Shown: positions 1 through 64,000 of the stretch, piece by piece
How positions within the stretch are numbered: position 1 is the stretch's first letter
Layout: the number at the start of each line of letters is the position of its first letter
Source of the DNA: an uncultured Bacteroidota bacterium
Lineage (GTDB): Bacteria; Bacteroidota; Bacteroidia; Bacteroidales; JAAUTT01
Length of the DNA: 64,000 nt
Reading direction: 5' to 3'
Assembly (NCBI GenBank): GCA_963846585.1
Contig: CAWJWO010000018.1
Location: forward strand, 427,759-491,758
Made by a program: the position numbers and the translations under genes
Notes under the pieces: generated by a model
Told to the model about the DNA's origin: nothing
Database searches by the model: none
What the model saw: only the letters and a program-made list of their open reading frames with translations

Positions 1-78
1 CCTGTTGTTGAACATATTGAAAATGCATTTTATCCCAGGGTAAATTAAATCTAAAAAACAACTTTAATTAAATTCAAA

Positions 79-675
79 ATGAAAGAAAACAACAACTTTA
101 ATTACTTAATAAAGAAACTTGTAAATTATTTTTTACAGGGACTGCTTTATGTATTGCCACTTGGGCTTACAATATTTGTAATAGTTTACCTTGTTAATCA
201 GGTAGATGGAATTCTATCCCCAATATTTACTCATTTCCTCAATATTAAAATTCCGGGTTTGGGTTTATTATCAATGTTATTAATAATTACAATTTTTGGT
301 TATATAGGCCAGACAGTTTTGGGACGACCCTTCAAATTGGTTATTGAAAGGCTTCTTCAAAAAGCTCCTTTATTAAATATGGTTTACACCTCCATAAGGG
401 ATTTTATGGAAGCATTTGTCGGCAAGGAGAAAAAATTTAACCAGCCCGTTCTTATTAAAATAAACCCGTCATCAGAGTTAGAACGTATGGGGTTCATCAC
501 ACAGCATGACCTGTCAGAACTTTCAATAAAAGATAAAGTTGCTGTTTATATTCCGTTTGCATATGCCTTTTCCGGGGAACTTTATATAGTGCCTTCCTCC
601 TATGTTACCTATGTTAATATATCTTCAAGTGAATGGATGAAATTTATAATATCAGGAGGAATCACCCGGGTATGA
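79..675 (+). CDS. DUF502-family integral membrane protein
   Basis: 198-aa ORF with two N-terminal hydrophobic helices (LLYVLPLGLTIFVIVYLV; GLGLLSMLLIITIFGYIG) followed by a soluble tail, the layout typical of DUF502 proteins. Confidence 0.7.
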   Translation: MKENNNFNYLIKKLVNYFLQGLLYVLPLGLTIFVIVYLVNQVDGILSPIFTHFLNIKIPGLGLLSMLLIITIFGYIGQTVLGRPFKLVIERLLQKAPLLNMVYTSIRDFMEAFVGKEKKFNQPVLIKINPSSELERMGFITQHDLSELSIKDKVAVYIPFAYAFSGELYIVPSSYVTYVNISSSEWMKFIISGGITRV

Positions 676-676
676 T

Positions 677-1077
677 TTTAGCTGTTAGTTGTTAGTTGTT
701 GGTTTTAAAATAGAACCAAGAGCCATCCTTCGACTTCGCTCAGGAACCAAGAACCAGGAGCCAAGACATGGGACGTGGGAGGACGTGAAAAAGAGGACGT
801 GAAAGGACGTGGGGATTTGAGATTTAAGAATTAAGATTTGCGATTTGTGATATGGTGTTTCTGATTCCACTGATAATTCTATTTTAGAATGATATCCTTC
901 AACTGTTTTCTGTCTTCTGTTTTTCTGTCTTCTTTTTTCTATTACCTGTCTTCTTTAATCTTTCTTCTGTTTCACCTCCCATGTCCCAAGTCTCATGTCT
1001 TTTCATGTCCTTTCACGTCCTTTCACGTCCTTTCACGTCCTTTCATGTCCTTTCATGTCCTTTCATGTCCTTTCATT
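677..1077. repeat. Composite word-array element R1
   Basis: Left half carries GTTAGTT x3, GGAACCAAGAACCAGGAGCCAAGA, GGACGTG units and GATTTGAGATTTAAGAAT. Right half carries TGTCTTC units, then about 7.5 tandem copies of the 10-mer TTTCA[C/T]GTCC (1001-1076). GGACGTG on the left and CACGTCC on the right are reverse complements. Confidence 0.9.
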
Positions 1078-1218
1078 GGACATACAATATCATATATTGG
1101 TTTACTAAATATAGCTATTTGGCCATATTTATATTAGATATTTATTATTTATCGAACAATATTGAATCTATTCACAAGAATTTTCGTATTTATAATAAAA
1201 TATAATGTGATAAAAATT

Positions 1219-1407
1219 ATGGAAACCTGTGAATATATAAATTTCGATTATAAATGTATAGGTGAAACAAGCCAAATAAAATCTATTCTTCGAAGTAAGC
1301 AATACATTATAAATGAATACGAACAAGCAAATTCAAAAAATATATGTTTATATTGCCATGGAACAATTGATGATATGGCTTTATTAATTCTCGTTATGCC
1401 AAATTAG
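1219..1407 (+). CDS. Hypothetical small Cys-rich protein (62 aa from the internal ATG); uncertain
   Basis: ORF METCEYINFDYKC...NICLYCHG with two Cys pairs (CX9C, CXXC). I recognise no homology. It lies in an AT-rich island between word arrays, and its TAG stop is the first TAG of an AGTGCTT-type array. Confidence 0.25.
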   Translation: METCEYINFDYKCIGETSQIKSILRSKQYIINEYEQANSKNICLYCHGTIDDMALLILVMPN

Positions 1408-1464
1408 TGCTTAGTAAATAGTGCATAGTGCCTAGCAAATAGATGTTAGTTGTCAGATGTTAGC
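1405..1464. repeat. Word array R2 (TAGTGCTTAGTAAATAGTGCATAGTGCCTAGC, then GTTAGTTGTCAGATGTTAGC)
   Basis: 7-nt AGTGCTT/AGTGCAT and GTTAGTT units read directly from the sequence. The array starts on the stop codon of the upstream small ORF. Confidence 0.85.
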
Positions 1465-1533
1465 ATATTACTATATCCCAAAGTAAAATATAGAAGAATC
1501 ATTATCTCATAAATTTTGCTAGATTAATTAAAC

Positions 1534-1566
1534 TATTGTATTAACTTTGTAATTACAAATACAATA
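1534..1566 (+). promoter_or_regulatory. Candidate mazEF promoter/operator
   Basis: 9-bp inverted repeat TATTGTATT (1534-1542) / AATACAATA (1558-1566) enclosing TAACTTTG (1542-1549). TAACTTTG fits the Bacteroidota -7 consensus TAnnTTTG, 23 nt upstream of the mazE ATG. TA antitoxins classically autoregulate through such palindromes. Confidence 0.45.
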
Positions 1567-1571
1567 AACTT

Positions 1572-1817
1572 ATGGAAGTTTCCGTAGTGCAAATTGGCAA
1601 TTCGAGAGGAATACGATTAAGTAAAACTTTAATAGATAAATATAATATAAAAGATAAGGTTGAGTTAATTCTTGAAAAAGAACAAATGGTGATTAGAGCA
1701 AAACCTGAGCCCAGGAAAGGTTGGGAAATAGGATTTAAAGCAATGCATGATAATGGGGATGACAAACTTTTGATTGATGATATTTTTGAAAATGAAAAGT
1801 TTGAAGAATGGAGTTAA
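1572..1817 (+). CDS. mazE: AbrB/MazE/SpoVT-family antitoxin
   Basis: 81 aa. The N-terminal swapped-hairpin motif VQIGNSRGIRLSKTLIDKY is typical of MazE/AbrB. It overlaps the downstream toxin gene by 10 nt. Confidence 0.85.
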   Translation: MEVSVVQIGNSRGIRLSKTLIDKYNIKDKVELILEKEQMVIRAKPEPRKGWEIGFKAMHDNGDDKLLIDDIFENEKFEEWS

Positions 1818-2131
1818 GTCAATACCAGATAGTTTTAGTAAATCTTGAACCAACTATCGGTTATGAGATTAAAAAGACAAGACCCTGTGTCGTAATATCT
1901 CCAAATGAGATGAACCATTTTCTTGAGACAATTGTAATAGCTCCAATGACAAGTTCGACAAAAAAATATCCCTCACGTATTAAAGTAAATCATGGAAATA
2001 AAATTGGATGGATAGTTCTGGATCAAATACGCACAATTGACAGACAACGCATTATAAAAATATTTGATATTTTAACAGATAAAGAGATTAATAAGGTTAA
2101 GGAAACAATTAAGGAGTTATATGTAGATTAA
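1808..2131 (+). CDS. mazF: MazF/PemK-family endoribonuclease toxin
   Basis: 107 aa. The stretches IVLVNLEPTIGYEIKKTRPCVVISPNEMN and IVAPMTSS...LDQIRTIDRQR match the PemK/MazF fold signature. Translationally coupled to mazE. Confidence 0.85.
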   Translation: MELSQYQIVLVNLEPTIGYEIKKTRPCVVISPNEMNHFLETIVIAPMTSSTKKYPSRIKVNHGNKIGWIVLDQIRTIDRQRIIKIFDILTDKEINKVKETIKELYVD

Positions 2132-2145
2132 CGCCTTTTTTCATT

Positions 2146-2331
2146 TGTCATTAGTAATCAGCGATTTGTCATCATTTGCACATCTGCACCTTACTTTTTC
2201 TGCCTTCTGTCCTCTTTTATCTTTGATCTTTCTTCTTTTTCACGTCCTTCACGTCCCTTTTTGTCTTCTGCCTTCTTCTTTTTACTTCTCAAATCTCATA
2301 TGCCATGTCTTGGCTCCTGGTTCTTGGTTCT
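2146..2331. repeat. Composite word-array element R3
   Basis: Ordered words CTGCCTTCTGTC, TTTTATCTTTGATC, CACGTCCTTCACGTCC, GTCTTCTGCC, CTCAAATCTCA, CTTGGCTCCTGGTTCTTGGTTC. The array ends 2 nt from the cysE stop codon. Confidence 0.9.
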
Positions 2332-2333
2332 AA

Positions 2334-3173
2334 TTAAATTACAAAATTTATCGGTTCCACAAATTTCTTAGAATCACGGATAATGATCGAAGGTTTATGA
2401 TAAACCACTGAAAATGCTGAAACACTTTCGGTTATCCAGGAATTACCTCCCACAACAGTATCGTGTCCAATAATAGTTTGTCCTCCCAGAATAGTGCTCC
2501 CTGCGTAAATAATCACATTATCTTCAATAGTCGGATGTCGTTTTACATTTGTAAGTTCCTTGCCCACATATAAAGCACCTAAAGTAACACCCTGGTATAT
2601 TTTTACATTTTTCCCTATGATAGTTGTTTCACCGATAACTATTCCCGTACCATGATCAATGAAAAAGCTATGGCCGATTTTTGCGCCGGGATGAATATCA
2701 ATCCCGGTCTTAGCATGTGCATATTCAGATATTATCCTTGGTAAAACCGGGATATTCATGTTATAAAGTACATGTGACAAGCGGTATATTGACAATGCAT
2801 AAAATCCGGGATAACATAATATTATTTCTTCAAGGCACTTTGCAGCAGGATCGAATTTCAGATAAGCCTCCGCATCCTTTATAAGTTTGTCATAAATAGT
2901 TGAAACTGTTGAAAAAAAATCGACTGAAAGTTCTTTAACAGTTTTAGGCAATGTAGGTTGCAGGGGTTTCAGCAATTCGTTAAACTGAGCCTGAATATCC
3001 TCCCATTTTGATTCAAAATGGGAAATACTCGCGTTCTTGTCAGCACGGATCGGAAAAAGAAAATTTATAATATCGTTTATAAAATGATGCGTTTTTGCAA
3101 TTGAAGGAACTTCATTGCAAAATGAATGTGTTTTTGAAAATATCCTTTTAGGTAATCCCTTAATTGAATCCAT
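2334..3173 (-). CDS. cysE: Serine O-acetyltransferase (long-form)
   Basis: Hexapeptide-repeat core IHPGAKIGHSFFIDHGTGIVIGETTIIGKNVKIYQGVTLG matches the CysE catalytic region, with an extended helical N-terminus. Confidence 0.85.
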   Translation of the reverse strand: MDSIKGLPKRIFSKTHSFCNEVPSIAKTHHFINDIINFLFPIRADKNASISHFESKWEDIQAQFNELLKPLQPTLPKTVKELSVDFFSTVSTIYDKLIKDAEAYLKFDPAAKCLEEIILCYPGFYALSIYRLSHVLYNMNIPVLPRIISEYAHAKTGIDIHPGAKIGHSFFIDHGTGIVIGETTIIGKNVKIYQGVTLGALYVGKELTNVKRHPTIEDNVIIYAGSTILGGQTIIGHDTVVGGNSWITESVSAFSVVYHKPSIIIRDSKKFVEPINFVI

Positions 3174-3232
3174 CAGACTATCGTATAATGAAGTTATTGA
3201 ATACTAATTTTACAAAAACCATGCATTATTTA

Positions 3233-3290
3233 TTTTCAAATTTGCACATTTCTTGCCCTGAGCGTAGTCGAAGGGTCAAATTTTCAAATT
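3233..3290 (+). repeat. 58-nt element, copy 1
   Basis: TTTTCAAATTTGCACATTTCTTGCCCTGAGCGTAGTCGAAGGGTCAAATTTTCAAATT. Identical to 27161-27218 and 2 mismatches from 31465-31522. Both ends carry a direct TTTTCAAATT, and the centre is a stem TTGCCCT/AGGGTCAA. Confidence 0.9.
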
Positions 3291-3322
3291 ATTTTTCAAT
3301 ATCTTCCTTTCTTAATAATATT

Positions 3323-4585
3323 TTACCCCCTTATCGCCTTTATGCCAGGGAGTTCCTTTCCTTCCATATATTCCAGCATTGCTCCTCCTCCCGTTGAAAC
3401 ATAACTTACCTTGTCGGCAAGATGGTTTTTATTTATAGCGGCTACTGAATCACCCCCGCCAATTAAACTAAAGGCCCCATTGGCAGTAGCTTTTGCTATA
3501 GCTTTAGCAATTGCAGTTGTACCTTTGGCAAATTTTTCCATTTCGAAAACTCCCATAGGCCCATTCCAAAGTATTGTTTTAGATTTTTCAATAACCGCGC
3601 TCATCAATTTTACTGATTCGTCCCCAATATCCAGGCCCATCCAACCATCAGGAGTCTGGTCAATTTTCGATAACCGTATATTTGCATCCGCATTAAATTC
3701 ATCTGCATTAACCGCATCAACCGGAAGCACAACTTTTATTCCCTTTGATTTGGCTTTTTGAAGGATTTCAAGTGCCAAACCCAGTTGATCTTCTTCGCAA
3801 AGGGATTTTCCTATTTTACCACCCTGAGCCTTAATGAATGTATATGTCATCCCCCCACCTATAATAAGATTATCAATTCTATTCAGAAGATTTCCTATAA
3901 TCAGAATTTTATCGGAAACCTTGGCCCCTCCCATTATAGCTGTGAATGGCCTTACTGCATCAAGAAGAATTTTATCCATGGCTTTTAATTCACTTTCAAT
4001 AAGGTAGCCAAACATACAGTCATTAGGAAAGTATGCTGCAATCAGGGCAGTTGACGCGTGAGCCCTGTGAGCAGTTCCAAAAGCATCGTTAACGTAACAA
4101 TCAGCATAACCGGCAAGTTTCTTTACAAAGTCCTTCTGGCGTTCTTTCACTAAGGCCTTACCAGCCTTTTTTTCTTCTTCCGTAGCATTTTCTCCAAGAT
4201 GATAGGGTTTTCCTTCTTCTTCTTCATAAAACCTGAGATTCTCCAATAATACAACATCCCCGGGCTTCATCGAGGAAGTAACTTTTTTTGCCTCTTCGCC
4301 TGCACAATCACTAACAAATATAACTTTTGTGCCAATAATTTTCTCAACTGCAGGTATTATATGTTTAAGTGAATATTTATCCTGTATCTTTCCGTCCGGA
4401 CGTCCAAGATGAGACATCAGAATTACGGAACCACCATCATTTAATATTTTTTTAATTGTCGGCAAGGCTCCACGAATTCGTGTATCGTCCGTTACCTCAA
4501 ATGTTTGTTTGTTGAGTGGTACGTTAAAATCAACACGAACAATTGCTTTTTTATTTTTAAAATTATAAGTCTCTATTGTTTGCAT
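3323..4585 (-). CDS. pgk: Phosphoglycerate kinase
   Basis: 420 aa. Contains RVDFNVPL, the SHLGRP hinge motif, [14 protein letters not shown] and the C-terminal STGGGA.LE motif. Confidence 0.95.
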
Positions 4586-4638
4586 ATATTTTAATTAAGG
4601 ATTAATATTGAATCCCAAAGTTAATTATTTTTTCCAAA

Positions 4639-5766
4639 ATGACTTTCAAAGAAATAACCGGTCAGGATGATATCAAAAAACGCCTTATAAAAACAGTAAA
4701 GGATAACAGGATTGCCCATGCTCAATTATTTTTTGGACCTGAAGGTTGTGGCAACCTTGCTTTGGCTATAGCTTACGCACAATATATCAATTGCTTAAGC
4801 CCTACCGACGAAGATTCCTGTGGCACTTGTCCCTCTTGTAATAAATATCAAAAGTTAATTCATCCCGATTTGCATTTTATATTTCCTGTTGCAACTACAA
4901 AAAAAATAACAAAAGAACCGGTAAGTGACGACTATATTAAAGAGTGGCGGGAAATGCTTCTTAGTTCACCATATATTTCTCTGCAACAATGGTATGATAA
5001 AATCGAACTCGAAAATAAACAAGGTAGCATTAGTAAAAATGAAAGCCAGGAAATATTAAGGAAGTTAAACCTTAAAACATACGAAGCAGAATATAAAATT
5101 ATTATAATATGGCTGCCTGAAAAAATGAACATTATTGCTGCTAACAAATTATTAAAAATACTGGAGGAACCCCCTGCAAAAACATTATTCCTGATGATTC
5201 CTGAAAATACCGAAACTTTACTGCAAACAATAATTTCGAGAACCCAGCTAATTAAAATTCCAAAAATAACTGATGAAGATCTGCTTAAATTCATGAAACA
5301 TAAATATGTGTTGCCTGATTCTCAGCTTTTGGATATAGTTCGCCTGGCGAATGGAAACTTTATAAGAGCTACTGCAATTTTTGAAAACAATAATGAAGAT
5401 TCATTTAATTTTGAAAAATTCATTACACTTATGCGTTTATGCTGGAGTAAAGATGTACCGGGTATTTTGAAGTGGTGCGAGTCATTATCGGGAATTGGCC
5501 GCGAACGCCAAAAAAGTTTTTTATTATATGCTCTTAGAATAATTCGTGCGAATTTTATGATGAATTGCCATGTCCCGCAACTCTCACTTCTAACGGAAAA
5601 AGAATCGGAATTTTCATCAAAATTTTTCAATTATATAAATAATGAAAATGTTTATCTGTTAACGGAAGAATTAAATAAAGCACATAACCATATTGAATCA
5701 AATGCAAATGATAAAATAGTTTTCCTTGATATGTCATTAAAATTAATCAAATTGATAAGGAAGTAA
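4639..5766 (+). CDS. holB: DNA polymerase III subunit delta'
   Basis: 375 aa. Contains HAQLFFGPEGCGNLALAIAYAQYINC, a Zn-module CGTCPSC, and SRTQ in the sensor region. The conserved holB-ricT gene order follows. Confidence 0.85.
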   Translation: MTFKEITGQDDIKKRLIKTVKDNRIAHAQLFFGPEGCGNLALAIAYAQYINCLSPTDEDSCGTCPSCNKYQKLIHPDLHFIFPVATTKKITKEPVSDDYIKEWREMLLSSPYISLQQWYDKIELENKQGSISKNESQEILRKLNLKTYEAEYKIIIIWLPEKMNIIAANKLLKILEEPPAKTLFLMIPENTETLLQTIISRTQLIKIPKITDEDLLKFMKHKYVLPDSQLLDIVRLANGNFIRATAIFENNNEDSFNFEKFITLMRLCWSKDVPGILKWCESLSGIGRERQKSFLLYALRIIRANFMMNCHVPQLSLLTEKESEFSSKFFNYINNENVYLLTEELNKAHNHIESNANDKIVFLDMSLKLIKLIRK

Positions 5767-5806
5767 TTTTAACTATTTTTGTAAAACCTGTAAATAAAGA
5801 AAATTC

Positions 5807-6970
5807 ATGAACAATCTAAATATATGCTGTACCCGTGGATGTTTTAACCAAACCGGAGAGCTGGCAGAAACTGAACCACATTCAATGCTTGGGTGCAATA
5901 AGCTTGACATATTCAACTGGCTCCGGGATATTCCGCAATATAGATTTGAATCTGATATTGTTGAAATCCGATTTAAAAATACAAGAAAAGGTTATTACTT
6001 AAATGTAAATAAACTGCGCCTCAACCAAGGAGATATTGTTGCCGTTGAAGCATCTCCCGGACATGATATTGGCATTGTTTCTCTTACTGGCGATCTTGTT
6101 TATTTTCAATTAAAAAAAGCAGGGATTGCTTTAACAACCCAGGAAGAAATAAAAAAAATTTACCGGAAAGCAAAAGCAGTAGATATTGAAAAATGGTACC
6201 AGGCAATTGAAGTTGAAAATACTACCATGCTTAAGGCACGAAATATAGCTATACAGCTTAATCTTGATATGAAGATTGGCGACGTTGAATACCAAGGAGA
6301 TAAAACGAAAGCAATTTTTTATTACATTGCTGATGACCGGGTCGATTTCCGGGAATTAATTAAGAAATATGCCGAAGAGTTCAAGGTTCGTATTGAAATG
6401 AAACAGATTGGTGCAAGGCAGGAAGCCGGCCGCATTGGTGGTATTGGTACTTGCGGGCGTGAATTATGTTGCTCTACATGGCTTACTAATTTTATTTCGG
6501 TAACTACAAATTCGGCCAGATACCAGGAAGTTTCCCTTAACCCTACTAAACTTGCCGGACAATGCGGTAAGCTTAAATGTTGCCTGAATTACGAATTAAA
6601 AGCATATATAGATGCTCAACAAGACTTCCCTGAAACATCTTTACCCTTAGAAATTTTGGAAGGTACTGCTTATCACCAAAAAACAGATATCTTCAGAAGG
6701 ATCATGTGGTACTCTTTTAGCAAAGATGATGCAACTAACCCTATCCCCGTTGATGTTGACAGGGTAAAGGAAATTCACGAGCTTAATAAAAATGGCATAA
6801 AAGCAAAAAACCTGACTGAACCTGTTGTTGAATCAAATCCTAAAAATGTCCTCGATTATCAAAATCCCGTTGGTTCAGACAGTATTACCCGATTTGAAGA
6901 AACCAGGAAAAATTTCAGATATAAGAAACGAAAAAACAAGAAACCACAGGATAATGAAAAAACTCAATAA
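5807..6970 (+). CDS. ricT: PSP1 domain protein (RicT/YaaT-like)
   Basis: 387 aa. The Cys cluster GTCGRELCCSTWL...GQCGKLKCCLNYE is characteristic of the PSP1 C-terminal domain. Located directly after holB, as in many bacteria. Confidence 0.8.
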   Translation: MNNLNICCTRGCFNQTGELAETEPHSMLGCNKLDIFNWLRDIPQYRFESDIVEIRFKNTRKGYYLNVNKLRLNQGDIVAVEASPGHDIGIVSLTGDLVYFQLKKAGIALTTQEEIKKIYRKAKAVDIEKWYQAIEVENTTMLKARNIAIQLNLDMKIGDVEYQGDKTKAIFYYIADDRVDFRELIKKYAEEFKVRIEMKQIGARQEAGRIGGIGTCGRELCCSTWLTNFISVTTNSARYQEVSLNPTKLAGQCGKLKCCLNYELKAYIDAQQDFPETSLPLEILEGTAYHQKTDIFRRIMWYSFSKDDATNPIPVDVDRVKEIHELNKNGIKAKNLTEPVVESNPKNVLDYQNPVGSDSITRFEETRKNFRYKKRKNKKPQDNEKTQ

Positions 6971-7457
6971 ATATATAACTATACTGATTTTTAGTGGTAA
7001 ATGGATACATTGCCTGTTTTTAATTTTATGTATAATTATAACAAGCTGTAAATACAATAGTATTTACGATAAATCAACCAATATACCAAATTACAAATGG
7101 AGCAAAAATTCGAAAATCAATTTCGAAATACCTGTCTCAGATACTATAAATGGATATAATATTTTGATTTCCCTGAGAAATGACAATGACTATCCTTACA
7201 GTAACTGCTTCCTTTTTGTTAATACTATCTCACCAAAAGGGATAATTATACACGATACAATTGAATTTTCACTGGCGGATGAGCATGGTAAATGGTTAGG
7301 ACATGGATTTGGCGGTGTATGGAGTACTGAATTCTATAAAAAAAACATAAGGTTCCCGGTTAAGGGGCCCTATAAAATTGAAGTTATTCAGGCTATGAGA
7401 GACGAACCTTTGGTTGGAATTATGGATGTCAGTATTCGCATCGAAAAAGCAAAATAA
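6954..7457 (+). CDS. gldH: Gliding motility lipoprotein GldH
   Basis: Start moved to the internal ATG at 6954, giving MKKLNKY...IIITSC, a lipobox with Cys. The body motifs LRNDNDYPYSNCFLFV and DEHGKWLGHGFG fit my recollection of GldH. Overlaps the ricT 3' end by 17 nt. Confidence 0.8.
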   Translation: MKKLNKYITILIFSGKWIHCLFLILCIIITSCKYNSIYDKSTNIPNYKWSKNSKINFEIPVSDTINGYNILISLRNDNDYPYSNCFLFVNTISPKGIIIHDTIEFSLADEHGKWLGHGFGGVWSTEFYKKNIRFPVKGPYKIEVIQAMRDEPLVGIMDVSIRIEKAK

Positions 7458-7578
7458 AAGAATCTCTAAAAGCCTCAACTTTTTTGTTGGACTTCAAATT
7501 TTAAATCCTCATTTACCTTAAGTAAACTGCGGTTTAAAATTTTAGTCCGCCTCTAATTTGAGGCTTTAGAGATTCTTT
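7458..7578 (+). repeat. Nested-hairpin repeat, copy A (subfamily 1)
   Basis: Outer stem AAAGAATCTCTAAAAGCCTCAA / TTGAGGCTTTAGAGATTCTTT. Inner AT-rich stem CTTCAAATTTTAAATCC / GGTTTAAAATTTTAG. Core CTCATTTAC-CTTAA-GTAAACTG. It starts 1 nt after the gldH stop. Copy B is essentially its reverse complement. Confidence 0.9.
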
Positions 7579-7593
7579 AAAAAATAGGGGATT

Positions 7594-8286
7594 GTGAGTA
7601 AAAGAAAATTGGAACGATTTGCAGAATTAGGTACGTTTTTAAATGTAATTCAACCCGATATAGAAGAAATTTTTAATAAAGACCATTATATTAAAGGCAA
7701 ATGGAATGAAAATTTGTTCAAAAATAACAGCCCGATTGTTCTTGAGCTTGGTTGTGGTAAAGGTGAATATACCACAGGAATGGCCGAAGTTTGCCCTGAT
7801 AAGAATTTTATTGGTGTAGACATTAAGGGAGCCAGAATCTGGATAGGTGCGAGGTATGCAGATCGGCACAATCTCACTAATTCCGCATTTTTAAGGATAC
7901 GCATCGACCATATTACATCCTTGTTTGCCCGGGATGAAGTATCTGAAATTTGGATTACTTTTCCTGATCCATATGAAACACCCGGAAGATCAAAAAAACG
8001 GCTTACATCATCTGTCTTTCTTTCATCTTATCAGCATTTTCTTAAAAACAATGGCCTGATCCATCTTAAAACTGACAATAAAATTCTGTATGATTATACT
8101 CTTAAACTTTGTATTCTTAATAAATTTGAAATATTATATAATACTGACAACTTGTACCATTCTTCTTTCGATAATAACTGGCTAAATATTAAAACACACT
8201 ATGAAACCAAATTCCTGCTTAATAACATTCCAATAAAATATCTCTGTTTTAAGCTTAATAATAATGTAATGATTACTGATTGCTGA
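7594..8286 (+). CDS. trmB: tRNA (guanine-N7)-methyltransferase
   Basis: 230 aa with a GTG start. Contains the typical TrmB N-terminus KRKLERFAE, the SAM site LELGCGKGEYT, and FPDPY. Confidence 0.9.
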   Translation: MSKRKLERFAELGTFLNVIQPDIEEIFNKDHYIKGKWNENLFKNNSPIVLELGCGKGEYTTGMAEVCPDKNFIGVDIKGARIWIGARYADRHNLTNSAFLRIRIDHITSLFARDEVSEIWITFPDPYETPGRSKKRLTSSVFLSSYQHFLKNNGLIHLKTDNKILYDYTLKLCILNKFEILYNTDNLYHSSFDNNWLNIKTHYETKFLLNNIPIKYLCFKLNNNVMITDC

Positions 8287-8302
8287 TTACAATTGGAAAA
8301 CA

Positions 8303-8408
8303 AGTTTATAAGGTTTATAAAGTTTATAGAAGATCTTATAAAACTTCATCACCACATCACCACATCACCACATCACCTAATCACTTCATCACTTAATCAC
8401 CTAACCAC
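8303..8408. repeat. Word array R5
   Basis: GTTTATAAG 9-mers followed by CATCACCA 8-mers (x3-4) and variants (CTAATCAC, TTCATCAC). This is the reverse-complement order of the GTGATGAA + TATAAACC modules at 27076-27158. Confidence 0.9.
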
Positions 8409-8447
8409 TTTTTTAAAAACTGAACATAGTTATTCAAATCCGGTTTA

Positions 8448-8455
8448 TATATTTG
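8448..8455 (+). promoter_or_regulatory. Candidate -7 promoter box (TATATTTG) for the mrp gene
   Basis: Matches the Bacteroidota TAnnTTTG -7 consensus 20 nt upstream of the ATG at 8475. I saw no clear -33 TTTG. Confidence 0.3.
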
Positions 8456-8474
8456 AACAAAATATTTATAAAAT

Positions 8475-9581
8475 ATGGTTATCAATATAGAACTAGTTAC
8501 ATCAGCACTTGCAAAAGTCACACATCCTGCAGTAGGAAACGATATTGTTTCTCTTAACATGGTAAGCGACATTGTTATCAAAGGTCATGAAGTTTCTTTT
8601 ACACTCACTTTTCAAAAATCGACCGACCCGTTAATCACCTCTATAATAAAAGCGTGCAAAATAGCTCTGCAATCTCATATCAGTCCCCATATTGAAATTG
8701 GTGAAATAAAAATTAACAGCGTTCAAACTATTGAACATAAAGAAAATTCCCTTTCAAAAGTTAAGAATATTATTGCAGTATCTTCCGGCAAAGGCGGTGT
8801 TGGAAAGTCGACCATAACTGTCAATATAGCAGTTACCCTTGCAAAACTCGGATATAAAACGGGATTGATCGATGCTGACATTTATGGCCCTTCAATTCCA
8901 AAAATGTTTCATATTGAGGATAGTAAACCGGAAGTGATTGATAAAAATAACATGGATTATATTATCCCAATTATTCAAAATGGAATTAAGATTTTATCCG
9001 TAGGATTTTTTGTGAAACCAACTGATGCTTTAGTCTGGAGGGGCCCAATGGCCACCAATGCATTGCGTCAGTTAATCCATAACGGAGACTGGGGTGAACT
9101 CGATTTTTTATTGATTGATATGCCTCCTGGCACAGGAGATGTACATTTAACTATAGTACAGGAAATGTCAATAACAGGTGCAGTAATAGTTAGTACTCCT
9201 CAGCAGGTGGCTCTCGCTGATGCAATTAAAAGTATCAACATGTTTAAAGGTGAAAAAATTAATGTGCCAATACTGGGCCTTGTTGAAAATATGGCGTGGT
9301 TTACACCTGAAGAATTACCAGAAAACAAATATTTCATTTTTGGAAAGGATGGATGTAAAAAGTTAGCTGAATCAACTGGTGTACCATTTCTTGGCCAAAT
9401 CCCAATTATTCAAAGTATTTGTGAAGACGCTGATAATGGAACACCGTCAGCCTTAACCGATAACTCAACAGCAAAATTTGCCTTTAGCGATCTGGTAAAA
9501 AAACTTATCGAAGAAGTTGACCGGAGAAATGCCACTCTTGAACCTACACGCAGAATAGAAATTATCAAAAAAATGCACTAA
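8475..9581 (+). CDS. apbC: Mrp/NBP35-family Fe-S cluster carrier ATPase (ApbC)
   Basis: 368 aa. N-terminal DUF59-like domain, deviant Walker A SGKGGVGKST, and DMPPGTGD. Confidence 0.9.
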   Translation: MVINIELVTSALAKVTHPAVGNDIVSLNMVSDIVIKGHEVSFTLTFQKSTDPLITSIIKACKIALQSHISPHIEIGEIKINSVQTIEHKENSLSKVKNIIAVSSGKGGVGKSTITVNIAVTLAKLGYKTGLIDADIYGPSIPKMFHIEDSKPEVIDKNNMDYIIPIIQNGIKILSVGFFVKPTDALVWRGPMATNALRQLIHNGDWGELDFLLIDMPPGTGDVHLTIVQEMSITGAVIVSTPQQVALADAIKSINMFKGEKINVPILGLVENMAWFTPEELPENKYFIFGKDGCKKLAESTGVPFLGQIPIIQSICEDADNGTPSALTDNSTAKFAFSDLVKKLIEEVDRRNATLEPTRRIEIIKKMH

Positions 9582-9658
9582 AGAATAGTTGTTGGTTGTT
9601 AGTTATTAGTTGCAAGTTACAGGTTACAGGTTACAGGTTACAGGTTACAGGTTGCAGG
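9582..9658. repeat. Word array R6
   Basis: GTTGTTGGTTGTTAGTTATTAGTTGC followed by the heptamer AGGTTAC x5 and GTTGCAGG. It creates a spurious 44-codon N-terminal extension of the next ORF. Confidence 0.9.
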
Positions 9659-9727
9659 AACAAAATTACATCCTTTACAAAATATTCCTTGAATTTTATA
9701 GTTATCAATAAAATAACTGTCATATTA

Positions 9728-12373
9728 GTGAATAGAATTATTAGAATAGTATTAGTACTTCAATGGCTGGTTGTTCTTTTAATGGCTTCGTGCTCAAACC
9801 AGAAAAACACCTCTGCAACCAGGGCTTATCATAACCTTACCGCACATTTCAATGTTTTATTTAACGGGCAGGAAAGTTATAAGAAAGGTTTAAAGAAGAT
9901 AGATGCTACATTTAAAGACGATTATTCAAGGGTTTTGCCAATATTTACTTATGGAAACGATGCAATATCTAAAGCTGTTGCACCTGATATGAATGTTGCA
10001 ATAAAAAAAGCCGGCAAACTGATTGCCCTTCACTCAATAAAAGCCAAACCTAAAATGAAAAAAGGTCATTTGAGCCAGCGTGAAAAAGAATTCTACGATA
10101 AAAATGAATACAATAAATGGGTAGATGTTGCTTACCTTATGATGGCCAAAGCCAATTTTTATAAACACTTTTATAAACCCGCGTCAGATATATTAATTTT
10201 TGTAGAAAGGGAATTTGAAAAACTGCCAGCCCAATTTGAAGCCTTGATATGGCAGGCACGAATTTATTCCGAAAACAAAGAATATGCTGATGCTGAACGA
10301 ATTCTTACCAGATTGGAAGGAGATAATAATTTCCCTGAAAAATTAAAATTTGATTTATATAGTACTATAGCAGATGTTGCTTTAAAACAAAATCAATATG
10401 AAGGCGCTATAAAACCTTTAAACAAAGCATTAATGCTCGTAAAATCGAGAAAAATAAAACTACGGCATAAATTCATTTTAGCACAAATTTACCAAAAAAC
10501 CGGATCGTTTAAAAATGCTTCAGATTTATATAAATATATAATCAGAAAAAACCCTCCTTATGAAATGAGTTTTAATGCAAGGATAAATCTGGCTTCTACT
10601 GTAGCCAACGGTGATAAAAATACCATTTATATAAAATCACAGTTAAGGAAAATGCTCAGAAATAGAATAAACATCGAATATCAGGATCAAATCTATTACG
10701 CTATGGGGAATTTGGAACTGATAGAAAACAATGAACCTCAGGCAATAATTTATTACAAAAAATCAGTATCAGTAAGTAAAATAAATCAAAATCAGAAAGC
10801 ACTCTCTTGTATTACTCTTGCTGATCTTTTTTACAATAAAAAAAATTACATACCTGCCGAGGCCTATTACGATACCGCACTGCATAATATTAATGAAAAA
10901 TATCCTGATTATGTTAATATCAAATCAAAGGCAGATTGTTTAACACACCTCGTAGAAAATCTGAACACTATTTCACGCGAAGATAGCTTGCAGAAAATAG
11001 CATCTCTTCCGGAAGATGAACGTTTTAAAATTATTGATGAGATAATAAATAACCTGCGGAAAAAGGAAGCAGAAGAACTATTGGCAGAAAAGCAACGCCT
11101 TCAGGAATACAGCAATAACCAAGGCCTTGCAAATCAGGAACCCAATGTACAGGCAAAGTGGTATTTTTACAATCCAATATCAATTGAGCAGGGGATGAAA
11201 GACTTTAAGCTTAAATGGGGGACCCGGCGCCTCGAAGATGACTGGAGGCGTCAAAATAAAGGATCTGCAGATCTCGCTGCCGACACATCCGAATCAGGAA
11301 CTGAAGAGAAAAATCAGGATCAAAAAAAGATAGCAGATAATAAAAAAAGGGAATATTATATCCAGAACTTACCGCTTACTGACTCAATGATGGAAGTTTC
11401 ACATAAAAAAATAATTGATAGCTATTTCTCTGCAGGATTGGTATACAGAAACGAATTAAAAGATCCGCTTCAGGCAGTATTGCTTTATGAAGAAATGCTG
11501 AAACGTTTTCCTGAAAACGAATACAAACTTCCGGTATACTACCAGCAATACATAATGTATTCTGATTTGAATAACAATGAAAAAGCATCATATTATAAAA
11601 CTATGTTGTTAACAAGTTATCCTGACAGTAAGTTCAGCAAAATCATATCTGATCCTGAATATTATAAACAACTTTTAGAGAAGGATAAGGAATGCGATAA
11701 CTTCTATGAATTAACCTATAATCTTTTCAATTCAGGCAATTATTCAAGAGTTATAGAAAATTCCGACAGCGCCTTAAATAAATATAAAAACAATCCTGTT
11801 CTTCCAAAATTTGTTTTTCTTAAAGCGCTTGCAATAGGAAAGACATCCGACATCATGGCTTTTCGAAGCGAATTAAATAATGTTATTACACAATATCCTA
11901 AAGATCAGGTAAGTAATAGTGCAAAAGAAATGTTAACTTACCTGAATAATTATAAACCTGAAACAAAACAACTTGAAGATTATAAAATTGCAGAAGAAAC
12001 TTTCACTGTTGAAGAAAAATCAACTTACATTTTTGCATTGGTAGTTGAAAAACAAGAAGATATAAACCAAATCGCTTTTGATGTAATAAATTATAATCTT
12101 GATAATTTTCCTGATGATCATATGGATGTTACTAATGAACCAGTTGGAAGTAAATATAAAATCATCAGGGTGCAATCGTTTCCTGATCAAAACGCCGCTT
12201 TAAAATATTATAACACTTTTACATCTAAACCAAGTATTTTGAAAAATGTAAAATTCAGCCGAACCCTATTTATAATCTCCCCTTCAAACATACAACTTTT
12301 GGAGAAACAGGAATCAGCCGATGGCTATTTCGAATTTTTTAAAACCCATATTCTTAAAATCACAGAACAGTAA
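9728..12373 (+). CDS. porW: TPR-repeat lipoprotein, probable T9SS component PorW/SprE
   Basis: Start set to the in-frame GTG at 9728, giving signal/lipobox MNRIIRIVLVLQWLVVLLMASC. The mature N-terminus AYHNLTAHFNVLFNG and the ~880-aa TPR-rich body fit my recollection of SprE/PorW. The family name is less certain than the CDS itself. Confidence 0.6.
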   Translation: MNRIIRIVLVLQWLVVLLMASCSNQKNTSATRAYHNLTAHFNVLFNGQESYKKGLKKIDATFKDDYSRVLPIFTYGNDAISKAVAPDMNVAIKKAGKLIALHSIKAKPKMKKGHLSQREKEFYDKNEYNKWVDVAYLMMAKANFYKHFYKPASDILIFVEREFEKLPAQFEALIWQARIYSENKEYADAERILTRLEGDNNFPEKLKFDLYSTIADVALKQNQYEGAIKPLNKALMLVKSRKIKLRHKFILAQIYQKTGSFKNASDLYKYIIRKNPPYEMSFNARINLASTVANGDKNTIYIKSQLRKMLRNRINIEYQDQIYYAMGNLELIENNEPQAIIYYKKSVSVSKINQNQKALSCITLADLFYNKKNYIPAEAYYDTALHNINEKYPDYVNIKSKADCLTHLVENLNTISREDSLQKIASLPEDERFKIIDEIINNLRKKEAEELLAEKQRLQEYSNNQGLANQEPNVQAKWYFYNPISIEQGMKDFKLKWGTRRLEDDWRRQNKGSADLAADTSESGTEEKNQDQKKIADNKKREYYIQNLPLTDSMMEVSHKKIIDSYFSAGLVYRNELKDPLQAVLLYEEMLKRFPENEYKLPVYYQQYIMYSDLNNNEKASYYKTMLLTSYPDSKFSKIISDPEYYKQLLEKDKECDNFYELTYNLFNSGNYSRVIENSDSALNKYKNNPVLPKFVFLKALAIGKTSDIMAFRSELNNVITQYPKDQVSNSAKEMLTYLNNYKPETKQLEDYKIAEETFTVEEKSTYIFALVVEKQEDINQIAFDVINYNLDNFPDDHMDVTNEPVGSKYKIIRVQSFPDQNAALKYYNTFTSKPSILKNVKFSRTLFIISPSNIQLLEKQESADGYFEFFKTHILKITEQ

Positions 12374-12375
12374 CT

Positions 12376-12663
12376 AATTTGAAAATGAGCAAATGAGCAA
12401 ATGAGTGGAAAAGGACGTGAGACGTGGGACGTGGGACGTGAAAAAAAGGACATGAAAATTAATTTGAAAATTTGAAAATGTGCTAATATAAAAATTTTGT
12501 AATTAACAATTTATTATCTGAATTACGTCTTTTGTCTTCTGTCTTTTGTTTTCTGTCTTCTTTTATCTTTCATCTTTTATCTGTCTTTGTAAGTCTCACG
12601 TCCTTTCATGTCCTTTTTCATGTCCCACGTCCCTTTTTGTCTTGGTTCTTGGTTCTTGGTTCT
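12376..12663. repeat. Composite word-array element R7
   Basis: Left half: AAATGAGC x3, GACGTGR x4, AATTTGAAAATTTGAAAATGTGC. Right half: TGTCTTC units, TTTATCTTT units, CACGTCC/CATGTCC units, CTTGGTT x3. GACGTG/CACGTC form complementary arms. The array ends 15 nt before the porX ATG. Confidence 0.9.
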
Positions 12664-12678
12664 AATAAATATATAATT

Positions 12679-14232
12679 ATGAAAAATATATCTGTATTAT
12701 GGGTGGATGACGAAATTGATCTTCTTAAACCTCATATTCTGCTGTTACAGGATCGGGGCTACAAGGTAACTACTTGTAATAATGGAACTGACGCTTTAAT
12801 AGTTGTACAACAGGATGATTTTGACATTATACTTCTGGATGAACATATGGCAGGATTAAGTGGCCTTGAAACACTTAACAAGCTCAAATCAATTACACCA
12901 AATACTCCTGTTATTATGATTACAAAAAATGAAGAGGAAAACCTTATGGAAGATGCCATAGGTTCTAAAATTACAGATTACCTTATCAAACCTGTAAATC
13001 CGAAACAGATTCTATTGACTATCAAAAAAAATACAGAACAAAAAAAACTGGTTTCACTAAAAACATCAACAGTTTATCAATCGGAGTTTTTGAATATAAG
13101 TAATTTGATTAGTTACGCGAATACTTATGCCGACTGGGTTAATTTATATAAAATTTTAGTTTACTGGGAAATTGAACTCGAAAAATTGAATGATCCCGGA
13201 ATGTTTTCGATTCTCCAATCACAACACAGTGAAGCCAACCAGAAATTTGCTAAATTCATAAAGCAAAATTATTTAACCTGGTTCGACGGAAAAGGTGATA
13301 AACCAATAATGTCACAAAATTTGATGAAGGAAAATATTGTACCCTACATCAAACCGGGAGATAATGTCTTTCTGATAGTAATTGATAATCTTCGCCTGGA
13401 CCAATGGAAAATACTTAGCCCCGTTTTATGTGAATATTTCAGGATAGAGCGTGAAGAATTGTATTTCTCCATACTCCCAACGGTTACCCAGTATGCCCGC
13501 AATTCTATTTTTGCCGGTCTTATGCCATTATCAATCAGGAAAATATATCCCAACCTTTGGGATGATAATGACGAAGACGAAATGAATAACCAATATGAAG
13601 AGGACCTTATGAGGCTTCAGCTTTCACGGCTTGGCGTGAAATGCAGGTTTGCTTATGAAAAAATAAGCAATCAGAAAACAGGCAATAAAGTACTTGAAAA
13701 TATAAATAATTATTTTAATTATGATTTCAGCATATTGGTATATAATTTCGTGGATATCCTTTCTCATGCACGGACAAGCCAGGAAACCATCCGTGAACTA
13801 TCAACCGATGAAGCTGCCTACAGGGCTCTAACTCTTTCGTGGTTTCAACATTCATACCTGTTTGAATTGTTAAAAGTCCTCGCCGAAGAAAACTGTAAAG
13901 TAATCATAACTACCGATCATGGTTCCACTAAGGTCGGCAACCCTATCAAAATTATCGGCGATAGGGATACATCTGTAAACCTCCGTTATAAACAAGGAAA
14001 AAACCTGAAATATAACCCTAAAGAAGTGTTTGAGATTAAAAATCCGGAAGTTGCACACCTTCCACGTTTCAATATTAGTACCAGCTATATATTTTCAACG
14101 GGGGACGATTTTATGGCATACCCCAACAATTTTAATCATTATGCCAGTTATTACAAAAATACTTTTCAACATGGCGGAGTTTCGCTTGAGGAAATGATTA
14201 TTCCCTTTGTAGTGCTGAACCCTTTAAAATAG
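12679..14232 (+). CDS. porX: Response regulator with PglZ (alkaline-phosphatase-fold) output domain; T9SS regulator PorX
   Basis: Start moved to the ATG at 12679 (MKNISVLWVDDE). CheY receiver with DD...D and KP. The C-terminal PglZ motifs IVIDNLRLDQW and TTDHGS match the architecture of PorX. Confidence 0.8.
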   Translation: MKNISVLWVDDEIDLLKPHILLLQDRGYKVTTCNNGTDALIVVQQDDFDIILLDEHMAGLSGLETLNKLKSITPNTPVIMITKNEEENLMEDAIGSKITDYLIKPVNPKQILLTIKKNTEQKKLVSLKTSTVYQSEFLNISNLISYANTYADWVNLYKILVYWEIELEKLNDPGMFSILQSQHSEANQKFAKFIKQNYLTWFDGKGDKPIMSQNLMKENIVPYIKPGDNVFLIVIDNLRLDQWKILSPVLCEYFRIEREELYFSILPTVTQYARNSIFAGLMPLSIRKIYPNLWDDNDEDEMNNQYEEDLMRLQLSRLGVKCRFAYEKISNQKTGNKVLENINNYFNYDFSILVYNFVDILSHARTSQETIRELSTDEAAYRALTLSWFQHSYLFELLKVLAEENCKVIITTDHGSTKVGNPIKIIGDRDTSVNLRYKQGKNLKYNPKEVFEIKNPEVAHLPRFNISTSYIFSTGDDFMAYPNNFNHYASYYKNTFQHGGVSLEEMIIPFVVLNPLK

Positions 14233-14365
14233 TAGTAAGTCGTAAGTATTTATATCTTATTTGCAAGTTACAAGTTGCAGGTTGCAGATTTCAGGTCCTT
14301 TCACGTCCCATGTCCTTTTTTTCACGTCCATTGTCTTTGTTCCTGGCTCTTGGTTCCTGGCTCTA
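14230..14365. repeat. Composite word-array element R8
   Basis: TAGTAGTAAGTCGTAAG (includes the porX stop), GCAAGTTACAAGTTGCAGGTTGCAG, CACGTCC/CATGTCC units, CCTGGCTCTTGGTTCCTGGCTC. It ends 6 nt from the stop of the minus-strand DUF4197 gene. Confidence 0.9.
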
Positions 14366-14371
14366 TTTTTT

Positions 14372-15088
14372 TCAGTTGCCAAACACTTTCTTTAGCAATT
14401 CCGATGTGCGGGCCATAGGATCTTTACGAATCTTATCTTCCTCCTTTGCAATCATTATAAACAATCCGTCAATAGCCTTTCCGGTAACGTATTCAGTAAG
14501 ATTTGGGTTCATTTTCTTAACAAAAGGAATCCTGTTATAAGCTTTAATAAGTTCTTCCCAATGTTTGGTTGCCTCTACCTTATCCAATGAAGCTTTTATT
14601 GAAGGTCTGAATTTTTCGTTTAGTTGAGGCGAGGTGTTTTTTTTGAGATACATGGTAGCTGCATCATTATTGCCTTTCACTATATTGATTGCATCCTTTA
14701 CGCTCATGTTTTTAATTGCATCAATAAATATATCCTTTGCATCCTTTGAAGCATCTTCAGCTGCCCTGTTAAGAGATAAAACCATTTCGTCAACCTGTTT
14801 TCCCATACCTATGGATTTCAGTTTTGACTCCATTTCTTTAGCCTCAGGAGGAAATGGAATTTTAATTTCCGGGTTTCCAAAATAACCATTCTCCTTTGAA
14901 ACAATATTAACACTGTTGCCTGTACCATTTACCAGGGCTTCCTTAATTCCATCAGCAGCTTCGCTCTCACTAAAACCACCGCCATTTTGCCCCATAATTG
15001 CTTTTGCATCATTTAACAATTGTGCTTCCATTTTATTTTCAGCTGTTGTAAACACTACAATTATTAATACCAATAGCATTTTTTTCAT
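14372..15088 (-). CDS. DUF4197 domain secreted protein
   Basis: 238 aa with a signal peptide. The stretch ADGIKEALVNGTGNSVNIVSKENGYFGNPEIKIPFPPEA is typical of DUF4197. Confidence 0.7.
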   Translation of the reverse strand: MKKMLLVLIIVVFTTAENKMEAQLLNDAKAIMGQNGGGFSESEAADGIKEALVNGTGNSVNIVSKENGYFGNPEIKIPFPPEAKEMESKLKSIGMGKQVDEMVLSLNRAAEDASKDAKDIFIDAIKNMSVKDAINIVKGNNDAATMYLKKNTSPQLNEKFRPSIKASLDKVEATKHWEELIKAYNRIPFVKKMNPNLTEYVTGKAIDGLFIMIAKEEDKIRKDPMARTSELLKKVFGN

Positions 15089-15159
15089 ATTAAATATTTT
15101 TACTGCCGAAGGTAATATTTTAATTTCAAATCATTGTTGTACGGATAAAATACTATCTC

Positions 15160-15289
15160 GTCCCTGACGGGACTTTCTGTTATTATTATTTCATTATCTG
15201 CCAATATGTTGTCCCTACGGGACTATCCCGTCAGGGATTAAATATTGGTAGAAACAAATTCACCCCTGCATTTAAGTCCCGTTAGGGAC
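15160..15289. repeat. Cluster of GTCCC-N3-4-GGGAC mini-hairpins
   Basis: GTCCCTGACGGGAC (15160-15173). A long imperfect palindrome CTGCCAATATGTTGTCCCTACGGGA / TCCCGTCAGGGATTAAATATTGGTAG (15198-15251). GTCCCGTTAGGGAC (15276-15289). Confidence 0.85.
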
Positions 15290-15381
15290 GGCATATTTAC
15301 ATTCAGAATAATTTGACATTTTTTACAAATCAATAGTGATTTAAAATAAATTTTCTTCAAAATTTTGAATAATCAAAAAAA

Positions 15382-15414
15382 ATACTTTACTTTGATAAAG
15401 TATATACTATACTT
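15382..15414 (+). promoter_or_regulatory. Candidate oriT for the MobV relaxase (overlapping inverted repeats)
   Basis: ATACTTTA-cTTTGA-TAAAGTAT (15382-15403) overlaps AAGTATA-TAC-TATACTT (15398-15414). The shared TAAAGTATA arm and overlapping-IR layout resemble the pMV158-type MobV oriT as I recall it. It lies about 220 nt upstream of mob. Confidence 0.45.
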
Positions 15415-15497
15415 CATATTTAAGTTTTAACAGGTATATCGCATTTTGATACTGCTACTAACTAATCCTGAGCAATTAATAATAGTTAATTAATATA

Positions 15498-15617
15498 GGG
15501 TACCTCTAAAGGCCTCAAATTTGAGGCGGGCAAAAATTTTAAACCGGAGTTTACTTACAGTAAATGAGGATTTAAAATTTGAAGCCCAACAAAAAAGTTG
15601 AGGTTTTTAGAGGTGCC
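15498..15617 (-). repeat. Nested-hairpin repeat, copy B (subfamily 1, inverted relative to A)
   Basis: Outer stem GGGTACCTCTAAAGGCCTCAA / TTGAGGTTTTTAGAGGTGCCC. Inner stem GGGCAAAAATTTTAAACC / GGATTTAAAATTTGAAGCCC. Core GGAGTTTAC-TTACA-GTAAATGAGG. Near-identical to the reverse complement of copy A. It ends 17 nt before the mob ATG. Confidence 0.9.
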
Positions 15618-15634
15618 CTTAAACTTCAAAAATT

Positions 15635-16708
15635 ATGACACAATTTGCAGTACTACACATCGAGAAAAACAAGGGCAGTCAAATAGGCTTAAGTAAACAC
15701 ATCAGCCGGGAAACAATCCCTGCAAACGCTGATCCTTCAAGATTGTACCTTAATGAAACTCCTGTTGGTTCAAGGAATCAAATGCAAGACATAAAGGATC
15801 GGATAAAGGAAGGTGTGACTCAAAAAACTGCTATCAGGAAAGATGCAGTAAAAGCAATGCAAATAATTTTAACCGGCAGCCACGAACAGATGAAAGTTAT
15901 TGAAAGCAACGGACTTTTAAAAGACTGGATGAAACAAAATATATCCTGGCTTGATAAAACATTCGGAAAAGCTAACGTAGTGAATGTTACCTTACACATG
16001 GATGAATTAACCCCTCATGTTCATGCTACTGTTGTACCTATAACTTCCGACGGACGATTATGTGCAAAGGATTTCATGTCAAAGGAACACCTGAAAGGTT
16101 ATCAGACAAGTTACGCCAAAGCAATGGAACCTTTTGGCCTGAGCCGCGGTTTGGAAGGAAGCAGGGCTAAACATCAGGATGTAAAACAGTATTACGCTAA
16201 ACTGAATTACGAACTTCCAAAAATTAATAAGGAAATTGAGGAAAAACAAGAAACGGTAAAAGTACTTAAAAATGAAATCAGGGTTGATACAGCCTGGAAA
16301 ACCGTCACAGGTATTGTTGATGGATTTGCAAAGCGAAAAGAAAATAAGGACAAAGAAGATGAAATTGCTTCTTTAAAGAAAACAGCAGAACAACTTTCAA
16401 TTGATCTTAATAATTTACAGAAAGAGTTTGCTAAATCCAAATTAGAATTGAATAATACTAAAAAAGAATTTTCAACTTTACATGCTGAGATAGATAAATC
16501 AATGCAAGAAGGTTTAAAACAAGCCGTCCATACAATTAATCATTTGATATATAGCCAAATTGAAAAACCATTATTTCAATTTGAACTAATATACAAAAAG
16601 GAAAAGCCTGTAATAGAATTAAAACTTATTAAACCAACCAATCATGTGCCTACAGTGGAAGAAATAATGGGCAAAAATGTAAGAAAAAGAAATTTGGAGC
16701 GGTTGTAG
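15635..16708 (+). CDS. MobV-family (Mob_Pre) conjugative relaxase
   Basis: 357 aa. The N-terminal relaxase motifs align with MobM of pMV158: LHIEKNKG...SKHISRE, IRKDAV, and the metal-binding HMDELTPHVHATVVP (HxDE...PHxH). The C-terminal half is coiled-coil. The stop codon lies inside the first GGTTGTAGA repeat word. Confidence 0.85.
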   Translation: MTQFAVLHIEKNKGSQIGLSKHISRETIPANADPSRLYLNETPVGSRNQMQDIKDRIKEGVTQKTAIRKDAVKAMQIILTGSHEQMKVIESNGLLKDWMKQNISWLDKTFGKANVVNVTLHMDELTPHVHATVVPITSDGRLCAKDFMSKEHLKGYQTSYAKAMEPFGLSRGLEGSRAKHQDVKQYYAKLNYELPKINKEIEEKQETVKVLKNEIRVDTAWKTVTGIVDGFAKRKENKDKEDEIASLKKTAEQLSIDLNNLQKEFAKSKLELNNTKKEFSTLHAEIDKSMQEGLKQAVHTINHLIYSQIEKPLFQFELIYKKEKPVIELKLIKPTNHVPTVEEIMGKNVRKRNLERL

Positions 16709-16797
16709 AAAAGGTTGTAGAGGTTATAGAAAAAGGTTGTAGAGGTTGTAGAGGTTGTAGAGGTTGTAGAGGTTGTAGAGGTTGTAAAGGTTGTAGT
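16701..16797. repeat. Tandem 9-mer array R9 (GGTTGTAGA)
   Basis: GGTTGTAGA repeated about 10 times with A-rich interruptions; 5 perfect consecutive copies run from 16735. The TAG of the first unit terminates mob. Confidence 0.9.
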
Positions 16798-16844
16798 TCT
16801 TATAATACTGTTTAGTATCTGTCTTTAAAGTGCATTGTTTGGAT

Positions 16845-16946
16845 CATAAAGTTCGTAGCCGAGGCTTGCGAAGATTAAAAATCAGGAGTTTACTAAAGTA
16901 AATGACTGATTTTTAGGCGAGCGTAACGAAGGATACGGACTTTATG
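16845..16946 (-). repeat. Nested-hairpin repeat, copy C (subfamily 2)
   Basis: Outer stem CATAAAGTTCGTA / TACGGACTTTATG. Inner stem TTAAAAATCAG / CTGATTTTTAG. Core GGAGTTTAC-TAAA-GTAAATGAC. Flanking CGAGGCTTGCGAAG and CGAGCGTAACGAAG. It lies 8 nt downstream of the minus-strand SPOR gene stop. Confidence 0.85.
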
Positions 16947-16954
16947 AACAAACA

Positions 16955-17926
16955 CTATTTAGAAAGAAGCCACACCTCTTCCATCCCCTTCATTGCCCTT
17001 ATTTTTTCACATTCACTTAAAGCTTTTTCTTTATCTCCGAATTCCCCTAACGAAACCCTGTATAAATCTTCTCCGAATTGTAAAACTTCTGTTTTAAATC
17101 CATCCTTTTGATAAATATTAGCAAGAATAGTTGCACGTTTAAATGTATTAAAACTGCCGCCAATAATAAAATAGCTTTTGCCTTCAGAGGGTTTTGCCAC
17201 CTTTACAGAATCAATAGCAAGTGCATTCTTTTTATCGGTTTTATTATTGAAAAATTTTTCCAAATCACTTACTTTGGTAGTATCCGGGATTAATTTAACA
17301 GCAGATGGTACCTTCACATTTTTGTCAGTTACAGTAATTTTACTTACAGTTTTTGTAATAATATATCTTGATTTTATTTTACTAAAATTTATATACACGA
17401 AAATTGCTCCACCTGCAAAAATTAATATGCCTAAAGCATACAGAATTTTGAAAATGGTTTTTTTAAAATTTTTGAGGGATTTTTCATCATTTTGATTAGG
17501 GCCTGATAAAAAATCCAAAGATCTATAATCAATTTTAGATAACCCAAAGGAATCAGTTAAAAAATTAGAACCATATTCACGATCAAACCGGATAATATCG
17601 TGATCTTTTGAAAAATACCCAATCCCTTCCAAAAGAATTGTTTCTCCTTTGTTCAATTTCTTATTAAAAGCGTCAACCTGATGTTTTACAAATTTTTCTG
17701 CATTTTTTTTTGTTATCTTCTTCTGCTGAGCTATTTGTTGGACAAAAAAATCATCAGGACTATCAAGTTGCTTATTAAAAATTAAGAACTTAGTAGGAGG
17801 TGTAATAGTATGTTCTTCACTATTAATCTCTGCAGCCCTGTATATTGTCTTAAATCCTCCAATTCCCGGAATTATTAAAATATCATTGCTATATAATAAT
17901 TCCTTAATGTAAATTGATAATTCCAC
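16955..17926 (-). CDS. HU-CCDC81-like N-terminal domains + TM + C-terminal SPOR domain protein
   Basis: 323 aa. The N-terminus LIIPGIGGFKTIYRAAEI is typical of the bacterial HU-CCDC81 domain. One TM helix follows, then a C-terminal SPOR-like segment YFIIGGSFNTFKRATILANIYQKDGF...YRVSLGEF. Confidence 0.7.
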   Translation of the reverse strand: MELSIYIKELLYSNDILIIPGIGGFKTIYRAAEINSEEHTITPPTKFLIFNKQLDSPDDFFVQQIAQQKKITKKNAEKFVKHQVDAFNKKLNKGETILLEGIGYFSKDHDIIRFDREYGSNFLTDSFGLSKIDYRSLDFLSGPNQNDEKSLKNFKKTIFKILYALGILIFAGGAIFVYINFSKIKSRYIITKTVSKITVTDKNVKVPSAVKLIPDTTKVSDLEKFFNNKTDKKNALAIDSVKVAKPSEGKSYFIIGGSFNTFKRATILANIYQKDGFKTEVLQFGEDLYRVSLGEFGDKEKALSECEKIRAMKGMEEVWLLSK

Positions 17927-18084
17927 TTATTTAGATTTTAACGCAAATGTATAAAAAATTAATTTTCAACGGTGATCTTTCTGTTCATCATAGGATAATT
18001 AGTGCAAGGTGTAAAAACATTTTTATTATCTTCGCAATTTTAGATTCGGAAAAACTAGTTTTGGTAAATATAATTTAACAAAAA

Positions 18085-19047
18085 GTGGAACAAAAAGTAA
18101 CCTCAAAAAATTTCGCGTTAATTGGTGCTGCAGGCTTTGTTGCACCTCGCCACCTTAAAGCCATCAAAGAAACTAAGAACAATTTAGTAGCAGCACTTGA
18201 TAAATTCGACTGCGTTGGAATAATGGACAGCTATTTCCCCAATGCTGATTTTTTTGTTGAATTTGAACGATTCGACCGTCATATTGATAAAATTCAAAGG
18301 TTGGGTACCAAAGTTGATTACGTAAGTATTTGTTCACCAAATTATTTACATGATTCTCATATACGTTTTGCCCTTCGAAACCAGGCAGATGCAATTTGCG
18401 AAAAACCTCTTGTCCTTAATCCATGGAATATTGACGGACTTATTGAAATTGAAAAGGAAACAGGCAAAAAAGTTTATAATATACTGCAACTTAGGCTTCA
18501 TCAATCCATTATAGAATTAAAGGAACGGATTAAAAAAGGCCCTGCAGATAAAATCTACGATATTGATTTAACTTATATCACCAGCCGTGGAAATTGGTAT
18601 CATACTTCCTGGAAAGGCGAACTTTCCAAATCTGGTGGAGTTGCCACAAATATCGGAGTTCATTTTTTCGATATGCTATCCTGGATATTTGGGGATTTAA
18701 AACAAAATATTGTTCATATTATGAATCCTGATAAAGCATCTGGTTTTCTAATGCTTAAAAATGCCAGGGTAAGATGGTTCCTTAGCATTGATTTTAATGA
18801 CCTTCCTGCCACAATTCAGGCAAAAGGCCAAAGAACCTTTCGGTCAATTAAGGTTGACGGGAATGAATTTGAATTCAGCGAAGGCTTTACTGATCTTCAT
18901 ACCAAGACATATGAAGAAATCCTTGCAGGAAATGGCTTTGGATTAACTGAAGCAAAACCATCGATTGAAACTGTATTTGCTATACGTAAATCTGAACCGG
19001 TTGGGAAAATTGGCGATTATCATCCATTCTGCCAAAATATAATTTAG
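18085..19047 (+). CDS. Gfo/Idh/MocA-family oxidoreductase (WbpB-like UDP-sugar 3-dehydrogenase candidate)
   Basis: 320 aa with a GTG start. Rossmann N-terminus FALIGAAGFVAPRHLKAI and an EKP motif (CEKPLVLN). It sits in a nucleotide-sugar gene neighbourhood. Confidence 0.75.
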   Translation: MEQKVTSKNFALIGAAGFVAPRHLKAIKETKNNLVAALDKFDCVGIMDSYFPNADFFVEFERFDRHIDKIQRLGTKVDYVSICSPNYLHDSHIRFALRNQADAICEKPLVLNPWNIDGLIEIEKETGKKVYNILQLRLHQSIIELKERIKKGPADKIYDIDLTYITSRGNWYHTSWKGELSKSGGVATNIGVHFFDMLSWIFGDLKQNIVHIMNPDKASGFLMLKNARVRWFLSIDFNDLPATIQAKGQRTFRSIKVDGNEFEFSEGFTDLHTKTYEEILAGNGFGLTEAKPSIETVFAIRKSEPVGKIGDYHPFCQNII

Positions 19048-19175
19048 ATTTGAGGATTAAAGGATTTAGGCGTTTAGACTTTTAGGCTCTTAGGCTTTAG
19101 CTAATTAAAATATAATGAAACAAATAATTTATATTTCAACCTATTTCTCTGTGTCTCAGTATCTCAGTGTTTAAG
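19045..19175. repeat. Word array R10
   Basis: TTTAGGC/TTAGGCT units directly after the stop codon, then ATATTTCAACCTATTTCTCTGTGTCTCAGTATCTCAGTGTTTAAG. That second module is shared with 54965-54998, and in reverse complement with 50814-50860. Confidence 0.85.
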
Positions 19176-19225
19176 TTTTTATTGGGTTTCCTGAGAGGGA
19201 AACAGTTCGACTAAATTAAGATATT

Positions 19226-20512
19226 ATGTACAATGATCTTGTTGCAAAAAAAGAAAAATTGGGCGTCATCGGCCTTGGTTATGTAGGTTTACCTATAGCG
19301 TTGGAGTTTGCAAGGAAATTGTCTGTGGTAGGATTTGATATACGTCCTGACCGGGTTGAAAAGATGAAAAATAAAATCGACCCAAGTAATGAATTGGATT
19401 CAAATGCATTCAATGGTTGCGATATTCAATTCACGGCAAATATTGAAGATTTAAGAAGTGTTAAGTTCTTTATTGTTGCTGTCCCTACTCCAATTGATAA
19501 ACGTAATTTACCTGATCTTACTCCATTGCTTGGCGCAACAAATACAGTTGCTAAAGTCCTTAAAAAAGATGATTATGTAGTTTATGAATCTACCGTTTAT
19601 CCTTCCTGTACAGAGGAAGATTGTATTCCAATCCTTGAAAAACTTTCAGGCTTAAAATTCAAACAGGATTTTAAAGTTGGATTTTCTCCCGAAAGAATTA
19701 ATCCGGGTGATAAGGAACATACCTTAAAATCAATAGTTAAGGTTGTATCTGGTTGTGATGAGGAATCACTTGAAGAAATTGCAAAAATATATGAATTAGT
19801 TGTATCTGCCGGAGTTCATAGGGCAAGCTCAATAAAGGTTGCTGAGGCTGCCAAAATTATCGAAAATACCCAGCGTGATATAAACATAGCTTTTATGAAT
19901 GAGCTTTCTATTATATTTAACAAATTAAATATTAATACATACGAAGTTCTTGAAGCAGCAGGAACAAAATGGAATTTTCTTAGATTCTTCCCGGGATTAG
20001 TTGGAGGCCATTGTATTGGAGTCGATCCCTATTACCTTTCCTATAAAGCCAAAGAATTAGGCATACATGCCCAGATAATCAATTCGGGCCGTTCTATAAA
20101 CGATTCAATGGCCGAATATATTGCCGTTCAGTGCGTTAAAAAAATGATTTCTGCAGGGAAAACAATTAATCAATCCAGAGTCATAGTAATGGGAGCTACT
20201 TTTAAAGAGAATGTAAGCGATATCAGGAATTCTAAAGTTGCCGATATTGTTTATGAATTAAATTCTTTTGGAGTATCTGTTGATGTAATTGATCCATACG
20301 CAGACTCAGGTGACCTGAAACACGAATACGGATTCGGCTTAAACAAAATTTCCGGAAAATATGATGCAATTATTTTAGCTGTAAACCATCATCAATATAT
20401 CAACTTTGAGGAACAATATTTCATTAATCTTTGCAATGAAAAAGGAATATTCTTTGATGTAAAAGGTGTATACAGAAATAAAATACATAAATTAACATAC
20501 TTAAGCTTATAA
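19226..20512 (+). CDS. Nucleotide-sugar dehydrogenase (TviB/WbpO/CapL-like UDP-N-acetylhexosamine 6-dehydrogenase)
   Basis: 428 aa. Contains VIGLGYVGLP (NAD binding), the catalytic-Cys region GGHCIGVDPYY, and the C-terminal UDP-binding domain. Confidence 0.85.
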   Translation: MYNDLVAKKEKLGVIGLGYVGLPIALEFARKLSVVGFDIRPDRVEKMKNKIDPSNELDSNAFNGCDIQFTANIEDLRSVKFFIVAVPTPIDKRNLPDLTPLLGATNTVAKVLKKDDYVVYESTVYPSCTEEDCIPILEKLSGLKFKQDFKVGFSPERINPGDKEHTLKSIVKVVSGCDEESLEEIAKIYELVVSAGVHRASSIKVAEAAKIIENTQRDINIAFMNELSIIFNKLNINTYEVLEAAGTKWNFLRFFPGLVGGHCIGVDPYYLSYKAKELGIHAQIINSGRSINDSMAEYIAVQCVKKMISAGKTINQSRVIVMGATFKENVSDIRNSKVADIVYELNSFGVSVDVIDPYADSGDLKHEYGFGLNKISGKYDAIILAVNHHQYINFEEQYFINLCNEKGIFFDVKGVYRNKIHKLTYLSL

Positions 20513-21559
20513 ATGGGTAAGAAAAAAATATTAGTTACCGGTGGAACAGGATATATCGGATCACACACTGCAGTAGAACTTATAAATGAAGGCTTTGATG
20601 TTATAATTGCAGATAACCTTTCCAATTCATCCACTTACTCACTTGATGGAGTGGAAAAAATAACAGGGATTCGTCCTGTATTTGAACAATTCGACCTGTG
20701 TGATAAAAAAAAGGCAAAGGATCTGTTTGTAAAATATCCTGAAATTGAGGCTATTATTCATTTTGCTGCTTCAAAAGCCGTAAATGAATCAGTTGAAAAA
20801 CCTTTATTATATTACCGCAATAATTTTGTTACGCTTATTAATTTACTTGAAATTGTTAACGAAAATCCTGAAATTAAATTTGTATTTTCTTCATCTTGTA
20901 CAGTTTATGGACAACCTGATTATTTACCAGTCACAGAAAATTCTCCTGTTAAAAAAGCAACCTCTCCATATGGCAATACAAAACAGGTTTCAGAAGAAAT
21001 AATTCAGGATATATGCGCTGCCAATCCTCAGGTTATGGCCATATCACTTAGGTATTTTAATCCTATAGGTGCACACAACTCTGCAATTATTGGTGAACTT
21101 CCTCTTGGTGTTCCGCAAAACCTGGTTCCATTTATTACTCAAACTGCCATTGGCCTTCGCGAACAGCTTAAAGTATTTGGCGACGATTATAATACTCCGG
21201 ATGGTTCATGTATCAGAGATTATATTCATGTGGTAGATCTTGCGAAAGCCCATGTAATTGCAATTAAACGACTTATAAATAAAAAAAACAAGGCTTGTTA
21301 TGAGGTTTTTAACCTTGGCACAGGACGCGGGGTTTCGGTACTTGAACTCATAGATGTTTTTCAAAAAACTACCGGGGTTAACCTTAATTATAAAATAGTG
21401 GGCCGACGAATGGGCGATATAGAAAAAGTTTGGGCCGATACCAAATCAGCCAATGAAGAACTAGGCTGGAAAGCTGAAAGCACACTCGAAGAAACCATTC
21501 TTTCGGCATGGAACTGGGAAAAGTACTACCGCAATATAGTAGTAAGTCGAAATCAGTAA
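20513..21559 (+). CDS. galE: UDP-glucose 4-epimerase
   Basis: 348 aa. Contains GGTGYIGSH, SSSCTVYG, and the catalytic YGNTK (YxxxK). The start codon abuts the previous stop. Confidence 0.9.
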   Translation: MGKKKILVTGGTGYIGSHTAVELINEGFDVIIADNLSNSSTYSLDGVEKITGIRPVFEQFDLCDKKKAKDLFVKYPEIEAIIHFAASKAVNESVEKPLLYYRNNFVTLINLLEIVNENPEIKFVFSSSCTVYGQPDYLPVTENSPVKKATSPYGNTKQVSEEIIQDICAANPQVMAISLRYFNPIGAHNSAIIGELPLGVPQNLVPFITQTAIGLREQLKVFGDDYNTPDGSCIRDYIHVVDLAKAHVIAIKRLINKKNKACYEVFNLGTGRGVSVLELIDVFQKTTGVNLNYKIVGRRMGDIEKVWADTKSANEELGWKAESTLEETILSAWNWEKYYRNIVVSRNQ

Positions 21560-21773
21560 AACGAATTTTAGAACCAGAAACCAAGAGCCAGGAACCAAGA
21601 CAAAATACAGAAGACAGAAAACAAAAGAAAAATGATTTAATAATTAAGCATCGAGTTTTATAACTTGTATTTACGTAATACTTAAATCTCAACTCTAGAA
21701 TCTTAAATCACTAGCCACTAGTACCTGAACCTGTGTCCCTTATCTTGGTTCCTGGTTCTTGGTTCCTGGCTCC
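21560..21773. repeat. Composite palindromic word-array element R11 (homologous to R16)
   Basis: Outer arms AGAACCAGAAACCAAGAGCCAGGAACCAAGA (left) and CTTGGTTCCTGGTTCTTGGTTCCTGGCTCC (right) are complementary. The interior order CAGAAGACAG / TTAAGCATCGAGTTTTA / CTTAAATC / CACTAGCCACTAG parallels 29269-29457. Confidence 0.9.
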
Positions 21774-21797
21774 ATTTTAAAGATCAATTTAGTTCAT

Positions 21798-22853
21798 ATG
21801 AAAAAGACAATTATTATTACCGGTGGTGCCGGATTTATTGGTTCACATATTGTACGGCTTTTTGTAACAAAATACCCGCATTATAATGTCATTAACCTGG
21901 ATAAGCTTACTTATGCAGGAAACCTTGAAAATCTGAAGGATGTTGATAAATTGCCTAATTATAAATTTGTAAAGGCTGATATTACTGATATTGAAGAAAT
22001 AAACCGCGTATTTGTGAAATTTAAACCTGACGGGATTATTCATCTTGCTGCTGAATCACATGTTGACAGATCAATTGCCAATCCGATGGAATTTATCCAT
22101 ACAAATGTAATTGGCACTGTTGTACTATTAAATGCAGCACGGGAAACCTGGAAAGATAATTTTGACAATAAACGCTTTTATCATATTTCTACCGACGAAG
22201 TTTATGGATCGCTTGGCAATAAAGGTCTGTTTACCGAACAAACACCTTATGGCCCACGTAGCCCTTATTCATCTTCCAAAGCCAGTTCCGACCATTTGGC
22301 CAGGGCATATTTCCATACTTATAATTTACCCGTGGTTGTATCAAATTGTTCAAATAATTATGGCCCCAATCAGTTCCCTGAAAAGTTAATTCCACTGTCA
22401 ATCAACAATATAAAAATTAATAAAACTATACCAATATATGGGAAAGGAGAAAATATCCGCGACTGGCTTTTTGTTATTGATCATGCACGGGCAATTGATT
22501 TGATTTATCATAAAGGGAAAACCGGAGAAACATATAATATTGGTGGCAACAATGAGTGGACAAACATCGATCTTATAAAACTTCTTTGTAAGATCATGGA
22601 CAGTAAATTAAAGCGTTACCCCGGCACATCCGCGAAGCTGATTACATTTGTCAAAGACCGTGCCGGGCACGATTTACGGTACGCTATCGACTCCTCAAAA
22701 CTTCAGAATGAACTAGGTTGGGCTCCTTATTTACAATTTGAAGAAGGACTCGGAAAAACGGTCGACTGGTACCTCGAAAATGAAGTGTGGCTCGGAAATG
22801 TTCTATCAGGAGAATATGAAAAATATTACCGGCAGCAGTATGTAAAAAGATAA
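21798..22853 (+). CDS. rfbB: dTDP-glucose 4,6-dehydratase
   Basis: Start moved to the ATG at 21798 (MKKTIIITGGAGFIGSH). Contains STDEVYG and YSSSKASSD (YxxxK). The upstream 13 codons of the ORF track are repeat-encoded. Confidence 0.9.
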   Translation: MKKTIIITGGAGFIGSHIVRLFVTKYPHYNVINLDKLTYAGNLENLKDVDKLPNYKFVKADITDIEEINRVFVKFKPDGIIHLAAESHVDRSIANPMEFIHTNVIGTVVLLNAARETWKDNFDNKRFYHISTDEVYGSLGNKGLFTEQTPYGPRSPYSSSKASSDHLARAYFHTYNLPVVVSNCSNNYGPNQFPEKLIPLSINNIKINKTIPIYGKGENIRDWLFVIDHARAIDLIYHKGKTGETYNIGGNNEWTNIDLIKLLCKIMDSKLKRYPGTSAKLITFVKDRAGHDLRYAIDSSKLQNELGWAPYLQFEEGLGKTVDWYLENEVWLGNVLSGEYEKYYRQQYVKR

Positions 22854-22862
22854 TTTGTAAAA

Positions 22863-22942
22863 AGAGCCAGGAACCAAAACTTATTAAAAACCGGGATTCT
22901 TGTTATGGCACCTAAGCACTATGCACTAAATACTAAGCACTA
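22863..22942. repeat. Word array R12
   Basis: AGAGCCAGGAACCAAAAC after the rfbB stop. CACCTAAGCACTATGCACTAAATACTAAGCACTA abuts glmS, and the glmS stop codon (TAG on the minus strand, 22940-22942) is the first TAG of the AGTGCTT array read on the minus strand. Confidence 0.85.
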
Positions 22943-24775
22943 TTCTACCGTTACCGACTTGGCAAGATTCCGGGGCTGATCAACATTACAACCACGCATT
23001 ACGGCAATATGATAAGACAAAAGCTGTAAGGGAACAACTGTTATTAATGGCGAAACAGAGAAATCCGTCACCGGCACTTCCAATACATAATCAGCCATTT
23101 TGCTGATCACCTTATCGCCTTCATGTACAACGGCAATTACAGTCCCGCTTCTTGCTTTTACTTCCTGGATATTACTTAATATCTTTTCGTAGGTCTGATC
23201 ATTTGTTGCAAGCACAACTACAGGCATTTTATTATCAATCAGAGCAATCGGGCCATGTTTCATTTCTGCGGCAGGATATCCTTCCGCATGGATATATGAT
23301 ATTTCCTTAAGCTTAAGAGCTCCTTCAAGGGCAACCGGAAATAAATAACCCCTTCCGAGGTAAAGGAAGTTGGTTGCATATTTAAATAAAGTAGCTATAA
23401 ACTTATACTTTTCATTATTAGCCAGCGTTTTCTCAATTTTATCAGGAACAGACATTAGTTCTGTAATTAAATGCTTACCCTGCTGCGGGGTTAAATTTCC
23501 TCTTTCCATACCCAGGGAAATTGCCATCATCATCAGAACAGTAACTTGTGCGGTAAAAGCTTTTGTAGATGCAACCCCAATTTCAGTACCGGCATGGGTA
23601 TATACACCTGCATGGGTTTCACGGGGAATGCTTGATCCCACTACATTACAAATACCCAATACCAATGCTCCTGAATCTTTAGCCTGTTTAATTGCAGCAA
23701 GGGTATCGGCTGTTTCGCCACTCTGGCTTATTGCAATTACCACATCATCCTTATAAATAATTGGATTACGGTAACGGAATTCCGAGGCATATTCAACTTC
23801 TACAGGTATACGGGCATATTCTTCCAGTAAGTATTCACCAACTAATCCGGCATGCCAGGAAGTACCGCAACCTATTATAATTATTCTCTTTGCCTCTAAA
23901 AGCCGGGGCATTACGTCGTATAGCCCGCCTAAATGTATTTCCGAATTGTCATTTTTAATCCTTCCTCTGAATGTATCTAATATTGACCTGGGTTGCTCAA
24001 ATATTTCCTTTAACATAAAATGGTCAAATCCATTTTTTTCAATTTCGGAAGTTTCCAGGCTCAACTTATGAATTATAGGTACTTGTTTAATATTCCGGAT
24101 AGTTTTGAGAATCAATTCATCCCTTTGAATAATTGCAACATCATCGTCGTTCAGATAAATAACATTGTTTGTATGTTCTACTATCGGAGTTGCATCTGAA
24201 GCAATAAAATATTCATCATTGCCGACACCAATCACAAGAGGGCTCCCTTTTCTTGCTGCAATGAGCTTATCCTTTTCTTCCCTGCATATAATTACAAGGC
24301 CATATGCCCCTACTACTTTATTTAATGCTAACCTGACTGCCATCTCTGCATTTACCTGGCCTTTCAAATAAATGTATTCTATCAGGTTAACAAGAATTTC
24401 AGTATCTGTTTCACTTTTAAATTTATATCCCCGTAATTCGAGTTTTTTCTTTAAAGTCGAATAGTTTTCTATAATCCCATTATGTATAAGTGTAAAATGC
24501 CCGTTCATTGAAGTATGAGGATGAGCATTTACATCATTTGGTTCACCATGAGTAGCCCATCGTGTATGTCCAATGCCAATGCACCCTGTTATATCCTTGC
24601 TTTTTATAAACTCTTCAAGATCACTAACTTTACCCTTTCTTTTATATGTTTTTACATCACCGTCAATAAGTGATATGCCGGCCGAATCGTACCCCCTGTA
24701 TTCAAGCCTTTTTAATCCATTGATTAAAATAGGGTAAGCTTGTTTTTGTCCAATATAACCCACTATTCCACACAT
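22940..24775 (-). CDS. glmS: Glutamine--fructose-6-phosphate aminotransferase
   Basis: 611 aa. N-terminal MCGIVGY (catalytic Cys2), two SIS domains, and the canonical C-terminus ...KSVTVE. Confidence 0.95.
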   Translation of the reverse strand: MCGIVGYIGQKQAYPILINGLKRLEYRGYDSAGISLIDGDVKTYKRKGKVSDLEEFIKSKDITGCIGIGHTRWATHGEPNDVNAHPHTSMNGHFTLIHNGIIENYSTLKKKLELRGYKFKSETDTEILVNLIEYIYLKGQVNAEMAVRLALNKVVGAYGLVIICREEKDKLIAARKGSPLVIGVGNDEYFIASDATPIVEHTNNVIYLNDDDVAIIQRDELILKTIRNIKQVPIIHKLSLETSEIEKNGFDHFMLKEIFEQPRSILDTFRGRIKNDNSEIHLGGLYDVMPRLLEAKRIIIIGCGTSWHAGLVGEYLLEEYARIPVEVEYASEFRYRNPIIYKDDVVIAISQSGETADTLAAIKQAKDSGALVLGICNVVGSSIPRETHAGVYTHAGTEIGVASTKAFTAQVTVLMMMAISLGMERGNLTPQQGKHLITELMSVPDKIEKTLANNEKYKFIATLFKYATNFLYLGRGYLFPVALEGALKLKEISYIHAEGYPAAEMKHGPIALIDNKMPVVVLATNDQTYEKILSNIQEVKARSGTVIAVVHEGDKVISKMADYVLEVPVTDFSVSPLITVVPLQLLSYHIAVMRGCNVDQPRNLAKSVTVE

Positions 24776-24813
24776 ACAATTAATATTTTTACAAATAACC
24801 TTCGAATTTAAAA

Positions 24814-25632
24814 CTAATTATTGCTTTCTGATAATATTTTCTCATAGAAAACAGCATATTCGTCAATAATATTATCAGGATCATTAAACGGTAAATAAGT
24901 TTTACCTGATGATTTAACATATTCTTCCACAGTTGCATTAACGTTTTTATTAGCTATAATTATTCCATCAGAGAATTGAACGGCAAGTTTGGTTAGATTT
25001 AAAAAATCCGGGTTTTCAATTATTTGCAAATCCTTTTTAGTAATACCATCCATTATAATCTTATTCCTGAATGTTTTATTCAAGGCAGGGTCAAAATTAT
25101 CATTGTAGACAGAGTATACAACTTTGGAATTAGCAAACATGGGATCGTCCCTGTAAGCTTTTTTAATGAACAAGGGAATTAATGCTGTGAACCAACCGTG
25201 ACAATGAATGATATCAGGTGACCAGCGCAACTTTTTTACTGTTTCAAGAACACCCCTGTTAAAAAAAATGGCACGTTCGTCGTTATCCTGGAATGGTTGC
25301 GCATTACTATCATTTAAGGTATATTTACGTCCAAAATAATCATCATTATCAATAAAATAAACCTGCATCCTCGCTGATTGAATAGATGCAACCTTAATAA
25401 TCAATGGATGATCCGTATCATTAATAATCAGGTTCATCCCTGATAATCTTATAACTTCATGCAACTGATTTCTCCGCTCATTAATACAGCCAAATTTTGG
25501 CATGAATGTCCTGATTTCTTTACCCTTTTCCTGAATGCCTTGTGGGAGATTCCTACAAATTATCGACATTTCTGATTCGGGAAGATAAGGTGTAATTTCC
25601 TGAGAAATAAACAAAACCTTGGTACTTACCAT
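24814..25632 (-). CDS. Short glycogen/starch-synthase-family protein (Bacteroidota ~270-aa form)
   Basis: Start placed at the ATG at 25632 (MVSTKVLFISQEITPY...). This is an N-terminal GT5-like glycogen synthase domain, divergent from panC as is commonly seen in Bacteroidota. The upstream TTG in the ORF track is less likely. Confidence 0.65.
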   Translation of the reverse strand: MVSTKVLFISQEITPYLPESEMSIICRNLPQGIQEKGKEIRTFMPKFGCINERRNQLHEVIRLSGMNLIINDTDHPLIIKVASIQSARMQVYFIDNDDYFGRKYTLNDSNAQPFQDNDERAIFFNRGVLETVKKLRWSPDIIHCHGWFTALIPLFIKKAYRDDPMFANSKVVYSVYNDNFDPALNKTFRNKIIMDGITKKDLQIIENPDFLNLTKLAVQFSDGIIIANKNVNATVEEYVKSSGKTYLPFNDPDNIIDEYAVFYEKILSESNN

Positions 25633-25710
25633 GCAACAAACCAATTTGCGAATTAATGTGCAAAGTTAGTAAAATTTAATAATTATATTTGAAACTTCAA
25701 TAATATAAGT

Positions 25711-26556
25711 ATGAGTATTATTTATTCCCAGGATGAAATAAGCACAATAATAAAAGAAATCAAGAGAAAAGGCCATACAATTGGTTTTGTGCCAACTATG
25801 GGAGCCTTGCATGAAGGGCACCTTTCACTTGTAAAACAAGCCACACCTGAAAACGATAATATCATAGTCAGTATATTTGTTAATCCTACCCAGTTTAATG
25901 ATAAAAATGATTTAGCCAATTATCCCAGGATGATTGAAAAGGATATTGCTTTACTTGAATCCTGCAAGGTTGATTTTATTTTTGCCCCATCTGATAATGA
26001 AATGTATCCTGAACCTGACAAAAAAGTATTCGAATTCGGGGGACTTGACAAGGCACTGGAAGGTAAACACAGGCCCGGACATTTTAATGGCGTTGCCCAG
26101 ATAGTTTATAAATTTTTTAAAGTTTTACAACCTGACAGAGCATATTTTGGTGAAAAGGATTTTCAACAAATAATTATCATAAAACATCTCATTAAAACTT
26201 TCGGACTTAAGGTTGAAATAGTTCCCTGCCCCATTATCAGAGAGTCAGATGGCCTGGCAATGAGTTCACGCAATTTGCTGCTTACACCTGTCCAGAGAAA
26301 AAGTGCTGCTCTTATTTCCAGGTTTCTTTTTGAAAGCCTTAGTAAAATAAATAAACTAAGTATTACTGATTTAATTTCAATGGTGGTTAATAATATTAAT
26401 AATGACCCTCAGCTTGAAGTTGAATATTTTGAAATTGTCAATGATAATACTCTTAAGCCCATTTCATCATGGGATGATCCGGCAGGGAAGGTTGGACTTA
26501 TTGCAGTAAGGGTTGGTAAAATAAGACTTATCGATAATATTAGATATAATTCTTAA
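25711..26556 (+). CDS. panC: Pantoate--beta-alanine ligase
   Basis: 281 aa. Contains PTMGALHEGHLSL (HxGH), FGEKDFQQ, and SSRN. Confidence 0.95.
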   Translation: MSIIYSQDEISTIIKEIKRKGHTIGFVPTMGALHEGHLSLVKQATPENDNIIVSIFVNPTQFNDKNDLANYPRMIEKDIALLESCKVDFIFAPSDNEMYPEPDKKVFEFGGLDKALEGKHRPGHFNGVAQIVYKFFKVLQPDRAYFGEKDFQQIIIIKHLIKTFGLKVEIVPCPIIRESDGLAMSSRNLLLTPVQRKSAALISRFLFESLSKINKLSITDLISMVVNNINNDPQLEVEYFEIVNDNTLKPISSWDDPAGKVGLIAVRVGKIRLIDNIRYNS

Positions 26557-26571
26557 ATTTGTAATATTATT

Positions 26572-26646
26572 AAAGTAGGAAAGTAGAAAAGTAGAAGAGT
26601 AGGAAAGCGATCCTAACCTATTTGCCTACTTTTCTACTTAACTACT
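26572..26646. repeat. Word-array hairpin R13 between panC and panD
   Basis: AGTAGGAA/AGTAGAAA 8-mers x4 (26572-26607) face the complementary CCTACTTTTCTACTTAACTAC (26624-26646). Predicted long imperfect hairpin. Confidence 0.85.
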
Positions 26647-26680
26647 GATTAAAGTTATAAAAATATATTGCACAATATTT

Positions 26681-27043
26681 ATGACAATTGAAGTTTTAAA
26701 ATCAAAAATACACAGGGTAACCGTAACTGATGCAAACCTTAATTACATAGGCAGCGTTACCATAGATGAGGATCTGTTGGTTGCAGCCAATCTTATTGAA
26801 TTTGAAAAAGTTCAGGTAGTAAATATTAATAATGGCAAACGTTTGGAAACATACATAATAAAAGGCGAAAGAGGTTCAGGCGTGATTTGCCTTAACGGGC
26901 CTGCAGCAAGACAAGTTGCAGTAGGTGATATAGTCATAATTATGTCTTTTGCCAGCATGGATTTTGAAGAAGCTAAAAAGTTTAAACCTGTAATTGTGTA
27001 TCCGGATACTGCCACTAACTCGTTAATAGTGCATAGTGTTTAG
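26681..27043 (+). CDS. panD: Aspartate 1-decarboxylase
   Basis: 120 aa. Contains KIHRVTVT and the self-processing site YIGSVTID. The last ~6 codons (LIVHSV*) are encoded by ATAGTGCATAGTG-type repeat words. Confidence 0.9.
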
Positions 27044-27160
27044 TGCTTAGTGCTTAGTTGCTGGTTGCCAGTAAAAAGTGATGAGGTGATGAAGTAATGA
27101 AGTGATTATGTGATTAGGTTTATAAGATTTTCTATAAACCTTATAAACCTTATAAACTCA
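27027..27160. repeat. Composite word-array element R14
   Basis: AGTGCAT/AGTGCTT 7-mers (spanning the panD stop), GCTGGTTGC, GTGATGAR 8-mers, and TTATAAACC 9-mers. Followed immediately by 58-nt element copy 2. Confidence 0.9.
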
Positions 27161-27218
27161 TTTTCAAATTTGCACATTTCTTGCCCTGAGCGTAGTCGAA
27201 GGGTCAAATTTTCAAATT
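27161..27218 (+). repeat. 58-nt element, copy 2
   Basis: Identical over 58 nt to 3233-3290. It ends 11 nt before the ATG at 27230. Confidence 0.9.
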
Positions 27219-27229
27219 TTAATTAACTT

Positions 27230-27721
27230 ATGGACCATCTCAGTTTTATCCAATCCAAAATTGTTCTCGACTGGTCAGATCTGGAATCCAGCCTTGCCTT
27301 ATGGAGATTTAAAAACCAAAAAATAATATTTACAAATGGTTGTTTTGATATTATCCATCTTGGCCATGTAGAATATCTTGCTAAGGCAGCATCACTTGGT
27401 ACCCAGTTAGTAATTGGCGTAAACAGCGACGCATCAGTTAAACGGTTAAAAGGCCCCAAACGTCCGGTTCAGGACGAAAATACCAGAGCTATGGTATTGG
27501 CTTCATTTGGTTTTGTTTCAAAAGTTGTACTTTTCGATGAAGATACTCCATATGACCTGATTAAACTGATATTACCGGATATCCTGGTTAAAGGAAGTGA
27601 TTATGCTCCTGAAAATGTGGTTGGCTACGACATTGTTACTGAAAATGGGGGTGAAGTTATTACCATTGACCTGGTTTACGGGCACTCTACTACTTCCATT
27701 ATTAATAAACTCTGCATATAG
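27230..27721 (+). CDS. Cytidylyltransferase-fold D-glycero-beta-D-manno-heptose-1-phosphate adenylyltransferase-like protein (RfaE domain II type)
   Basis: 163 aa. Contains FTNGCFDIIHLGHVEYL (HxGH nucleotidyltransferase motif), with length and layout like RfaE domain II / HldC. Confidence 0.75.
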   Translation: MDHLSFIQSKIVLDWSDLESSLALWRFKNQKIIFTNGCFDIIHLGHVEYLAKAASLGTQLVIGVNSDASVKRLKGPKRPVQDENTRAMVLASFGFVSKVVLFDEDTPYDLIKLILPDILVKGSDYAPENVVGYDIVTENGGEVITIDLVYGHSTTSIINKLCI

Positions 27722-27728
27722 GGATAAA

Positions 27729-27899
27729 GTTGCTAGTTTTTAGTTGTTAGTTGTTAGTAAAAAGTGATGAAGTGATGAAGTGATGAAGTGATCAATAATT
27801 CATACCTTAAAAACTTAATTACCTAATCACTTTTTCAAACTAACAATTTCCTTGTAATCAGTGCATTCTATGCACTAAGCACTATGCACCAAGCACTAA
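27729..27899. repeat. Composite word-array element R15
   Basis: Left: GTTAGTT x3 and GTGATGAA x3.5. Right: CCTAATCAC, AACTAACAA, and GCACTAAGCACTATGCACCAAGCAC (complements of the left-type words). It ends 7 nt before the radA ATG. Confidence 0.9.
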
Positions 27900-27906
27900 A
27901 TATCAA

Positions 27907-29268
27907 ATGGCCAAAGAACATACAGTATATATATGTCAGCGATGCGGGGCTGAATCCGCTAAATGGATAGGTCGCTGCCCTTCTTGCAATGAATGGAATA
28001 CCTATACAGAAGAAATTATCCAAAAACAATTGACAAGAAATTCTGCCGTTCCAGGCAGAGGATATTCTAAACCTGTATCTCTTGATGAAATATCTGCAAT
28101 TCATGAATCCCGGTTAGATACAAATATAAATGAATTGAACAGGGTACTTGGTGGTGGAATGGTTCGTGGTTCATTAATCCTACTTGGTGGCGAACCAGGT
28201 ATAGGTAAGTCAACTCTCGCTTTACAGCTTGCGTTAGGGTTTAATAATGTAAAAGTATTATATATTACTGGTGAAGAAAGCCTTCAACAAATAAAACTAC
28301 GTGCAGAACGTATACACTCAAAAAGTAATAATTGCTTATTTGCCAATGAAACATCACTTGAAAATATCCTCGGATTATGCCAAAGCGAGCTTCCTGATCT
28401 GGTAATAATAGACTCAATACAGACTATTTCTGCAGAATCCCTGGAATCAGCAAATGGAAGCGTTTCCCAGGTGCGTGAATGTACCAATGCCCTGCTGCGA
28501 TTTGCTAAAAGCTCTGATACGACTATCCTGCTTATTGGACACATTACCAAAGAAGGTTACCTGGCAGGTCCAAAAGCCATGGAACACATTGTTGATGTTG
28601 TTTTACAATTTGAGGGCGACAATCAGCATATTTACCGTATTCTGCGCCCAAGTAAAAATCGTTTCGGATCTATTACCGAGATTGGAATTTTTGAAATGTG
28701 CAATGAAGGATTAAAGGAAATTTCCAATCCGTCGGAAATACTTATTTCATCTAACGAAGAACAATTAAGTGGTGTAAGTATAGCAGCTACAATAGACGGT
28801 ATAAGGCCATTTCTGATTGAAGTTCAATCATTGGTCAGTACGGCAGCCTACGGAACTCCGCAACGTTCATCCACAGGTTTTGATATCCGGCGATTAAATA
28901 TGTTGCTGGCCGTTCTTGAAAAACGGGCTGGTTTTAAACTTGCCTCCAAGGATGTTTTTTTAAACATTACCGGTGGAATAAAAGTCGACGACCCCGCTAT
29001 AGACTTGGCTATTATTACTTCAATATTATCTTCAAACCTTGATATTTATGTAAACCATAAGTATTGCTTCGCTGGCGAAATTGGCCTTTCAGGGGAAATC
29101 CGGCCGGTTAACCGTATAGATCAACGTATAAGAGAAGCCGAAAAACTGGGCTTTAATAAAATATTCTTCTCTAAAGCCAATAACAGCGGTTTATCAGCTT
29201 CTAAACATAAAATTGAATTGGTTCCTATTGGTAAAGTTGAACATCTGTTTCATAAATTATTCAAATAA
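27907..29268 (+). CDS. radA: DNA repair protein RadA
   Basis: 453 aa. N-terminal C4 zinc finger CQRCG...CPSC, Walker A GGEPGIGKST, the KNRFG motif, and a Lon-like C-terminal domain. Confidence 0.95.
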   Translation: MAKEHTVYICQRCGAESAKWIGRCPSCNEWNTYTEEIIQKQLTRNSAVPGRGYSKPVSLDEISAIHESRLDTNINELNRVLGGGMVRGSLILLGGEPGIGKSTLALQLALGFNNVKVLYITGEESLQQIKLRAERIHSKSNNCLFANETSLENILGLCQSELPDLVIIDSIQTISAESLESANGSVSQVRECTNALLRFAKSSDTTILLIGHITKEGYLAGPKAMEHIVDVVLQFEGDNQHIYRILRPSKNRFGSITEIGIFEMCNEGLKEISNPSEILISSNEEQLSGVSIAATIDGIRPFLIEVQSLVSTAAYGTPQRSSTGFDIRRLNMLLAVLEKRAGFKLASKDVFLNITGGIKVDDPAIDLAIITSILSSNLDIYVNHKYCFAGEIGLSGEIRPVNRIDQRIREAEKLGFNKIFFSKANNSGLSASKHKIELVPIGKVEHLFHKLFK

Positions 29269-29457
29269 AATGGAACCAAGAACCAGGAACCAAGAGAAAA
29301 GAAGGCAGATGGCAGAAGATAAAAGATAAAAAAATTTAGAATTAAGAATCGAGATTTTAGATTTGTAATTTATGAATGCCTAAATCCGTAATTCACTAGC
29401 CACTAGTCCCTGGCCACTAGCCCCATTTCCTGGTTCTTGGTTCCTGGTTCCTGGTTC
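29269..29457. repeat. Composite palindromic word-array element R16 (homologous to R11)
   Basis: Left arm GGAACCAAGAACCAGGAACCAAGAG (29272-29296). Right arm TTCCTGGTTCTTGGTTCCTGGTTCCTGGTTC (29427-29457). The interior carries GGCAGAAGATAAAAGATAAAA / TTAGAATTAAGAATCGAGATTTTAGATTTG / CACTAGCCACTAGTCCCTGGCCACTAGCC. Confidence 0.9.
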
Positions 29458-29463
29458 TATTAA

Positions 29464-31158
29464 TTAAACTTACAATTTACGACAAACAACCTGCTACATA
29501 TCTCCGGCCTCGACATCGATTTCATACAAACTGGAATAAGGAAATCCATTTGCCGGAATCTGAATTTTTCAATTGCCAATGGTGAAACAGTTGGCATTTT
29601 AGGAGAATCCGGTTCGGGAAAATCAATAACTGCCCTTTCTGTATTAGGCCTTTTACCTCCTTCCCTTAAGGTTTCGGGAGGCAATATTTTATTTGCAAGG
29701 CCGGATGGTTCGATAATTAACCTTGCACAATCCACAGTTAAAACATTACAATCAGTCAGGGGAAAAGAAATTTCGATGGTTTTCCAGGAACCTATGACAT
29801 CGCTTAACCCTGTTTATTCATGCGGTGACCAGGTATTGGAAACTATTTTGCAACATAAGGTTTGTGAAGGGGATTTTTTTATCAGACAAATAAAAAACTC
29901 AAATAATATAAAAGAAGCCAGGGATAAGGTATTATCATTGTTTAATAAAGTCAGGCTTAAGGATCCTATAAAAATATATAATAGTTATCCGTATCAGCTT
30001 TCGGGAGGCCAGAGACAAAGAATAATGATCGCAATGGCTGTATCATGTAATCCCCGGTTGTTATTAGCTGATGAACCTACAACTGCACTGGATGTATCTG
30101 TACAACAATCAATTCTTGAGTTAATTGGCGAACTGCAGGCCGAAACAGGAATGAGCATTTTATTTATATCACACAATATTAATGTAGTATCAGAAATTGC
30201 AAAACGGGTTCTTATATTAAAGAATGGCGAGATTGTTGAACAAGGTGATATATCTCAGGTGATGTCAAATCCTGAACATTCTTACACCCGTGGATTAATT
30301 GCCTGCAGTAAATCAATAAGGGATAAAGGAAAGCGGTTGGTAACTATGGAAGAATTTATTAATCTGAATGATAAAGATAATAAGGATAATAAGAATGAAC
30401 AGAATATTTCTGAAAAATATTTAAATACAGATATCCAACAAAATGTACCTGTACTGAGAATAAAAAATCTGACAGTTAATTTTAAACATTCAACAGGACT
30501 ATTTGGAAAATCAAATACTAAAGAAATCCTTCACAATATAAATCTTGAAGTGTTCCAAAACGAAACCATCGGACTTGTTGGAGAATCAGGATCCGGTAAA
30601 ACAACCCTTGGACGGTCAATTATGAAACTGATCGGTTTCCAAAGAGGAGATATTTTCTATAATGGTATGCCAATCAACCTGCTCTCAGGAAAAGAATTGA
30701 AAAATTTTCACCGGAAAGTTCAGATTATATTCCAGGACCCATATTCATCATTAAATCCCAGGTTTACTATCGGGCAAATGATTACCGAACCCATGGTAGT
30801 TCACCGGTTATTTAAAAATAAATCTAAACGTAAAAAACGTGTCCTTGAGTTATTAAAACAGGTCAACCTTGATGAAAATTATTATTACCGTTACCCTCAT
30901 CAGTTATCGGGAGGACAAAGACAAAGAATTGGCATAGCACGGGCACTGGCAGTTGAACCTGAATTACTGATACTAGACGAATCAGTTTCTGCACTTGATG
31001 TATCAATTCAGGCTCAGGTACTTAACCTGCTTAATGATTTAAAGGGTTTATACAAGCTTACATATATTTTTATATCTCACGATTTGGATATAGTTAGATA
31101 CATGTCTGACCGGCTTGTGGAATTGAAAGAAGGCCGGATAGTTGCAAGTCGTAAGTAG
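29464..31158 (+). CDS. ABC transporter ATP-binding protein with two fused ATPase domains (DppD/DppF-YejF-like); 5' end unresolved
   Basis: The frame is open from the stop at 29461. First Walker A GESGSGKS at ~29605, signature LSGGQRQR twice, second Walker A GESGSGKTT. There is no in-frame ATG/GTG/TTG upstream of the first Walker A (only CTG at 29491), so the ORF-track ATG at 29776 is internal. The last codons and stop lie in a GTAAGTC word array. Confidence 0.8.
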   Translation, partial: LNLQFTTNNLLHISGLDIDFIQTGIRKSICRNLNFSIANGETVGILGESGSGKSITALSVLGLLPPSLKVSGGNILFARPDGSIINLAQSTVKTLQSVRGKEISMVFQEPMTSLNPVYSCGDQVLETILQHKVCEGDFFIRQIKNSNNIKEARDKVLSLFNKVRLKDPIKIYNSYPYQLSGGQRQRIMIAMAVSCNPRLLLADEPTTALDVSVQQSILELIGELQAETGMSILFISHNINVVSEIAKRVLILKNGEIVEQGDISQVMSNPEHSYTRGLIACSKSIRDKGKRLVTMEEFINLNDKDNKDNKNEQNISEKYLNTDIQQNVPVLRIKNLTVNFKHSTGLFGKSNTKEILHNINLEVFQNETIGLVGESGSGKTTLGRSIMKLIGFQRGDIFYNGMPINLLSGKELKNFHRKVQIIFQDPYSSLNPRFTIGQMITEPMVVHRLFKNKSKRKKRVLELLKQVNLDENYYYRYPHQLSGGQRQRIGIARALAVEPELLILDESVSALDVSIQAQVLNLLNDLKGLYKLTYIFISHDLDIVRYMSDRLVELKEGRIVASRK

Positions 31159-31463
31159 TAAGTCGTAAGCCGTAAGAAAAGAGAAGGCAGAAGACAGAAG
31201 GCAGAATGAGACGTGAGACATGAGACGTAGGAAGTGAGACGTGGGACGTGAGACATGGAAATAATTTGAAAATGTGTTAATTTGAAAATTTGTAAATGAA
31301 AGCAATTAAAATCTCAAATCACGAATCTTAAATCTCAAATCACCAAATCACCTTTTCCACGTCTTTCCATGTCTTTCCATGTCCTTCCATGTCCCCTTTG
31401 TATATTCCACATCTCACGTCTCACGTCTCATGTCCCTTTTCCTAATTCTTGGTTCTTGGTTCC
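31146..31463. repeat. Composite word-array element R17
   Basis: GTAAGTC 7-mers; GAAGGCAGAAGACAGAAGGCAGA; GAGACGTGAGACATGAGACGTAG... 7-mers; AATTTGAAAATGTG; ATCTCAAATCACGAATCTTAAATCTCAAATC; CCATGTCTTT 10-mers; CACGTCT 7-mers; TTCTTGGTTCTTGGTTCC. GACGTG/CACGTC arms are complementary. Confidence 0.9.
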
Positions 31464-31464
31464 A

Positions 31465-31522
31465 ATTTCAAATTAGCACATTTCTTGCCCTGAGCGTAGT
31501 CGAAGGGTCAAATTTTCAAATT
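31465..31522 (+). repeat. 58-nt element, copy 3
   Basis: Two mismatches relative to copies 1 and 2. Its last 2 nt overlap the stop codon of the minus-strand PBP1A gene. Confidence 0.9.
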
Positions 31523-33878
31523 ATTTAAAGTTGTCTTCATTATAATCAGTCCTGATAACCCCTTCAGCATTACCCATAGGACAATCAAAATTAGATTTAA
31601 ACCCTTCAGGGCATTCAAATGGTTCCTGGCTTAAATTTAATCGTTTGTCTGCATATGCTTTCTGCAAAAAAAGTGCAAAAATTGGTAACGCCATCGATGA
31701 TCCCTGCCCTTCTCTCATATTATTAAAATGAATGGATGGTTCATCTCCACCTACCCATGCTCCGGCAACCAGATCAGGTGTAATTCCTACGAACCAACCG
31801 TCGGATTGATTTTGAGTAGTCCCTGTTTTGCCCCCGATTTCATTCATCAGGTTATAAGAACTTCTTATCCTTGATGCCGTTCCATTATGTACAACCCCCA
31901 TTAACATTTGTAACATCAGGTACGCGGTATGTTCATTAATTGCTTCTACCTGCCGGGGCTTAAAGGTTGTAAGTATGTTCCCGTTTTTATCTTCGATACG
32001 GGTAATAAAAATAGGTTGAGTATAAATTCCCTTATTAGGAAAAGCAGTATAGGCACCTACCAAATCGTATAATGAAATATCAGGAACACCCAGGCACAAT
32101 GAAGGAACAGCAGGAATATCGCCCTTAATCCCTAATTTTCTTAAGAGATCAATAAGCGATTGTGTACCAAATTTTTGTAATAAAAAAGCTGCTACATAAT
32201 TCACTGACATGGCAAGCCCCCAACGAAGGTTAACCGGTCTCCCGTCAAATGGAGTTGGTTCATCATTCTTTGGAGTCCAGGAACTATCTTCCGATAGCTT
32301 AAATGAAACCGGAACATTAGGTACCATATCACATGGTTTATAACCTTCCTTCATGGCAAGAGTATATAAAAACGGCTTAATAGTTGAACCTACCTGTCGC
32401 TTCTGTATCATTACGCCATCATATTTAAAATTTCGAAAATCAGGCCCTCCTACATAAGCTCTAACGTATCCGTTATGGGGATCCACTGCCATAAAACTGG
32501 CACGTAAATAAAATTTTGAATAACGTATTGAATCCCATGGAGACATTACTGTATCTTTTATTCCTTTCCACGTAAATACTCTCATGTCAGTCGATCGCTT
32601 AAATGTATCTTTGATCTGAATATCCGTTAAGCCCTGATTAATCAAGCTCCTGTAACGGTCGGAATGTCTCATGGCTATTATAAGTCGTTCGTTTACTTCA
32701 TTATCTGTAAGCTCGCTGCCAAATGGAGCCCTTTTCTTCCCTTTTTTAGCTTTGAAAAAATCCGGCTGAAGCTTTGCTGACAGATGCTCAACTAATGCCT
32801 TTTCAGCATATTCCTGCATTCTCGAATCAATAGTTGTATAAATTCTCAACCCGTCTTTGTATAAACTATATTTTGAACCGTCCGGTTTGATATTCTTATT
32901 ACACCACCCATATAAAGGATCTTCAATCCACCGGAGAGAATCATCCCTGTATGAAATAGCTGAATTATAATCCTTAAACTGAGGTTTGTTCTTGTTCATT
33001 ATCATGCGGATGTATTCCCTGAAATATGTAGCCAGGCCCGATTCATGACCCTGGGCATGGAAGTTAATGTTTAGAGGAACTTTTATCAGTGAATCAAACT
33101 GGTTTTTGGTAATGTTTTTTTGCTCATACATTTTTTCCAGGACATTATTGCGCCGGGATAATGCCCTTTCAGGATTGCGCTTTGGATTAAAGGTAGTCAT
33201 TCCCTTAAGCATTCCTATTAGTAATGCCGCTTCTTCAATTTTTAGGGAATCAGGCGGTTTATTAAAAAACATCCTTGATGCAGTTTTAATTCCGGTCGCT
33301 TCGCTTGCAAACGATACCGTATTTAAATACATTGTTATTATTTCTTCCTTTGAGAAATTTCGTTCAAGTTTAATGGCAATTACCCATTCTTTAAATTTAG
33401 TAAGGGCAAAAAGTCCTTTTTTTACAATTTTGGGCTGATTTACTATAGTATCGCGGGGAAAAAGATTTTTAGCCAATTGTTGTGTAATAGTACTGCCTCC
33501 TCCTTCACTTTTTTGCCCTAACAGAATAGTTTTACTTATCACCCGCATTAATCCGATCCTGTCAATGCCTGAATGTTTCATAAACCGCTGATCCTCCCTG
33601 GCAATCAAGGCTTGAACAAGATATGGGGATAAATCTTTATATTCTACAGTATTTCTATTCTCATCCAAGTAATACGTCCCGATGATTTTGCCATCCGTGG
33701 AATAAATTTCAGTTGCCAGATTTCGCAACGGGTTTTCAAGATCTTCAAAAGTTGGCATAAATCCAAGCCATCCAAGAGAAATTAATGTAAATATTATAAA
33801 TAGTAAAAAAGTTGGCGTAAGAAAAATAATCCAAAAAATATTTAAGTACTTTTTTTGCTTATCGTTAAGATTCTTCAT
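31521..33878 (-). CDS. mrcA: Penicillin-binding protein 1A (bifunctional transglycosylase/transpeptidase)
   Basis: 785 aa. N-terminal TM helix, GT51 motifs EDQRFMKHSGID and GGSTITQQLAKN, transpeptidase motifs STIKP and KTGTT. Confidence 0.9.
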   Translation of the reverse strand: MKNLNDKQKKYLNIFWIIFLTPTFLLFIIFTLISLGWLGFMPTFEDLENPLRNLATEIYSTDGKIIGTYYLDENRNTVEYKDLSPYLVQALIAREDQRFMKHSGIDRIGLMRVISKTILLGQKSEGGGSTITQQLAKNLFPRDTIVNQPKIVKKGLFALTKFKEWVIAIKLERNFSKEEIITMYLNTVSFASEATGIKTASRMFFNKPPDSLKIEEAALLIGMLKGMTTFNPKRNPERALSRRNNVLEKMYEQKNITKNQFDSLIKVPLNINFHAQGHESGLATYFREYIRMIMNKNKPQFKDYNSAISYRDDSLRWIEDPLYGWCNKNIKPDGSKYSLYKDGLRIYTTIDSRMQEYAEKALVEHLSAKLQPDFFKAKKGKKRAPFGSELTDNEVNERLIIAMRHSDRYRSLINQGLTDIQIKDTFKRSTDMRVFTWKGIKDTVMSPWDSIRYSKFYLRASFMAVDPHNGYVRAYVGGPDFRNFKYDGVMIQKRQVGSTIKPFLYTLAMKEGYKPCDMVPNVPVSFKLSEDSSWTPKNDEPTPFDGRPVNLRWGLAMSVNYVAAFLLQKFGTQSLIDLLRKLGIKGDIPAVPSLCLGVPDISLYDLVGAYTAFPNKGIYTQPIFITRIEDKNGNILTTFKPRQVEAINEHTAYLMLQMLMGVVHNGTASRIRSSYNLMNEIGGKTGTTQNQSDGWFVGITPDLVAGAWVGGDEPSIHFNNMREGQGSSMALPIFALFLQKAYADKRLNLSQEPFECPEGFKSNFDCPMGNAEGVIRTDYNEDNFK

Positions 33879-33991
33879 GGCTTTTATTAAGATTGACGGG
33901 TAAATTTAGTAAATATATTTAAATGTAATTTTTGAGATCAGGAGCATATTTTTTTTTACTTTGTGAAGTTTTTAAACCGGAATATTGAATT

Positions 33992-36325
33992 ATGGCAGAA
34001 AATCTGGTAATAGTTGAATCACCGGCGAAGGCTTCAACCATAGAAAAATTTTTAGGCAAGGATTATATTGTCAAATCAAGCTATGGCCATATCAGGGATT
34101 TAGACAAAAAAAACCTGGGTATTGATGTAAAAAAGGAATATTCGCCCCAATATATTATCCCTGAGGATAAGCTTAAAGTTGTTGCTGAGCTTAAAAAACT
34201 GGCTAAAAATGCAACAACAGTTTGGTTGGCTTCTGATGAAGACCGTGAAGGTGAGGCTATTGCATGGCATTTATCCGAAGTTCTTGGCCTGAAACAGGAA
34301 AAAACCAAACGTATAGTTTTTAATGAAATTACAAAAAATGCTATTCTTAATGCGATAAAACAACCCAGGGACATTGATACTAACCTTGTAAATGCACAGC
34401 AGGCAAGACGAATTCTTGACCGTTTAGTCGGTTTTGAAATATCACCTGTTTTATGGAAAAAAGTCAGGCCATCATTGTCTGCAGGGAGGGTTCAGTCGGT
34501 TGCTGTCCGTTTGATTGTTGAAAGGGAGCGTGAAATAAATGCATTTAATAGCACTTCTTCCTTTAAGGTGGCCGGACTTTTTATTTTAGATGAAAAAAAG
34601 GCTAAATTATTTGCTGAACTGGAAAATAAAATTGAAACAAAGGAACTAACCCTGGAATTCCTTAAAAAATGTAAAGGTGCTATTTACACTGTATCGGGTA
34701 TAGTCACAAAACCTGCCAAAAAATCGGCGGCCCCTCCGTTTACTACTTCAACATTACAGCAGGAAGCCAGCCGAAAACTCAGTTTTTCGGTTGCCCAAAC
34801 TATGGCTATTGCGCAAAAACTTTATGAAGCCGGTAAAATAACCTATATGCGTACTGATTCTGTAAACTTGTCAGAAACAGCTATTAATGCAGCTAAAAAT
34901 GTTATAATAAAACTTTTTGGAGATAAATATTCCTCCCCACGCCAGTTTAAAACAAAAACAAAAGGCGCACAGGAAGCTCATGAAGCAATCCGGCCTACTT
35001 ACCTGGATTATTCTGAAATTGAAGGGTCCAATCAGGAGCAAAGGTTATACGAACTTATCTGGAAACGTACCGTTGCTTCACAAATGAGCGAGGCACTGCT
35101 CGAAAAAACAACAGTCGTTATAGATATATCCACAACTGATGAAAAATTTATTGCAACAGGCGAGATATTGAAATTTGATGGGTTCCTTAAAGTTTATATT
35201 GAATCAACTGATGAAGAATCTGAAGACAATAATGAAAGATTATTGCCTCCGCTTTCAATAGGCCAGGAAATAGCCCTCGATTATATAAAAGCTAACCAGC
35301 GATTTACTCATCACGCTCCACGTTACACCGAAGCCAGCCTGGTTAAAAAACTTGAAGAGTTAGGAATCGGGCGCCCTTCTACTTACGCCCCGACTATTTC
35401 AACCGTACAACAACGAGGTTATGTATTAAAAGAGGACCGGGAAGGAATAGAACGTGATAGTATAGAATTTATATTTAAAAACGGCATAATTTCAGACAGG
35501 ATATTAAAAGAAAATACAGGGGCAGAAAAAGCAAAATTATTCCCAAGTGACATAGGACTAATTGTCAATGATTTTCTCATTTCACATTTTAAGGAAATCC
35601 TCGATTATAATTTCACTGCAAATGTGGAAAAAGAATTTGATGAAATTGCCATGGGCAATGTGGTTTGGTATAAAATGATAGACAGGTTTTATATTCCATT
35701 TCATGATAAAGTTCAGGAAACAACCGAAAAATCGGAACGTAATGTTGGCGAACGCATTCTGGGTAAAGACCCTGTTTCCGGCAAACCGTTACTTGTAAGA
35801 ATAGGACGGTTCGGCCCTATGGCCCAGATAGGCGAATCTACTGATGAAGATAAACCGCGTTTTGCCGGATTATTAAAAGGTCAATCCATCGAAACCATTA
35901 CCTTTGACGAAGCACTGGCTTTATTTTCACTGCCAAGAACTATCGGCACTTTTGAAAACTCTGAAATTTTAGCCGGTGTCGGCCGTTTCGGGCCCTATCT
36001 GAAACATGATAACAAATTTTTCTCTATTAAACCATCGGAAGATAACCCTTTAACTATAAATCTGGACAGGGCTGTTGAAGTCATTGCCCAAAAACGAACT
36101 GAACAGGAAAATAAAGTATTAAAAACATTTAAAGAAGATCCTGACATAAAGGTTCTTAATGGACGTTTTGGGGCTTATATAAATTATAAAAAAAATAACT
36201 TTAAAATTCCAAAAACTAAAATTCCGGAAAACCTGACTTTTGATGAATGTAAAGATATTATAAGTAAAAGCCCTTCAAAAGAGAAGACTAAAAAGGCTGG
36301 GAGAAGAAAGAAGAATAGTGCTTAG
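33992..36325 (+). CDS. topA: DNA topoisomerase I
   Basis: 777 aa. TOPRIM LVIVESPAKASTIEKFLG and SDEDREGEAIAWH, active-site Tyr region ITYMRTDS, basic C-terminal tail. The final codons (NSA*) come from the AGTGCTTAG repeat word. Confidence 0.95.
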   Translation: MAENLVIVESPAKASTIEKFLGKDYIVKSSYGHIRDLDKKNLGIDVKKEYSPQYIIPEDKLKVVAELKKLAKNATTVWLASDEDREGEAIAWHLSEVLGLKQEKTKRIVFNEITKNAILNAIKQPRDIDTNLVNAQQARRILDRLVGFEISPVLWKKVRPSLSAGRVQSVAVRLIVEREREINAFNSTSSFKVAGLFILDEKKAKLFAELENKIETKELTLEFLKKCKGAIYTVSGIVTKPAKKSAAPPFTTSTLQQEASRKLSFSVAQTMAIAQKLYEAGKITYMRTDSVNLSETAINAAKNVIIKLFGDKYSSPRQFKTKTKGAQEAHEAIRPTYLDYSEIEGSNQEQRLYELIWKRTVASQMSEALLEKTTVVIDISTTDEKFIATGEILKFDGFLKVYIESTDEESEDNNERLLPPLSIGQEIALDYIKANQRFTHHAPRYTEASLVKKLEELGIGRPSTYAPTISTVQQRGYVLKEDREGIERDSIEFIFKNGIISDRILKENTGAEKAKLFPSDIGLIVNDFLISHFKEILDYNFTANVEKEFDEIAMGNVVWYKMIDRFYIPFHDKVQETTEKSERNVGERILGKDPVSGKPLLVRIGRFGPMAQIGESTDEDKPRFAGLLKGQSIETITFDEALALFSLPRTIGTFENSEILAGVGRFGPYLKHDNKFFSIKPSEDNPLTINLDRAVEVIAQKRTEQENKVLKTFKEDPDIKVLNGRFGAYINYKKNNFKIPKTKIPENLTFDECKDIISKSPSKEKTKKAGRRKKNSA

Positions 36326-36369
36326 TGCATAGTGCTTAGTGCTTAGTTGCTGGTTGTTGGTTGCTGGTA
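36315..36369. repeat. Word array R18
   Basis: ATAGTGCTTAGTGCATAGTGCTTAGTGCTTAG followed by TTGCTGGTTGTTGGTTGCTGG. The first TAG is the topA stop codon. Confidence 0.9.
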
Positions 36370-36410
36370 GATTTTGTTTATAAACCGATCTGCATTTTTT
36401 AAAATTAATT

Positions 36411-37550
36411 ATGTCCATAAACGATTACATAACTTATTGGGATGATAAGGCTGAAATTATGACATTCAAAGGTACTATAGTTACTAAAAATATAACATTC
36501 CTGGATAACAGCCATATATATTTTACAAAAAACAAATATTCAGTTGCTATTTTAGGTATTCCTGATTTCGAAAATGAAACTTCATTTAATTGTGCATTGC
36601 TCCTAAGAGATAGTTTATACAAGCTGGTGGAAATCTCAAAAAGTTTGAAAATAATTGATTTAGGGAATATTAAATGTGGCAATAACTTCAATGATACTTG
36701 CATAAATATAAGCAAGGTAGTAATTGAAATGAATAAACTTAATATAACTGTAATTATACTGGGAGGCTCATCTAAATTTCATTGGGGTTTTATACTTGCA
36801 AATCAAAAAAATAATATTCCTGTTAATCTGGTCAGTATAGATGCTGAAATTAATCCTGATATTTTTGCTCCCTCTTATATCAACGATTTTGCCGATCATA
36901 ACGATCGTCCTTCATTGTATAATTTTACCAACATTGGTTTTCAAAGTTACCTCGTGGAAAGAAAAACTGTTGATATGATTGATGACCTTCATTTTGAAGC
37001 TTACCGTCTGGGTAATTTACGTACCAATATTGATGAAATGGAGCCGGTTCTCAGGGATTCAAACTTATTGAATTTTAGTCTTAATGCCGTTAAATATTCT
37101 GATTCTCCCGGGTCAGCAGTTAATTATCCAAACGGGTTAACAGGAGATGAGGCGTGTCAGCTTTCTTTTTTTGCCGGGCATAGTAATTATATCTCAGCTT
37201 TTGGATTATATGATTTAAATCATAAACAGGACCCATTATCAATTTCATCAAAACTTGGTGCCCAGATTATATGGTATTTTTTAGAAGGTTTTGCAAATCG
37301 TATATTTGAAGAACCTGATATTACATCGGAAAATTTTACAAAATATATAATTCATAATAGCAAAACGAATATGAATTTATCTTTTTACAAAAGTAATCTT
37401 ACCGGCAGATGGTGGATGGAAATTACAAATGAAAAATTAAAAAGGAATATTCTAATATCCTGTTCTGATACAGATTATCAACAGGCATGCAGGCAGGAAA
37501 TTCCTGAACGGTGGTGGCTTGCCTGTTTACGTCAAAATAAAATGATCTAA
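36411..37550 (+). CDS. Arginase/formimidoylglutamase-fold family protein with degenerate metal-ligand motifs
   Basis: 379 aa. It can be aligned by eye to ureohydrolase blocks, but GGSSKF replaces GGDHS/GGGHE, IDAEIN replaces DAHxD, and SLNAVKYSDSPG replaces S(I/F)DxDxxDP. Confidence 0.5.
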   Translation: MSINDYITYWDDKAEIMTFKGTIVTKNITFLDNSHIYFTKNKYSVAILGIPDFENETSFNCALLLRDSLYKLVEISKSLKIIDLGNIKCGNNFNDTCINISKVVIEMNKLNITVIILGGSSKFHWGFILANQKNNIPVNLVSIDAEINPDIFAPSYINDFADHNDRPSLYNFTNIGFQSYLVERKTVDMIDDLHFEAYRLGNLRTNIDEMEPVLRDSNLLNFSLNAVKYSDSPGSAVNYPNGLTGDEACQLSFFAGHSNYISAFGLYDLNHKQDPLSISSKLGAQIIWYFLEGFANRIFEEPDITSENFTKYIIHNSKTNMNLSFYKSNLTGRWWMEITNEKLKRNILISCSDTDYQQACRQEIPERWWLACLRQNKMI

Positions 37551-37636
37551 CAAGGTAACCTTAATCAACGTTTAAAAGTATACATTACCAAATAATAATA
37601 AGGGTAGAACAATAAACGATAAACAATATATGTTTA

Positions 37637-37644
37637 TATATTTG
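37637..37644 (+). promoter_or_regulatory. Candidate -7 box (TATATTTG) upstream of porP-gldKLMN
   Basis: Matches TAnnTTTG 64 nt upstream of the porP ATG. No convincing -33 element found. Confidence 0.3.
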
Positions 37645-37707
37645 TAGAGAATGCATATTTTTATTTACTTTACTACCTTATTGATTAAATGAGGTAAGGA
37701 ATCGTTT

Positions 37708-38640
37708 ATGATCAGGTTTTTATTGGTTATCCCCTTAACATTTTTTTTTGGTATGGCTCTTGCCCAACAAGATCCACAATTTAGTCAATATATGTTTAAT
37801 AATATGTCAATAAACCCGGGTTTTGCAGGCAGTAAAGATGCTGTTAATGTGACTCTTTTTAACCGCAACCAATGGTTGGGATTTCCAGGCGCTCCTACTA
37901 CTTCACTTTTTACTGCAAGCGTTCCCTTAAAACCATTTAATATAAGCAGTGGCTTAGGCCTTACTGCCAGTACCGATGCTATTGGATTTCAAACCACAAA
38001 TAATGTTAGTGTTTCCTATTCCTATATAGCCACTGTAAGGAACGGTGATGCTAAGTTAGGTATTGGAATTAGTATAGGCTTTTTAACCAGCGCTTTTAAC
38101 CCAAAGTACATTACTTATAATGGTGAACAACTTCCAATTACTGTGCCCGGAGAAACCTCAAGCGATAACGCAAAAACATATGATATTGGATTAGGGGGTT
38201 ATTACCATTCAGAAAATTTATACCTTGGGGTTTCTACTACACACCTTACCCAATCTACATACCATTATCTTTTAGGTGCAAACTTATCATTAACAAGAAA
38301 TTATTATATAACTACGGGTTACAATCTTGCCTTACAGAATCCGGCATTCGAGTATCAACCCTCGGCAATTGTGAGGTTCGACGGAACCTCATCATCTGTA
38401 GATTTAAGTTCGCTTATTTTATACAATAAAAAATTTTGGGGCGGACTGTCGTACAGGTGGAATGCAGCAATTGTTTTAATCCTTGGCATGGAATTACCTA
38501 ATGGCCTTCGAATTGGTTATTCTTATGATTATACGCTTAATGGCCTGAATGCAAGTACACATGAAATTATGCTAAGCTATAATTTCAGCCTTGTAAAGGA
38601 AAAAATTTTACATAAATATAGAAGTGTACGTTTTTTATAA
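37708..38640 (+). CDS. porP: T9SS outer-membrane protein PorP/SprF family
   Basis: 310 aa. Signal peptide followed by AQQDPQFSQYMFNNMSINPGFAGS, the hallmark PorP/SprF N-terminus. Beta-barrel-like alternating pattern. Positioned upstream of gldKLMN, as in the P. gingivalis porPKLMN locus. Confidence 0.85.
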   Translation: MIRFLLVIPLTFFFGMALAQQDPQFSQYMFNNMSINPGFAGSKDAVNVTLFNRNQWLGFPGAPTTSLFTASVPLKPFNISSGLGLTASTDAIGFQTTNNVSVSYSYIATVRNGDAKLGIGISIGFLTSAFNPKYITYNGEQLPITVPGETSSDNAKTYDIGLGGYYHSENLYLGVSTTHLTQSTYHYLLGANLSLTRNYYITTGYNLALQNPAFEYQPSAIVRFDGTSSSVDLSSLILYNKKFWGGLSYRWNAAIVLILGMELPNGLRIGYSYDYTLNGLNASTHEIMLSYNFSLVKEKILHKYRSVRFL

Positions 38641-38725
38641 AAATTTTATTAACTTTAATTACTAAAATATTCAATTTTACAAAACATAGAAACTTAATAA
38701 GATTACAAATAAATACCTCTTTCTT

Positions 38726-40066
38726 ATGAAAAAAATGCTGGTAATAAGTTTAGTACTTGCGGCACTTAGTGGAAGTTGCGGGAAAGGCACCGGTGAAGGT
38801 GAACTGACTGGTGTTAAGGGAAGGCCAAAATATTTTGAACCCGATCCATTCGGAATGGTTTTCATTCCACAGGGAAGTTTTAACATGGGTCCTAGTGATC
38901 AGGATGTGTCATGGGCACAAAATATTACATCGAAGACAGTTTCTGTTGATGCTTTCTGGATGGATGAATCTGAAATGACAAACAATAAATATCGCCAGTT
39001 TGTTTATTGGGTCCGGGATTCAATTATGAGAAGAATGCTTGGCGAATCGCAGGAAGACTTTCTCATTAAAGAAGATGAAAATGGCAATCCGATTGACCCG
39101 CCTATGATTAACTGGAAAACTAAAATTGACTTTAAGGATGAAGAAACCAACGAAGTGCTTAAAGATATTTATCTCCCTGTAAATGAACGTTTTTATTTCA
39201 GGAAAGAAATAGATACAAGGAAACTCATGTATGAATATTTTTGGGTTGATTTACAACAGGCTGCCAAAAAAAGCAACCGTTATAATTTCAATAAAAAACA
39301 ATACGAAGGAGTGGCATTTAATGTAGCAGGGGAACAGGTTAAGGTTCAGGACAGGACTCCATTCATTATGCGTGATGTGGTTAATGTTTATCCAGATACA
39401 TTATGCTGGGTTTCCGACTTTACCTATTCATACAACGAACCTATGTCAAACATGTATTTCTGGCATCCTGCCTATGACAATTACCCTGTTGTAGGGGTTA
39501 ACTGGAAACAAGCTACCGCATTTTGTATTTGGAGAACACAATTATTAAATGCCAGTTTGCATAAATCCGGAGAACCTGGTGTCCACGAATACCGTCTTCC
39601 TTTGGAATCGGAATGGGAATATGCAGCCCGTGGCGGATTGGAAAATTCCATGTATCCGTGGGGAGGAATGTACACCCGGAACAAACAGGGATGCTTCCTT
39701 GCAAATTTCAAACCTATGCGGGGTAATTACATTGACGATGGCGGATTTACAACCATGCGTGTTGGTTCCTACGAACCTAATGAATTCGGACTTTACGATA
39801 TGGCAGGCAACGTTTCCGAATGGTGTGCAAATGCATATGACGAATCAGCTTATAATTTCATGCACGATTTAAATCCTGATTATAAATATAATGCACGGCC
39901 CGATGACCCACCTTCAATGAAACGTAAGGTAGTTCGCGGTGGATCGTGGAAAGATATTGCTTATTATCTCCAGGTTGGTACAAGAACTTACGAATATCAG
40001 GATACTTCCAAATCATATATTGGATTTAGATGTGTTCGGTCGTATCTTGGAGGCAACTCTAAATAG
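38726..40066 (+). CDS. gldK: Gliding motility / T9SS lipoprotein GldK (PorK)
   Basis: 446 aa. Lipobox LSGSC, GELTGVKGRPKYFEPDPFGMVFIPQGSFNMG, and the FGE/SUMF1-like C-terminal region RGGSW. Confidence 0.95.
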   Translation: MKKMLVISLVLAALSGSCGKGTGEGELTGVKGRPKYFEPDPFGMVFIPQGSFNMGPSDQDVSWAQNITSKTVSVDAFWMDESEMTNNKYRQFVYWVRDSIMRRMLGESQEDFLIKEDENGNPIDPPMINWKTKIDFKDEETNEVLKDIYLPVNERFYFRKEIDTRKLMYEYFWVDLQQAAKKSNRYNFNKKQYEGVAFNVAGEQVKVQDRTPFIMRDVVNVYPDTLCWVSDFTYSYNEPMSNMYFWHPAYDNYPVVGVNWKQATAFCIWRTQLLNASLHKSGEPGVHEYRLPLESEWEYAARGGLENSMYPWGGMYTRNKQGCFLANFKPMRGNYIDDGGFTTMRVGSYEPNEFGLYDMAGNVSEWCANAYDESAYNFMHDLNPDYKYNARPDDPPSMKRKVVRGGSWKDIAYYLQVGTRTYEYQDTSKSYIGFRCVRSYLGGNSK

Positions 40067-40186
40067 TGCCTTTAAGAAACTGTCAATTTCTGCGTTAGGC
40101 TCATCATCAAAATGCTCATTTACTATCAGTAAACTCCGCTTTTGATGATTTCGCAAGCCTTGAACTTGACAGTTTCTTTAATGTCA
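40066..40186 (+). repeat. Nested-hairpin repeat, copy D (subfamily 2) in the gldK-gldL gap
   Basis: Outer stem GTGCCTTTAAGAAACTGTCAA / TTGACAGTTTCTTTAATGTCAC. Inner stem TCATCATCAAAA / TTTTGATGA. Core GCTCATTTAC-TATCA-GTAAACTCC. The flanks GCGTTAGGCTC and TTCGCAAGCCT match the reverse complement of copy C. It starts on the last base of the gldK stop. Confidence 0.9.
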
Positions 40187-40207
40187 CTCAATTATAATAA
40201 TTGTAAT

Positions 40208-40229
40208 AAAACGCCAAATTTGGCGTTTT
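40208..40229 (+). terminator. Perfect 22-nt palindrome AAAACGCCAAATTTGGCGTTTT (possible terminator/attenuator)
   Basis: Perfect inverted repeat ending in TTTT, located between gldK and gldL, 70 nt upstream of the gldL ATG. Confidence 0.4.
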
Positions 40230-40298
40230 CCTTGTGAGATATAAATGATTATTTTAATATTTAAAATATAATTTCTTTCAGTAATATATTTATTTAGT

Positions 40299-41177
40299 AT
40301 GAATATTTCCGAAATAGTTCAAAGTTCTGGCTGGAAAAATTTTATGGCCAAGTTATATGGCTTTGGTGCTTCTGTTGTTATTATAGGTGCATTATTTAAA
40401 ATCCAGCACTGGACAGGGGCTGGTTTAATGATTACATTAGGCTTATGTACAGAGTCGATAATTTTCTTTTTCTCGGCATTTGAACCGCTTCACGAAGAAC
40501 TGGACTGGACCCTCGTTTATCCGGAACTTGCAGGGATGACCGATCCTGATGAAATAGAAAACATTAAAGAAGCCGGAAAACTTGGGCATGCTACTCTTGA
40601 CAGGTTTGAAGACTTAGTCCAGGATGCAAATATAGGGCCTGAAACCTTTCGAAAACTTGGCGATTCCCTTCAAAAGCTGAATTCTACCTCATCGAACCTT
40701 ACTGATATTACACAGGCTACAGTTGCTACTTCCCAGTATGCGGAAAATATGAAAAATGCCGCTACTACAGTTGGTTCCATGTCAGATACCTTTACTCAAT
40801 CAACGGCAGCATTACAGAACTCTGTGGGTAATTTATCCAATTCGTATTCCAGGCTTTCTGCCAGTGTAGAATCCGATCTGCCCCTAATATCAGAAGGATC
40901 AAAAAATTATAATTCACAACTTGGAAGCTTAAATAAAAACTTATCAGCCTTAAATGCTGTTTACGAGTTACAGTTGCGCGATTCAAATACGCAAATTAAA
41001 GAAACACAAACTATTTACGCAAATTTTAATAATTTGATTCAAGATATAAAACATTCAGCAGAGGAAACACAAAAATACCGGGATGAAATATCGAATCTGA
41101 GCAAAAACTTGGCTTCGCTTAATAACATCTATGGTAATATGTTGACAGCCATGAATGTAGTAACTGGTAAAAAATAA
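40299..41177 (+). CDS. gldL: Gliding motility / T9SS motor protein GldL (PorL)
   Basis: 292 aa. Two N-terminal TM helices with the conserved LYGFGASVVIIGALFKIQHW and TESIIFFFSAFEP (conserved Glu). Coiled C-terminal region. Confidence 0.95.
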   Translation: MNISEIVQSSGWKNFMAKLYGFGASVVIIGALFKIQHWTGAGLMITLGLCTESIIFFFSAFEPLHEELDWTLVYPELAGMTDPDEIENIKEAGKLGHATLDRFEDLVQDANIGPETFRKLGDSLQKLNSTSSNLTDITQATVATSQYAENMKNAATTVGSMSDTFTQSTAALQNSVGNLSNSYSRLSASVESDLPLISEGSKNYNSQLGSLNKNLSALNAVYELQLRDSNTQIKETQTIYANFNNLIQDIKHSAEETQKYRDEISNLSKNLASLNNIYGNMLTAMNVVTGKK

Positions 41178-41201
41178 GTTGCGTTAGAAAGTTAAAAAAC
41201 T

Positions 41202-42827
41202 ATGGCTCACGGAAAAGAAACCCCTAGACAAAAAATGATAGGGATGATGTATTTGGTGCTGACGGCATTGTTAGCATTAAATGTATCTAAAGATATACTT
41301 AACGCCTTTGTATTGGTTGACAATAGCTTAACAGTTGCTACTGAAAATTTTTCACAAAAAAATAAACTTATTTATGAAGAGTTTGACAAGGCAGCTGCTC
41401 AGGTAAATAAAGCCAAAAAATGGAATGCTATGGCTAAAACAGTTCGCAAAGAATCTGATAGTTTATATAATTATATTAGTTCTGTAAAAGTAAGGCTTGT
41501 AAAATTAGTGGATGGCAACAAAGCTGAGGCTGTTGAAAATGGTAAAATTTTACCTATGAAAATAGGTGCTAAAGATAATATGGATAAAACTGCTAATCTT
41601 ATGGTTGGCAGCGATAATAACGGTGAAGCAAAGATACTAAAAGCAAAAATTATCGCTTTCAGGGAAAATTTATTAAAAATGGTAGTGGATAAAAAGGATG
41701 TTGGTTTGATAAATTCAATTAAGAAAAATTTAAATACCGACCATCCTCCCCGTGAAGAAGGAGGTGCACCGGAATCCTGGGAAACTTACAACTTCGAACA
41801 CAGGCCTTTAATTGCCGCTACAACTATTTTGTCTACTATGCAAAGCAATATCAGAAGTGCCGAATCGGAAATTACCACATACCTTTACAATAAAATTGAG
41901 GCCGGTTCCACCAAGTTTAATAAACTTGAAGGAATTATTATGCCTAACTCTAATTATATTTTAAAAGGCAATGAATATCACGCAGAAGTCTTTCTTGCTG
42001 CTACTGATACAACTCAAAATCCTGTTATTACTGTTGGTCAGGTTAAAGAAATTACCCTGCCTGACGGATCAAAAGATTATGAAATGGTGGGTCCCAGTGA
42101 AACTTTGCCAATAAATGAACATGGGCACGGTGTATATAAACGACCTGGCGGGGCAATTGGCAATATGAAATGGGGAGGTATTATTCAATTAAGCCGTTCG
42201 GACGGTACCAAGATAAGAACACGTTTTAGTTCTGAATACCAGGTAGCTGAAGCAGCTACGGTTATCTCCCCTACTAAAATGAACGTATTTTATATCGGGG
42301 TTGACAATCCTGTAGATGTATCAGTTCCAGGGGTCCCGGGAGATAAAGTTTTCCCTTCAATTAACAACGGGGTAATGATTCCAAGTGGAAAATCATCCTG
42401 GATAGTACGTCCCAGATCTGAAGGTAAAGCAACTGTATCAGTTCAGGCAGAATTTGACAAGAAAAAAAAAGACATGGGTTCAATGGTCTTCCGTGTTAAA
42501 GGAATACCCGATCCGGTAGCTAAAGTTGCCAATAAAAAAGGAGGTCTCATCGACCGGAATACTTTGGCTGCTCAGTCTGTTGTATTGGCCGAACTTGAAG
42601 GTTTTGATTTTGATGCCCCTTTTAAGGTGATTGAATTTACGGTTTCAGCAACTATTAGAGGATTTGTGCGAGACGAAACAGTTAAATCCAATAAAATAAC
42701 CGATGCCCAGCGGGACATTATTTCCGGTGCAAGCAAAGGCCAGAGAATATATTTTACTGATATAAAAGCGGTCGGGCCTGATGGCAGACCGAGGGAATTG
42801 CCAACAGTGTATTTTAAAATTCAATAA
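41202..42827 (+). CDS. gldM: Gliding motility / T9SS protein GldM (PorM)
   Basis: 541 aa. The N-terminus PRQKMIGMMYLVLTALLALNVS is the GldM signature TM segment. Long periplasmic domains follow. Confidence 0.95.
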   Translation: MAHGKETPRQKMIGMMYLVLTALLALNVSKDILNAFVLVDNSLTVATENFSQKNKLIYEEFDKAAAQVNKAKKWNAMAKTVRKESDSLYNYISSVKVRLVKLVDGNKAEAVENGKILPMKIGAKDNMDKTANLMVGSDNNGEAKILKAKIIAFRENLLKMVVDKKDVGLINSIKKNLNTDHPPREEGGAPESWETYNFEHRPLIAATTILSTMQSNIRSAESEITTYLYNKIEAGSTKFNKLEGIIMPNSNYILKGNEYHAEVFLAATDTTQNPVITVGQVKEITLPDGSKDYEMVGPSETLPINEHGHGVYKRPGGAIGNMKWGGIIQLSRSDGTKIRTRFSSEYQVAEAATVISPTKMNVFYIGVDNPVDVSVPGVPGDKVFPSINNGVMIPSGKSSWIVRPRSEGKATVSVQAEFDKKKKDMGSMVFRVKGIPDPVAKVANKKGGLIDRNTLAAQSVVLAELEGFDFDAPFKVIEFTVSATIRGFVRDETVKSNKITDAQRDIISGASKGQRIYFTDIKAVGPDGRPRELPTVYFKIQ

Positions 42828-42844
42828 TCTAAAACATAAAAGCC

Positions 42845-43720
42845 ATGCGTACCTTTTCTGTAGTTACAATTGCATTGATTATGATGTTCCTGTCATCCGG
42901 CAGTACTATTTTTGCCCAGGACACCAAAACTGAGGTTTATGAAAAAATACATATACCCCATAAAAAGCCAATTCCTTATCCATATACCAGGGAAGCCGAT
43001 GTGATGTGGTCCAAGACCATCTGGAGAATGTTAGATTTGAGGGAAAAAATGAACCTTCCTCTTTTCTATCCTTCCAAACCTATAGGAGAACGGATGAGCC
43101 TGGTTAGTCTTCTTTTTTATGGCATTGATAATGAAGGGTTACAAGCTTATGATCCCTATAAGGATGTAGATGAATTTAAAATACCAATGTCAAAAGAAGA
43201 TCTCGAAAAACAAATGGATAACGTTGCAAGAGATGTTCAGGTAGCGGATACTACAGGTCAAATGGTGACAAAACATGTTGCCGGTGAACGTAAAATGGAC
43301 CAAATCAAAAAAATTCTTATAAAAGAAAAATGGTTCTTCGATAAAAATTATTCAACCATGCAGGTTCGTATCCTGGGTCTGTGCCCTATACGGGTATATC
43401 CAAGGGAAATAAAAGGGGCTGTAAATCCGGATGAAGAAAATGCCGAAATGTTGCTTAAAGAAGTATGCTGGATTTATTACCCTGAAGCAAGAAATTTATT
43501 AGCTTCTCATGCCGTATATAATAAATTTAACGATGCACAGCAGGCTTCTTTTGACGATTTATTTGTTCAACGCCGTTTTGCCAGTTACATATATGCAGAA
43601 TCCAACGTATATGATAACAGAAGAGTTGAAGAATATACAACAGGATTGGAAACGCTTCTGGAAGCTGACCGCATCAAGGAATCGCTATCCAATATTGAAC
43701 AAGACCTGTGGGAATACTAG
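42845..43720 (+). CDS. gldN: Gliding motility / T9SS periplasmic ring protein GldN (PorN)
   Basis: 291 aa. Signal peptide and the typical GldN stretch READVMWSKTIWRMLDLREKMN. It is the last gene of the gldKLMN cluster. Confidence 0.9.
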   Translation: MRTFSVVTIALIMMFLSSGSTIFAQDTKTEVYEKIHIPHKKPIPYPYTREADVMWSKTIWRMLDLREKMNLPLFYPSKPIGERMSLVSLLFYGIDNEGLQAYDPYKDVDEFKIPMSKEDLEKQMDNVARDVQVADTTGQMVTKHVAGERKMDQIKKILIKEKWFFDKNYSTMQVRILGLCPIRVYPREIKGAVNPDEENAEMLLKEVCWIYYPEARNLLASHAVYNKFNDAQQASFDDLFVQRRFASYIYAESNVYDNRRVEEYTTGLETLLEADRIKESLSNIEQDLWEY

Positions 43721-43810
43721 AGAAGACAGAGGTCAGAATTCAGAAGTCAGAAGTCAGAAGACAGATAAAAGATAAAAGATGTAAAAATCAATAGTCAATT
43801 GTCAATATTC
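43721..43810. repeat. Word array R19
   Basis: AGAAGACAGAGG, CAGAAKT 7-mers x4, GATAAAA units, and CAATAGTCAATTGTCAATATTCAATA, directly after the gldN stop. Confidence 0.85.
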
Positions 43811-43813
43811 AAT

Positions 43814-43848
43814 AAAAAAGGTGTTTCTTAAGTGGAACACCTTTTTTT
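43814..43848 (+). terminator. Rho-independent terminator after gldN
   Basis: A-tract, stem AGGTGTTTC / GGAACACCT with a 6-nt loop, then a T7 run. Confidence 0.7.
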
Positions 43849-43874
43849 ATGAGTACAATACATAATATTACCTT

Positions 43875-45374
43875 ATGAACAACATAATATTTGGAATTTT
43901 TACAATTATCATTTGTACAGTTGGTTATATATTTTCATGGAGCCAATGTAAAAAAGATAATTACAACATAGCTATCTTATTTCTTTTACTCTGCGGACTT
44001 GTACTTCGTATTTATACATCAACAGATTTTTTTCTTCACTGTTGGGATGAACGATATCATGCGCTTGTCGCTAAACACTTGATAAGTCACCCTTTAGTTC
44101 CTACACTTTACAATAACCCTATTCTTGGTTTTAATTATAAATGTTGGGTTGGAAATAATATTTGGTTACACAAACAACCTTTACCATTGTGGACAATGGC
44201 TTTAAGTATGTGGTTATTTGGAATAAATGAAATTGCATTACGCCTCCCATCGATTATATTATCAACTATTGGAATTTGGCTTACATATTATATTGGCAGT
44301 TATTTTTTTAATAAAAAGGTGGGCTATTTAGCAGCATTTTTATTTTCTATCAATGGATTAATAATTGAATTAACAGGTGGTAGGGTTGCGACAGACCATT
44401 TTGATATTTTCTTCTTATTTTTTATTGAATTAGCTGTTGTTTTTAGCATATTATTCGCACAAAAAAAGAACGTAATTTATAATATATTATCAGGAATTAG
44501 TATTGGTTCTGCAATATTATGTAAGTGGATGCCTGCTTTAATTGTACTTCCAATTTGGCTCCTGATTGTAAATGATTCCGGAAATTTTAAAATAAAAACT
44601 ATTCTGATTCAATTCATTATTTTATTGGTCACATGTTTTGTAGTTTTCTTACCATGGCAACTTTATATTTATAACACATTCCCTATTGAAGCGAATTGGG
44701 AGGCACAATTTAATTTAAAACATATTACGGAAATAGTTGAAGGGCGAACAGGACCTTTTTATTATTTTTTGAATGTAATAAGGATAAACTATGGCGAATT
44801 GATCTATTTACCTATTCTTTGGTTTATATGGAGAACATTTAAAAATATTGAGAATAAAAAAAGATTAGCAATACTAATTTGGTTTATTGTACCTTTTATT
44901 TTTTTCTCATTTGCAAAGACAAAAATGCAAGCTTATATATTGTTTACATGTCCGGCATTATTTTTAATAACAGCTGAATTTTATTTTATGCTTTCTAACT
45001 ATAAAATAAATCGTAATTATAAATGGTTTTACAATTTGATTTTGTGGTTATTAATTTTATTACCAATAAGATATGCAATTGAAAGAGCAAAACCTTTTGA
45101 AATGATGGATAGAAACCCTCAATGGGTGAAGGATTTAAAACAATTAAGAACTATGAATATTAATAAAGGTGTTCTTTTTAACTACAATAACCCTATTGAA
45201 GCAATGTTTTACACAAACCTTGTTGTTTATCCATATATCCCAGATAAAAACATAATTACAAATATACAACAAAAAGGGTATAATGTAATTATCAACAACA
45301 ATGAATACATCCCTGAAGATATTAAATCTCTTAAAGGTATTATAACTGTATATTTAACTGACGCTAATAATTGA
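43875..45374 (+). CDS. GT-C fold glycosyltransferase, family 39 / ArnT-PMT_2-like membrane protein
   Basis: 499 aa with more than 10 predicted TM helices. The first-loop acidic motif WDERYHALVAKHL (DE motif) and overall layout match 4-amino-4-deoxy-L-arabinose/mannosyl transferases. Confidence 0.7.
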   Translation: MNNIIFGIFTIIICTVGYIFSWSQCKKDNYNIAILFLLLCGLVLRIYTSTDFFLHCWDERYHALVAKHLISHPLVPTLYNNPILGFNYKCWVGNNIWLHKQPLPLWTMALSMWLFGINEIALRLPSIILSTIGIWLTYYIGSYFFNKKVGYLAAFLFSINGLIIELTGGRVATDHFDIFFLFFIELAVVFSILFAQKKNVIYNILSGISIGSAILCKWMPALIVLPIWLLIVNDSGNFKIKTILIQFIILLVTCFVVFLPWQLYIYNTFPIEANWEAQFNLKHITEIVEGRTGPFYYFLNVIRINYGELIYLPILWFIWRTFKNIENKKRLAILIWFIVPFIFFSFAKTKMQAYILFTCPALFLITAEFYFMLSNYKINRNYKWFYNLILWLLILLPIRYAIERAKPFEMMDRNPQWVKDLKQLRTMNINKGVLFNYNNPIEAMFYTNLVVYPYIPDKNIITNIQQKGYNVIINNNEYIPEDIKSLKGIITVYLTDANN

Positions 45375-45384
45375 CCAATCATCA

Positions 45385-45546
45385 GAGATTCCTCCCTGCG
45401 GTCGGAATGACGACCCACTGTATAGTGGTGTAGGAGGAAGAGAAAGCGGCAAAGCCGCTTTCTCTTCCTCACCTTCTCTTCCCGAAACCAACTGTCATTT
45501 CGAGCGCAGCGAGAAATCTCAAAATAACGGCTATGCCCTTCAGGGC
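45385..45546. repeat. Relatively GC-rich structured block between convergent genes
   Basis: GAGATTCCTCCCTGCGGTCGGAATGAC (45385-45411) faces the related, inverted GTCATTTCGAGCGCAGCGAGAAATCTC (45494-45520). Between them is a perfect 16-bp stem hairpin AGGAAGAGAAAGCGGC-AAA-GCCGCTTTCTCTTCCT (45435-45469). GCCCTTCAGGGC follows (45535-45546). Confidence 0.85.
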
Positions 45547-45574
45547 TTTAAATCCTGATTCGACAAATATTTAT

Positions 45575-47242
45575 TCACAGTGTATTGCCATTTATAAATT
45601 CAAACATAAATTCATACCACTTTCTGTTCATAAACCCGTTATGATGGTATCCTTCTTTAATTATAAGCCGGCAATTGTTATCATGCTTTTTCATTAAAGA
45701 ATCAAAATCGGTGGCCGTATATAAGGGATTAAACTCATCTTTTGTACCAAACAGGCAGAGAAACTTTGTATTAGCTTTTTTAATATTCTGTGTAGGAGAT
45801 AAAAGCCGTGGATCACATTTATTGTCCAGTTGATAATAAAACCAATTATCCTTTAACGGCTCAAAACATGGTGCTATTAATATGCAATTCTCAGGTTGTT
45901 CGCTTATTACTGAGTCTTCTTTCGGGTCGTTGAAATTTTTTATTAATGTTGCTGCTGCTGCTAAATGTCCTCCTGCTGACCAACCAATAGCCGTAAGATT
46001 ATCGGGGTCAATATTAAGGTTTCTGGCATTCCTGCGTGTCCATCGTATTGCTGATTTAACATCCTGCAGAGCTTCAACAGGTGTTGAATTGAACCTTCCT
46101 TTTATGCTATACTCAAAAGATATAGCAACAAAACCCTTTTCAGTAAAAAAACGGCAACAGTCAAAGAACTGCTCCGGCGAGCCTTCATACCACCCACCAC
46201 CAAAGAAACAACATACAACAGGTTGCTGTCCTTCGCTTTTTGTATCATGTTTAAAAATATACGCTTTTAAGTTGTACTTTTCCCGCTTTTTATATATTTC
46301 GACTTTAAAATCAGCATTTACCCTTTGATTTGATTTCAATATCAGTGAAATTTTATTTTTAAACATTGAACCTTCCCCCAGCTTATCTATTCTGGTAATT
46401 ATATCATCTGAATTGAAAAAACCATAGGATTTAATATGGTCAAGCAGGATTTGTTCAAGTACCATATTTTTAAGCTTCCAATCTTTAAATTCATTTTGTA
46501 CTATATCTAATTTAATATTTGTTAAAATATTATCTGTATAACCCTTTGAATTATCAAAAGCTGATAATTTGCCTTTGCCATCAATATATGTACCTGTAAA
46601 TTCTGAAAATTCAGTAATATATAGTAAACCAGGGTCATTAAAAGTTATCCGCGGAACAAAAGAATTAAAATTCTCGGGCAAAGTGTAACGTGTATGATTT
46701 ATAAGCGAATGATTAAATGCATATTCATAATATAATTTAGCCCTGATGCAATTTTCCCGCAGGTTTTCATATCTTTTAAACATTTCAGGCGCATTTTCTA
46801 TGTTTTTAACCATCTTAAACATAGAATCGATTTTTGATCGGAATATACCAAATTCACCTGCAAAGAGGTTTAATTTATCTATTTTATTTTTTATTGTGTC
46901 GAAGTACCGTTCATGGTTAATGATTTGTTCATTCAAATTTTTTTCATCACCGGATAATCTTACTTCGTGAGTTTTGTTATCAATTTCCAAATTGATCTTA
47001 TTACCGGGTTCGGCAAATATATTAATGTTAAAACCCAAATTAATATTAAAATAACTTCCACCTGATGCACAAGGTTCTTTTATTAAAAAATTACTTATAG
47101 AATCTGTTTTTAGCACTTTAATACATTTGCCGTTAACTGTTATAAATGAATTGGCATAATTTGTAATTTTACCTTTAATAACTACAGGCTTGTTACAAGA
47201 AAAGGATATTAAAGGGATTAACAGGATGAATATTTCCTTCAT
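45575..47242 (-). CDS. Alpha/beta-hydrolase (esterase/lipase) with ~330-aa N-terminal extension
   Basis: 555 aa. The C-terminal domain has the oxyanion motif FFGGGWYEGS and the nucleophile elbow GWSAGGH. The N-terminal region is beta-rich (DUF4369-like start) and of unknown function. Lipoprotein-like signal sequence ISFSC. Confidence 0.7.
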   Translation of the reverse strand: MKEIFILLIPLISFSCNKPVVIKGKITNYANSFITVNGKCIKVLKTDSISNFLIKEPCASGGSYFNINLGFNINIFAEPGNKINLEIDNKTHEVRLSGDEKNLNEQIINHERYFDTIKNKIDKLNLFAGEFGIFRSKIDSMFKMVKNIENAPEMFKRYENLRENCIRAKLYYEYAFNHSLINHTRYTLPENFNSFVPRITFNDPGLLYITEFSEFTGTYIDGKGKLSAFDNSKGYTDNILTNIKLDIVQNEFKDWKLKNMVLEQILLDHIKSYGFFNSDDIITRIDKLGEGSMFKNKISLILKSNQRVNADFKVEIYKKREKYNLKAYIFKHDTKSEGQQPVVCCFFGGGWYEGSPEQFFDCCRFFTEKGFVAISFEYSIKGRFNSTPVEALQDVKSAIRWTRRNARNLNIDPDNLTAIGWSAGGHLAAAATLIKNFNDPKEDSVISEQPENCILIAPCFEPLKDNWFYYQLDNKCDPRLLSPTQNIKKANTKFLCLFGTKDEFNPLYTATDFDSLMKKHDNNCRLIIKEGYHHNGFMNRKWYEFMFEFINGNTL

Positions 47243-47296
47243 GTTTATACATTTTTAAACCTTATTCCGATTCAAATTTCAATAAACTATTCGAAA

Positions 47297-49129
47297 TTAC
47301 TTATCAGGGGACTGATATTTTACTTTAAGTTCATCATACCACTTTTGCATAATAAAGAATGCCTTTTTCTTTTGTCCTTTATCCGAAACCAGGCCTTTTC
47401 GGTTGAAATCGTCCTGTAGGCCAGGCAAGAAGCGACGCGGGGATCGAAAATCTTTTAATATCCAGGGTGTTGTTCCTGCTAATCCGGGAATTCGTTTTAA
47501 CATATTTACACTATGTATATATAAATCTTCCTGGTAATCTTCGGTAAAACGGTCTGTTTTTGACCCTCGCATTCCGTAAACACATTCTCCGCCAAATTCA
47601 GTTATAATTACCGGCTTTTCTTCAGAAAAAGTCCATTCAACACGGTCGCATTTTTCCGGTAAGCCGTCGTACCAGCCAACATATTGATTGAAACTGATAA
47701 TATCGAACAATTTTCCTAAGGTGTCGTTGACGGTCATTAGTCCGGGTTTAATTTCTTCCTTTTCCAGTGCAGCACTAACAAACCTTATATTATCAATGCT
47801 TCTTGCTTTGGCAGCCAAACGGCTTAAAAAATTGAACCGCTCAGGACTTTGAGGGGTTTCATTGGCAATAGACCATATTATTATATTTGCCCTGTTTTTA
47901 TCCCGGGTAATAATATCTGAAAGCTGATTTTCAGAATTATTATATGTTTCCGGATTACTCCATTGAATGGTCCAATACACAGGTATTTCGGACCAAACCA
48001 TGATTCCCGCTTTTTCAGCCTGGCGGATCATTTGTTCATTGTGCGGATAATGTGCCAACCGGACAAAATTACATCCCATTTCTTTTGCCCATCCTAAAAG
48101 GATTGCATCTTCCTCGGCAGAATAGGCCCTGCCATTGCGAAATGCAGCTTCTTCGTGAATACATACTCCCCTGCAAAATATCTCCCTGCCATTGAGTAAA
48201 ATCTTTGTTCCTTTTGCCTCAATAGTCCTGAATCCAATTTCGTCGGATATTTTATCACTTTCTGAGGTAATTGAAACATTATACAATTTAGGATTCTCTG
48301 GGCTCCAATAAACTGGCATAACTTTTATTTCGAAAGCAGCATACCCGTTTTGGCCGGTAATTACCTCATGGCTTATCTTTAGCTCAGGAATGGCGATTCT
48401 CACCTTTTGAATATTTTGTATGCCGTCAAGCTGAACCCAGCCACTGATTTTGTTTTTATCGCCTTTTTTCAGTTGAATATAGTAATCACGTATAAAGGTA
48501 GAGGGAGTTTCAATTAAATAAACCTGGCGGGTAATACCACCATAATTCCACCAATCAGTGTTGATTGTCGGCACACCTTCCGGAATCCGCTTATTATCAG
48601 CTTTTACTACAATTGAATTTTCGCCTGGTTTTATCAGCCCTGTAACTTCAAAATTGAAAGGCGTAAAGCCCCCCACATGCTTGCCAATTTCTTTTCCGTT
48701 AAGAAATACAACAGCTTCGTAATTTACTGCACTAAAATACAGGAATTGACGATTGCCGGCAGCAGGTTTGTATTCGAAACGTTTCCTGTACCATACTGTA
48801 CCTTCATAATAGTATAATTCAGGTCTTTGTGTATTCCAATCACCTGGAACAGATAAAGTTTTGTCAGTAGCAAAGTTATACTCCTGAAGCGTGCTTTTAT
48901 CAACCCAGTCTTTATCTTTTCCAAATCCATCTTTCAGAGGAATTCTGCGATAATCATAATAACCTGTTTCATATGGATCAACTATTGTTTTCCATTTCCC
49001 GTCAAGCGATGTGGTATGTCGTCCATCTACATTAATAATTTGTGGATATAATTGACTATAAACTGTTAGTGAACTAATATTCAGCATAATAAATAAAGCT
49101 AATCTGGATATATAATTAAATCCTATCAT
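47297..49129 (-). CDS. Glycoside hydrolase family 2 (beta-glucuronidase/beta-galactosidase-like)
   Basis: 610 aa. Sugar-binding, Ig-like and TIM-barrel order, with acid/base WSIANE and nucleophile ITEFGG motifs. Signal peptide present. Confidence 0.8.
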   Translation of the reverse strand: MIGFNYISRLALFIMLNISSLTVYSQLYPQIINVDGRHTTSLDGKWKTIVDPYETGYYDYRRIPLKDGFGKDKDWVDKSTLQEYNFATDKTLSVPGDWNTQRPELYYYEGTVWYRKRFEYKPAAGNRQFLYFSAVNYEAVVFLNGKEIGKHVGGFTPFNFEVTGLIKPGENSIVVKADNKRIPEGVPTINTDWWNYGGITRQVYLIETPSTFIRDYYIQLKKGDKNKISGWVQLDGIQNIQKVRIAIPELKISHEVITGQNGYAAFEIKVMPVYWSPENPKLYNVSITSESDKISDEIGFRTIEAKGTKILLNGREIFCRGVCIHEEAAFRNGRAYSAEEDAILLGWAKEMGCNFVRLAHYPHNEQMIRQAEKAGIMVWSEIPVYWTIQWSNPETYNNSENQLSDIITRDKNRANIIIWSIANETPQSPERFNFLSRLAAKARSIDNIRFVSAALEKEEIKPGLMTVNDTLGKLFDIISFNQYVGWYDGLPEKCDRVEWTFSEEKPVIITEFGGECVYGMRGSKTDRFTEDYQEDLYIHSVNMLKRIPGLAGTTPWILKDFRSPRRFLPGLQDDFNRKGLVSDKGQKKKAFFIMQKWYDELKVKYQSPDK

Positions 49130-49244
49130 ACGTCCTTAGGTTAAAATTAACCTAAATGTAATAAAATTGTTTATTACATTTATATTATAAAACAAACATT
49201 AGCCAAACCTTACATTATAATACAATTAAGAGTTGAAAAATATA

Positions 49245-49370
49245 AACCACAAAGATCACAAAGGATTACACAAAGTAACACAAAGGAATAAATACTTAAA
49301 ATGATGAAATCAAGTATATTGTTTATTATCCTTTGTGTACCTTAGTGATTGACTTAGTGTACCTTTGTGG
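49245..49370. repeat. CACAAAG word-array hairpin R21
   Basis: Left: AACCACAAAGATCACAAAGGATTACACAAAGTAACACAAAGG. Right (complementary): CCTTTGTGTACCTTAGTGATTGACTTAGTGTACCTTTGTGG. Lies in the divergent GH2/GH5 intergenic region. Confidence 0.85.
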
Positions 49371-49426
49371 TAAAGCTAAATTTATCATTTGATTCTTAAT
49401 TCGCATTTATAATCAAAATTAAAAGA

Positions 49427-50770
49427 ATGAAAATAACTGCAGCATTAACAATTATTATAATGTTCCTATTGGGATTTAGAAGCCTGGCAAGCGCTCAAAA
49501 AATAACTGTGAAGGGGACAAAATTTTACAGGGATGGAAAAGAGATATGGTTTAACGGTGCAAATACCCCATGGGACAACTGGAACGATTTTGGCGGAAAA
49601 TACAACCATCAGTGGTGGGACTCTGCATTTAAATATATGCAAAAAGCCCATATTAATATGATAAGGGTATGGATAAGCTGTAATGGCAATGTTGCACCTA
49701 CCATAAACAGCGATGGTACGGTAACAGGAGTGATCCCTGCATTTTGGACAGATGTTGATGATCTTGAAGGTATTGCAAATAAATATCAAATATATGTACT
49801 GTCGACTTTGATGTCTTTTGATAATTTTCAAAATAATAACAGGGACTCTTCCAACTGGCGGAATATGCTTAACGATTCATCAAAAATAAGGACTTATATT
49901 AATAATTATATTATACCGTACGTCGAAAGATATGATACCAGTAAATATTTTTACGCTATTGATTTATGCAATGAACCGGAATGGATAAATCAAAACTCCG
50001 CTGACGGAAAATTGCCTTTAAAGGAAATACAAAGATTTGCAGCTATGTGTTCAGCTGCCATCCATAACAACAGTTCAAAACTGGTTACAATTGGCAGTGC
50101 ATGCGTAAAATGGAACAGTGACAATCCCGGTGGACAATTCATTGGCAATTGGTGGTCGGATGCCAACCTTAAAGCTGCTTATAATAATAACAGTTCAGTT
50201 TACCTTGATTTTTGGGAAACTCACTATTATAACTGGGTGTATCCATACTATGGGGCACCTTTCACCAAAACAATAAATGCCTATGGAATGACTAGTGACA
50301 GGCCAACTCTTGTCGGTGAGGGGCCAGGTAAAAATGATGAAAACCACACTATTATACAAATGTACCAGGATACCTGGGCAAACGGATTTGCAGGTTATTG
50401 CTCGTGGACTTCCAATGGCATCGATAAAAATGGTACCCTGTCAGAATTCGAACCAGGTACTGATACCTTTTTTACAAAGCATATGTTATTAATTTATCCT
50501 TCTTCGGTACCCGCCACAGGTGTGACAGTTTGTCCCTCAAAAGCGGCTATTGCTAAAAGCGGGACCCTGCACCTTACCGATACTGTATGGCCTTCAGGAT
50601 CAAGCCAGGCGGTTGAATGGTCCTCTGGCGATACCACAATTGCTAAAGTTGATATTTGGGGAACGGTAACTGCAGTAGCGCCCGGAAGTGTTAAAATAAC
50701 CGCAACATCAGCTGATGGAGGGTTTAAAGCAACCTCAGTTATAACTGTCTCTTCCGGATCCGAAAACTAA
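49427..50770 (+). CDS. GH5-like glycoside hydrolase (beta-mannanase-like) with C-terminal Big_2 domain
   Basis: 447 aa. Signal peptide, GKEIWFNGANTPWDNW, and the NEPEW (acid/base) motif. The C-terminal ~80 aa (GTLHLTDTVWPSGSSQAVEWSSGDTTIAKV...) is bacterial Ig-like group 2. Confidence 0.6.
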   Translation: MKITAALTIIIMFLLGFRSLASAQKITVKGTKFYRDGKEIWFNGANTPWDNWNDFGGKYNHQWWDSAFKYMQKAHINMIRVWISCNGNVAPTINSDGTVTGVIPAFWTDVDDLEGIANKYQIYVLSTLMSFDNFQNNNRDSSNWRNMLNDSSKIRTYINNYIIPYVERYDTSKYFYAIDLCNEPEWINQNSADGKLPLKEIQRFAAMCSAAIHNNSSKLVTIGSACVKWNSDNPGGQFIGNWWSDANLKAAYNNNSSVYLDFWETHYYNWVYPYYGAPFTKTINAYGMTSDRPTLVGEGPGKNDENHTIIQMYQDTWANGFAGYCSWTSNGIDKNGTLSEFEPGTDTFFTKHMLLIYPSSVPATGVTVCPSKAAIAKSGTLHLTDTVWPSGSSQAVEWSSGDTTIAKVDIWGTVTAVAPGSVKITATSADGGFKATSVITVSSGSEN

Positions 50771-50813
50771 TGGTGGGCGACTATATTAGAAGATAGCCAA
50801 TTATAAAATTAAA

Positions 50814-50965
50814 CACTGAGACACAGAGCCACAGAGAAATAAATTGAAATATATTTTTTTCTTTCCTCTTTCTTCTTTTATCTTTTATCTTTTATCTGTC
50901 GTCTGTCTTCTTTTTCACGTCCCTTTCACGTCCCATGTCTTGGCTCCTGGTTCCTGGTTCTTGAT
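50814..50965. repeat. Composite word-array element R22
   Basis: Ordered modules CACTGAGACACAGAGCCACAGAG / AAATAAATTGAAATATATTTTTTT / CTTTCCTCT / TTTTATC x3 / TGTCGTCTGTCTTC / CACGTCCCTTTCACGTCC / CTTGGCTCCTGGTTCCTGGTTC. It ends 7 nt from the wzc stop. Confidence 0.9.
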
Positions 50966-50972
50966 TCTATTT

Positions 50973-53348
50973 TCATATTCCCTGAAATATTCTCTTTATC
51001 ATCCGCTGTCTCCAGGTCGGCTTTTTATGATCAGAATAATAATCATTGTAAATATCACTATATCCATAGTTATAGCTGTATTTTTTCCCGTATGCATAAT
51101 ATGAATTCACTTTAACATCGTTGATGAGAATACCTATATTAGGTACATTTCTCTTGTTACTAAGCTCATCAACCAGGTACAGGACATCCCTCGGTGAATA
51201 ATTATGCCTTATTACAAAAATATTGGCATCCGAATACCTGCTAAGTAAAATAGCATCGGTTACAATGGCAATTGGCGGTGTATCAATTAAGATAAAATCA
51301 AATTCATTTTTTGCCCTCGTTATAAACTTTTCCATCAGTTCAGTATCAAGCAGTTCTGAAGGATTCGGCGGTATAGGCCCGGATACGGAGACGTATAAAT
51401 GATCAATATTGGTAGGTTTAATAATATCTTCATAAGACGTTTTCCCTATCAGGTATGTACTTAATCCCACCTTGTTATCAATATTAAATATCTTATGTAT
51501 TTTGGGTTTTCTAAGGTCAAGGCTTAAAAGCAAGGTCTTTTTTTGAGCCTGGGCCAAAATAGCTGCCAGATTTATTACACAGAACGTCTTCCCTTCACCG
51601 CTCATGGTAGAGGACATACAAATCACCTTTTTTTCTTTATCCCGTAATATATATTGCAAGTTTGTTCTTAAAGCCCTGAATGATTCAGCAATAGTAGACT
51701 TTGAGTTATCAGCTACCGGAATGTCAGAAGATTTATCGTTATGCCCGACCGATCCGAAAATAGGTACCTTGGTAAGTTTTTCAATAACTTTAACATCATT
51801 AATTTTATTATTAAAAAATTCTAAAAGAAATAGTATCGATAAAGGAAACAATAAACCCAATACTATTGCTACCATCTTATTTTTTGATTCCAGAGGGGCT
51901 ATTTGTACAGTACTATAGGCTGATGCTTCATCCAAAACTTTATTATCTGCCACATTTGAAGCTTTTGAAATGGCGGCTTCGGCTCTTTTTTGCAATAGAA
52001 AGTTATAAATCTGGTCGTTTAATTTAAAATCCCTTTGAATATTTAATAATCTGCGCTCAGTTACGGGTAATTTTTGCAATTCTTCTTCAATTGATGCTTC
52101 CTGGTTAGAAATTTCATTCAGGCTTATTTTTGCGGAATTAATTATTTCATTAATGTTTTCCTGTAACGCTTTCATAGTATTTTGAATCTTTGCATTCAGG
52201 AGGGTAAGACTTGGATTATCATCCTGAGCATTCATAATCAATATACTCCTTTCTGAATAAAGCCTGCTTAACTCAGTAATCAGGGAATTTAAAAGCGCAT
52301 CGCTAATACCCATTATGGCAGGTGCAATAACATCTTTAAAGTCTTTCCTTTTCTGTATATAGTCCTGTACATATTTGTAATATCTCAGCTGAATTTCAGC
52401 TGTCGCCCTGTCTTCCTGAACCTTTTCAAGTTTTGATTTAATTGCCGAACCCTCGGTTGTAAGATCAACTACTTTATTGTTTAACCTGAATATCTGAAGC
52501 TTATCCTCTGCTCTTCTTAATGAATCAACAACAGTCGATAATTGATTGTCGATAAAATTAATAGTATTAATAGCTGTCTGGTTTTTTTCCTCCAAACCCA
52601 TTCTTATATATACTTCCATTAATTTATTAATATAATCGGCCTCCATTTGAGGAACCAAACCGGTAGTGCTTAGAGTTAAAACTGTCCCTCTTTTATCGTT
52701 GGTCGCTATATTTAATTTATTCCGGTAATTGTTTGTAAGACTCCCTATATCATTAAATATAAAGAAATATTTATTTGTGTTGGAAGGCTCTTTTATATAA
52801 ACCTTAAAATTGAAATTACCATCACTATACCTCTCCTTAAACTTTAATATTTTACTTATTTTATGCTTACCATCAATCTCCAGTTTATATTCATCTTTTG
52901 ATAAAATAGTTATTTCTACCGGATATTCTTTCAAATTATATGAACCGGAATCCACCACTATATAAAAAGGAGCTGATTTATATTGCATTGGTTTTCTTAT
53001 AGTACCAACACTGAAATAACTAATGTCAAAATCCTTTAATTCCCGTAACGCCTTGCTTGCCATTTTATACGATTTAAGAATGGCAATTTCATTATCGATG
53101 TTTTTTCTTGCACTTAGCCTGTCAATAGAACTAATTAACACCTCAGCGGCAGATTTTTTTTCATCGTTAATAAGCAAGGTGGCACTTACACTGTATACAG
53201 GATCGGCATAATAATTAATAAAATAGGCAACTATATAAGCTATTGTCAGTGAAATAACAAACCAATACCATTTATTTAATATCTTATAAATAAATTTTCT
53301 AATATCAATGGCTTCTTCCGGTGAAGAATAATTCACTTGGTTTTCCAT
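50973..53348 (-). CDS. wzc: Polysaccharide co-polymerase / tyrosine autokinase (Wzc-like)
   Basis: 791 aa. Wzz-type N-terminal domain with 2 TM helices and a long coiled-coil, C-terminal BY-kinase with Walker A SGEGKT, and a Tyr-rich tail YYAYGKKYSYNYGYSDIYNDYY. Confidence 0.85.
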   Translation of the reverse strand: MENQVNYSSPEEAIDIRKFIYKILNKWYWFVISLTIAYIVAYFINYYADPVYSVSATLLINDEKKSAAEVLISSIDRLSARKNIDNEIAILKSYKMASKALRELKDFDISYFSVGTIRKPMQYKSAPFYIVVDSGSYNLKEYPVEITILSKDEYKLEIDGKHKISKILKFKERYSDGNFNFKVYIKEPSNTNKYFFIFNDIGSLTNNYRNKLNIATNDKRGTVLTLSTTGLVPQMEADYINKLMEVYIRMGLEEKNQTAINTINFIDNQLSTVVDSLRRAEDKLQIFRLNNKVVDLTTEGSAIKSKLEKVQEDRATAEIQLRYYKYVQDYIQKRKDFKDVIAPAIMGISDALLNSLITELSRLYSERSILIMNAQDDNPSLTLLNAKIQNTMKALQENINEIINSAKISLNEISNQEASIEEELQKLPVTERRLLNIQRDFKLNDQIYNFLLQKRAEAAISKASNVADNKVLDEASAYSTVQIAPLESKNKMVAIVLGLLFPLSILFLLEFFNNKINDVKVIEKLTKVPIFGSVGHNDKSSDIPVADNSKSTIAESFRALRTNLQYILRDKEKKVICMSSTMSGEGKTFCVINLAAILAQAQKKTLLLSLDLRKPKIHKIFNIDNKVGLSTYLIGKTSYEDIIKPTNIDHLYVSVSGPIPPNPSELLDTELMEKFITRAKNEFDFILIDTPPIAIVTDAILLSRYSDANIFVIRHNYSPRDVLYLVDELSNKRNVPNIGILINDVKVNSYYAYGKKYSYNYGYSDIYNDYYSDHKKPTWRQRMIKRIFQGI

Positions 53349-53364
53349 CTATTGGTTTATCTGG

Positions 53365-54153
53365 TTATTTTTTTGTTAAAGAATAAACTAAAATATATGT
53401 GGTAATGAGCGTAGTTAATAATGTTAAAAATGAAGTGTAATCTGTTAACTTAATTCTAAAAGCAGTATATTTCAATGGTTCCACGTAAATAACATCATTT
53501 GGCTGTACGAAAAATTTCTCTGACTTAAGCAGTCCCCGCTTCGTCAGGTCAATCCGGAAAGTTTTCAATCCTCCTCCTTCAGTAGACCTGACTATTAAAA
53601 TATTCTTCCTGTTCCCGTAATAAGTTATTTCACCTCCCAAAGCAATAGCCTCAAGTATGGTTGCCCTGTCATTAAAAATAGTAATCTGTCCGGGATGTCC
53701 AATTTCACCTAACATTGTAATTTTAAAACTAACCAGCTTAAGTTCAACCCTCGCATCTTTTATATACTGAACTGCTATCTTCTGTATATCTTCAGTTGCC
53801 TTATCAACAGTGTTCCCTCCAACAAGTACATCTCCTATTACAGGCAAATGAATAAATCCGTTTTTATCAATGGAATAACCTGTAAAATACATGTTGCCAC
53901 CTGATATTCCCATGGATGATTGTGAATTGCCGGAAGTTCCGTTTGAATTAAAAAGTTCCGAAACATTTTTATCAATACTTAATACGTTTACGTATAAAAT
54001 ATCAGCCGGTTGTAACTTATAAAGAGTCAGATTGGGTTTATACACCGTATCCTTCTCCCCACGCTTTGCCTGCAGGTATGTAATTTTTTTATATTCCCCG
54101 CATGAGGTTAATAATAAATATGTAACAGACACAATCCAGATTAATTTCTTCAT
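53365..54153 (-). CDS. wza: Polysaccharide export outer-membrane protein (Wza-like; Poly_export + SLBB)
   Basis: 262 aa. Lipobox LLTSC, the Poly_export motif YKLQPADILYVNV, an SLBB domain, and a C-terminal TM helix. Confidence 0.8.
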   Translation of the reverse strand: MKKLIWIVSVTYLLLTSCGEYKKITYLQAKRGEKDTVYKPNLTLYKLQPADILYVNVLSIDKNVSELFNSNGTSGNSQSSMGISGGNMYFTGYSIDKNGFIHLPVIGDVLVGGNTVDKATEDIQKIAVQYIKDARVELKLVSFKITMLGEIGHPGQITIFNDRATILEAIALGGEITYYGNRKNILIVRSTEGGGLKTFRIDLTKRGLLKSEKFFVQPNDVIYVEPLKYTAFRIKLTDYTSFLTLLTTLITTYILVYSLTKK

Positions 54154-54297
54154 AAAATATAACTATCAATATAGCATTTATCTATACAATTTATAAATTT
54201 ATCTTACCTCAAATTCAATAAATTCAAAATTAAAATAAATTCAAATTAAATTACTGTTTCAGCTAATATATTTAAATTAGAGCAAAAATAGAATTTT

Positions 54298-54888
54298 ATG
54301 TTTTCAGGTATTGTAGAAGAAGCTGCCACAGTAGTATCAATTGAAAAAGACCGTGATAATTTGAATATTACCCTGTCCTGTTCTTTTGTTAACGAACTAA
54401 AAACCGATCAAAGCTTATCTCATAACGGGGTTTGTCTTACAGTTGTTAAAAAAGATACAAATACATACACTGTAACAGCTATTGCAGAAACACTTTTAAA
54501 ATCAAATTTGGGCATAGTCATTACGGGCGATAAAGTTAACGTTGAACGAAGCATGAAATTAAATGACAGGCTGGACGGTCATCTTGTACTGGGACATGTA
54601 GATCAAACTGCCGTTTGTAAAAAAGTAATTGAAGTGGAAGGCAGCTGGTATTATACATTTTCGTACGATCCTTCCACAAACAATATAACTGTGGAAAAAG
54701 GTTCTATAACGGTTAACGGGGTTAGTTTAACGGTTGTTAATTCACAAAATGGCTCCTTTCAGGCAGCAATTATCCCATACACCTATTATCACACTAATTT
54801 TCAGCAAATAAAGCCAGGAAATATAGTTAACCTCGAATTCGATATCATTGGTAAGTATGTGGCCCGGTTATTGTCATCTGTTAAGTAG
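54298..54888 (+). CDS. ribE: Riboflavin synthase alpha chain
   Basis: 196 aa. Starts MFSGIVEE, with duplicated lumazine-binding repeats (SLSHNGVCLTV / ITVNGVSLTV). Confidence 0.9.
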   Translation: MFSGIVEEAATVVSIEKDRDNLNITLSCSFVNELKTDQSLSHNGVCLTVVKKDTNTYTVTAIAETLLKSNLGIVITGDKVNVERSMKLNDRLDGHLVLGHVDQTAVCKKVIEVEGSWYYTFSYDPSTNNITVEKGSITVNGVSLTVVNSQNGSFQAAIIPYTYYHTNFQQIKPGNIVNLEFDIIGKYVARLLSSVK

Positions 54889-54998
54889 TTTGTTACCTGA
54901 TAGATCCAAGAGCCAAGAACCAGGAGCCAAGATAGAAAACAGAAGACAGAGGAAAGAAAAAATATATATTTCAATTGATTTCTCTGTGCCTCTGTGTT
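54886..54998. repeat. Composite word-array element R23 (inverted relative to R22)
   Basis: CCAAGAGCCAAGAACCAGGAGCCAAGA / AGAAAACAGAAGACAGAGG / AAAGAAAAAATATATATTTCAATTGATTTCTCTGTGCCTCTGTGTTTAG. It is the reverse complement of the R22 module order, lacking the CACGTCC block. Confidence 0.9.
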
Positions 54999-55027
54999 TA
55001 GTTTCTTATGTGAAGATATAAAAAATA

Positions 55028-56068
55028 ATGAAATCATTGACTCCAAAACAAGTAGCCATTTACATTGCTATAGTTGCTGTAATAGTATTTCTTTTACTGC
55101 TTTTAATATCATTGTCACTTCCTACGAGAATAATGCTTATAACCAGCCTGTTATCAGCAAGTATTTTGTTCTGTTGTGTTTATTTTTTTTCCCGGCATAT
55201 CCTTATTGAATTTATTATTGAAAAAATTAATCCAATATACAGGACTCTTCATAATATTAATATTCAAAACAAAGAAAAAAAGGAGTACCTTGAGGGTAAA
55301 GATATTATAACAGAAATAAGGAATGATGTTTCGGCATGGACAAATAATAAATCACAGGAAATTGCACAGCTGAAAGAACTCGAAAAATACCGGAAAGAGT
55401 TTTTAGGAAATGTATCACATGAACTCAAAACACCCATTTTTAATATTCAGGGATATATTTTAACACTTCTTGATGGCGGCCTCGAGGACCCTGCCATTAA
55501 CCGTTTGTACCTCGAACGTACTGAAAAAAGCATAAACCGTATGATTAATATTGTTGAAGATCTTGAATCAATTTCAAGGCTCGAATCAGGGGAACTTAAG
55601 CTGCAATTTGAAGATATAAATATTATAAGTTTAGTGGAAGATGTATTCGAAATGCAGGAAATGCTTGCTAAAAATCTGAAAATTAAACTTTCTTTCGGAG
55701 CAAATTACGATAAACCAATTAAAGTAAAAGCCGATAAAAAAAAGATTACAGAAGTTCTTAATAATCTTATCGTAAATTCAATTAAATATGGAAAGAAAAA
55801 TGGAAAAACTACCATTACTTTCATTGATATCGGTGAACAGGTACTAATTGAAGTTACTGATAACGGGATTGGAATAGCAGAAAAAGATTTATCCAGAATA
55901 TTTGAACGTTTTTACAGAACTGATAAAAGCAGGTCGCGCGACCTTGGAGGCACGGGCCTGGGATTATCAATTGCCAAGCATATTATGGAAGCTCATAATC
56001 AAACTATTCAGGTGAGGTCAAAAATTGGGGAGGGCTCTACGTTTACATTAACCCTAAATAAATCTTAA
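55028..56068 (+). CDS. Sensor histidine kinase (2 TM, HisKA + HATPase_c)
   Basis: 346 aa. H-box FLGNVSHELKTPIF, N-box LNNLIVNSIKY, G-boxes DNGIGI and GGTGLGLSIAKH. No adjacent response regulator. Confidence 0.85.
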   Translation: MKSLTPKQVAIYIAIVAVIVFLLLLLISLSLPTRIMLITSLLSASILFCCVYFFSRHILIEFIIEKINPIYRTLHNINIQNKEKKEYLEGKDIITEIRNDVSAWTNNKSQEIAQLKELEKYRKEFLGNVSHELKTPIFNIQGYILTLLDGGLEDPAINRLYLERTEKSINRMINIVEDLESISRLESGELKLQFEDINIISLVEDVFEMQEMLAKNLKIKLSFGANYDKPIKVKADKKKITEVLNNLIVNSIKYGKKNGKTTITFIDIGEQVLIEVTDNGIGIAEKDLSRIFERFYRTDKSRSRDLGGTGLGLSIAKHIMEAHNQTIQVRSKIGEGSTFTLTLNKS

Positions 56069-56110
56069 GTAGTAAGGTTTAAAAGTTTATAAACATTACA
56101 ATTTTTACAT

Positions 56111-56890
56111 CTATTCCGATACCTGAACAGGTATTCCCAATTGTTCTATAAGCCCGGCAATTTGTTTTAATTTGGCAACAGGTATTTTTTCAAGGGTATC
56201 GAATGGCGTATTCCTTGCAATAGTATATATCATAACCATTCGGGGATTTATTTCTCTTAAACATATTTTCAATGCATCTGTTTCAACTTCCGTTGTATTA
56301 TCAACATGCCGGCCATCAATAAACCCCTTCAGGAACATTGTTTGAATTATAAGCTGACCTGAAAAACTTTTGAGCTGCCGGACAATTTTTCCAATATCAT
56401 ATGTCCCTTCCGGCCTGTTAATTAATCGAATTGTTCCATTTATTCCGGAATCGAGTTTCATAATATTATTATCTGCCTTTTTTAAAGCTTCAACTACATT
56501 TTTTTTATGTAACGTTGTGGAATTTGACAGAACCGATATAGCTGCATCTTTATAATACTTGTCTCTTAAAACTATAGTATCATTTATAATATGGTGGAAT
56601 TCAGGATGCATTGTTGGCTCACCATTGCCTGCAAAAGTTATTACGTCCAGTTTTTCTTTTTTTTCTGAAATGGCAGCAAGCGCCGACTGAAGTTTGCCTG
56701 AAACTTCACTCCTTGATGGCAACGTTATTTGTATACCTGAACCTTTCTCATTTAAACCACACTCACAATATGCACAATCAAAATTGCAATATTTGCGATT
56801 CGTTGGCAATAAATTAATCCCTAATGATATCCCAAGTCTTCTGCTTGTTACCGGGCCATATATTACCCTGTCAAATAAAAATGTATTCAT
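56111..56890 (-). CDS. Radical SAM protein
   Basis: 259 aa. CNFDCAYCECG (CxxxCxxC cluster) near the N-terminus and GGEPT-like GNGEPT. Confidence 0.8.
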   Translation of the reverse strand: MNTFLFDRVIYGPVTSRRLGISLGINLLPTNRKYCNFDCAYCECGLNEKGSGIQITLPSRSEVSGKLQSALAAISEKKEKLDVITFAGNGEPTMHPEFHHIINDTIVLRDKYYKDAAISVLSNSTTLHKKNVVEALKKADNNIMKLDSGINGTIRLINRPEGTYDIGKIVRQLKSFSGQLIIQTMFLKGFIDGRHVDNTTEVETDALKICLREINPRMVMIYTIARNTPFDTLEKIPVAKLKQIAGLIEQLGIPVQVSE

Positions 56891-56926
56891 TCAGTAATTC
56901 TTAAATGGCTTATTAATCTATTTATT

Positions 56927-57763
56927 TTAACGGTTAACTTTCCTGGCTCCTGGTTCCTGGTTCCTGGCTCTGTTCAGATAATGGTACTTAGATTGAGGGT
57001 TTACCTCGCTTACAATTTTCTTTACATAAAACATTGAAATATTTATATGTCTTAAAAATTTGCTTTTTTGGTCATCCTGATCCAAAATAAATCCTTTAAT
57101 AATATTATTTTTCTTGTTTTTTATCCTTTTCGAAACCTGGTATAATTTTACTTTTGCCGATCTGTTATAATTGATTTTCTCAAAGTAATCAGCCGGATTA
57201 ATTTTATCCTTGTTATTTTTGATGGTATTGTATGCAGTAAACCCTATATTTTTAGACTGGTCGTCATTAAATATTTGTATCTGAATTGTTATTTCATATA
57301 ACCCGGTATCTTTTACAGCTATTTCAAAAGGAATTTTTTCAGCAAATCCTTTCCCCTCAAGTTTAATATTAATCTTCCCTTTATACAAATTTCCTGCCGA
57401 ATCCAGAATTAATGACCTTATGATATAAATATCCTGGCTCATCCGGTTTAACTCTGTTAATACTTCATCATATATTTCCTCATAACTTTTTGGTTTTATT
57501 TTAGAATAATACGATAAAGAACTATCGAACTGAACCTTAGTAATCCCGTTTTTATCAAAAATCTGCTTATAGAAATCATTATTATACTTACCGGCATTAT
57601 TTTGGTTTGAATGCATCATATAATATGCATCTGCAAGTTGAATGTCTATAAGTAAATCTTTAAGCTTTGCTGCCGGAATTATTTGGATTTTAGTTTTATG
57701 ATTGCACGACCACCCAAAACAAATTATAATGACAAAAACTATTATCCTTTTTACATTTCTCAT
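56927..57763 (-). CDS. Lipoprotein with N-terminal DUF4296-like domain
   Basis: 278 aa. Lipobox FGWSC. The stretch KLKDLLIDIQLADAYY...YKQIFDKNGITKVQFDSSLSYY is DUF4296-like. The start overlaps the sprF-like stop (ATGA). The last ~10 codons (NQEPGARKVNR*) are encoded by a CCTGGTT word array. Confidence 0.65.
   Translation of the reverse strand: MRNVKRIIVFVIIICFGWSCNHKTKIQIIPAAKLKDLLIDIQLADAYYMMHSNQNNAGKYNNDFYKQIFDKNGITKVQFDSSLSYYSKIKPKSYEEIYDEVLTELNRMSQDIYIIRSLILDSAGNLYKGKINIKLEGKGFAEKIPFEIAVKDTGLYEITIQIQIFNDDQSKNIGFTAYNTIKNNKDKINPADYFEKINYNRSAKVKLYQVSKRIKNKKNNIIKGFILDQDDQKSKFLRHINISMFYVKKIVSEVNPQSKYHYLNRARNQEPGARKVNR
56940..56970. repeat. Word array R24 (TTCCTGGCTCCTGGTTCCTGGTTCCTGGCTC)
   Basis: CCTGGTT/CCTGGCT 7-mers lying inside the 3' end of the lipoprotein ORF. 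Confidence 0.85.
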
Positions 57764-58680
57764 TTACGCTTTTTTGCCATTTTTTTAATAGAATCGAAGT
57801 TATATCCTATTACTATTTCATATGAACCTGCACTATATTTCCTAAGATTTGAAAGAGCATAATCCCAGGCAAATCCTATGAATATTCTCCGCTCATGGGT
57901 ATATCCCAATATTAAGGATATGGCGTCTTGTGTCCTGTATGAAAGACCTCCCCATACCGTATTCCTGTAAATCGCTTTCCCATAAAACTCAAACTGATAA
58001 GGAGCAGCTATCACTTTTGTTACTACTACGCCAGGCTCAAGGGTCCATTCACGGTCAATTAGATAGCGATAGCCTCCCATAAGATAAAAATGTGTTTGTA
58101 GCTCCGTTATCCCAACCTGATTTGGAATTAAAGCTTCATGCAGGTTAAATAAATGATTTGCTGAAAATCCGGCATTAAATTGTGAATTGTAAACATAAAT
58201 ACCCGCTGAGGCATCGGGTTCAAGTTTGGAAAGAACCGAATTAGGCAATTCTGTATAATCAGTAATATAAAATTGTATGCTTGTTAAATCAATAGAATAT
58301 TCCAACAAACCAAGTTCAAGCCCAAAGGAAATACGAATATCCGAAGTTATCGGCATATTATAGGTATAAACTCCATTAGCCCCTGTTGTACTCACCGGAC
58401 CTGTGATATCGCTATATACATTCCCGCCAAAGCCCATATCCCTAGTACTATGAGGCCCAAAAGCACTTACTACATTTGTAATAGGAGCATCTTTAAACCC
58501 TACCCATTGAAAACGGTGGTTGGTCCTAATTTCCCAATAATTAGCAGTACCTGCTACAGCCGGATTATAAAGGAAGGGGTTCATCATGTACATAGTAAAC
58601 TCAGGCGACTGCTGTGCCCAAAGCGGTACTGTATAGGTAACGGTTAATGAGAGGAGGATGAGGATGAGGTACTTTTTCAT
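57760..58680 (-). CDS. PorP/SprF-family T9SS membrane protein (SprF-like partner of the upstream adhesin)
   Basis: 306 aa. Signal peptide followed by AQQSPEFTMYMMNPFLYNPAVAGT. The 4-nt ATGA overlap with the adhesin stop matches the sprB-sprF arrangement. Confidence 0.85.
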   Translation of the reverse strand: MKKYLILILLSLTVTYTVPLWAQQSPEFTMYMMNPFLYNPAVAGTANYWEIRTNHRFQWVGFKDAPITNVVSAFGPHSTRDMGFGGNVYSDITGPVSTTGANGVYTYNMPITSDIRISFGLELGLLEYSIDLTSIQFYITDYTELPNSVLSKLEPDASAGIYVYNSQFNAGFSANHLFNLHEALIPNQVGITELQTHFYLMGGYRYLIDREWTLEPGVVVTKVIAAPYQFEFYGKAIYRNTVWGGLSYRTQDAISLILGYTHERRIFIGFAWDYALSNLRKYSAGSYEIVIGYNFDSIKKMAKKRK

Positions 58681-61600
58681 TTGCCTGTACTTACGATAGT
58701 TACTGAGCCTGTCTCTGGAGTTGTTCCATCTTTAAAATCAATTACAAAATAATAGGTTCCTGCAGGTAAATAATATCCATTGCGTTTACCGTCAAAAACT
58801 CTGGTTGAATTATCATATCCGGTTGACATATAAACCAGCTCTCCCCAACGGTTGTATACCTCAACAAGTATATCCGGATAATCGGGAGCCTTTTCAAGGA
58901 ACCAAACCTGATCTTCATAATGTTTTGAACCTGGATAAATCCCGGTAGGTATTAATCCATGCGACCGAACAATAATATCAATCGAATCACTCTGCTGACA
59001 ACCGTTAGAAGTTTCAGCAACCAGCACATATTCAATGCTATCACCTGATGGAACACTCTTAACATTTATAATAGGTGTCCTGCTTGCCGGATTATCCAAA
59101 TAGGTAGTTGGAGTCCATTGATAACTATTAAAGCTATCGGGCAGAGCCTCTAATTGCACTGGTATATTGACATCAACAAAATCCTTGTTAATTGCTTTAA
59201 ATCCTGTACTGGTCTCAATTCCCACCTGAAGATTATAATTTGTATAAACGGCAATAAGAACTGAAGCAGTATCTGTACAATTTTGAGTATCAGTTACAGC
59301 TACCTGGTATCGTCCATTACTGGTTGTAGTTAACATTGGATTTTGAATAAATGAATTGCTTAATCCTGTTAAAGGTGTCCACGACCAACTATATCCGGCT
59401 GACCCCGAAGCATTCAACTGGTAAGGAACACCCTGGCAAATCTGGGCCGAAGGACCTGCACTTACTTTTAATGTATCTTTCGCGTTTACTGTAAAAGCTT
59501 GTGAGGCCCGGCAAGAGTCAGCATCTATAACAAATAAAGTATAATGCCCCATAGGAATGCCCGTCAACGAATCCGTAGCTGAACTGTTATTCCATAAATA
59601 TGAATAAGGTGCAGTACCTCCGTTAATTATGGTGGTAATGCTACCGTCAGATTTTTGATAATTACAGCTGGCGTCTGCTACATCACCGATAATCACTAAC
59701 TTCTGGGGTTCTTTTATTGTAATAATATTTAGATATTCAGCACCTTTAGCATCGGTAACTGTTACAAGGTAATTACCTCCGGGTAAATTTGGAAATATAT
59801 ATGCATCGTTTGCTACAGCAACAATTGAATCGGAACCAGGACCTTTAATTATAAATGTCAAAGGATTTGTATAAATAGTATCTCCCATGGTAAGACTAAT
59901 TATACCCGAAGAATCACCAAAACAATTAATATTTGTTACAACAGGTACAACGAATAATGTATCCCCGCTTTTAACTCTAAGGGATGTATCATGTGAACAA
60001 ATATAATTAGAGTCCTGCGTGGTAATTGTATAAATGCCTGCATTCAGATTTGAAAATGTTGAATCGGATTGCCAGGTGGAACCTCCGTTTATTGAGAACT
60101 GATATGGCGGAATGCCATTTTTTACGGTTAAAATTTGTATACTACCCTTTGCAAATCCTATAATATTGGTTATACTTGCTGTAATGTCTATCGGCTTAGG
60201 ATCTACTAAAAGTTTCTCGGTTGTTTTCTGGCAACCATTTCCATCCATAACACTAATCAGGTAATTTCCGGCAGAAAGATTAAAAAATTGGAAATTTGTA
60301 CTATACGCACTATCATTAATTGAGAATTGTAATTGTGGTATGCCTGTTGCTGTTACTCTTATACTACCATTATTCCCATTAAAACAAGTCGGGTTGGTTG
60401 GTGATATAAATCCGAATTTTAATGCAACAGCAGGCTGAGTAATGGTATCTGACTGGAAGAACTTAGCACCTGTTATTGTGTCAACAACTTCTGTAAGATA
60501 AGTCCCGGCTAACAAATTTATAAATTTCCCCGAATCCTGGAAGGTAGAACCTCCGTTTATCGAATATTTACATTTCGCTGATCCTGCAACTGTAAGGGTA
60601 ATGCTGCCCGTTGAATCTCCTTTGCATATAACATTAATTGTTGTAACTGTTACCGTTAAGTTTGAAATATAAAAAGAATCAAGGGCAGCGGCACAACCTA
60701 ATGAATCGTGTACATAAACATAATATTTGGCTGCTGAAAGATTTAAGAACGTATCGCTTTTTTGATAATTAATTCCATCTATACTATAATTTAACGGCCC
60801 TTTTCCTCCCTTTGCATAAACTGTGCAAGATCCGTTAACAGCTCCATGGACATTAACCGTAACAGCCGAATCAATTATAACTGCTGGAGGGGCCTTAATT
60901 GTATCAGTACCTGTTGCCGTACAAGATGTTAAAGTATCCCTGACATGAGTAGTATATATGCCACCCAATAATCCTGTAAATGTACTGTCTGCCTGATATG
61001 GCATCGTATCCAGTGAAAACGTCAACATTCCGTTGCCGCCACTGGCATATATTTTAATACTTCCATTTGGATTGTTATAACATATTGTAACATTATTCAC
61101 AACTGATGAATCAATGCTAAGTTTGTTTGCTCCTTTCAAATTTATTACCGGAAATGCAGCTGGACAATTATTTGAATCCTTCACTGTCAGATTGTATGGC
61201 CCTTGGTTAAGATTAGTGAAACTTGAATCAGGTTGCCATGTTGTACCACCATCAATGGAGTAGAGGTAAGGACGTGTACCTCCTGAAACGTTTGTAAATC
61301 GTATAAACCCGTTAGATTGGCCGAAACAAATATAATTACTTGTATCAATGGTGTTTATAGCAAGAACCGCAGGTTGTGTGATCACAATATTAAATGTATC
61401 GGCATTACAGCCATTGTTATCGGTTGCAACTACCATATAATTATTTGCCGGCGATAACCCGCTGAAAACTGCGCTGTCATTTGAAATCACAGGTGAACCA
61501 ACATCAACTCCTCCCTGTTCAAGGACAAAATTATACGGCCGTGTCCCTTTATGGCCCTTTAATTTGATTTTACCATCACCGGCAAGGTTACATGTTACAT

Positions 61601-64000
61601 TGAAAACTTTCAAAGAATCAGCAAAAAACATAGTTGGCTGAACAATTTTAATTGTGGTATCCTTGTTACAGCCATTATCATCAAAAATGTGAAGTGTGTA
61701 AATCCCTTTAGTTAAACCTGATACTGTTTGTCCGCTATTTTTTGTAACACCGTTAATGGTGAATTCTTTAAGACCGGTTCCACCGCTTAAATATGCCTGT
61801 ATGCTGGTTGTATCGCCAAAACATTTTAACGAATCCCCATTACTGAATTTTATAGAATCAATATTTATAGGTAATGGTGATGAAACACTGGCAAATGCCG
61901 TATCAATACAACCCAATTCATCGGTAACAATTGCAAAATAATTTCCACTGCAAAGTTCCACTGTATCTCCGGTTGCTACCAAAGTTGAAGGTGCCAGCTG
62001 ATTATACCATTTCCCTTTTTTATACGGTGCGGTACCTCCCGTTTTTGTAAGTACAGCAGTTGCTCCCTGGCCTGGCCCGCAATTTGAACATTTTGTTTTT
62101 AAACCTATTGGGACAATATAGTCTGTTGGGGAGCAGGTAAATGCGTCTTCCGACTGATTTATAGGAAAATTGATATTGCCTGAATCATAATTCACTGTTA
62201 CACTATCACCGTGAGAATCTACATCTTTAAATTCTATATAAGCATTTGTTATATCTCCAGCTTGTAAAAAAGCATTATCACAATCTGTAACTTCTACTCT
62301 CCAGGCCCCATTTGCCGGGTCTTTCCCATATAACGCAGTCCAATCTCCAACAGCTCCAAAAGTGCCGGTTAAAGGCTTGTCTTTATATTGCGGACTGCAA
62401 ATATCGTACGTTTGTGATGCAGGTAATTTAGTAGTAAACACAACCTTAGCAGAACTTGCAAAACTATAACATAAAAAGTCATTAGTGTGCAAGGTTACAA
62501 TTGTTCCGTCAGGAGATACAAAATAAAATCCTAAACTGTTAAGTGCCGCTCTGTTATTAACGCTTATTCCTATTTCAATAGTAGTTCCGGCGCCAATCAA
62601 ATAAGGAGTTAATGATCCGACGGTAGCAACAAGTGTGGAAGTAATTGTAACAGTTTTAGAACTAAATACATCCGGACATATTGCACTTGAGGCGGTTAAT
62701 GTAAGAACTACTGAACCGTTTAACTGATCGTTTGGCCCGGGTGTATAAATAGTGTTCAGGATAGCAGCGTTTGTAAAAGTCCCGTCTCCGGAAGTAGTCC
62801 ATAATAATGAACTGTAGTTTGAAGCTGTTGCATCAGAAAGTACAATATTATCATTATGGCAGATTGAATCATTGGCTCCTGCATAAGCTGTGGCATCCGG
62901 GTTAATTGTTGCAACAACAGCTGTACGTGTGGTTGTTGTACATCCGGCTAAAGTGGCATCTACATAATATGTCGTTGTGCCCGCTATTACAGGTGTGGTA
63001 AAGCTTGGGCCTGTGCCCAGCGATACACCTCCGGTGGCTGCCGCCCACCAGTTTATTATCCCTGCGCTGGCCGTGGCCCCAAGGGTTACTGCTCCAGGGC
63101 CGCAATTACTGCCCGGCGTGGTACTGGTTATTGTTGGTACAGGATTGATTGTTGCTGTCACTGCTGTTCGAGCGGCTGTGGTACATCCGGCTATAGTAGC
63201 GTCTACATAATAGGTCGTTGTGCTTGCCAGGACAGGTGTGGTAAAGCTTGGGCCAGTGCCCAGCGATACACCTCCGACGGCTGCCGCCCACCAGTTTATT
63301 ATCCCTGCGCTGGCCGTGGCCCCAAGGGTTACTGCTCCCGGACCGCAATTACTGCCAGGTGTTGTTCCTGTTATTGTTGGTATAGGAGTGATTGTTGCTA
63401 CAATAGCTGTACGTGTGGTTGTGGTACATCCCGCGTTGGTAGCATCTACATAATAGGTAGTTGTGTTAAGTAATACAGGTGTTGTAAAGCTTGGGCCTGT
63501 GCCAAGCGATACCCCTCCGGTGGCTGCCGCCCACCAGTTTATTATCCCTGCACTGGCAGTGGCCCCAAGGGTTACTGCTCCCGGACCGCAATTACTGCCC
63601 GGCGTGGTACTGGTTATTGTTGGTATAGGATTGATTGTTGCTGTCACAGCTGTTCGTGCGGCTGTGGTACATCCTGCAATGGTGGCATCTACATAATAGG
63701 TCGTTGTGCCTGCCAGGACAGGTGTTATAAAGCTTGGGCCTGTGCCAAGCGATACCCCTCCGACGGCTGCCGCCCACCAGTTTATTATCCCTGCGCTGGC
63801 CGTGGCCCCAAGGGTTACCGCTCCCGGGCCGCAATTACTGCCTGGTGTGGTACTGGTTATTGTTGGTATAGGAGTTATTGTTGCAACAACTGCTGTCCTT
63901 GCGGCTGTGGTACATCCTGCTATAGTTGCATCTACATAATAGGTTGTCGTGCTTGCTATTACTGGTGTTGTAAAGCTTGGGCCTGTGCCAAGCGATACCC
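58677..64000 (-). CDS. SprB-like giant cell-surface adhesin with type-B T9SS C-terminal domain; 5' end beyond the window
   Basis: The frame stays open to position 64000; the ORF-track 'M' at 63647 is an internal GTG (Val). N-terminal 81-aa Ig-like tandem repeats, a P-domain-like module, more than 10 SprB-type repeats (C.G...G.I.....GG..PY.Y......Q....F..L..G.Y...V.D..GC), and the C-terminal VEVYNRWGELVY...LPAGTYYFVI gliding-associated CTD. Confidence 0.85.
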   Translation of the reverse strand, partial: VSLGTGPSFTTPVIASTTTYYVDATIAGCTTAARTAVVATITPIPTITSTTPGSNCGPGAVTLGATASAGIINWWAAAVGGVSLGTGPSFITPVLAGTTTYYVDATIAGCTTAARTAVTATINPIPTITSTTPGSNCGPGAVTLGATASAGIINWWAAATGGVSLGTGPSFTTPVLLNTTTYYVDATNAGCTTTTRTAIVATITPIPTITGTTPGSNCGPGAVTLGATASAGIINWWAAAVGGVSLGTGPSFTTPVLASTTTYYVDATIAGCTTAARTAVTATINPVPTITSTTPGSNCGPGAVTLGATASAGIINWWAAATGGVSLGTGPSFTTPVIAGTTTYYVDATLAGCTTTTRTAVVATINPDATAYAGANDSICHNDNIVLSDATASNYSSLLWTTSGDGTFTNAAILNTIYTPGPNDQLNGSVVLTLTASSAICPDVFSSKTVTITSTLVATVGSLTPYLIGAGTTIEIGISVNNRAALNSLGFYFVSPDGTIVTLHTNDFLCYSFASSAKVVFTTKLPASQTYDICSPQYKDKPLTGTFGAVGDWTALYGKDPANGAWRVEVTDCDNAFLQAGDITNAYIEFKDVDSHGDSVTVNYDSGNINFPINQSEDAFTCSPTDYIVPIGLKTKCSNCGPGQGATAVLTKTGGTAPYKKGKWYNQLAPSTLVATGDTVELCSGNYFAIVTDELGCIDTAFASVSSPLPINIDSIKFSNGDSLKCFGDTTSIQAYLSGGTGLKEFTINGVTKNSGQTVSGLTKGIYTLHIFDDNGCNKDTTIKIVQPTMFFADSLKVFNVTCNLAGDGKIKLKGHKGTRPYNFVLEQGGVDVGSPVISNDSAVFSGLSPANNYMVVATDNNGCNADTFNIVITQPAVLAINTIDTSNYICFGQSNGFIRFTNVSGGTRPYLYSIDGGTTWQPDSSFTNLNQGPYNLTVKDSNNCPAAFPVINLKGANKLSIDSSVVNNVTICYNNPNGSIKIYASGGNGMLTFSLDTMPYQADSTFTGLLGGIYTTHVRDTLTSCTATGTDTIKAPPAVIIDSAVTVNVHGAVNGSCTVYAKGGKGPLNYSIDGINYQKSDTFLNLSAAKYYVYVHDSLGCAAALDSFYISNLTVTVTTINVICKGDSTGSITLTVAGSAKCKYSINGGSTFQDSGKFINLLAGTYLTEVVDTITGAKFFQSDTITQPAVALKFGFISPTNPTCFNGNNGSIRVTATGIPQLQFSINDSAYSTNFQFFNLSAGNYLISVMDGNGCQKTTEKLLVDPKPIDITASITNIIGFAKGSIQILTVKNGIPPYQFSINGGSTWQSDSTFSNLNAGIYTITTQDSNYICSHDTSLRVKSGDTLFVVPVVTNINCFGDSSGIISLTMGDTIYTNPLTFIIKGPGSDSIVAVANDAYIFPNLPGGNYLVTVTDAKGAEYLNIITIKEPQKLVIIGDVADASCNYQKSDGSITTIINGGTAPYSYLWNNSSATDSLTGIPMGHYTLFVIDADSCRASQAFTVNAKDTLKVSAGPSAQICQGVPYQLNASGSAGYSWSWTPLTGLSNSFIQNPMLTTTSNGRYQVAVTDTQNCTDTASVLIAVYTNYNLQVGIETSTGFKAINKDFVDVNIPVQLEALPDSFNSYQWTPTTYLDNPASRTPIINVKSVPSGDSIEYVLVAETSNGCQQSDSIDIIVRSHGLIPTGIYPGSKHYEDQVWFLEKAPDYPDILVEVYNRWGELVYMSTGYDNSTRVFDGKRNGYYLPAGTYYFVIDFKDGTTPETGSVTIVSTGK
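62910..64000 (-). repeat. 243-bp (81-aa) tandem coding repeats in the adhesin, at least 4.5 copies to the window edge
   Basis: Period 243 nt is visible as shifted near-identical spurious plus-strand ORFs at 62977, 63220, 63463 and 63706. The unit encodes TINPIPTITSTTPGSNCGPGAVTLGATASAGIINWWAAATGGVSLGTGPSFTTP....TTTYYVDAT.AGCTT..RTA.VA. Confidence 0.9.

Follow-up and report, generated by a model that had tools for sequence, protein, structure and literature searches.

Tracts of concatenated heptamer-class words in an uncultured Bacteroidales genome: a possible REP/BIME-like mosaic at gene 3' ends

The intergenic spaces of the 64,000-nucleotide stretch analyzed here (the window), which belongs to a metagenome-assembled genome (MAG) of an uncultured Bacteroidales (Bacteroidota) bacterium, are occupied by tracts of short tandem "words." With moderate confidence, we favor the explanation that these tracts are a species-specific, noncoding, nonautonomous, REP/BIME-like mosaic of heptamer-class simple repeats, dispersed by copying and remodeled by slippage, with an orientation set by transcription-related selection; any function remains putative.

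Abundance, vocabulary, and placement of the tracts

TRF returned 118 array rows in the window. Taking periods of 6 to 11 nt and their multiples on a curated gene map, arrays cover 2285 of the 7069 intergenic nt (32.3%) and 1.65% of coding DNA, versus 125 ± 42 nt (1.8%) when the intergenic sequence was shuffled 30 times with dinucleotides preserved. The 68 intergenic arrays passing a score cutoff of 30 have a median of 3.9 copies and 28.5 nt, with periods of 7 (42 arrays), 8 (13), 9 (6), 10 (6), and 11 nt (1). Among gaps of at least 100 nt, 22 of 28 bear arrays (tandem, 15 of 17; convergent, 5 of 6; divergent, 2 of 5), in agreement with the count of at least 22 intergenic tracts in an earlier, sequence-only reading; the accompanying total of ~3 kb is fair once tract centers are counted, the arrays proper amounting to ~2.3 kb.

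Every word listed in that reading was found. The core words GAACCAA, GGACGTG, CAGAAGA, and GATAAAA (the N, G, C, and D words) occur in ~14 of the 22 parsed tracts, and the shared word order that had been noticed takes the form of a fixed succession from outer edge to center: GAACCAA > GGACGTG > CAGAAGA/GATAAAA > AATTTGAAA. One common vocabulary had also been claimed; this describes the 14 tracts with core words, but private words (AGGTTGTAG, TTTAGGCT, AGTAGRAA, and CACAAAG) appear in several tracts. The tracts reach beyond the window, the same words being found in the 10 kb upstream, as would be expected of the genome-wide system that had been supposed.

A second, inverted arm allows a tract to form a long hairpin that remains paired when the register shifts. 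Eight of the 22 tracts (starting at 676, 12374, 21560, 26557, 27722, 29269, 31159, and 49130) have a significantly more stable fold than shuffled sequence (z ≤ -4, ranging from -4 to -9), and to these the description of each tract as a long imperfect palindrome applies; the remaining 14 are one-armed, with z of ~0 and no hairpin.

The tracts are, as had been proposed, noncoding, dispersed, modular, and associated with 3' ends (Table 1). All 24 arms abutting a gene 3' end (20 from the window itself and 4 from its 10-kb upstream flank) are purine rich in the sense orientation, and purine content is negatively correlated with position in the gap (Spearman -0.61, p = 3e-8). Divergent gaps hold almost no arrays. 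Their intrusion into coding sequence, said to be restricted to the terminal few codons, does involve the last codons and extends to supplying the stop codons of panD, the ABC ATPase gene, and topA. The first word after the stop codon bears a stop triplet in 13 of 19 cases, a period-7 array presenting it in all three frames. The window shows no enrichment of canonical terminators.

Table 1. Word tracts of the window, with anatomy, gene context, and folding
Position	Strand	Anatomy	Context	Fold z
677..1076	.	Two-armed: left (GTTAGTT)(GAACCAA)(GGACGTG)(GATTTGA-type), GAACCAA array broken by 18-nt insert at 727-744; right (CTGTCTT)x9.6 (CATGTCCTTT/CACGTCCTTT)x8.4	~400 nt inserted after DUF502 gene	-9.3
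1405..1458	+	One-armed: (TAGTGCW)(GTTAGTT)	Begins at stop codon of 62-aa ORF; related TAGTGCT/TAGTTGT array at L328 orthologous site	
2196..2333	-	One-armed, minus-strand reading: GAACCAA > CAGAAGG > GGACGTGAA > GATAAAA > CAGAAGG	Sense of minus-strand hexapeptide gene (2334-3173)	~0
8270..8410	.	(TGATTAC)x3, then (AAGTTTATA)x4, (TCATCACC)x7	First array spans stop codon	
9584..9658	+	Unbroken period-7 lattice: TAGTTGT > TGGTTGT > TAGTTGC > AGGTTAC x6		
12383..12663	.	Two-armed: (AAATGAGC)(GGACGTG)(AATTTGAAA) / (GTCTTCT)(TCTTTTA)(CACGTCC/CATGTCC)(CTTGGTT)		-4.3
14233..14364	.	Two sense arms: (GTAAGTC)(AGGTTGC); (CACGTCC)(CTTGGTTC)	Convergent gap; first arm after plus-strand gene, second adjoins minus-strand gene	
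16712..16796	+	Private word (AGGTTGTAG)x9	Directly 3' of Mob_Pre gene	
19065..19181	+	(TTTAGGCT)x4, shared core ATTTCAAYCTATTTCTCTGTG, (TCTCAGTR)	Core homologous to 50805-50853 and 54934-54997 cores	
21570..21773	.	Two-armed: (GAACCAR)(CAGAAGA-like) / (CACTAGC)(CTTGGTTC)		-7.8
22864..22942	.	(GAGCCAGGAACCAA); (AGCACTA)x4	Short convergent gap; first array after plus-strand gene, second adjoins stop of minus-strand glmS-like gene	
26572..26646	+	Hairpin: (AAGTAGRA)x4.5 ... (CTACTTNN)	3' of panC; orthologous hairpin of related words in L005	-7.6
27027..27157	+	One-armed: (TAGTGCT)(GTTGCTG)(AAGTGATG)(TATAAACCT)	panD stop codon from array	
27728..27899	.	Two-armed: (GTTAGTT)(AAGTGATG) / (aatcact..aactaac)(AGCACTA)	Inserted at coaD/radA junction	-4.1
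29273..29457	.	Two-armed: (GAACCAA)(CAGAAGG)(GATAAAA)(GATTTAGAA) / (CACTAGC)(CCTGGTT)	Inserted at radA/ABC junction	-7.7
31146..31462	.	(GTAAGTC)(CAGAAGG)(GAGACGTG)(AATTTGAAA) / (AAATCTC)(TTTCCATGTC)(CACGTCT)(TTCTTGG)	Largest convergent-gap tract; relatives 17-56 nt	-4.1, -5.6 (two strands)
36316..36368	+	One-armed: (TAGTGCT)(GTTGCTG/GTTGTTG)	topA stop codon from array	
43721..43814	+	(CAGAAGW)x6 (GATAAAA)x2.6 (TCAATAG)x4	gldN stop codon on one side, canonical hairpin + T-run (43820-43848) on other	
49248..49385	.	CACAAAG-word hairpin	Sole structured word tract in divergent (promoter-only) gap	-5.3, -6.5
50813..50967	-	(CACAGAG) + shared core, then one-armed GAACCAR > GGGACGTGAAA > CGACAGA > GATAAAA	Sense of minus-strand gene	
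54902..55000	+	(GARCCAA)(CAGAAGA), shared core, (CTCTGTG)		
56941..56970	-	(GCCAGGA/GAACCAG-type)x4.3	Translated as last ~14 codons of minus-strand DUF4296 ORF	

Insertion, copying, and the alternatives

Comparison of orthologous gaps, from which the tracts are cleanly absent in close relatives, shows that they are lineage-specific insertions into gene 3' flanks and intercistronic junctions. Syntenic relatives (RadA 77 to 85% identical) have junctions of 3 to 56 nt versus tracts of 185 to 362 nt here: coaD/radA measures 185 nt versus 53 nt in the relative L005 and 3 to 4 nt in L322, L007, and L009; radA/ABC, ~200 nt versus a 4-nt gap or overlap; and ABC/PBP, 362 nt versus 17 to 56 nt. The tract at 677-1076 is a clean insertion relative to L328 (DUF502 protein 89% identical), the spacer being otherwise conserved. 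Neither a target-site duplication nor defined termini were found at the two junctions with a known empty site. The 74 kb from this genome contain 47 core-word doublets; L005 and L330 together (42 kb; RadA 88%, DUF502 78%) contain none, and the other relatives 0 to 1. The array-bearing relatives L005, L330, and L328 use other words; in the first two the architecture is that seen here, spelled in their own words, with a purine arm followed by a pyrimidine arm downstream of panC, radA, and the hexapeptide gene.

That retention of arm architecture despite replaced words is among the observations that might bespeak a dedicated functional system of gene-end modules selected for a role, a reading that we consider doubtful. 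Such modules might terminate or insulate in both directions, provide a 3'-UTR platform on which a word-specific protein could bind RNA or DNA, or serve as leaders of downstream genes; the vocabulary would then be a binding code that coevolves with a species-specific protein. The strict polarity of the arms, the avoidance of promoter-only gaps, the uniform array size (~4 copies), and the stop triplets after stop codons fit such a system, and with canonical terminators not enriched, something else may end transcripts. However, the relatives with RadA 77 to 85% identical have compact junctions and no tracts at all, two tracts lie inside the coaD-radA-ABC operon, which is uninterrupted in relatives and where termination would be harmful, the majority of tracts lack a fold, one module occurs in both orientations, and no candidate binding protein was found. 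Given the tract-free relatives and the two tracts inside this otherwise compact operon, the tracts are probably not obligatory terminators. The same observations tell against the insulator/3'-UTR system first suggested for them, whereas its companion suggestion, an unusual nonautonomous element, draws support from the clean presence/absence pattern and from multiword homology between tracts.

That homology shows that words, word order, word junctions, and even unique cores are common to different loci. The tracts at 21560 and 29269 are homologous over their whole length (~78%), both arms and the center included; the segments 50821-50883 and 54934-54997 match in inverse orientation (91% over 64 nt, unique core included), the former also matching 19130-19178; the module at 27076-27170 is the reverse complement of 8291-8386 (BLAST, 82% over 96 nt); and the word-to-word junction CCAAGACATGGGACGTG recurs. 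Full-length homology is seen in only two or three tract pairs, most tracts sharing words and not alignable sequence. Transposase, RAYT, and reverse transcriptase genes are absent from the 84 kb examined, in line with the earlier remark that no transposase is nearby.

Such repetition of multiword order, junctions, and unique cores argues against in situ microsatellite growth, by which each array would have arisen independently at its own locus through polymerase slippage (the idea of a 7-nt footprint), the shared words reflecting mutational or compositional bias with no interlocus copying. We regard this as improbable. It would accommodate the dominance of heptamers, as in other bacteria according to the account of Mrazek 2007 in PMC4679880, the gradual word-to-word drift in some lattices, and the recurrence of (AACCAAG)n arrays, in unrelated settings, across at least 12 phyla, by which some words could be intrinsically favored. 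Yet junctions of 3 to 18 nt in relatives offer nothing to slip from where 185 to 400 nt stand here, a switch of the entire vocabulary separates this genome from L005/L330, and 120 AACCAAG loci of other taxa have none of the other core words.

An assembly or sequencing artifact, namely chimeric low-complexity joins such as a MAG might contain, can be dismissed, since four independent assemblies (two ENA assemblies from different samples and two Logan assemblies from other runs) agree with the window at ≥99.95% and carry the tracts base for base with no differences inside arrays, intact syntenic genes flank the tracts, and similar arrays exist in isolate genomes of other taxa.

Proposed origin and relation to known repeats

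For the copied and remodeled mosaic that we favor, we propose that new tracts would arise by copy-and-paste, possibly effected by a trans-acting enzyme or by recombination or gene conversion between tracts. The arrays might then expand, contract, and drift through replication slippage and CpG>TpG decay; CACGTCC/CATGTCC variants are frequent, and word-to-word drift is visible in the period-7 lattices at 9584-9658 and 36316-36368. Because array copy number does not vary among the near-identical strains compared, slippage is deduced from array anatomy. The strict polarity may stem from transcription-linked selection or insertion bias. At the mRNA level, the tracts might resemble REP elements in their effect: hairpins at the 3' terminus or between cistrons, or else purine-rich tails, could change how the 3' end is formed or how the message decays.

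The tracts match no Rfam family, and none of the STRR1-3, GGGGATT, GGGAATC, or TAACTGA words is present here. The opinion that they belong to no described family nevertheless goes too far, since tandem heptamer arrays in intergenic DNA are already known as a class that comprises LSSRs, cyanobacterial STRR, TAACTGA, and Xanthomonas GGGAATC repeats (PMC4679880, PMC4692102). The long simple sequence repeats of Mrazek 2007 (units of 5 to 11 nt, with a heptamer class), as portrayed in these two sources, likewise have mostly 7-nt tandem units, are far longer than chance and mainly intergenic, and occur sporadically among lineages, slippage being the proposed driver; unlike those so portrayed, the present tracts concatenate many words in fixed order with strict gene-relative polarity, frequent inverted arms, and evidence of copying between loci. 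An Oscillatoriales locus (L184) has several different heptamers side by side. Cyanobacterial STRR heptamers were reportedly described by Mazel et al. in 1990. These and the Nostoc GGGGAYT repeats (PMC4692102) are also dispersed intergenic arrays with different heptamers side by side; the phylum here is instead Bacteroidota, the STRR1-3 and GGGGATT words are absent, and the density and nested palindromic order seen here are undescribed for them.

TAACTGA repeats of Beggiatoaceae, cyanobacteria, and five Bacteroidetes (MacGregor 2015, PMC4679880) similarly form intergenic sets of 2 to 6 heptamer copies with a patchy distribution, close relatives lacking them and other heptamers lying nearby in Gramella and Aequorivita; they consist of a single word, forward and just upstream of start codons, whereas many words follow stop codons here. 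Xanthomonas GGGAATC arrays (PMC4692102) share the ~4 units of most arrays, some inverted pairs able to form stem-loops, and a length and sequence that change from one closely related species to the next at a given intergenic site, but are single-word and G-quadruplex prone, unlike the words here. REP/BIME/REPIN elements (PMC3116915) are comparable in being extragenic, 3' of genes and between cistrons, in their species-specific families, mosaic clusters, and inverted doublets folding as hairpins, and in being dispensable and dispersed within a genome; their unit is a 20- to 40-nt palindrome in place of a tandem array of nonpalindromic 7- to 10-mers, and they differ further in the RAYT gene, which was not seen in the 84 kb examined here. 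MITEs (e.g., Correia elements) are also noncoding insertions with inverted ends, but the tracts have no target-site duplication or fixed termini, and their arms are arrays of variable length. Word arrays here contain an 18- to 24-nt insert, CCTTCGACTWCGCTCAGG, much as Nostoc small dispersed repeats are said to sit inside heptamer arrays (Elhai et al. 2008). Taken together, the tracts represent a dense new form of the poorly understood heptamer repeats of cyanobacteria and a few other bacteria.

Word arrays and their arrangement around genes

In the window, TRF reports 118 rows of arrays. On a gene map of long ORFs, checked against the gene calls of matching public contigs, arrays of period 6 to 11 cover 2285 of the 7069 intergenic nt (32.3%), as against 1.65% of the coding DNA and 125 ± 42 nt of the intergenic DNA after shuffling (30 dinucleotide-preserving shuffles). 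Arrays are present in 22 of the 28 gaps of at least 100 nt, namely, 15 of the 17 tandem, 5 of the 6 convergent, and 2 of the 5 divergent (promoter-only) gaps; in the last two they comprise an AT-rich low-complexity stretch and a CACAAAG hairpin. Hence, the sequence-only reading was right in describing the intergenic DNA as rich in word arrays. Among the 68 intergenic arrays with a score of at least 30, period 7 predominates (42 arrays), followed by periods 8 (13), 9 and 10 (6 each), and 11 (1), with a median of 3.9 copies and 28.5 nt. As in heptamer-class LSSRs, units of 5 to 11 nt are joined head to tail at lengths beyond chance, are most commonly of 7 nt, and are mainly intergenic.

The tracts were parsed into the word classes N (GAACCAA), G (GGACGTG), C (CAGAAGA), D (GATAAAA), T (AATTTGAAA), S (TAGTGCT), V (GTTAGTT), H (AAGTGATG), K (GTAAGTC), and Y (AGGTTAC). 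In this parse the words run from the tract edge inwards in the order N, G, C or D, and T, with S, V, or K sometimes preceding N right at the stop codon. On the plus strand, the purine-rich forms lie on the left and their reverse complements on the right in every tract, and position within the gap is negatively correlated with purine content (Spearman, -0.61; p = 3e-8; n = 68). Every arm abutting a gene 3' end in the window is in the sense of that gene (20/20; 14 plus-strand and 6 minus-strand genes), as are 4 more such arms within 10 kb upstream of the window. Which form of a word counts as sense was read off the data; with one arm per word class discounted, the score is 18 of 18 (~4e-6). As this polarity flips with gene orientation within one region, it is relative to the gene, i.e., to transcription, and not to replication.

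Arrays frequently start within the final codons of genes and provide the stop codons of panD, the ABC ATPase, and topA. A stop triplet is present in 13 of the 19 first words after the stop codon, and an array of period 7 or 8 displays it in all three frames, a pattern whose meaning is suggestive only. Some seemingly different words are drifted zones of a single period-7 lattice (9584-9658 and 36316-36368). Where the G word varies, it does so overwhelmingly by CpG>TpG/CpA changes, such as CACGTCC to CATGTCC, and changes of this kind at an ACGT site are the signature of 5-methylcytosine deamination. Since neither strand consistently folds better, these variants are more suggestive of decay by mutation than of selection favoring G-U pairs.

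An inverted second arm is found in eight tracts (named by their starts, 676, 12374, 21560, 26557, 27722, 29269, 31159, and 49130), which fold with z scores of -4 to -9 against shuffles. To these we can restrict the proposal of the sequence-only reading that each tract is a long imperfect palindrome; the remaining tracts are one-armed and show no folding above shuffles. Arm complementarity is greater within than between tracts overall (permutation p = 4e-4), an effect driven solely by tracts with private words; the core-vocabulary arms of different tracts are mutually interchangeable in complementarity.

In a canonical terminator scan, terminator-like sites were as numerous as expected from shuffles and none lay inside the word tracts; the lone terminator recognized by eye (43820-43848) is downstream of arrays. 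With no G+C-rich stem-loop and T-run in the tracts, a role for them as intrinsic (Rho-independent) terminators can be set aside. A sigma-70 promoter scan revealed neither enrichment nor coincidence with the tracts. The Bacteroidetes -7 motif TAnnTTTG is present 18 to 31 nt before many start codons in the window. Genes that follow a pyrimidine arm lack it in the interval between arm and gene, and hence these genes are probably cotranscribed with their upstream neighbors. Further, two tracts lie within coaD-radA-ABC, a compact operon in relatives. Taking together the analogy with REP elements, the tracts inside this operon, and the missing TAnnTTTG, we infer that the tracts might act in RNA as 3'-terminal or intercistronic hairpins or as unstructured purine-rich tails.

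Source genome, relatives, and the origin of the tracts

Genes in the window include those for PorP/SprF, GldL, GldM, GldN, an SprB/CHU_C adhesin, PBP1, topoisomerase I, RadA, and PanCD. The G+C content is ~35%, the nearest named RadA homologs come from Bacteroidales/Bacteroidota MAGs, and no tRNAs were found in the window. A cyanobacterial origin, which the heptamers might lead one to guess, is excluded by the T9SS/gliding genes and the Bacteroidales MAG homologs. The type IX-secreted SprB/CHU_C adhesin (>1656 aa) contains a coding tandem repeat with 4.5 copies of a 243-nt unit (81 aa) that are 86 to 89% identical.

The syntenic relatives, with their RadA identities, are L005 (88%), L322 (85%), L007 and L324 (80% each), and L009 (77%). 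The coaD-radA junction spans 185 nt in the window genome, 53 nt in L005, and 3 to 4 nt in L322, L007, and L009; the radA-ABC junction spans ~200 nt, whereas the two genes overlap in L007 and are separated by 95 nt in L005, 84 nt in L009, and 4 nt in L322; and the ABC-PBP junction spans 362 nt versus 29, 36, 17, and 56 nt in relatives. Over the orthologous 21 kb, arrays cover 1017 nt in the window, 206 nt in L005, and 85 to 111 nt in L007 and L009. A further relative, L328 (DUF502 identity, 89%), has retained the complete spacer ahead of the 62-aa ORF, with 18 nt in the place of the 400-nt two-armed tract 677-1076 of the window. By these comparisons, the tracts are insertions specific to the source lineage. 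The source genome has 47 core-word doublets in 74 kb, as against none in 42 kb of the relatives L005 and L330 combined, 1 in L328, and 0 to 1 in remoter relatives. L005 and L330 possess smaller tracts of like architecture made of other words (AGGAAAGCAGG/CCTGCTTTCC, AATTCGT, ATGACTG, and AGTAGGTA), some of them at orthologous positions, namely, behind panC and radA and on the 3' side of the hexapeptide gene. Between the source genome and these two relatives, the architecture persists and the vocabulary is replaced. A dedicated functional system, with the tracts serving as a terminator, an insulator, or a protein-binding code, would fit both this conserved architecture and a polarity without exception, but the tracts are wholly missing from relatives, and we consider such a system unlikely, if still conceivable.

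Near the left end of the window, a MazE/MazF (PemK) pair constitutes an indel relative to the relatives: nothing separates the 62-aa ORF from the hexapeptide gene in L330, and a GH43 gene occupies this position in L328. This spot is an insertion hot spot flanked by the word tracts 676-1076 and 2196-2333. The ABC ATPase gene has an intact frame and is homologous to its relatives from ~29470 (LLHISGLDIDF versus MLLSVSDLDIDL). Because the orthologous start has no ATG, GTG, or TTG, ORF callers begin the protein at an internal Met (29776), giving 460 aa versus 545 to 572 aa. The start codon may have been lost when the neighboring tract was inserted; alternatively, a noncanonical CTG start may be used.

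Several tracts are alignable with one another beyond single words. Tracts 21560 and 29269 align at full length, over both arms and the center, at ~78%. The segments 50821-50883 and 54934-54997 are inverted copies of each other (91% over 64 nt) and share a nonrepetitive core that recurs at 19130-19178 and is thus common to three tracts; 27076-27170 and 8291-8386 are likewise inverted copies (82% over 96 nt). The N-to-G junction CCAAGACATGGGACGTG was found twice; other tracts share words only. Slippage alone, which we regard as very unlikely, cannot make 185 to 400 nt of common vocabulary from junctions of 3 to 18 nt, and hence some form of copy-and-paste is required. The outer arrays GAACCAA...CTTGGTT act like inverted ends in 4 to 5 tracts. 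Fixed termini were not found for the tracts, nor was a mobilizing gene in 84 kb. Neither the window nor the 10 kb upstream has a transposase, reverse transcriptase, or RAYT; the region examined does contain a MazEF pair and a Mob_Pre relaxase.

The window differs from an ENA contig by 2 SNPs in 21 kb, and that contig differs from a second ENA assembly and two Logan assemblies by a few single-base changes only. The chance that the tracts are an assembly artifact, a concern of the sequence-only reading, is practically nil, as these independent assemblies show no difference inside any array. Nor is there strain-level copy number variation among the 99.95 to 100% identical assemblies.

Known repeat classes and other repeats

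The tracts match no family in Rfam: the window gave no gathering-score match, and at E < 0.1 the one match, to a eukaryotic scaRNA, lies far under the threshold and is due to chance. CRISPR arrays have repeats of 23 to 50 nt, unique spacers of similar size, and cas genes nearby; the units here are contiguous and of 7 to 10 nt, and no cas domains were detected, which excludes this class. An assignment as MITEs, with terminal inverted repeats and target site duplications, is disfavored, as junctions with a known empty site display no such duplication. A full-text literature search for the word sequences returned no paper.

Intergenic heptamer arrays have been noted since 1990 and are statistically the commonest long simple repeat, with origin and function unexplained (PMC4679880, PMC4692102). 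In the survey of LSSRs by Mrazek, as summarized in PMC4679880, heptamers were the most abundant category and slippage was proposed. Sets of 2 to 6 copies of TAACTGA occur in Beggiatoaceae, cyanobacteria, and five Bacteroidetes, with other heptamers near them and close relatives without them (PMC4679880). Arrays of GGGAATC in Xanthomonas and GGGGAYT in Nostoc typically consist of ~4 units; they show turnover among close species, and some are inverted pairs (PMC4692102). None of the published heptamer words occurs in the window, and it has no TAACTGA doublets; the TAACTGA repeats are in forward orientation a few nt upstream of start codons, whereas the tract arrays begin at or after stop codons. 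The STRR heptamers, reportedly described by Mazel in 1990, have the units CCCCAGT, TTGGTCA, and CAACAGT (STRR1 to -3); no doublets of these units were found in the window, even with one mismatch allowed. Their host is a (heterocystous) cyanobacterium, unlike the tract host with its PorP/SprF, GldLMN, and SprB genes. REPINs (PMC3116915) are the closest behavioral analogue. Like REP, BIME, and REPIN elements, the tracts are extragenic, dispersed, and located 3' of genes or between cistrons; however, the unit of those elements is an imperfect palindrome of 20 to 40 nt, with inverted doublets that form hairpins. The tract words themselves are nonpalindromic, and whole-tract hairpins are significant in 8 of 22 tracts. 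No RAYT (Y1 transposase), the cognate of REP elements, was found in 84 kb of the source genome.

The window also contains other repeats (see the table). A tiny element, CCTTCGACTWCGCTCAGG, of 18 to 24 nt has four copies, against a chance expectation of none. One lies within a GAACCAA array, which it interrupts, and three split aatttgaaaatttga^aaatgtgc, the uninterrupted form of which lies in the centers of tracts 12374 and 31159. In appearance it is a mobile insert of very small size and can be likened to the small dispersed repeats that Elhai reportedly described in Nostoc in 2008. A second, unrelated family comprises palindromic MITE-like elements of ~110 to 130 nt with the center gagtttactNNagtaaatga and fold z scores of -5 to -12; 15504-15612 and the reverse complement of 7464-7571 are 92% identical over 109 nt. 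A Mob_Pre (plasmid recombination/relaxase) gene stands alone in 15089-16954, flanked by a 546-nt repeat-rich divergent gap and by a (AGGTTGTAG)x9 array followed by a MITE-like element; this region is probably the remnant of a mobilizable element. One convergent gap has no word arrays and instead carries G+C-rich palindromes (z, ~-10), with the motifs tgtcatttcgagcgcagcgagaaatc and cctgcggtcggaatgacg, widely seen as small repeats; these palindromes are another repeat class.

Positions of repeats and associated genes in the window
Feature	Positions	Remark
CCTTCGACTWCGCTCAGG element	727-744; 3257-3274; 27185-27202; 31489-31506	
55- to 59-nt repeats enclosing CCTTCGACTWCGCTCAGG copies	3232-3290; 27160-27218; 31466-31520	
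MITE-like elements	7458-7593; 15500-15634; ~16840-16954; 40067-40190	also L319 (database locus) 7290-7628
Mob_Pre gene	15635-16708	
MazE/MazF (PemK) pair	1572-2131	
ABC ATPase gene	29470-31158	
G-word arrays with CpG>TpG/CpA variants	764-819; 973-1076; 12413-12441; 12590-12632; 31207-31254; 31354-31435	GGACATG, CATGTCC
Convergent gap with palindromes	45375-45574	17-bp stem at 45434-45470
Coding tandem repeat	62905-64000	

Exact (AACCAAG)x3 has at least 120 matches in GTDB species genomes, and the matches listed include Verrucomicrobiota, Planctomycetota, Bacteroidota, Ignavibacteriota, Acidobacteriota, Chloroflexota, Cyanobacteria, Bradymonadales, Proteobacteria, Nitrospira, and others, isolates among them. 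Nonphage (AACCAAG)n runs have 3 to 35 copies and span at least 12 phyla (loci L130 to L249, e.g., L142, L169, L184, L189, L191, L209, and L226). Of the 18 matches inspected, many adjoin arrays of other heptamers and several are intergenic by eye, with hairpins at a few (e.g., L142, L169, and L209); the Sphingobacteriaceae MAGs L189 and L191 display dense multiword tracts of N and words of their own. The other core words of the source genome are missing from the 120 loci listed, and the orientation of arrays with respect to ORFs varies among taxa. The loose pattern GARCCARx3 was matched too often to be informative. The 27-mer of the G word (GGACGTGAAA) was found in 3 JGI metagenome contigs only. 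Two JGI metagenome contigs of low-G+C organisms (L325 and L326; G+C, 29 to 30%) carry intergenic arrays of ~25 copies of GRACGTGAAA, the 10-nt form of the G word.

Viral contigs gave at least 120 (AACCAAG)x3 matches, versus 12 and 18 for matched control heptamers, a comparison confounded because most matches represent one coding context, a linker in DUF1376/DnaT phage replication proteins. A crude regular expression for this ORF context hit 0 of the 120 genome matches listed. In phage contigs of very different G+C contents, (AACCAAG)3-5 encodes a ..NQEPRTKNQEP.. linker in DUF1376 and DUF1376+DnaT replication-module proteins, directly after 3 to 6 iteron-like direct repeats in the same ORF (L010 to L129 and L250 to L288, e.g., L017, L050, L051, and L064). 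These repeats and the linker may form an intragenic origin like that in lambda O.

Favored explanation and wider meaning

On balance, we lean toward the proposal that the tracts are a species-specific, nonautonomous REP/BIME-like mosaic derived from heptamer-class simple repeats. The mosaic would be dispersed by a copying process, the agent of which was not found in 84 kb, and remodeled locally by slippage and point decay, and a filter or targeting would make the purine-rich strand the sense strand at gene 3' ends. Four aspects seem to be new: the density, at a third of the intergenic DNA; the ordered multiword grammar with nested inverted arms; the strict 3'-sense polarity; and the documented insertion into compact operon junctions along with the vocabulary replacement in L005 and L330.

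The source genome constitutes an unusually clean natural experiment, with dense arrays, fixed word order, exception-free orientation, absence from syntenic relatives, and a vocabulary swap in L005 and L330, features that separate the usually confounded questions of how such arrays originate, spread, and become oriented. By providing stop codons, lengthening ORFs, and perhaps having removed a start codon, tracts of this kind mislead gene callers and inflate the number of "hypothetical" ORFs in Bacteroidota MAGs.

A bolder and decidedly improbable extension is that the arrays represent a new self-propagating gene-end element in Bacteroidota, a phylum that to our knowledge makes no use of Shine-Dalgarno sequences. 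Its species-specific tandem-word grammar would be homogenized genome-wide by a dedicated word-recognizing protein (RNA guided or hairpin primed?) and read in RNA via the purine-rich sense arm and an optional antisense arm, thereby setting 3' end stability or coupling cistrons. If true, this would offer a mechanistic handle on the old puzzle of bacterial heptamer repeats, and (AACCAAG)n, which is present in at least 12 phyla, might be a "word" inherited from a common ancestor or reached by convergence.

Follow-up and report, generated by a model that had tools for sequence, protein, structure and literature searches.

Four copies of an ERIC-like palindromic repeat in a Bacteroidota genome and their probable relatives in several bacterial phyla

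Four long imperfect palindromes in a 64-kb stretch of Bacteroidota DNA (the whole of the stretch analyzed, hereafter the window) are very probably diverged ERIC-type repeats, that is, MITE-like, non-autonomous intergenic elements forming imperfect palindromes of 120–150 bp. The family to which they belong is very large and is shared by several bacterial phyla, well outside the enterobacteria and vibrios to which reviews assign ERIC. Judged from sequence comparison, the homology to ERIC is distant and does not amount to ERIC membership in the strict sense, because genuine ERIC copies score only 8–28 bits under a covariance model built from the family. A preliminary description of this DNA had left room for a new, dedicated structured-RNA gene; reciprocal covariance-model matches indicate instead a diverged relative of ERIC/IRU. 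The element thus maps, in spirit if not to the letter, to a known repeat family, which the literature classifies among the MITEs. The window carries gld/T9SS genes, and the closest homologues of its GldK protein are in named Bacteroidales MAGs. The four copies, as read from the sequence, are as follows.

7457–7578, + strand: copy A, subfamily 1, imperfect palindrome of 122 bp
15497–15619, − strand: copy B, subfamily 1, 123 bp
16829–16956, − strand: copy C, subfamily 2, 128 bp
40065–40188, + strand: copy D, subfamily 2, 124 bp

All four were found where they had been described before and on the same strands, and the lengths given here, taken from the extent of the palindrome, are slightly greater than the earlier ones. 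The core pattern TCATTTAC-N3-5-GTAAACT matches four times in the window, with 0.00 matches expected from 100 shuffles; in copy A the core lies at 7508–7530 and reads CTCATTTAC-CTTA-AGTAAACTGC. Every copy folds as a single long nested hairpin (z −6.5 to −10.4 relative to shuffles; −47.8 kcal/mol and z −10.4 for A, z −7.3 for B). Alignment and folds agree with the anatomy reported previously and with its division into two subfamilies: A and B, on opposite strands, are 86% identical, and C and D, at 73% identity, have the blocks CGTTA(C/G)GCTC and TTCGCAAGCCT in common. Despite their overall identity, A and B differ at four of the seven outermost positions on each arm, and most of these differences are compensatory. 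An alternative, shorter boundary can be drawn for copy D at 40078–40174, with TTTAA on either side, and the available relatives are too diverged to choose between the two.

All four copies are intergenic. Copy A starts inside the stop codon of gldH (TAA, 7455–7457) and is followed by a methyltransferase gene, both genes being on the + strand. Copy C starts inside the TAG stop (16955–16957, − strand) of a HU-CCDC81/SPOR gene (16955–17926, − strand) and lies between convergent genes, and copy D starts inside the gldK stop codon (TAG, 40064–40066) and occupies the gldK-gldL spacer of a porP/sprF-gldK-gldL-gldM cluster. The earlier observation that these three copies adjoin stop codons in the sense orientation of the preceding gene is thereby borne out, with the palindromes beginning inside or at the stops; the flanking ORFs enter A, C, and D by only one or two stop-codon bases. 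Copy B lies 3′ of no gene but in a divergent spacer, between a DUF4197 gene (− strand) and a MobV relaxase gene (+ strand), 17 nt upstream of the relaxase ATG. The sole listed ORF of at least 60 codons that substantially overlaps any copy (39939–40145, 68 aa, GTG start) overlaps the end of gldK too and in all likelihood is spurious. The general traits of a MITE are thus present: the elements are small and non-coding, have inverted-repeat ends, and are multicopy, with four copies in 64 kb and at least 120 loci elsewhere.

The relationship to ERIC rests on two covariance models searched in opposite directions. The family model (R1) was built from 75 copies, with the window copies and all enterobacterial copies left out. 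Searched with filters off, it finds in the window exactly the four copies (A 60.8 bits, E 2.6e-13; B 70.3 bits; C 72.6 bits; D 101 bits, E 1e-23), and there is no fifth copy in the 64 kb, the next best match after the fourth at 60.8 bits scoring 14.7 bits. The second model (R2), made from six enterobacterial ERIC copies only, also ranks the four copies first in the window with E-values of 2e-9 to 2e-3 (C 42.7 bits, E 1.9e-9, over 16830–16956; B 27.4; A 21.9; D 21.4 bits). Conversely, the best R1 match at each of six enterobacterial loci is the ERIC copy, at full length and on the corresponding strand in all six, at modest scores of 27.6, 27.5, 18.8, 14.9, 11.4, and 8.2 bits, three of which are below 15.

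Compensatory changes in the stems are frequent across the family. In the family alignment 92.2% of the paired cells can form a base pair vs 68.2% in shuffled alignments, and the covariation score of 0.592 compares with 0.155 in shuffles (none of 500 as high) and with at most 0.123 when the pairing partners are slid. All stems covary, the outermost included. The proposal of a conserved core between variable stems stands within the window; across the family, however, the central 5-bp hairpin covaries as well, and only its flanks, CTCA...CTSC, are fixed. An impression that the core is invariant across phyla was given up, as it was in part an artefact of searching with a core pattern: model-based searches also find other, compensated central stems. 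The failure to place the element in a known RNA family was reproduced, and assignment to any Rfam family was rejected, since no model matches the window at its gathering threshold. Weak matches alone appear at E-values up to 10, mostly to plant miRNA-precursor models and at no more than 26 bits, far below threshold, and these arise because the element is a long hairpin.

The host range was surveyed by scanning 185,579 species genomes with a pattern containing the core, which matched at least 120 loci, nearly all of them with the full architecture as judged by eye; additional copies in other genomes are thus plentiful. Among the 80 of these loci for which a title was listed, 35 are from Bacteroidota, 39 from Gammaproteobacteria or unclassified Pseudomonadota, two from Nitrosomonadales, and one each from Vampirovibrionales, Oligoflexales, Arcobacter, and Mariprofundales. 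About 12 of 29 matches in viral contigs are also family members. Clear relatives, with the ordered blocks in common and rich covariation, include copies from Bacteroidota, pseudomonads, Halomonas, Nitrosomonadales, Arcobacter, and other groups, and the lengths of the Bacteroidota copies cluster at 123–124 bp. The window copies, the copies from other phyla, and genuine ERIC have the same order of blocks: [outer stem]-CTGCGTTA-[stem 2]-CTCA-[stem 3]-TCAYTTAC-loop-GTAARCTSC-[stem 3′]-TTCR-[stem 2′]-GCCTTG-[outer stem′]. The blocks GCGTTA, GCCTTG, CTCA, and CTSC are unpaired and conserved across phyla.

ERIC repeats have been known since 1990–91 and are the basis of ERIC-PCR typing. The reviews consulted describe ERIC/IRU as a 127-bp MITE of Enterobacteriaceae and Vibrionaceae, with terminal inverted repeats (TIRs), a target-site duplication, and 5′-TA-3′ termini, and name no enzyme that moves it. 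The window copies resemble it in size (122–128 bp vs 127 bp), in being long imperfect intergenic palindromes, often directly after a stop codon and in some copies with TA at both termini, in the order GCGTT...CTCA-[stem]-TCAYTTAC-loop-GTAARCTCC-[stem′]-TTCR...GCCTT, and in a central 5-bp hairpin that covaries in both. They differ in their host, a member of the Bacteroidota, and in the sequence of the arms: the A/T-rich stem 3 is AAAATGC/GCTTTT here, whereas that of ERIC is CCCCAG/CTGGGG. A base pair of the core is T-A here and C-G in ERIC, the core reading TCATTTAC/GTAAACTCC vs TCACTTAC/GTAAGCTCC. A literature search with sequence words of the element returned only unrelated primers, and a keyword search for ERIC outside the enterobacteria returned nothing relevant.

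Comparison of orthologous sites indicates that the elements come and go, because sites without B and D, and some without C, are found in relatives. The site of copy B is empty in two relatives whose relaxase is 83% identical (L153 and L154). That of copy C is empty in two others (L155 and L157) and in L153 holds three tandem copies of another subfamily. The gldK-gldL spacer measures 232 nt here vs 37–55 nt in four relatives; the insertion of copy D is visible in the alignment with three of the four (L284–L286), and D is missing from relatives with GldK proteins 92, 83, and 83% identical. The elements are probably mobile. TA flanks copy A on both sides (7455–7456 and 7578–7579), lies at or adjoins both ends of copy B, flanks an E. 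coli ERIC copy likewise, and is present only on the left of C and D; a clean target-site duplication is not seen. In many cases this TA belongs to a stop codon, at which the element begins. Both termini carry TA in 15 of 81 family members, as compared with 2 of 81 at control positions; the terminal TA is modest and asymmetric, occurring on the left in 34 and on the right in 17 of the 81. The termini are, moreover, the least conserved part of the element, and such drifting, covarying ends would fit a TIR-binding transposase poorly. No transposase or autonomous parent was detected among ORFs in the window or neighboring about 125 copies, nor any transposase between paired or inverted copies at eight loci (L003, L032, L057, L059, L096, L104, L113, and L117), where only housekeeping and phage genes occur. 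The neighboring genes are unrelated and include no consistent partner (flagellin, FolD, PFK, PaaA, RuvA, YebC, DnaK, an ABC transporter, and phage tail genes are examples). If the elements are ERIC-type repeats, they may insert at TA or A/T-rich sites and spread in this way with an enzyme supplied in trans, and the asymmetric centre (CTCA-hairpin-CTSC) together with GCGTTA and GCCTTG would be the parts most likely to be recognized by the mobilizing enzyme or a host factor.

The position of the copies with respect to genes bears on a different reading, in which they are primarily cis-acting structured RNAs of 3′ UTRs and intercistronic spacers (stabilizers, destabilizers, or processing sites) that are kept for this function, their mobility being secondary or ancient. 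We regard this as possible, although rather doubtful. In the window, three copies out of four begin at a stop codon and run in the sense direction of the gene. Across the family, a crude gene caller places 76 of 87 scorable copies in intergenic regions and, for 56 of the 87, finds a gene that ends about 60–70 nt away from the core, 5′ of it as read on the TCATTTAC strand; between co-directional genes this strand is the sense strand in 36 and the antisense strand in 15 of 51 cases (p = 0.005, with a crude ORF picker). Covariation of every helix, the central hairpin included, and conservation of the four unpaired blocks across phyla would also be expected of such a module, as would the orientation-dependent, RNase E-linked mRNA decay that reviews attribute to ERIC in Yersinia. 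However, the copies occur in every type of intergenic context, including divergent, promoter-side spacers (copy B in the window and 16 of the 87 copies placed by the crude gene caller), beside unrelated genes, and in tandem arrays, and they are gained and lost at orthologous sites. The sense strand is also the poorer folder: in 111 of 124 copies it is the strand reading GGAGTTTAC that gives the more stable fold, the mean difference being 8.4 kcal/mol. Outside the core, G-U pairs are equally frequent on the two strands (296 of 4013 vs 310 of 4075), which makes no strand-specific selection on RNA visible in the arms. Because of this equality, the asymmetry in folding is a property of the fixed core and not a guide to the strand used, and an antisense RNA or a bottom-strand DNA form, which the asymmetry had seemed to suggest, was dropped. 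An effect at the RNA level is also compatible with the ERIC-type reading. To judge from their position, inserted copies would be transcribed with the flanking genes, which for D follows if gldK and gldL are read as one transcript, and by analogy with ERIC alone the resulting RNA hairpin of about 55 bp might change mRNA processing or decay according to its orientation.

As to how the elements move, it is unlikely in our estimation that a structure-specific enzyme (for example, an HUH/RAYT-like nuclease, or a tyrosine recombinase as at attC) moves or recombines them in the form of single-stranded DNA hairpins, in place of a transposase acting on duplex TIRs. Such an enzyme would suit complementarity that is kept over the full length down to the outermost pairs while the terminal sequence itself is free, as between A and B, and also an asymmetric centre with conserved flanks and a covarying 5-bp stem. 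It would equally suit the quite different termini of subfamilies within one genome, and among the neighbors examined there is no DDE transposase with matching ends. Set against this, genes for HUH enzymes, RAYTs, or recombinases show no association with the copies; the MobV relaxase beside B, presumably an HUH nuclease itself, is kept in synteny by relatives without B and has no homologue at about 120 other loci; and the R and L boxes of attC are missing from the window copies on inspection. Covariation in a DNA palindrome can come from template switching between the arms, without selection, and this process could keep the arms complementary in the absence of any such enzyme. Terminal TA, too, is a usual mark of DDE transposons that duplicate TA, such as IS630/Tc1. 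It is likewise given in reviews as a feature of the ERIC and Correia MITEs.

Two readings suggested by the immediate surroundings of the window copies fare much worse. Long hairpins directly after three stop codons would suit ordinary transcription terminators, or palindromes lying 3′ of genes by chance, and yet no window copy is followed by a T-run, a terminator scan around D finds no terminator-like site, and copy B lies upstream of a gene start; the intrinsic terminator was ruled out on this anatomy. Recurrence of the same ordered blocks at hundreds of unrelated loci in several phyla counts against terminators and chance alike, as do the four core matches against none expected in the case of chance, and this reading is very improbable. 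That B and C stand on either side of the MobV (Mob_Pre) relaxase gene and share one orientation, B close upstream of its ATG, might suggest oriT-like or recombination sites of that relaxase. This is scarcely credible, since the relatives that keep the relaxase gene in synteny (83, 71, and 67% identity) all lack a copy at the position of B, and two of them also lack one at that of C, while tblastn finds no relaxase homologue at about 120 other element loci and no relaxase gene lies anywhere near A or D. A link to the relaxase or its oriT is contradicted by these data.

The ERIC-type reading was also set beside other known systems of intergenic palindromes. REPs are G+C-rich hairpins of 20–40 nt whose head reads GTAG, and they are linked to a RAYT gene that is flanked by REPs. 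Like the present elements, REP/BIME and REPINs are abundant extragenic palindromes, often 3′ of genes and variable between species, and their activity or movement is believed to involve single-stranded hairpins; the unit here, however, is a single nested A/T-rich hairpin of 120–150 bp with an asymmetric core conserved across phyla. It is too long and too A/T-rich for the REP/REPIN-RAYT class, and no RAYT/Y1 transposase was found among the neighbors of the copies examined. Integron attC sites share with the elements an imperfect palindrome directly 3′ of ORFs, a fixed orientation, and a function that depends on the fold more than on the sequence. In attC, in contrast, the ends are conserved (RYYYAAC...GTTRRRY) and the centre varies, the reverse of the arrangement here, and the flanking genes here are core housekeeping genes (gldH, gldK, dnaK, and ruvA) rather than cassettes. 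A GTTAGGC in copy D is internal and on inspection has no RYYYAAC partner, and no integrase was found near the copies among the neighbors examined. The attC reading was ruled out by variable ends, a conserved centre, and the core-gene context.

If the ERIC-type assignment is correct, relatives in other phyla offer a comparative leverage that enterobacterial copies alone never gave: copy number can be set against protein families over thousands of genomes as a route to the mobilizing enzyme, and the conserved unpaired blocks become testable as binding sites. For annotation, the assignment accounts for long hairpins inside operons, such as that between gldK and gldL, which could otherwise be mistaken for regulatory RNAs.

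The Correia elements of Neisseria (NEMIS/CREE) are, like the present family, MITE-like intergenic palindromes of about 100–155 bp with TA ends. One Correia copy (L255, 9228–9333) aligns to R1 through the arms CAAGGC...AACGC(T)GTA with a weak score of 17.5 bits (E 0.006), while its centre is unrelated, lacks the CTCA-hairpin-CTSC core, and is skipped by the model; the resemblance of the arms is perhaps a lead, not a result. As a tentative and rather speculative extension, ERIC, the window family, and perhaps the Correia arms might all belong to a single superfamily, either ancient or spread horizontally, that is present in at least five phyla and is maintained and propagated as folded single strands of DNA or RNA, with a structure-specific factor reading CTCA-hairpin-CTSC, GCGTTA, and GCCTTG in place of a transposase reading TIRs. 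If true, this would explain why the termini are free to drift, with changes on one arm compensated on the other, and why the same centre persists from Bacteroidota to E. coli.

The core pattern TCATTTAC-N3-5-GTAAACT matches four times in the window, against 0.00 expected from 100 shuffles, and all four repeats are read at the sites where the preliminary description had placed them. With boundaries set by the reach of the palindrome, the copies are 122-128 bp long:

Copy A, 7457-7578, + strand, extent of the palindrome
Copy B, 15497-15619, - strand, extent of the palindrome
Copy C, 16829-16956, - strand, extent of the palindrome
Copy D, 40065-40188, + strand, extent of the palindrome

In the same orientation, A and B (subfamily 1) are 86% identical, C and D (subfamily 2) 73%, and the remaining pairs 62-72%. 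Each copy folds into a single long nested hairpin (stability z of -6.5 to -10.4 relative to shuffled sequence). The preliminary description could match the repeat to no known RNA family, and Rfam indeed gives zero matches at gathering thresholds; permissive thresholds yield weak matches only, mostly to miRNA-precursor models, and these mirror just the presence of a long hairpin. The proposal of a new structured RNA element holds only in part: the repeat is real and structured, but what is new is its place as a distant member among the already known ERIC-type intergenic repeats.

Further copies were sought outside the window and were found across phyla. Scanning viral contigs with the exact pattern yielded 29 loci, of which about 12 have the same flanking architecture, and the same pattern in a one-genome-per-species scan gave at least 120 loci, nearly all of them full members by eye. 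The family consensus reads (outer stem)-cTGCGTTA-(stem 2)-CTCA-AAATGC-TCATTTAC, followed after N3-5 by GTAAACTCC-GCTTTTT-CG-(stem 2')-GCCTTG-(outer stem'); its core served as the query, so the invariance of the core is partly ascertainment. Hosts were broken down for 80 loci among the matches listed. Bacteroidota account for 35 of these (Bacteroidales, Alistipes, Tidjanibacter, Saprospiraceae, Chitinophagaceae, Flavobacteriales, Marinilabilia, Anaerophaga and Geofilum) and Gammaproteobacteria or unclassified Pseudomonadota for 39 (many Pseudomonas, Stutzerimonas and Aquipseudomonas; also Halomonas, Salinicola, Acinetobacter, Rheinheimera and Methylophaga), with two in Nitrosomonadales and one each in Vampirovibrionales, Oligoflexales, Arcobacter and Mariprofundales. 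Typical lengths are about 123-124 bp in Bacteroidota and 142-150 bp in Gammaproteobacteria.

Several variants were seen among these carriers. A Pseudomonas-group subfamily has the same core with very different arms (...GCGGCCCGAAGGGCGAGCGGAGCGAGTCATGC-core-...GATTCGCTGGCGCTCACCCTTCGGGCCAGCC), and some chimeric copies combine one ordinary arm with one arm of this type (loci listed for subfamily and chimeras: L060, L068, L093, L110, L126, L003 (66-87), L009; L052, L053, L098). In still others the left arm is interrupted, always at the same point, by an additional small hairpin (L047, L069, L087, L094). Head-to-tail tandem arrays of 2-3 copies with a period of ~115-125 nt occur at L153:8768-9016, L080:1357-1584, L118:1-231 and L097:729-1105; the L153 array consists of three near-identical copies with terminal stems in common, which suggests self-targeted insertion or unequal recombination. 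Copies also lie on predicted viral or prophage contigs from IMG/VR (L003, L009, L011-L014, L018-L021, L024), that of L003 adjoining P2-type tail genes, and phages may carry the repeat from host to host.

Compensatory changes were sought in the stems, and covariation proved strong. In a 75-sequence alignment standard pairs fill 92.2% of cells, against 68.2% when shuffled, and variable pairs changed on both sides in 13/13 cases. The covariation score is 0.592 versus 0.155 in shuffles (0/500 as high) and at most 0.123 with slid partners, a score to be read with the caution that template switching between the arms of a DNA palindrome can look like selection for pairing. Between A and B, four of the seven outermost positions differ on each arm, three of the differences being fully compensatory, and GGAC/GTCC is replaced by GGGC/GCCC. 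The preliminary description had a conserved core between variable stems. The CTCA and CTSC flanks of the central stem are fixed throughout, but the central 5-bp stem itself varies with compensation: searching with a model instead of the pattern recovered copies altered on both sides, and the family uses TTTAC/GTAAA, TTGCC/GGCAA, CATAC/GTATG, TTTGC/GCAAA and TGTAC/GTACA. Covariation in both the arms and the central stem thus indicates that the hairpin is maintained from tips to centre. Four blocks that are conserved, unpaired and asymmetric, namely GCGTTA, GCCTTG, CTCA and CTSC, are candidate sites for sequence-specific recognition.

The centre of the window repeats has the same layout as the abutted ERIC-PCR primers, CGCTCACCCCAGTCACTTAC-TTAT-GTAAGCTCCTGGGGATTCAC. 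Every one of 5,426 complete E. coli genomes contains this abutted 44-mer, with a median of 9 sites each. The E. coli ERIC copy between ybhI and ybhJ starts 3 nt past the ybhI stop codon, has TA at each end and shows the block order of the family (GCGTT, CTCA, TCACTTAC, GTAAGCTCC, TTCA, GCCTT); ERIC central stems are CTTAC/GTAAG, CCTAC/GTAGG, CATAG/CTATG and CATAC/GTATG. A covariance model built from 75 family members, with window copies and enterobacteria left out, scores the window copies at 101, 72.6, 70.3 and 60.8 bits and the rest of the window at 14.7 bits or less. Its best match is the ERIC copy, full-length and on the corresponding strand, in 6/6 enterobacterial loci (from E. coli, Enterobacter, Klebsiella, Salmonella and Rahnella), at 27.6, 27.5, 18.8, 14.9, 11.4 and 8.2 bits. 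Conversely, a model made from those six ERIC copies only ranks A-D as its top four in the 64-kb window (42.7, 27.4, 21.9 and 21.4 bits; E-values 1.9e-9 to 2e-3; next match 18.9 bits). Judged by these sequence models, the window family and ERIC are homologous, in a distant but reciprocal relationship. One viral contig carries a true Correia element of 106 bp (L255:9228-9333; 17.5 bits with the family model) that has the arm blocks CAAGGC...CAACGCTGTA in common with the family and an unrelated centre; a deeper link between Correia and ERIC-type repeats is possible.

In reviews, ERIC is a 127-bp MITE with inverted repeats at its termini, TA ends and a duplicated target, and its host range is given as Enterobacteriaceae and Vibrionaceae only; a literature search for ERIC in other phyla, covering reviews rather than primary ERIC papers, found no extension. 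The window repeats, sitting in Bacteroidota where the reviews do not place ERIC, are distant ERIC-type relatives in a phylum outside that range.

The placement at stop codons claimed for three copies is borne out, since A, C and D begin inside those of gldH, the HU-CCDC81/SPOR gene and gldK, respectively; D consequently lies in the gldK-gldL spacer of the porP/sprF-gldK-gldL-gldM cluster. Across the family, by counts that rest on a crude ORF caller, 56/87 copies have a gene end ~60-70 nt 5' of the core, as read on the TCATTTAC strand, and abut the stop codon of that gene; this strand is sense in 36/51 co-directional gene pairs (p = 0.005), and divergent-gene spacers hold 16/87 copies. The GGAGTTTAC...GTAAATGAG strand folds better in 111/124 copies, by 8.4 kcal/mol on average. 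G-U pairs outside the core are equally frequent on either strand, so the fold asymmetry is a property of the fixed core and uninformative on the acting strand. TA stands at both ends of 15/81 copies versus 2/81 controls. An element starting with a purine and inserting into the TA of TAA or TAG would regenerate the stop codon, which would account for the reported position 0-8 nt after the stop.

At orthologous sites, the gldK-gldL spacer measures 37-55 nt in four relatives (GldK identity 92%, 83%, 83% and 79%) versus 232 nt in the window, and alignment with three of them shows D plus ~60 further bases as an insertion. Copy B was not found at the orthologous site in two relatives, L153 and L154; in the alignment it is inserted 17 nt upstream of the start codon of a MobV (Mob_Pre) relaxase gene. 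At the site of C, L153 carries a tandem array of three copies from a different subfamily, repeating every 115 nt, and L155 and L157 lack any copy. Comparison with relatives thus shows insertion of the repeat.

The best-supported reading is that the window repeats belong to the ERIC lineage as non-autonomous elements of MITE type. Such an element would insert at TA or A/T-rich intergenic sites, presumably with target duplication, by means of an enzyme encoded elsewhere and acting in trans; it would then ride in flanking transcripts as a ~55-bp imperfect hairpin and could alter RNA processing and decay according to its orientation. According to reviews, ERIC is co-transcribed with its neighbours, and its effect on mRNA decay in Yersinia is orientation-dependent and RNase E-linked. 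No transposase was found among the genes that adjoin copies or lie between two paired ones, which elsewhere include flagellin, FolD, PFK, PaaA, a dehydrogenase, RuvA, YebC, DnaK, an ABC transporter and phage tail genes. This reading has a weak point: conservation is lowest at the termini, which change with compensation, whereas the centre is preserved between phyla. A transposase that binds terminal repeats predicts the opposite, which leaves room for a structure-specific mechanism acting on single strands, or for retention through a host factor. Taken alone, copies A-D are ordinary repeats; the family of ERIC-type elements across phyla, whose asymmetric centre is conserved, offers a useful way into the movement and function of ERIC, a question that the reviews leave unanswered.

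The chromosomal relaxase gene between B and C (15635-16708, + strand; Pfam E 1.5e-39), flanked by the DUF4197 and SPOR genes, was considered as a partner of the repeat. The association is coincidental, because the gene is syntenic in relatives (83%, 71% and 67% identity), including those without B, and no homologue occurs at the other repeat-carrying loci. Its upstream spacer contains an invariant AAGTATATACTATACTT block (~15398-15414), common to L153 and L154, which could be the oriT or the promoter of the gene. Four small TCCC-N3-4-GGGA hairpins (e.g. GTCCCTGACGGGAC) lie within 130 nt at 15161-15288 and nowhere else in the window; the stretch ~15120-15300 is absent from the orthologous L153 and L154 spacer and could represent the insertion of a further element with no relation to the repeat. 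Finally, a perfect palindrome, AAAACGCCAAATTTGGCGTTTT, at 40209-40230 in the gldK-gldL spacer, ~20 nt downstream of D, is likewise absent from the short spacers of the relatives L284-L286; it resembles a hairpin of the bidirectional terminator type, in an odd place within the gldKLMN cluster.

Follow-up and report, generated by a model that had tools for sequence, protein, structure and literature searches.

The window analyzed here, a stretch of DNA of 64 kb, contains at positions 15089-16954 a gap with only one credible open reading frame (15635-16708, plus strand), which encodes a MobV (Mob_Pre) relaxase of 357 aa. An oriT-like palindrome precedes the gene, and nested hairpins, a GTCCC/GGGAC element, and a short tandem array occupy the remaining intergenic space. 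The left flank is formed by a gene for a DUF4197 protein (14372-15088, minus strand; Pfam E = 1.8e-80), which showed 82-86% identity to its counterparts in the related lineages L003 and L024. On the right, a gene for a protein with HU-CCDC81 and SPOR domains (16955-17926, minus strand; Pfam; HU-SPOR in the following) is convergent with the relaxase gene. This agrees with an earlier sequence-only reading, according to which a lone MobV relaxase sits between two housekeeping genes. That reading had also noted the lack of an integrase, a coupling protein, and a replication gene. The same was found here, and it extends to a T4SS and to the whole window: no integrase, T4CP, T4SS, or Rep was detected within 10 kb on either side of the relaxase gene or, in the remainder of the 64-kb window, among the scanned ORFs with a length of 120 aa or more. 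Around the relaxase module, no att-like flanking direct repeats were found. A tblastn comparison of Rep_3, ParA, ParB, toxin-antitoxin, and similar proteins with the chromosomal loci gave no match better than E = 0.3, and Rfam returned zero matches at the gathering threshold across the whole window. The contig carrying the window is a chromosome-like MAG contig (341-631 kb) without remnants of Rep_3 or Par genes. A mobilizable plasmid, which would have a replication initiator and an origin on the same molecule, is therefore not supported as the identity of the locus.

The predicted protein consists of a relaxase domain (aa 1-180), a helix (183-215), a low-confidence linker (216-229), a long C-terminal helix (230-308), and a small beta-hairpin (314-331). 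The Pfam profile Mob_Pre (PF01076) matched aa 1-187 (E = 1.5e-39, 136.3 bits, cut-off 25.5), and the NCBIfam MobV equivalog NF041497 scored 193.7 bits (cut-off 100). Among PDB entries, MobM was matched (4lvi, E = 3e-17). The AF2 model had a mean pLDDT of 85, with values >90 over most of residues 1-170, and Foldseek superimposed it on the MobM structures 4lvl and 4lvk (E = 6e-15, target TM 0.84-0.86, rmsd 2.2-2.4 Å). Three motifs were present: (i) KH22ISR25, in which H22-I-S-R25 aligns with H22-N-E-R25 of MobM; (ii) AIRKDAV; and (iii) LH121MDELTPH128VH130ATVVP. In an alignment of 50 family sequences, H22, R25, H121, E124, P127, H128, and H130 were invariant, and D123 was conserved in at least 90%. 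The catalytic motifs HxxR, IRKDAV, and H-x-D-E...P-H-x-H are thus intact, as had been read from the sequence, and with the profile matches and the MobM fold they identify the gene product as a MOBV relaxase. [quoted passage not shown] It shares the fold, the position of the nucleophile H22, HxxR, HxDExxPHxH, and a C-terminal helical region with the window protein; however, the two are only 28-29% identical, and the window relaxase is chromosomal and has no replicon. Base composition was host-like (GC 0.351 and GC3 0.296, compared with gene means of 0.355 and 0.294). PADLOC gave nothing beyond a coiled-coil resemblance between the C-terminal helix and LmuB and JetC, which was not accepted as evidence for a defense role.

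Upstream of the gene, the palindrome AAGTATA-TAC-TATACTT (15398-15414, plus strand) represents a candidate relaxase recognition site, either as an oriT-like sequence or as an operator. It was the sole match in the window (0 expected), with no second copy in the 64 kb, and is located about 235 nt from the ATG, compared with 37-115 nt in four other chromosomal lineages. Altogether, five chromosomal lineages were compared (the window, L024, L003/L004, L007, and L009). All five possess the palindrome, with an arm spacer of only 1-3 nt, and it is their best-conserved non-coding block, even though their synonymous sites are saturated. The sequence matches IR2 of the pMV158 oriT (AAAGTATAGTGTG/TTATACTTTA), whose arm spacer measures 6 nt and contains the nick (PMC5863519). 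As in pMV158, the predicted promoter of the gene overlaps an upstream inverted repeat of the form AAGTATA...TATACTT, but the chromosomal arm spacer is shorter. Plasmid relatives carry the palindrome 100-150 nt upstream of the relaxase ATG, with a spacer of 6-7 nt, and the bases beside the right arm (..AC|TATACTT) are common to the plasmid sites. On the evidence of these sequence comparisons, the likely target of the relaxase is the palindrome and not the nested hairpins. An overlapping IR1-like inverted repeat, ATACTTTA-ctttga-TAAAGTAT (15382-15403, plus strand), repeats ATACTT, an arm found in the main palindrome. Its 8-bp stem was found in the window only; since the equivalents in other lineages are weak (3-6 bp), the significance of this repeat is uncertain. 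Folded as single-stranded DNA, the palindrome regions reached -1.6 to -6.3 kcal/mol, similar to the published inverted repeats of pMV158, and such modest energies neither prove nor disprove function.

Promoters of Bacteroides and Flavobacterium follow an established TTTTG...TAnnTTTG consensus. In an alignment of the five upstream regions, conserved blocks of this Bacteroidota type became evident at 15363-15394 (plus strand): TTTTG at 15363-15367, a 19-nt spacer, and TTACTTTG at 15387-15394 with one mismatch to TAnnTTTG. Their positions would place the transcription start at the palindrome. A scan for sigma-70 promoters and terminators gave counts not above those of shuffled sequences, sigma-70 being the wrong model for Bacteroidota.

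Relaxase orthologues were syntenic in the four other lineages, with 86, 83, 71, and 67% identity. In L024, the relaxase gene adjoins DUF4197, and the contig stops inside the relaxase gene; in L003/L004, L009, and L007, the relaxase gene is followed by HU-SPOR and GFO_IDH. HU-SPOR was thus located on the downstream side in all four lineages where that side is visible. It directly adjoins the relaxase gene in the window and L009, and inserted genes intervene in L003/L004 and L007. Only the window, L024, and L003/L004 have DUF4197 as the left neighbor. In L007, this place is taken by an unrelated gene of 228 aa, and the left side in L009 shows only a 31-codon gene start without a DUF4197 match. 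With DUF4197 next to the relaxase in three of the five lineages, a joint arrival of the two genes is conceivable. The module is packed with a spacer of 180 nt in L024 and of 46 nt in L009. In sister or outgroup genomes that share the wider synteny, HU-SPOR is present and the relaxase is absent. Scanning genome contigs with the single relaxase protein gave 94 pattern matches and no relative. With an alignment as the query, a second scan recovered a single orthologue, in the MAG MFD01223 and identical to L003, and otherwise distant relaxases of Bacteroidota; no additional lineage thus came from the GTDB representatives.

Sequence divergence of the relaxase was comparable to that of its neighbors. 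Identities of 83/71/67% for the relaxase compare with 88/80/84% for GFO_IDH and 64/60/61% for HU-SPOR. Between the window and L024, dS was 0.70 for the relaxase and 1.05 for DUF4197; between the window and L003, it was 1.86, compared with 1.38 for HU-SPOR and 2.37 for GFO_IDH. The four-point topology, obtained by arithmetic on dN values, was identical for the relaxase and HU-SPOR. The dN/dS ratios of the relaxase were 0.11 and 0.05, with constraint in both domains, and the window lineage was not accelerated (dN to L003 of 0.099, compared with 0.119 for L024). These values indicate that the relaxase is under strong purifying selection and diverges in step with its housekeeping neighbors. Retention at the same spot in at least five lineages, combined with this selection, suggests that the gene is functional and has been retained for a long time, rather than being the decaying scar of a mobile element. 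For the loci of relatives, the sequence-only reading had allowed that they might turn out to be the decayed end of a known mobilizable transposon; the outcome was the opposite, with a syntenic gene under purifying selection in five lineages.

The nearest relatives of the chromosomal relaxases point to a plasmid origin. A neighbor-joining tree (no support values) grouped the chromosomal relaxases in a monophyletic clade with short branches, nested within plasmid relaxases; the nearest outgroups of this clade are encoded on small circular Rep_3 plasmids. P0005 and P0007 are located on contigs that carry genes for Rep_3, ParA/ParB, and toxin-antitoxin systems, and several contigs of relatives had terminal overlaps as in circular molecules. 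Direct sister groups were MobV proteins of Bacteroidota Rep_3 plasmids (the uncharacterized metagenomic contigs L104-L109, Tunicatimonas pelagia NZ_CP120686.1, and Cardinium plasmids), which share 50-63% identity across the relaxase domain as well as the upstream site, in the form AAGTATAG-CCCAC/CCTAT-TATACTT. They differ from the window locus in their genetic context, i.e. Rep_3, ParA/ParB, and toxin-antitoxin genes on replicons of 3-7 kb, several of them circular, and in an R-x-R-G-hydrophobic tail, from which the extreme C-terminus of the chromosomal relaxase differs. The earlier suggestion of a remnant of an integrated mobilizable element is therefore upheld with respect to origin, the sister relaxases residing on Rep_3 plasmids, but not with respect to decay, given the synteny in five lineages and the purifying selection.

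Chromosomal relaxases with an oriT are also known from integrative mobilizable elements (IMEs) and 'iMOB' islands, which require a helper conjugative element (PMC5704250; bioRxiv 10.64898/2026.01.13.699239). IMEs comprise att sites, cargo, and an integrase or another recombinase, intact or as a pseudogene, and their presence is variable. Unlike these, the window module is a single gene without att sites, fixed at an orthologous site across species, and no recombinase was found in the gap, within 10 kb, or among the other ORFs scanned in the window. IME identity was therefore rejected; the module occupies the same position in five lineages, with congruent divergence and monophyly, and is absent only from outgroups.

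The reading we prefer, to which we give about an even chance, is that of a one-gene mobilization module (promoter, oriT-like palindrome, and MobV relaxase) captured from a plasmid, vertically inherited, and kept functional by selection. An ancestor of an uncultured Bacteroidales subclade would have taken the module from a small Rep_3-type Bacteroidota plasmid, and it would since have been inherited vertically at one chromosomal position, its function held by purifying selection. The relaxase may bind the palindrome overlapping its own promoter and so regulate its own expression, as MobM does at IR2 of pMV158. It could nick the plus strand at the palindrome by means of His22 and the H-x-D-E...P-H-x-H metal site. 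With a T4SS and a coupling protein provided by a co-resident conjugative element, it might then pilot chromosomal DNA into a recipient.

In classical Hfr strains, a whole conjugative element is integrated and its nick site in the chromosome leads the transfer of adjacent host DNA. The proposed consequence here would be Hfr-like, with the difference that only the relaxase and the oriT are resident and the machinery acts in trans. The first DNA to enter would be the relaxase gene itself, HU-SPOR, and the sugar and gld genes downstream, and recombination in related recipients would preserve synteny. Under the strand polarity of pMV158, the leading segment would comprise the relaxase gene, HU-SPOR, the sugar genes, and then gldKLMN. 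A minimal unit mobilizable in cis, as considered in the sequence-only reading, is compatible with these data, and the conserved oriT-like palindrome strengthens it; the T9SS genes porX and porW, however, would be on the trailing side.

Several observations weigh against the preferred reading. The spacer of 1-3 nt, compared with 6-7 nt in the plasmids, suggests that the chromosomal site may no longer be cleavable, as the nick of pMV158 lies in this spacer. The IR1-type hairpin needed by MobM is convincing only in the window. Also, a very stable hairpin in the 5' leader (copy B, see below) could damp expression of the relaxase. No T4SS or coupling-protein gene was found in the window, and the extreme C-terminus departs from the tail seen in the plasmid relatives. 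That a built-in transfer origin benefits the host in the long term is an argument, not an observation.

The strongest alternative, although rather unlikely in our estimation, is that the relaxase was exapted: its nick site was lost by contraction of the spacer, the palindrome serves as an operator only, and the enzyme acts in trans without mobilizing the chromosome. Its roles might be, for example, to help or interfere with plasmids bearing a cognate oriT or oriT-only elements, or to act in a host DNA transaction. The short spacer in five of five chromosomal lineages, set against 6-7 nt in every plasmid relative and pMV158, argues for this reading, as does the purifying selection still acting on the catalytic residues and the C-terminal domain. 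MobM, moreover, represses its own promoter via double-stranded IR2 (PMC5863519) and is reported to regulate plasmid copy number (PMC5737340). Against exaptation, the ..AC|TATACTT bases shared with the plasmid sites imply that the nick site may survive, no trans target was identified, and the literature searched held no precedent.

A chromosomal relaxase that lacks a mating apparatus is usually classed as an IME or the wreck of one. The window relaxase instead shows the behavior of a core gene, with conserved synteny, host-like composition, and selective maintenance through saturating synonymous divergence. Comparative sequence data make it possible, if on balance doubtful, that relaxase and oriT are kept as a core chromosomal gene, either as a built-in export origin or exapted with the oriT reduced to an operator. 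If the relaxase still nicks, these Bacteroidales would possess a permanent chromosomal transfer origin, and the flow of host genes (including those for surface polysaccharides and gliding/T9SS) among relatives would be biased whenever a conjugative element is present. If its own site is no longer nicked, the exaptation of a relaxase would be without described precedent in the literature searched. Either way, this would be a documented case in which a host chromosome has domesticated a conjugative relaxase over the long term. The locus also cautions that relaxase counts overestimate active mobile elements in metagenome-assembled genomes.

Vertical inheritance would be unnecessary if a tiny selfish unit had inserted repeatedly and independently, or spread horizontally, beside HU-SPOR. 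The varying left neighbor (DUF4197 in three lineages, other genes in L007 and L009) and the accessory genes clustering nearby in L007 and L003 (toxin-antitoxin, Big_2, and DDE transposases) are in line with such a history. It is nevertheless improbable: pairwise dS and dN of the relaxase match those of the flanking genes with the same topology, the composition is host-like, the clade is monophyletic with short branches, and no recombinase, att-like repeat, or second palindrome was detected.

Even less probable, and strongly disfavored, is a neutral, decaying remnant of an integrated mobilizable plasmid or IME that is intact by chance. The relaxase does stand alone without partner genes, and chromosomal relaxases that lack a T4SS are frequent and have often been interpreted as IMEs or their remains (PMC3158053; bioRxiv 10.64898/2026.01.13.699239). 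Chance preservation is, however, at odds with a full-length ORF in five lineages despite saturated synonymous divergence (dN/dS 0.05-0.11), a conserved promoter-palindrome block, and the lack of pseudogenized backbone genes nearby.

The remaining elements of the gap are repeats. Nested-hairpin copy B (about 15497-15619, plus strand; -31 kcal/mol, z = -7.1) is located in the 5' leader of the relaxase gene and is 88% complementary to copy A at 7455-7567. Its adjacency to the gene had been recognized before, but it ends 15 nt and not 17 nt before the ATG. Copy C (about 16844-16947, plus strand; z = -6.1) lies at the 3' end of HU-SPOR and begins about 136 nt past the relaxase stop codon, close to the previous estimate of about 140 nt. 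The two copies bracket the relaxase gene in the same orientation, as already described; this is borne out by the asymmetric core GGAGTTTACT..GTAAATGA, and both fold more stably than shuffled sequences. Copies A, B, and D contain the core GGAGTTTACTAAAGTAAATGA of copy C as well. In the space separating the divergent genes for DUF4197 and the relaxase, a nested palindromic GTCCC..GGGAC element (15157-15292), present once in the window, folds as a single long hairpin (-32.9 kcal/mol, z = -8). Its three motif matches at 15160-15289, against 0.05 expected, bear out the hairpin cluster reported on the left of the gene.

REP/RAYT systems consist of domesticated HUH transposases flanked by their own hairpin substrates. 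Like them, the window locus has one nuclease that stems from a mobile element and has been retained vertically, in a genome rich in palindromic repeats. Conservation of the gene does not extend to its flanking hairpins, however, and MobV belongs to the histidine relaxases rather than to the Y1 HUH transposases. A functional tie between the relaxase and the dispersed hairpins in this manner, suggested by the two bracketing copies and raised in the sequence-only reading, is the least probable explanation and was not supported: copy B was missing at the corresponding site of all four other lineages (L024, L003/L004, L007, and L009), C-type copies track the HU-SPOR 3' end and not the relaxase, copies A and D lie at distances of 8 and 23 kb, flanked by unrelated genes, the plasmid relaxase loci carry no core, and the palindrome at 15398-15414 is a far better candidate substrate. 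L003/L004 is the only other lineage with counterparts of copy C, i.e. three tandem copies at the same place relative to HU-SPOR, which other genes separate from the relaxase (by about 6 kb in L003). The GTCCC element was not found in the spacers of L024 (180 nt) and L003 (313 nt). By their distribution across these loci, the nested hairpins and the GTCCC element are later, lineage-specific insertions unrelated to the relaxase module.

At the site of copy D, the window and the outgroup spacer were too diverged for comparison. A permissive Rfam scan of 15100-17000 gave only sub-threshold hits, e.g. plant miRNA-precursor models on copy B, which we read as generic matches to long hairpins. Finally, nine copies of a 9-nt unit, AGGTTGTAG, form a tandem array at 16712-16796 (TRF score 120), which starts at the relaxase stop codon; the unit preceding the array, CGGTTGTAG, includes this codon. 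The array is probably a lineage-specific intergenic repeat as well. Short intergenic tandem arrays are numerous in the genome of the window, and this array is one of them.

The only credible ORF between the DUF4197 gene (14372-15088, minus strand) and the HU-CCDC81/SPOR gene (HU-SPOR; 16955-17926, minus strand) was that of a MobV relaxase of 357 aa (15635-16708, plus strand). Residues 1-187 matched Pfam Mob_Pre (E 1.5e-39), the NCBIfam MobV equivalog was matched at 193.7 bits (cut-off 100), and phmmer matched MobM of the streptococcal plasmid pMV158, the prototype of MOBV1 (4lvi, E 3e-17). In an AlphaFold model (mean pLDDT 85), the N-terminal domain superposed on MobM-DNA complexes with a target-normalised TM of 0.84-0.86 and an rmsd of 2.2-2.4 Å. 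His22 (aligned to the catalytic His22 of MobM), Arg25 and the motif H121-x-D-E-x-x-P-H128-x-H130 were present and were conserved in family alignments of 14 and 50 sequences. In the model, the C-terminal half starts with a helix (183-215) and, after a linker of low confidence, continues as a very long helix (230-308) and a small beta-hairpin. By profile, motif, and fold, the product belongs to the MOBV family; its function in the uncultured hosts is putative.

Genes for an integrase, coupling protein, T4SS, or replication function were not detected within 10 kb on either side of the relaxase, nor in a scan of ORFs (120 aa or longer) over the rest of the window. These ORFs were of the housekeeping type (PGK, RadA-like, PBP1, TopA, PorX, a PorW-like TPR protein, PorP, GldLMN, sugar-nucleotide enzymes, and an SprB-type adhesin). 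PGK matches placed the host among uncultured Bacteroidales. The sequence-only reading of a lone MobV relaxase between housekeeping-type genes was confirmed, and the two hairpins and the GTCCC/GGGAC cluster that it described around the gene were located within a few bases.

The four closest known relaxase homologues were not scattered; they share one locus in other metagenome assemblies. These loci comprise (i) L024 (86% identity to the window relaxase), with DUF4197, a 180-nt spacer, and the relaxase; (ii) L003/L004/L010 from uncultured Bacteroidetes MFD01223.bin.1.57 (83%), with DUF4197, the relaxase, a Big_2 gene, HU-SPOR, and GFO_IDH, plus three DDE transposases in L003 only; (iii) L009 (71%), with the relaxase, a 46-nt spacer, HU-SPOR, and GFO_IDH; and (iv) L007/L008 (67%), with the relaxase, three inserted genes, HU-SPOR, and GFO_IDH. 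Relaxase identity moves in step with that of the neighboring genes, i.e. GFO_IDH (L003 88%, L009 80%, L007 84%), HU-SPOR (64%, 60%, and 61%, respectively), DUF4197 (82-86%), and PorX (88%). Two assemblies of one lineage, L003 and L004, differ by three DDE_Tnp_1 transposase genes (L003 12533-16635). In L003 these have inserted behind the Big_2/T9SS-tail gene next to the relaxase and cut it short, so insertions are tolerated between relaxase and HU-SPOR. In L007, toxin-antitoxin pairs (HicAB and HigBA) lie on the upstream side of the relaxase and Ig-domain genes on its downstream side.

The five upstream regions could be aligned in two blocks only. The first (TTTTG, 19 nt, TAnnTTTG-like) resembles the established Bacteroidota promoter consensus in form and is a putative promoter. 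Directly after it follows the palindrome AAGTATA-(1-3 nt)-TATACTT, which in the window lies at 15398-15414 as its sole occurrence in 64 kb (0 in 100 shuffles). In plasmid-borne relatives, AAGTATAG-CCCAC/CCTAT/GCTCAT-TATACTT lies 100-150 nt upstream of mob and follows a short hairpin. In pMV158, the oriT reads ...ACTTTATGAATATAAAGTATAGTGTG/TTATACTTTAC and is nicked in the spacer of IR2, one of its inverted repeats; the MobM footprint covers AAGtaTAGTGTG, the oriT overlaps the mobM promoters, and MobM on double-stranded IR2 is thought to shut the gene off (PMC5863519). Because the palindrome is shared with the plasmid relatives and pMV158, the chromosomal site is, on this likeness, considered homologous to a MobV oriT/operator, although its spacer is consistently 1-3 nt instead of 6-7 nt. 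A second, 8-bp inverted repeat (15382-15403), found in the window only and with weak equivalents in other lineages, overlaps the palindrome and repeats its arm; the two overlapping repeats recall the IR1/IR2 layout of pMV158.

By binding the palindrome, the relaxase would regulate its own gene, and plus-strand nicking at this site may also occur. If a conjugative element lent a coupling protein and a T4SS, the relaxase could pilot chromosomal DNA into recipients. In pMV158, the coding strand is nicked and transferred 5' to 3' (PMC5863519); with the same polarity, the relaxase gene would enter first, followed by HU-SPOR, the sugar-nucleotide genes, and the gldKLMN region, with porX and porW on the trailing side. 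Exaptation is the main rival reading: the palindrome with its contracted spacer would be an operator only, and the enzyme would serve either on plasmid-type sites in trans or in some other DNA transaction. The C-termini of plasmid-borne relatives share a basic tail, R/K-x-R-G-[LMFI]-x-[LMIR]. Of the four complete chromosomal orthologues, three have the ending RK-x-NLE(L/RL), and one (P0004) retains RKSGLGN. If this tail is a coupling-protein recognition signal, its change may bear on the exportability of the chromosomal enzyme.

Synonymous divergence was of like size for the relaxase and its neighbors, with a dS between window and L024 of 0.70 (relaxase) and 1.05 (DUF4197), and between window and L003 of 1.86 (relaxase), 1.38 (HU-SPOR), and 2.37 (GFO_IDH). 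Where dS was measurable, dN/dS of the relaxase was 0.11 and 0.05, values also spanned by the flanking genes (0.03-0.19). The relaxase domain (pN/pS 0.09-0.17) and the C-terminal half (0.20-0.37) are both constrained. Pure decay of the locus is disfavored by this constraint on both domains, the low dN/dS, and synteny across five lineages. Repeated independent insertion is likewise disfavored: divergence matches that of the neighbors, the four-point condition on dN (our own arithmetic) gave ((window, L003), (L007, L009)) for both relaxase and HU-SPOR, the chromosomal relaxases are monophyletic, and GC, GC3, and codon usage equal the averages of the window's genes. The relaxase is demonstrably an intact MobV enzyme that is selectively maintained and fixed in the chromosome, and a palindrome of the cognate type is conserved in the region of its promoter.

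In a neighbor-joining tree of the relaxase domain (without support values), the five chromosomal relaxases formed one short-branched clade, with the plasmid-type proteins P0005/P0006 and then P0007 as successive sisters. Contigs of these sisters carry Rep_3, ParA/ParB, and toxin-antitoxin genes, and several relatives' contigs (3.3-4.9 kb) overlap at their ends, as is typical of circular molecules. The best PLSDB matches, all annotated MobV, were below 60% identity and included a Tunicatimonas pelagia plasmid and Cardinium plasmids. Around the chromosomal copies, no remnants of the sister plasmids' backbone genes were found. Related genomes lacking the relaxase keep the order PorX ... HU-SPOR - (DegT, hexapeptide transferase) - GFO_IDH - UDP-glucose dehydrogenase - epimerases, with TsaE-AlaDH, thioesterase, or other genes in its place. 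The simplest history is a single capture in the subclade ancestor, loss of all but the mob module, and vertical descent. Of the earlier suggestion of a remnant of an integrated mobilisable element, the plasmid origin is supported by the sisters on Rep_3 contigs; the decay it implied is contradicted by synteny and low dN/dS.

Relaxases without a T4SS are often found on chromosomes and are generally read as IMEs; a recent survey found an integrase in 81% of chromosomal intervals holding such an element and an integrase pseudogene in most others (PMC3158053; bioRxiv 10.64898/2026.01.13.699239). The present locus is not an IME (no recombinase, no att sites, not variably present), nor a plasmid (chromosomal, no replication gene), nor a REP/RAYT-type pairing (hairpins not conserved with the relaxase). 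Full-text searches of a limited literature returned no description of a lone syntenic relaxase under cross-species purifying selection. The evolutionary pattern is solid and somewhat unexpected.

Four nested-hairpin copies lie in the window: A (7455-7567), B (about 15497-15619), C (about 16844-16947), and D (40071-40181). Copy B was absent at the homologous position in L024, L003/L004, L007, and L009, and the palindrome-to-ATG distance is 37-115 nt in other lineages versus 235 nt in the window; B is therefore a recent insertion in the relaxase 5' leader. The window lineage is not accelerated (dN to L003 of 0.099, versus 0.119 for L024), so the leader hairpin has not visibly relaxed selection. 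C-type copies in L003/L004 are three identical head-to-tail units with a 115-nt period (L003 17000-17320, L004 12725-13045), abutting the HU-SPOR 3' end even where Big_2 and three transposase genes intervene before the relaxase. Relaxase activity directed at the hairpins, as had been speculated, is disfavored by the missing B copies, by C-type copies staying with HU-SPOR, and by the absence of the hairpin core from all fetched loci with a plasmid-type relaxase. The hairpins, the GTCCC/GGGAC element, and probably the 9-nt array downstream of the relaxase are bystanders of a module of ~1.3 kb, swollen to a 1.9-kb gap by repeat insertions.

Every nested-hairpin copy (A-D and the L003 units) has a conserved core, GGAGTTTACT(3-4 nt)GTAAATGA, and a self-complementary outer stem of 7-14 bp that nevertheless differs in each copy (AAAGAAT/ATTCTTT, AGGGTAC/GTGCCCT, CATAAAGTTCGTA/TACGGACTTTATG, AAGAAACTGTCAA/TTGACAGTTTCTT, and GGAAATAAAGCC/GGCTTTATTTCC). 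AGGGTAC, the left arm of copy B, also occurs at the hairpin-free homologous site of L003, which suggests inverted target duplication on insertion, or insertion into palindromes. The family had no Rfam match. The three GTCCC(N)GGGAC mini-palindromes belong to a single element of 135 nt (15157-15292; one long nested hairpin, -32.9 kcal/mol, z -8.0), present once in the window, absent from the L003 and L024 spacers, and possibly a separate MITE-like element.

A 9-nt tandem array (16712-16796) is among many short arrays filling the intergenic spacers of this genome, with units of 7, 9, 10, and 14 nt (TTACAGG, TCTTGGT/TCCTGGT, TAGTGCT, TCACGTCCTT, AGGTTGTAG). Further arrays lie at 680-1080, 1400-1460, 2186-2336, 9573-9673, 12412-12668, 14228-14369, 21555-21778, 27025-27106, 29264-29463, 31177-31468, 36312-36370, 43716-43809, 50840-50973, and 54901-54997, and related units recur at many spacers in both orientations. 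In the one orthologous spacer compared, PorW-PorX, the length was 48 nt in L003 (an 83%-identity relative) and about 300 nt in the window. The arrays look like a lineage-specific repeat invasion and are reminiscent of cyanobacterial heptamer (STRR) repeats. A 76-nt direct repeat, TTTCAAATTTGCACATTTCTTGCCCTGAGCGTAGTCGAAGGGTCAAATTTTCAAATT, has three intergenic copies of 83-89% identity (3234-3309, 27162-27237, and 31466-31541). Finally, a 243-nt tandem repeat (five copies, 84-89% identity; 62905-63998) lies mostly inside the 1656-aa SprB / CHU_C (T9SS-signal) adhesin gene (58677-63647, minus strand) and hence encodes 81-residue protein repeats.
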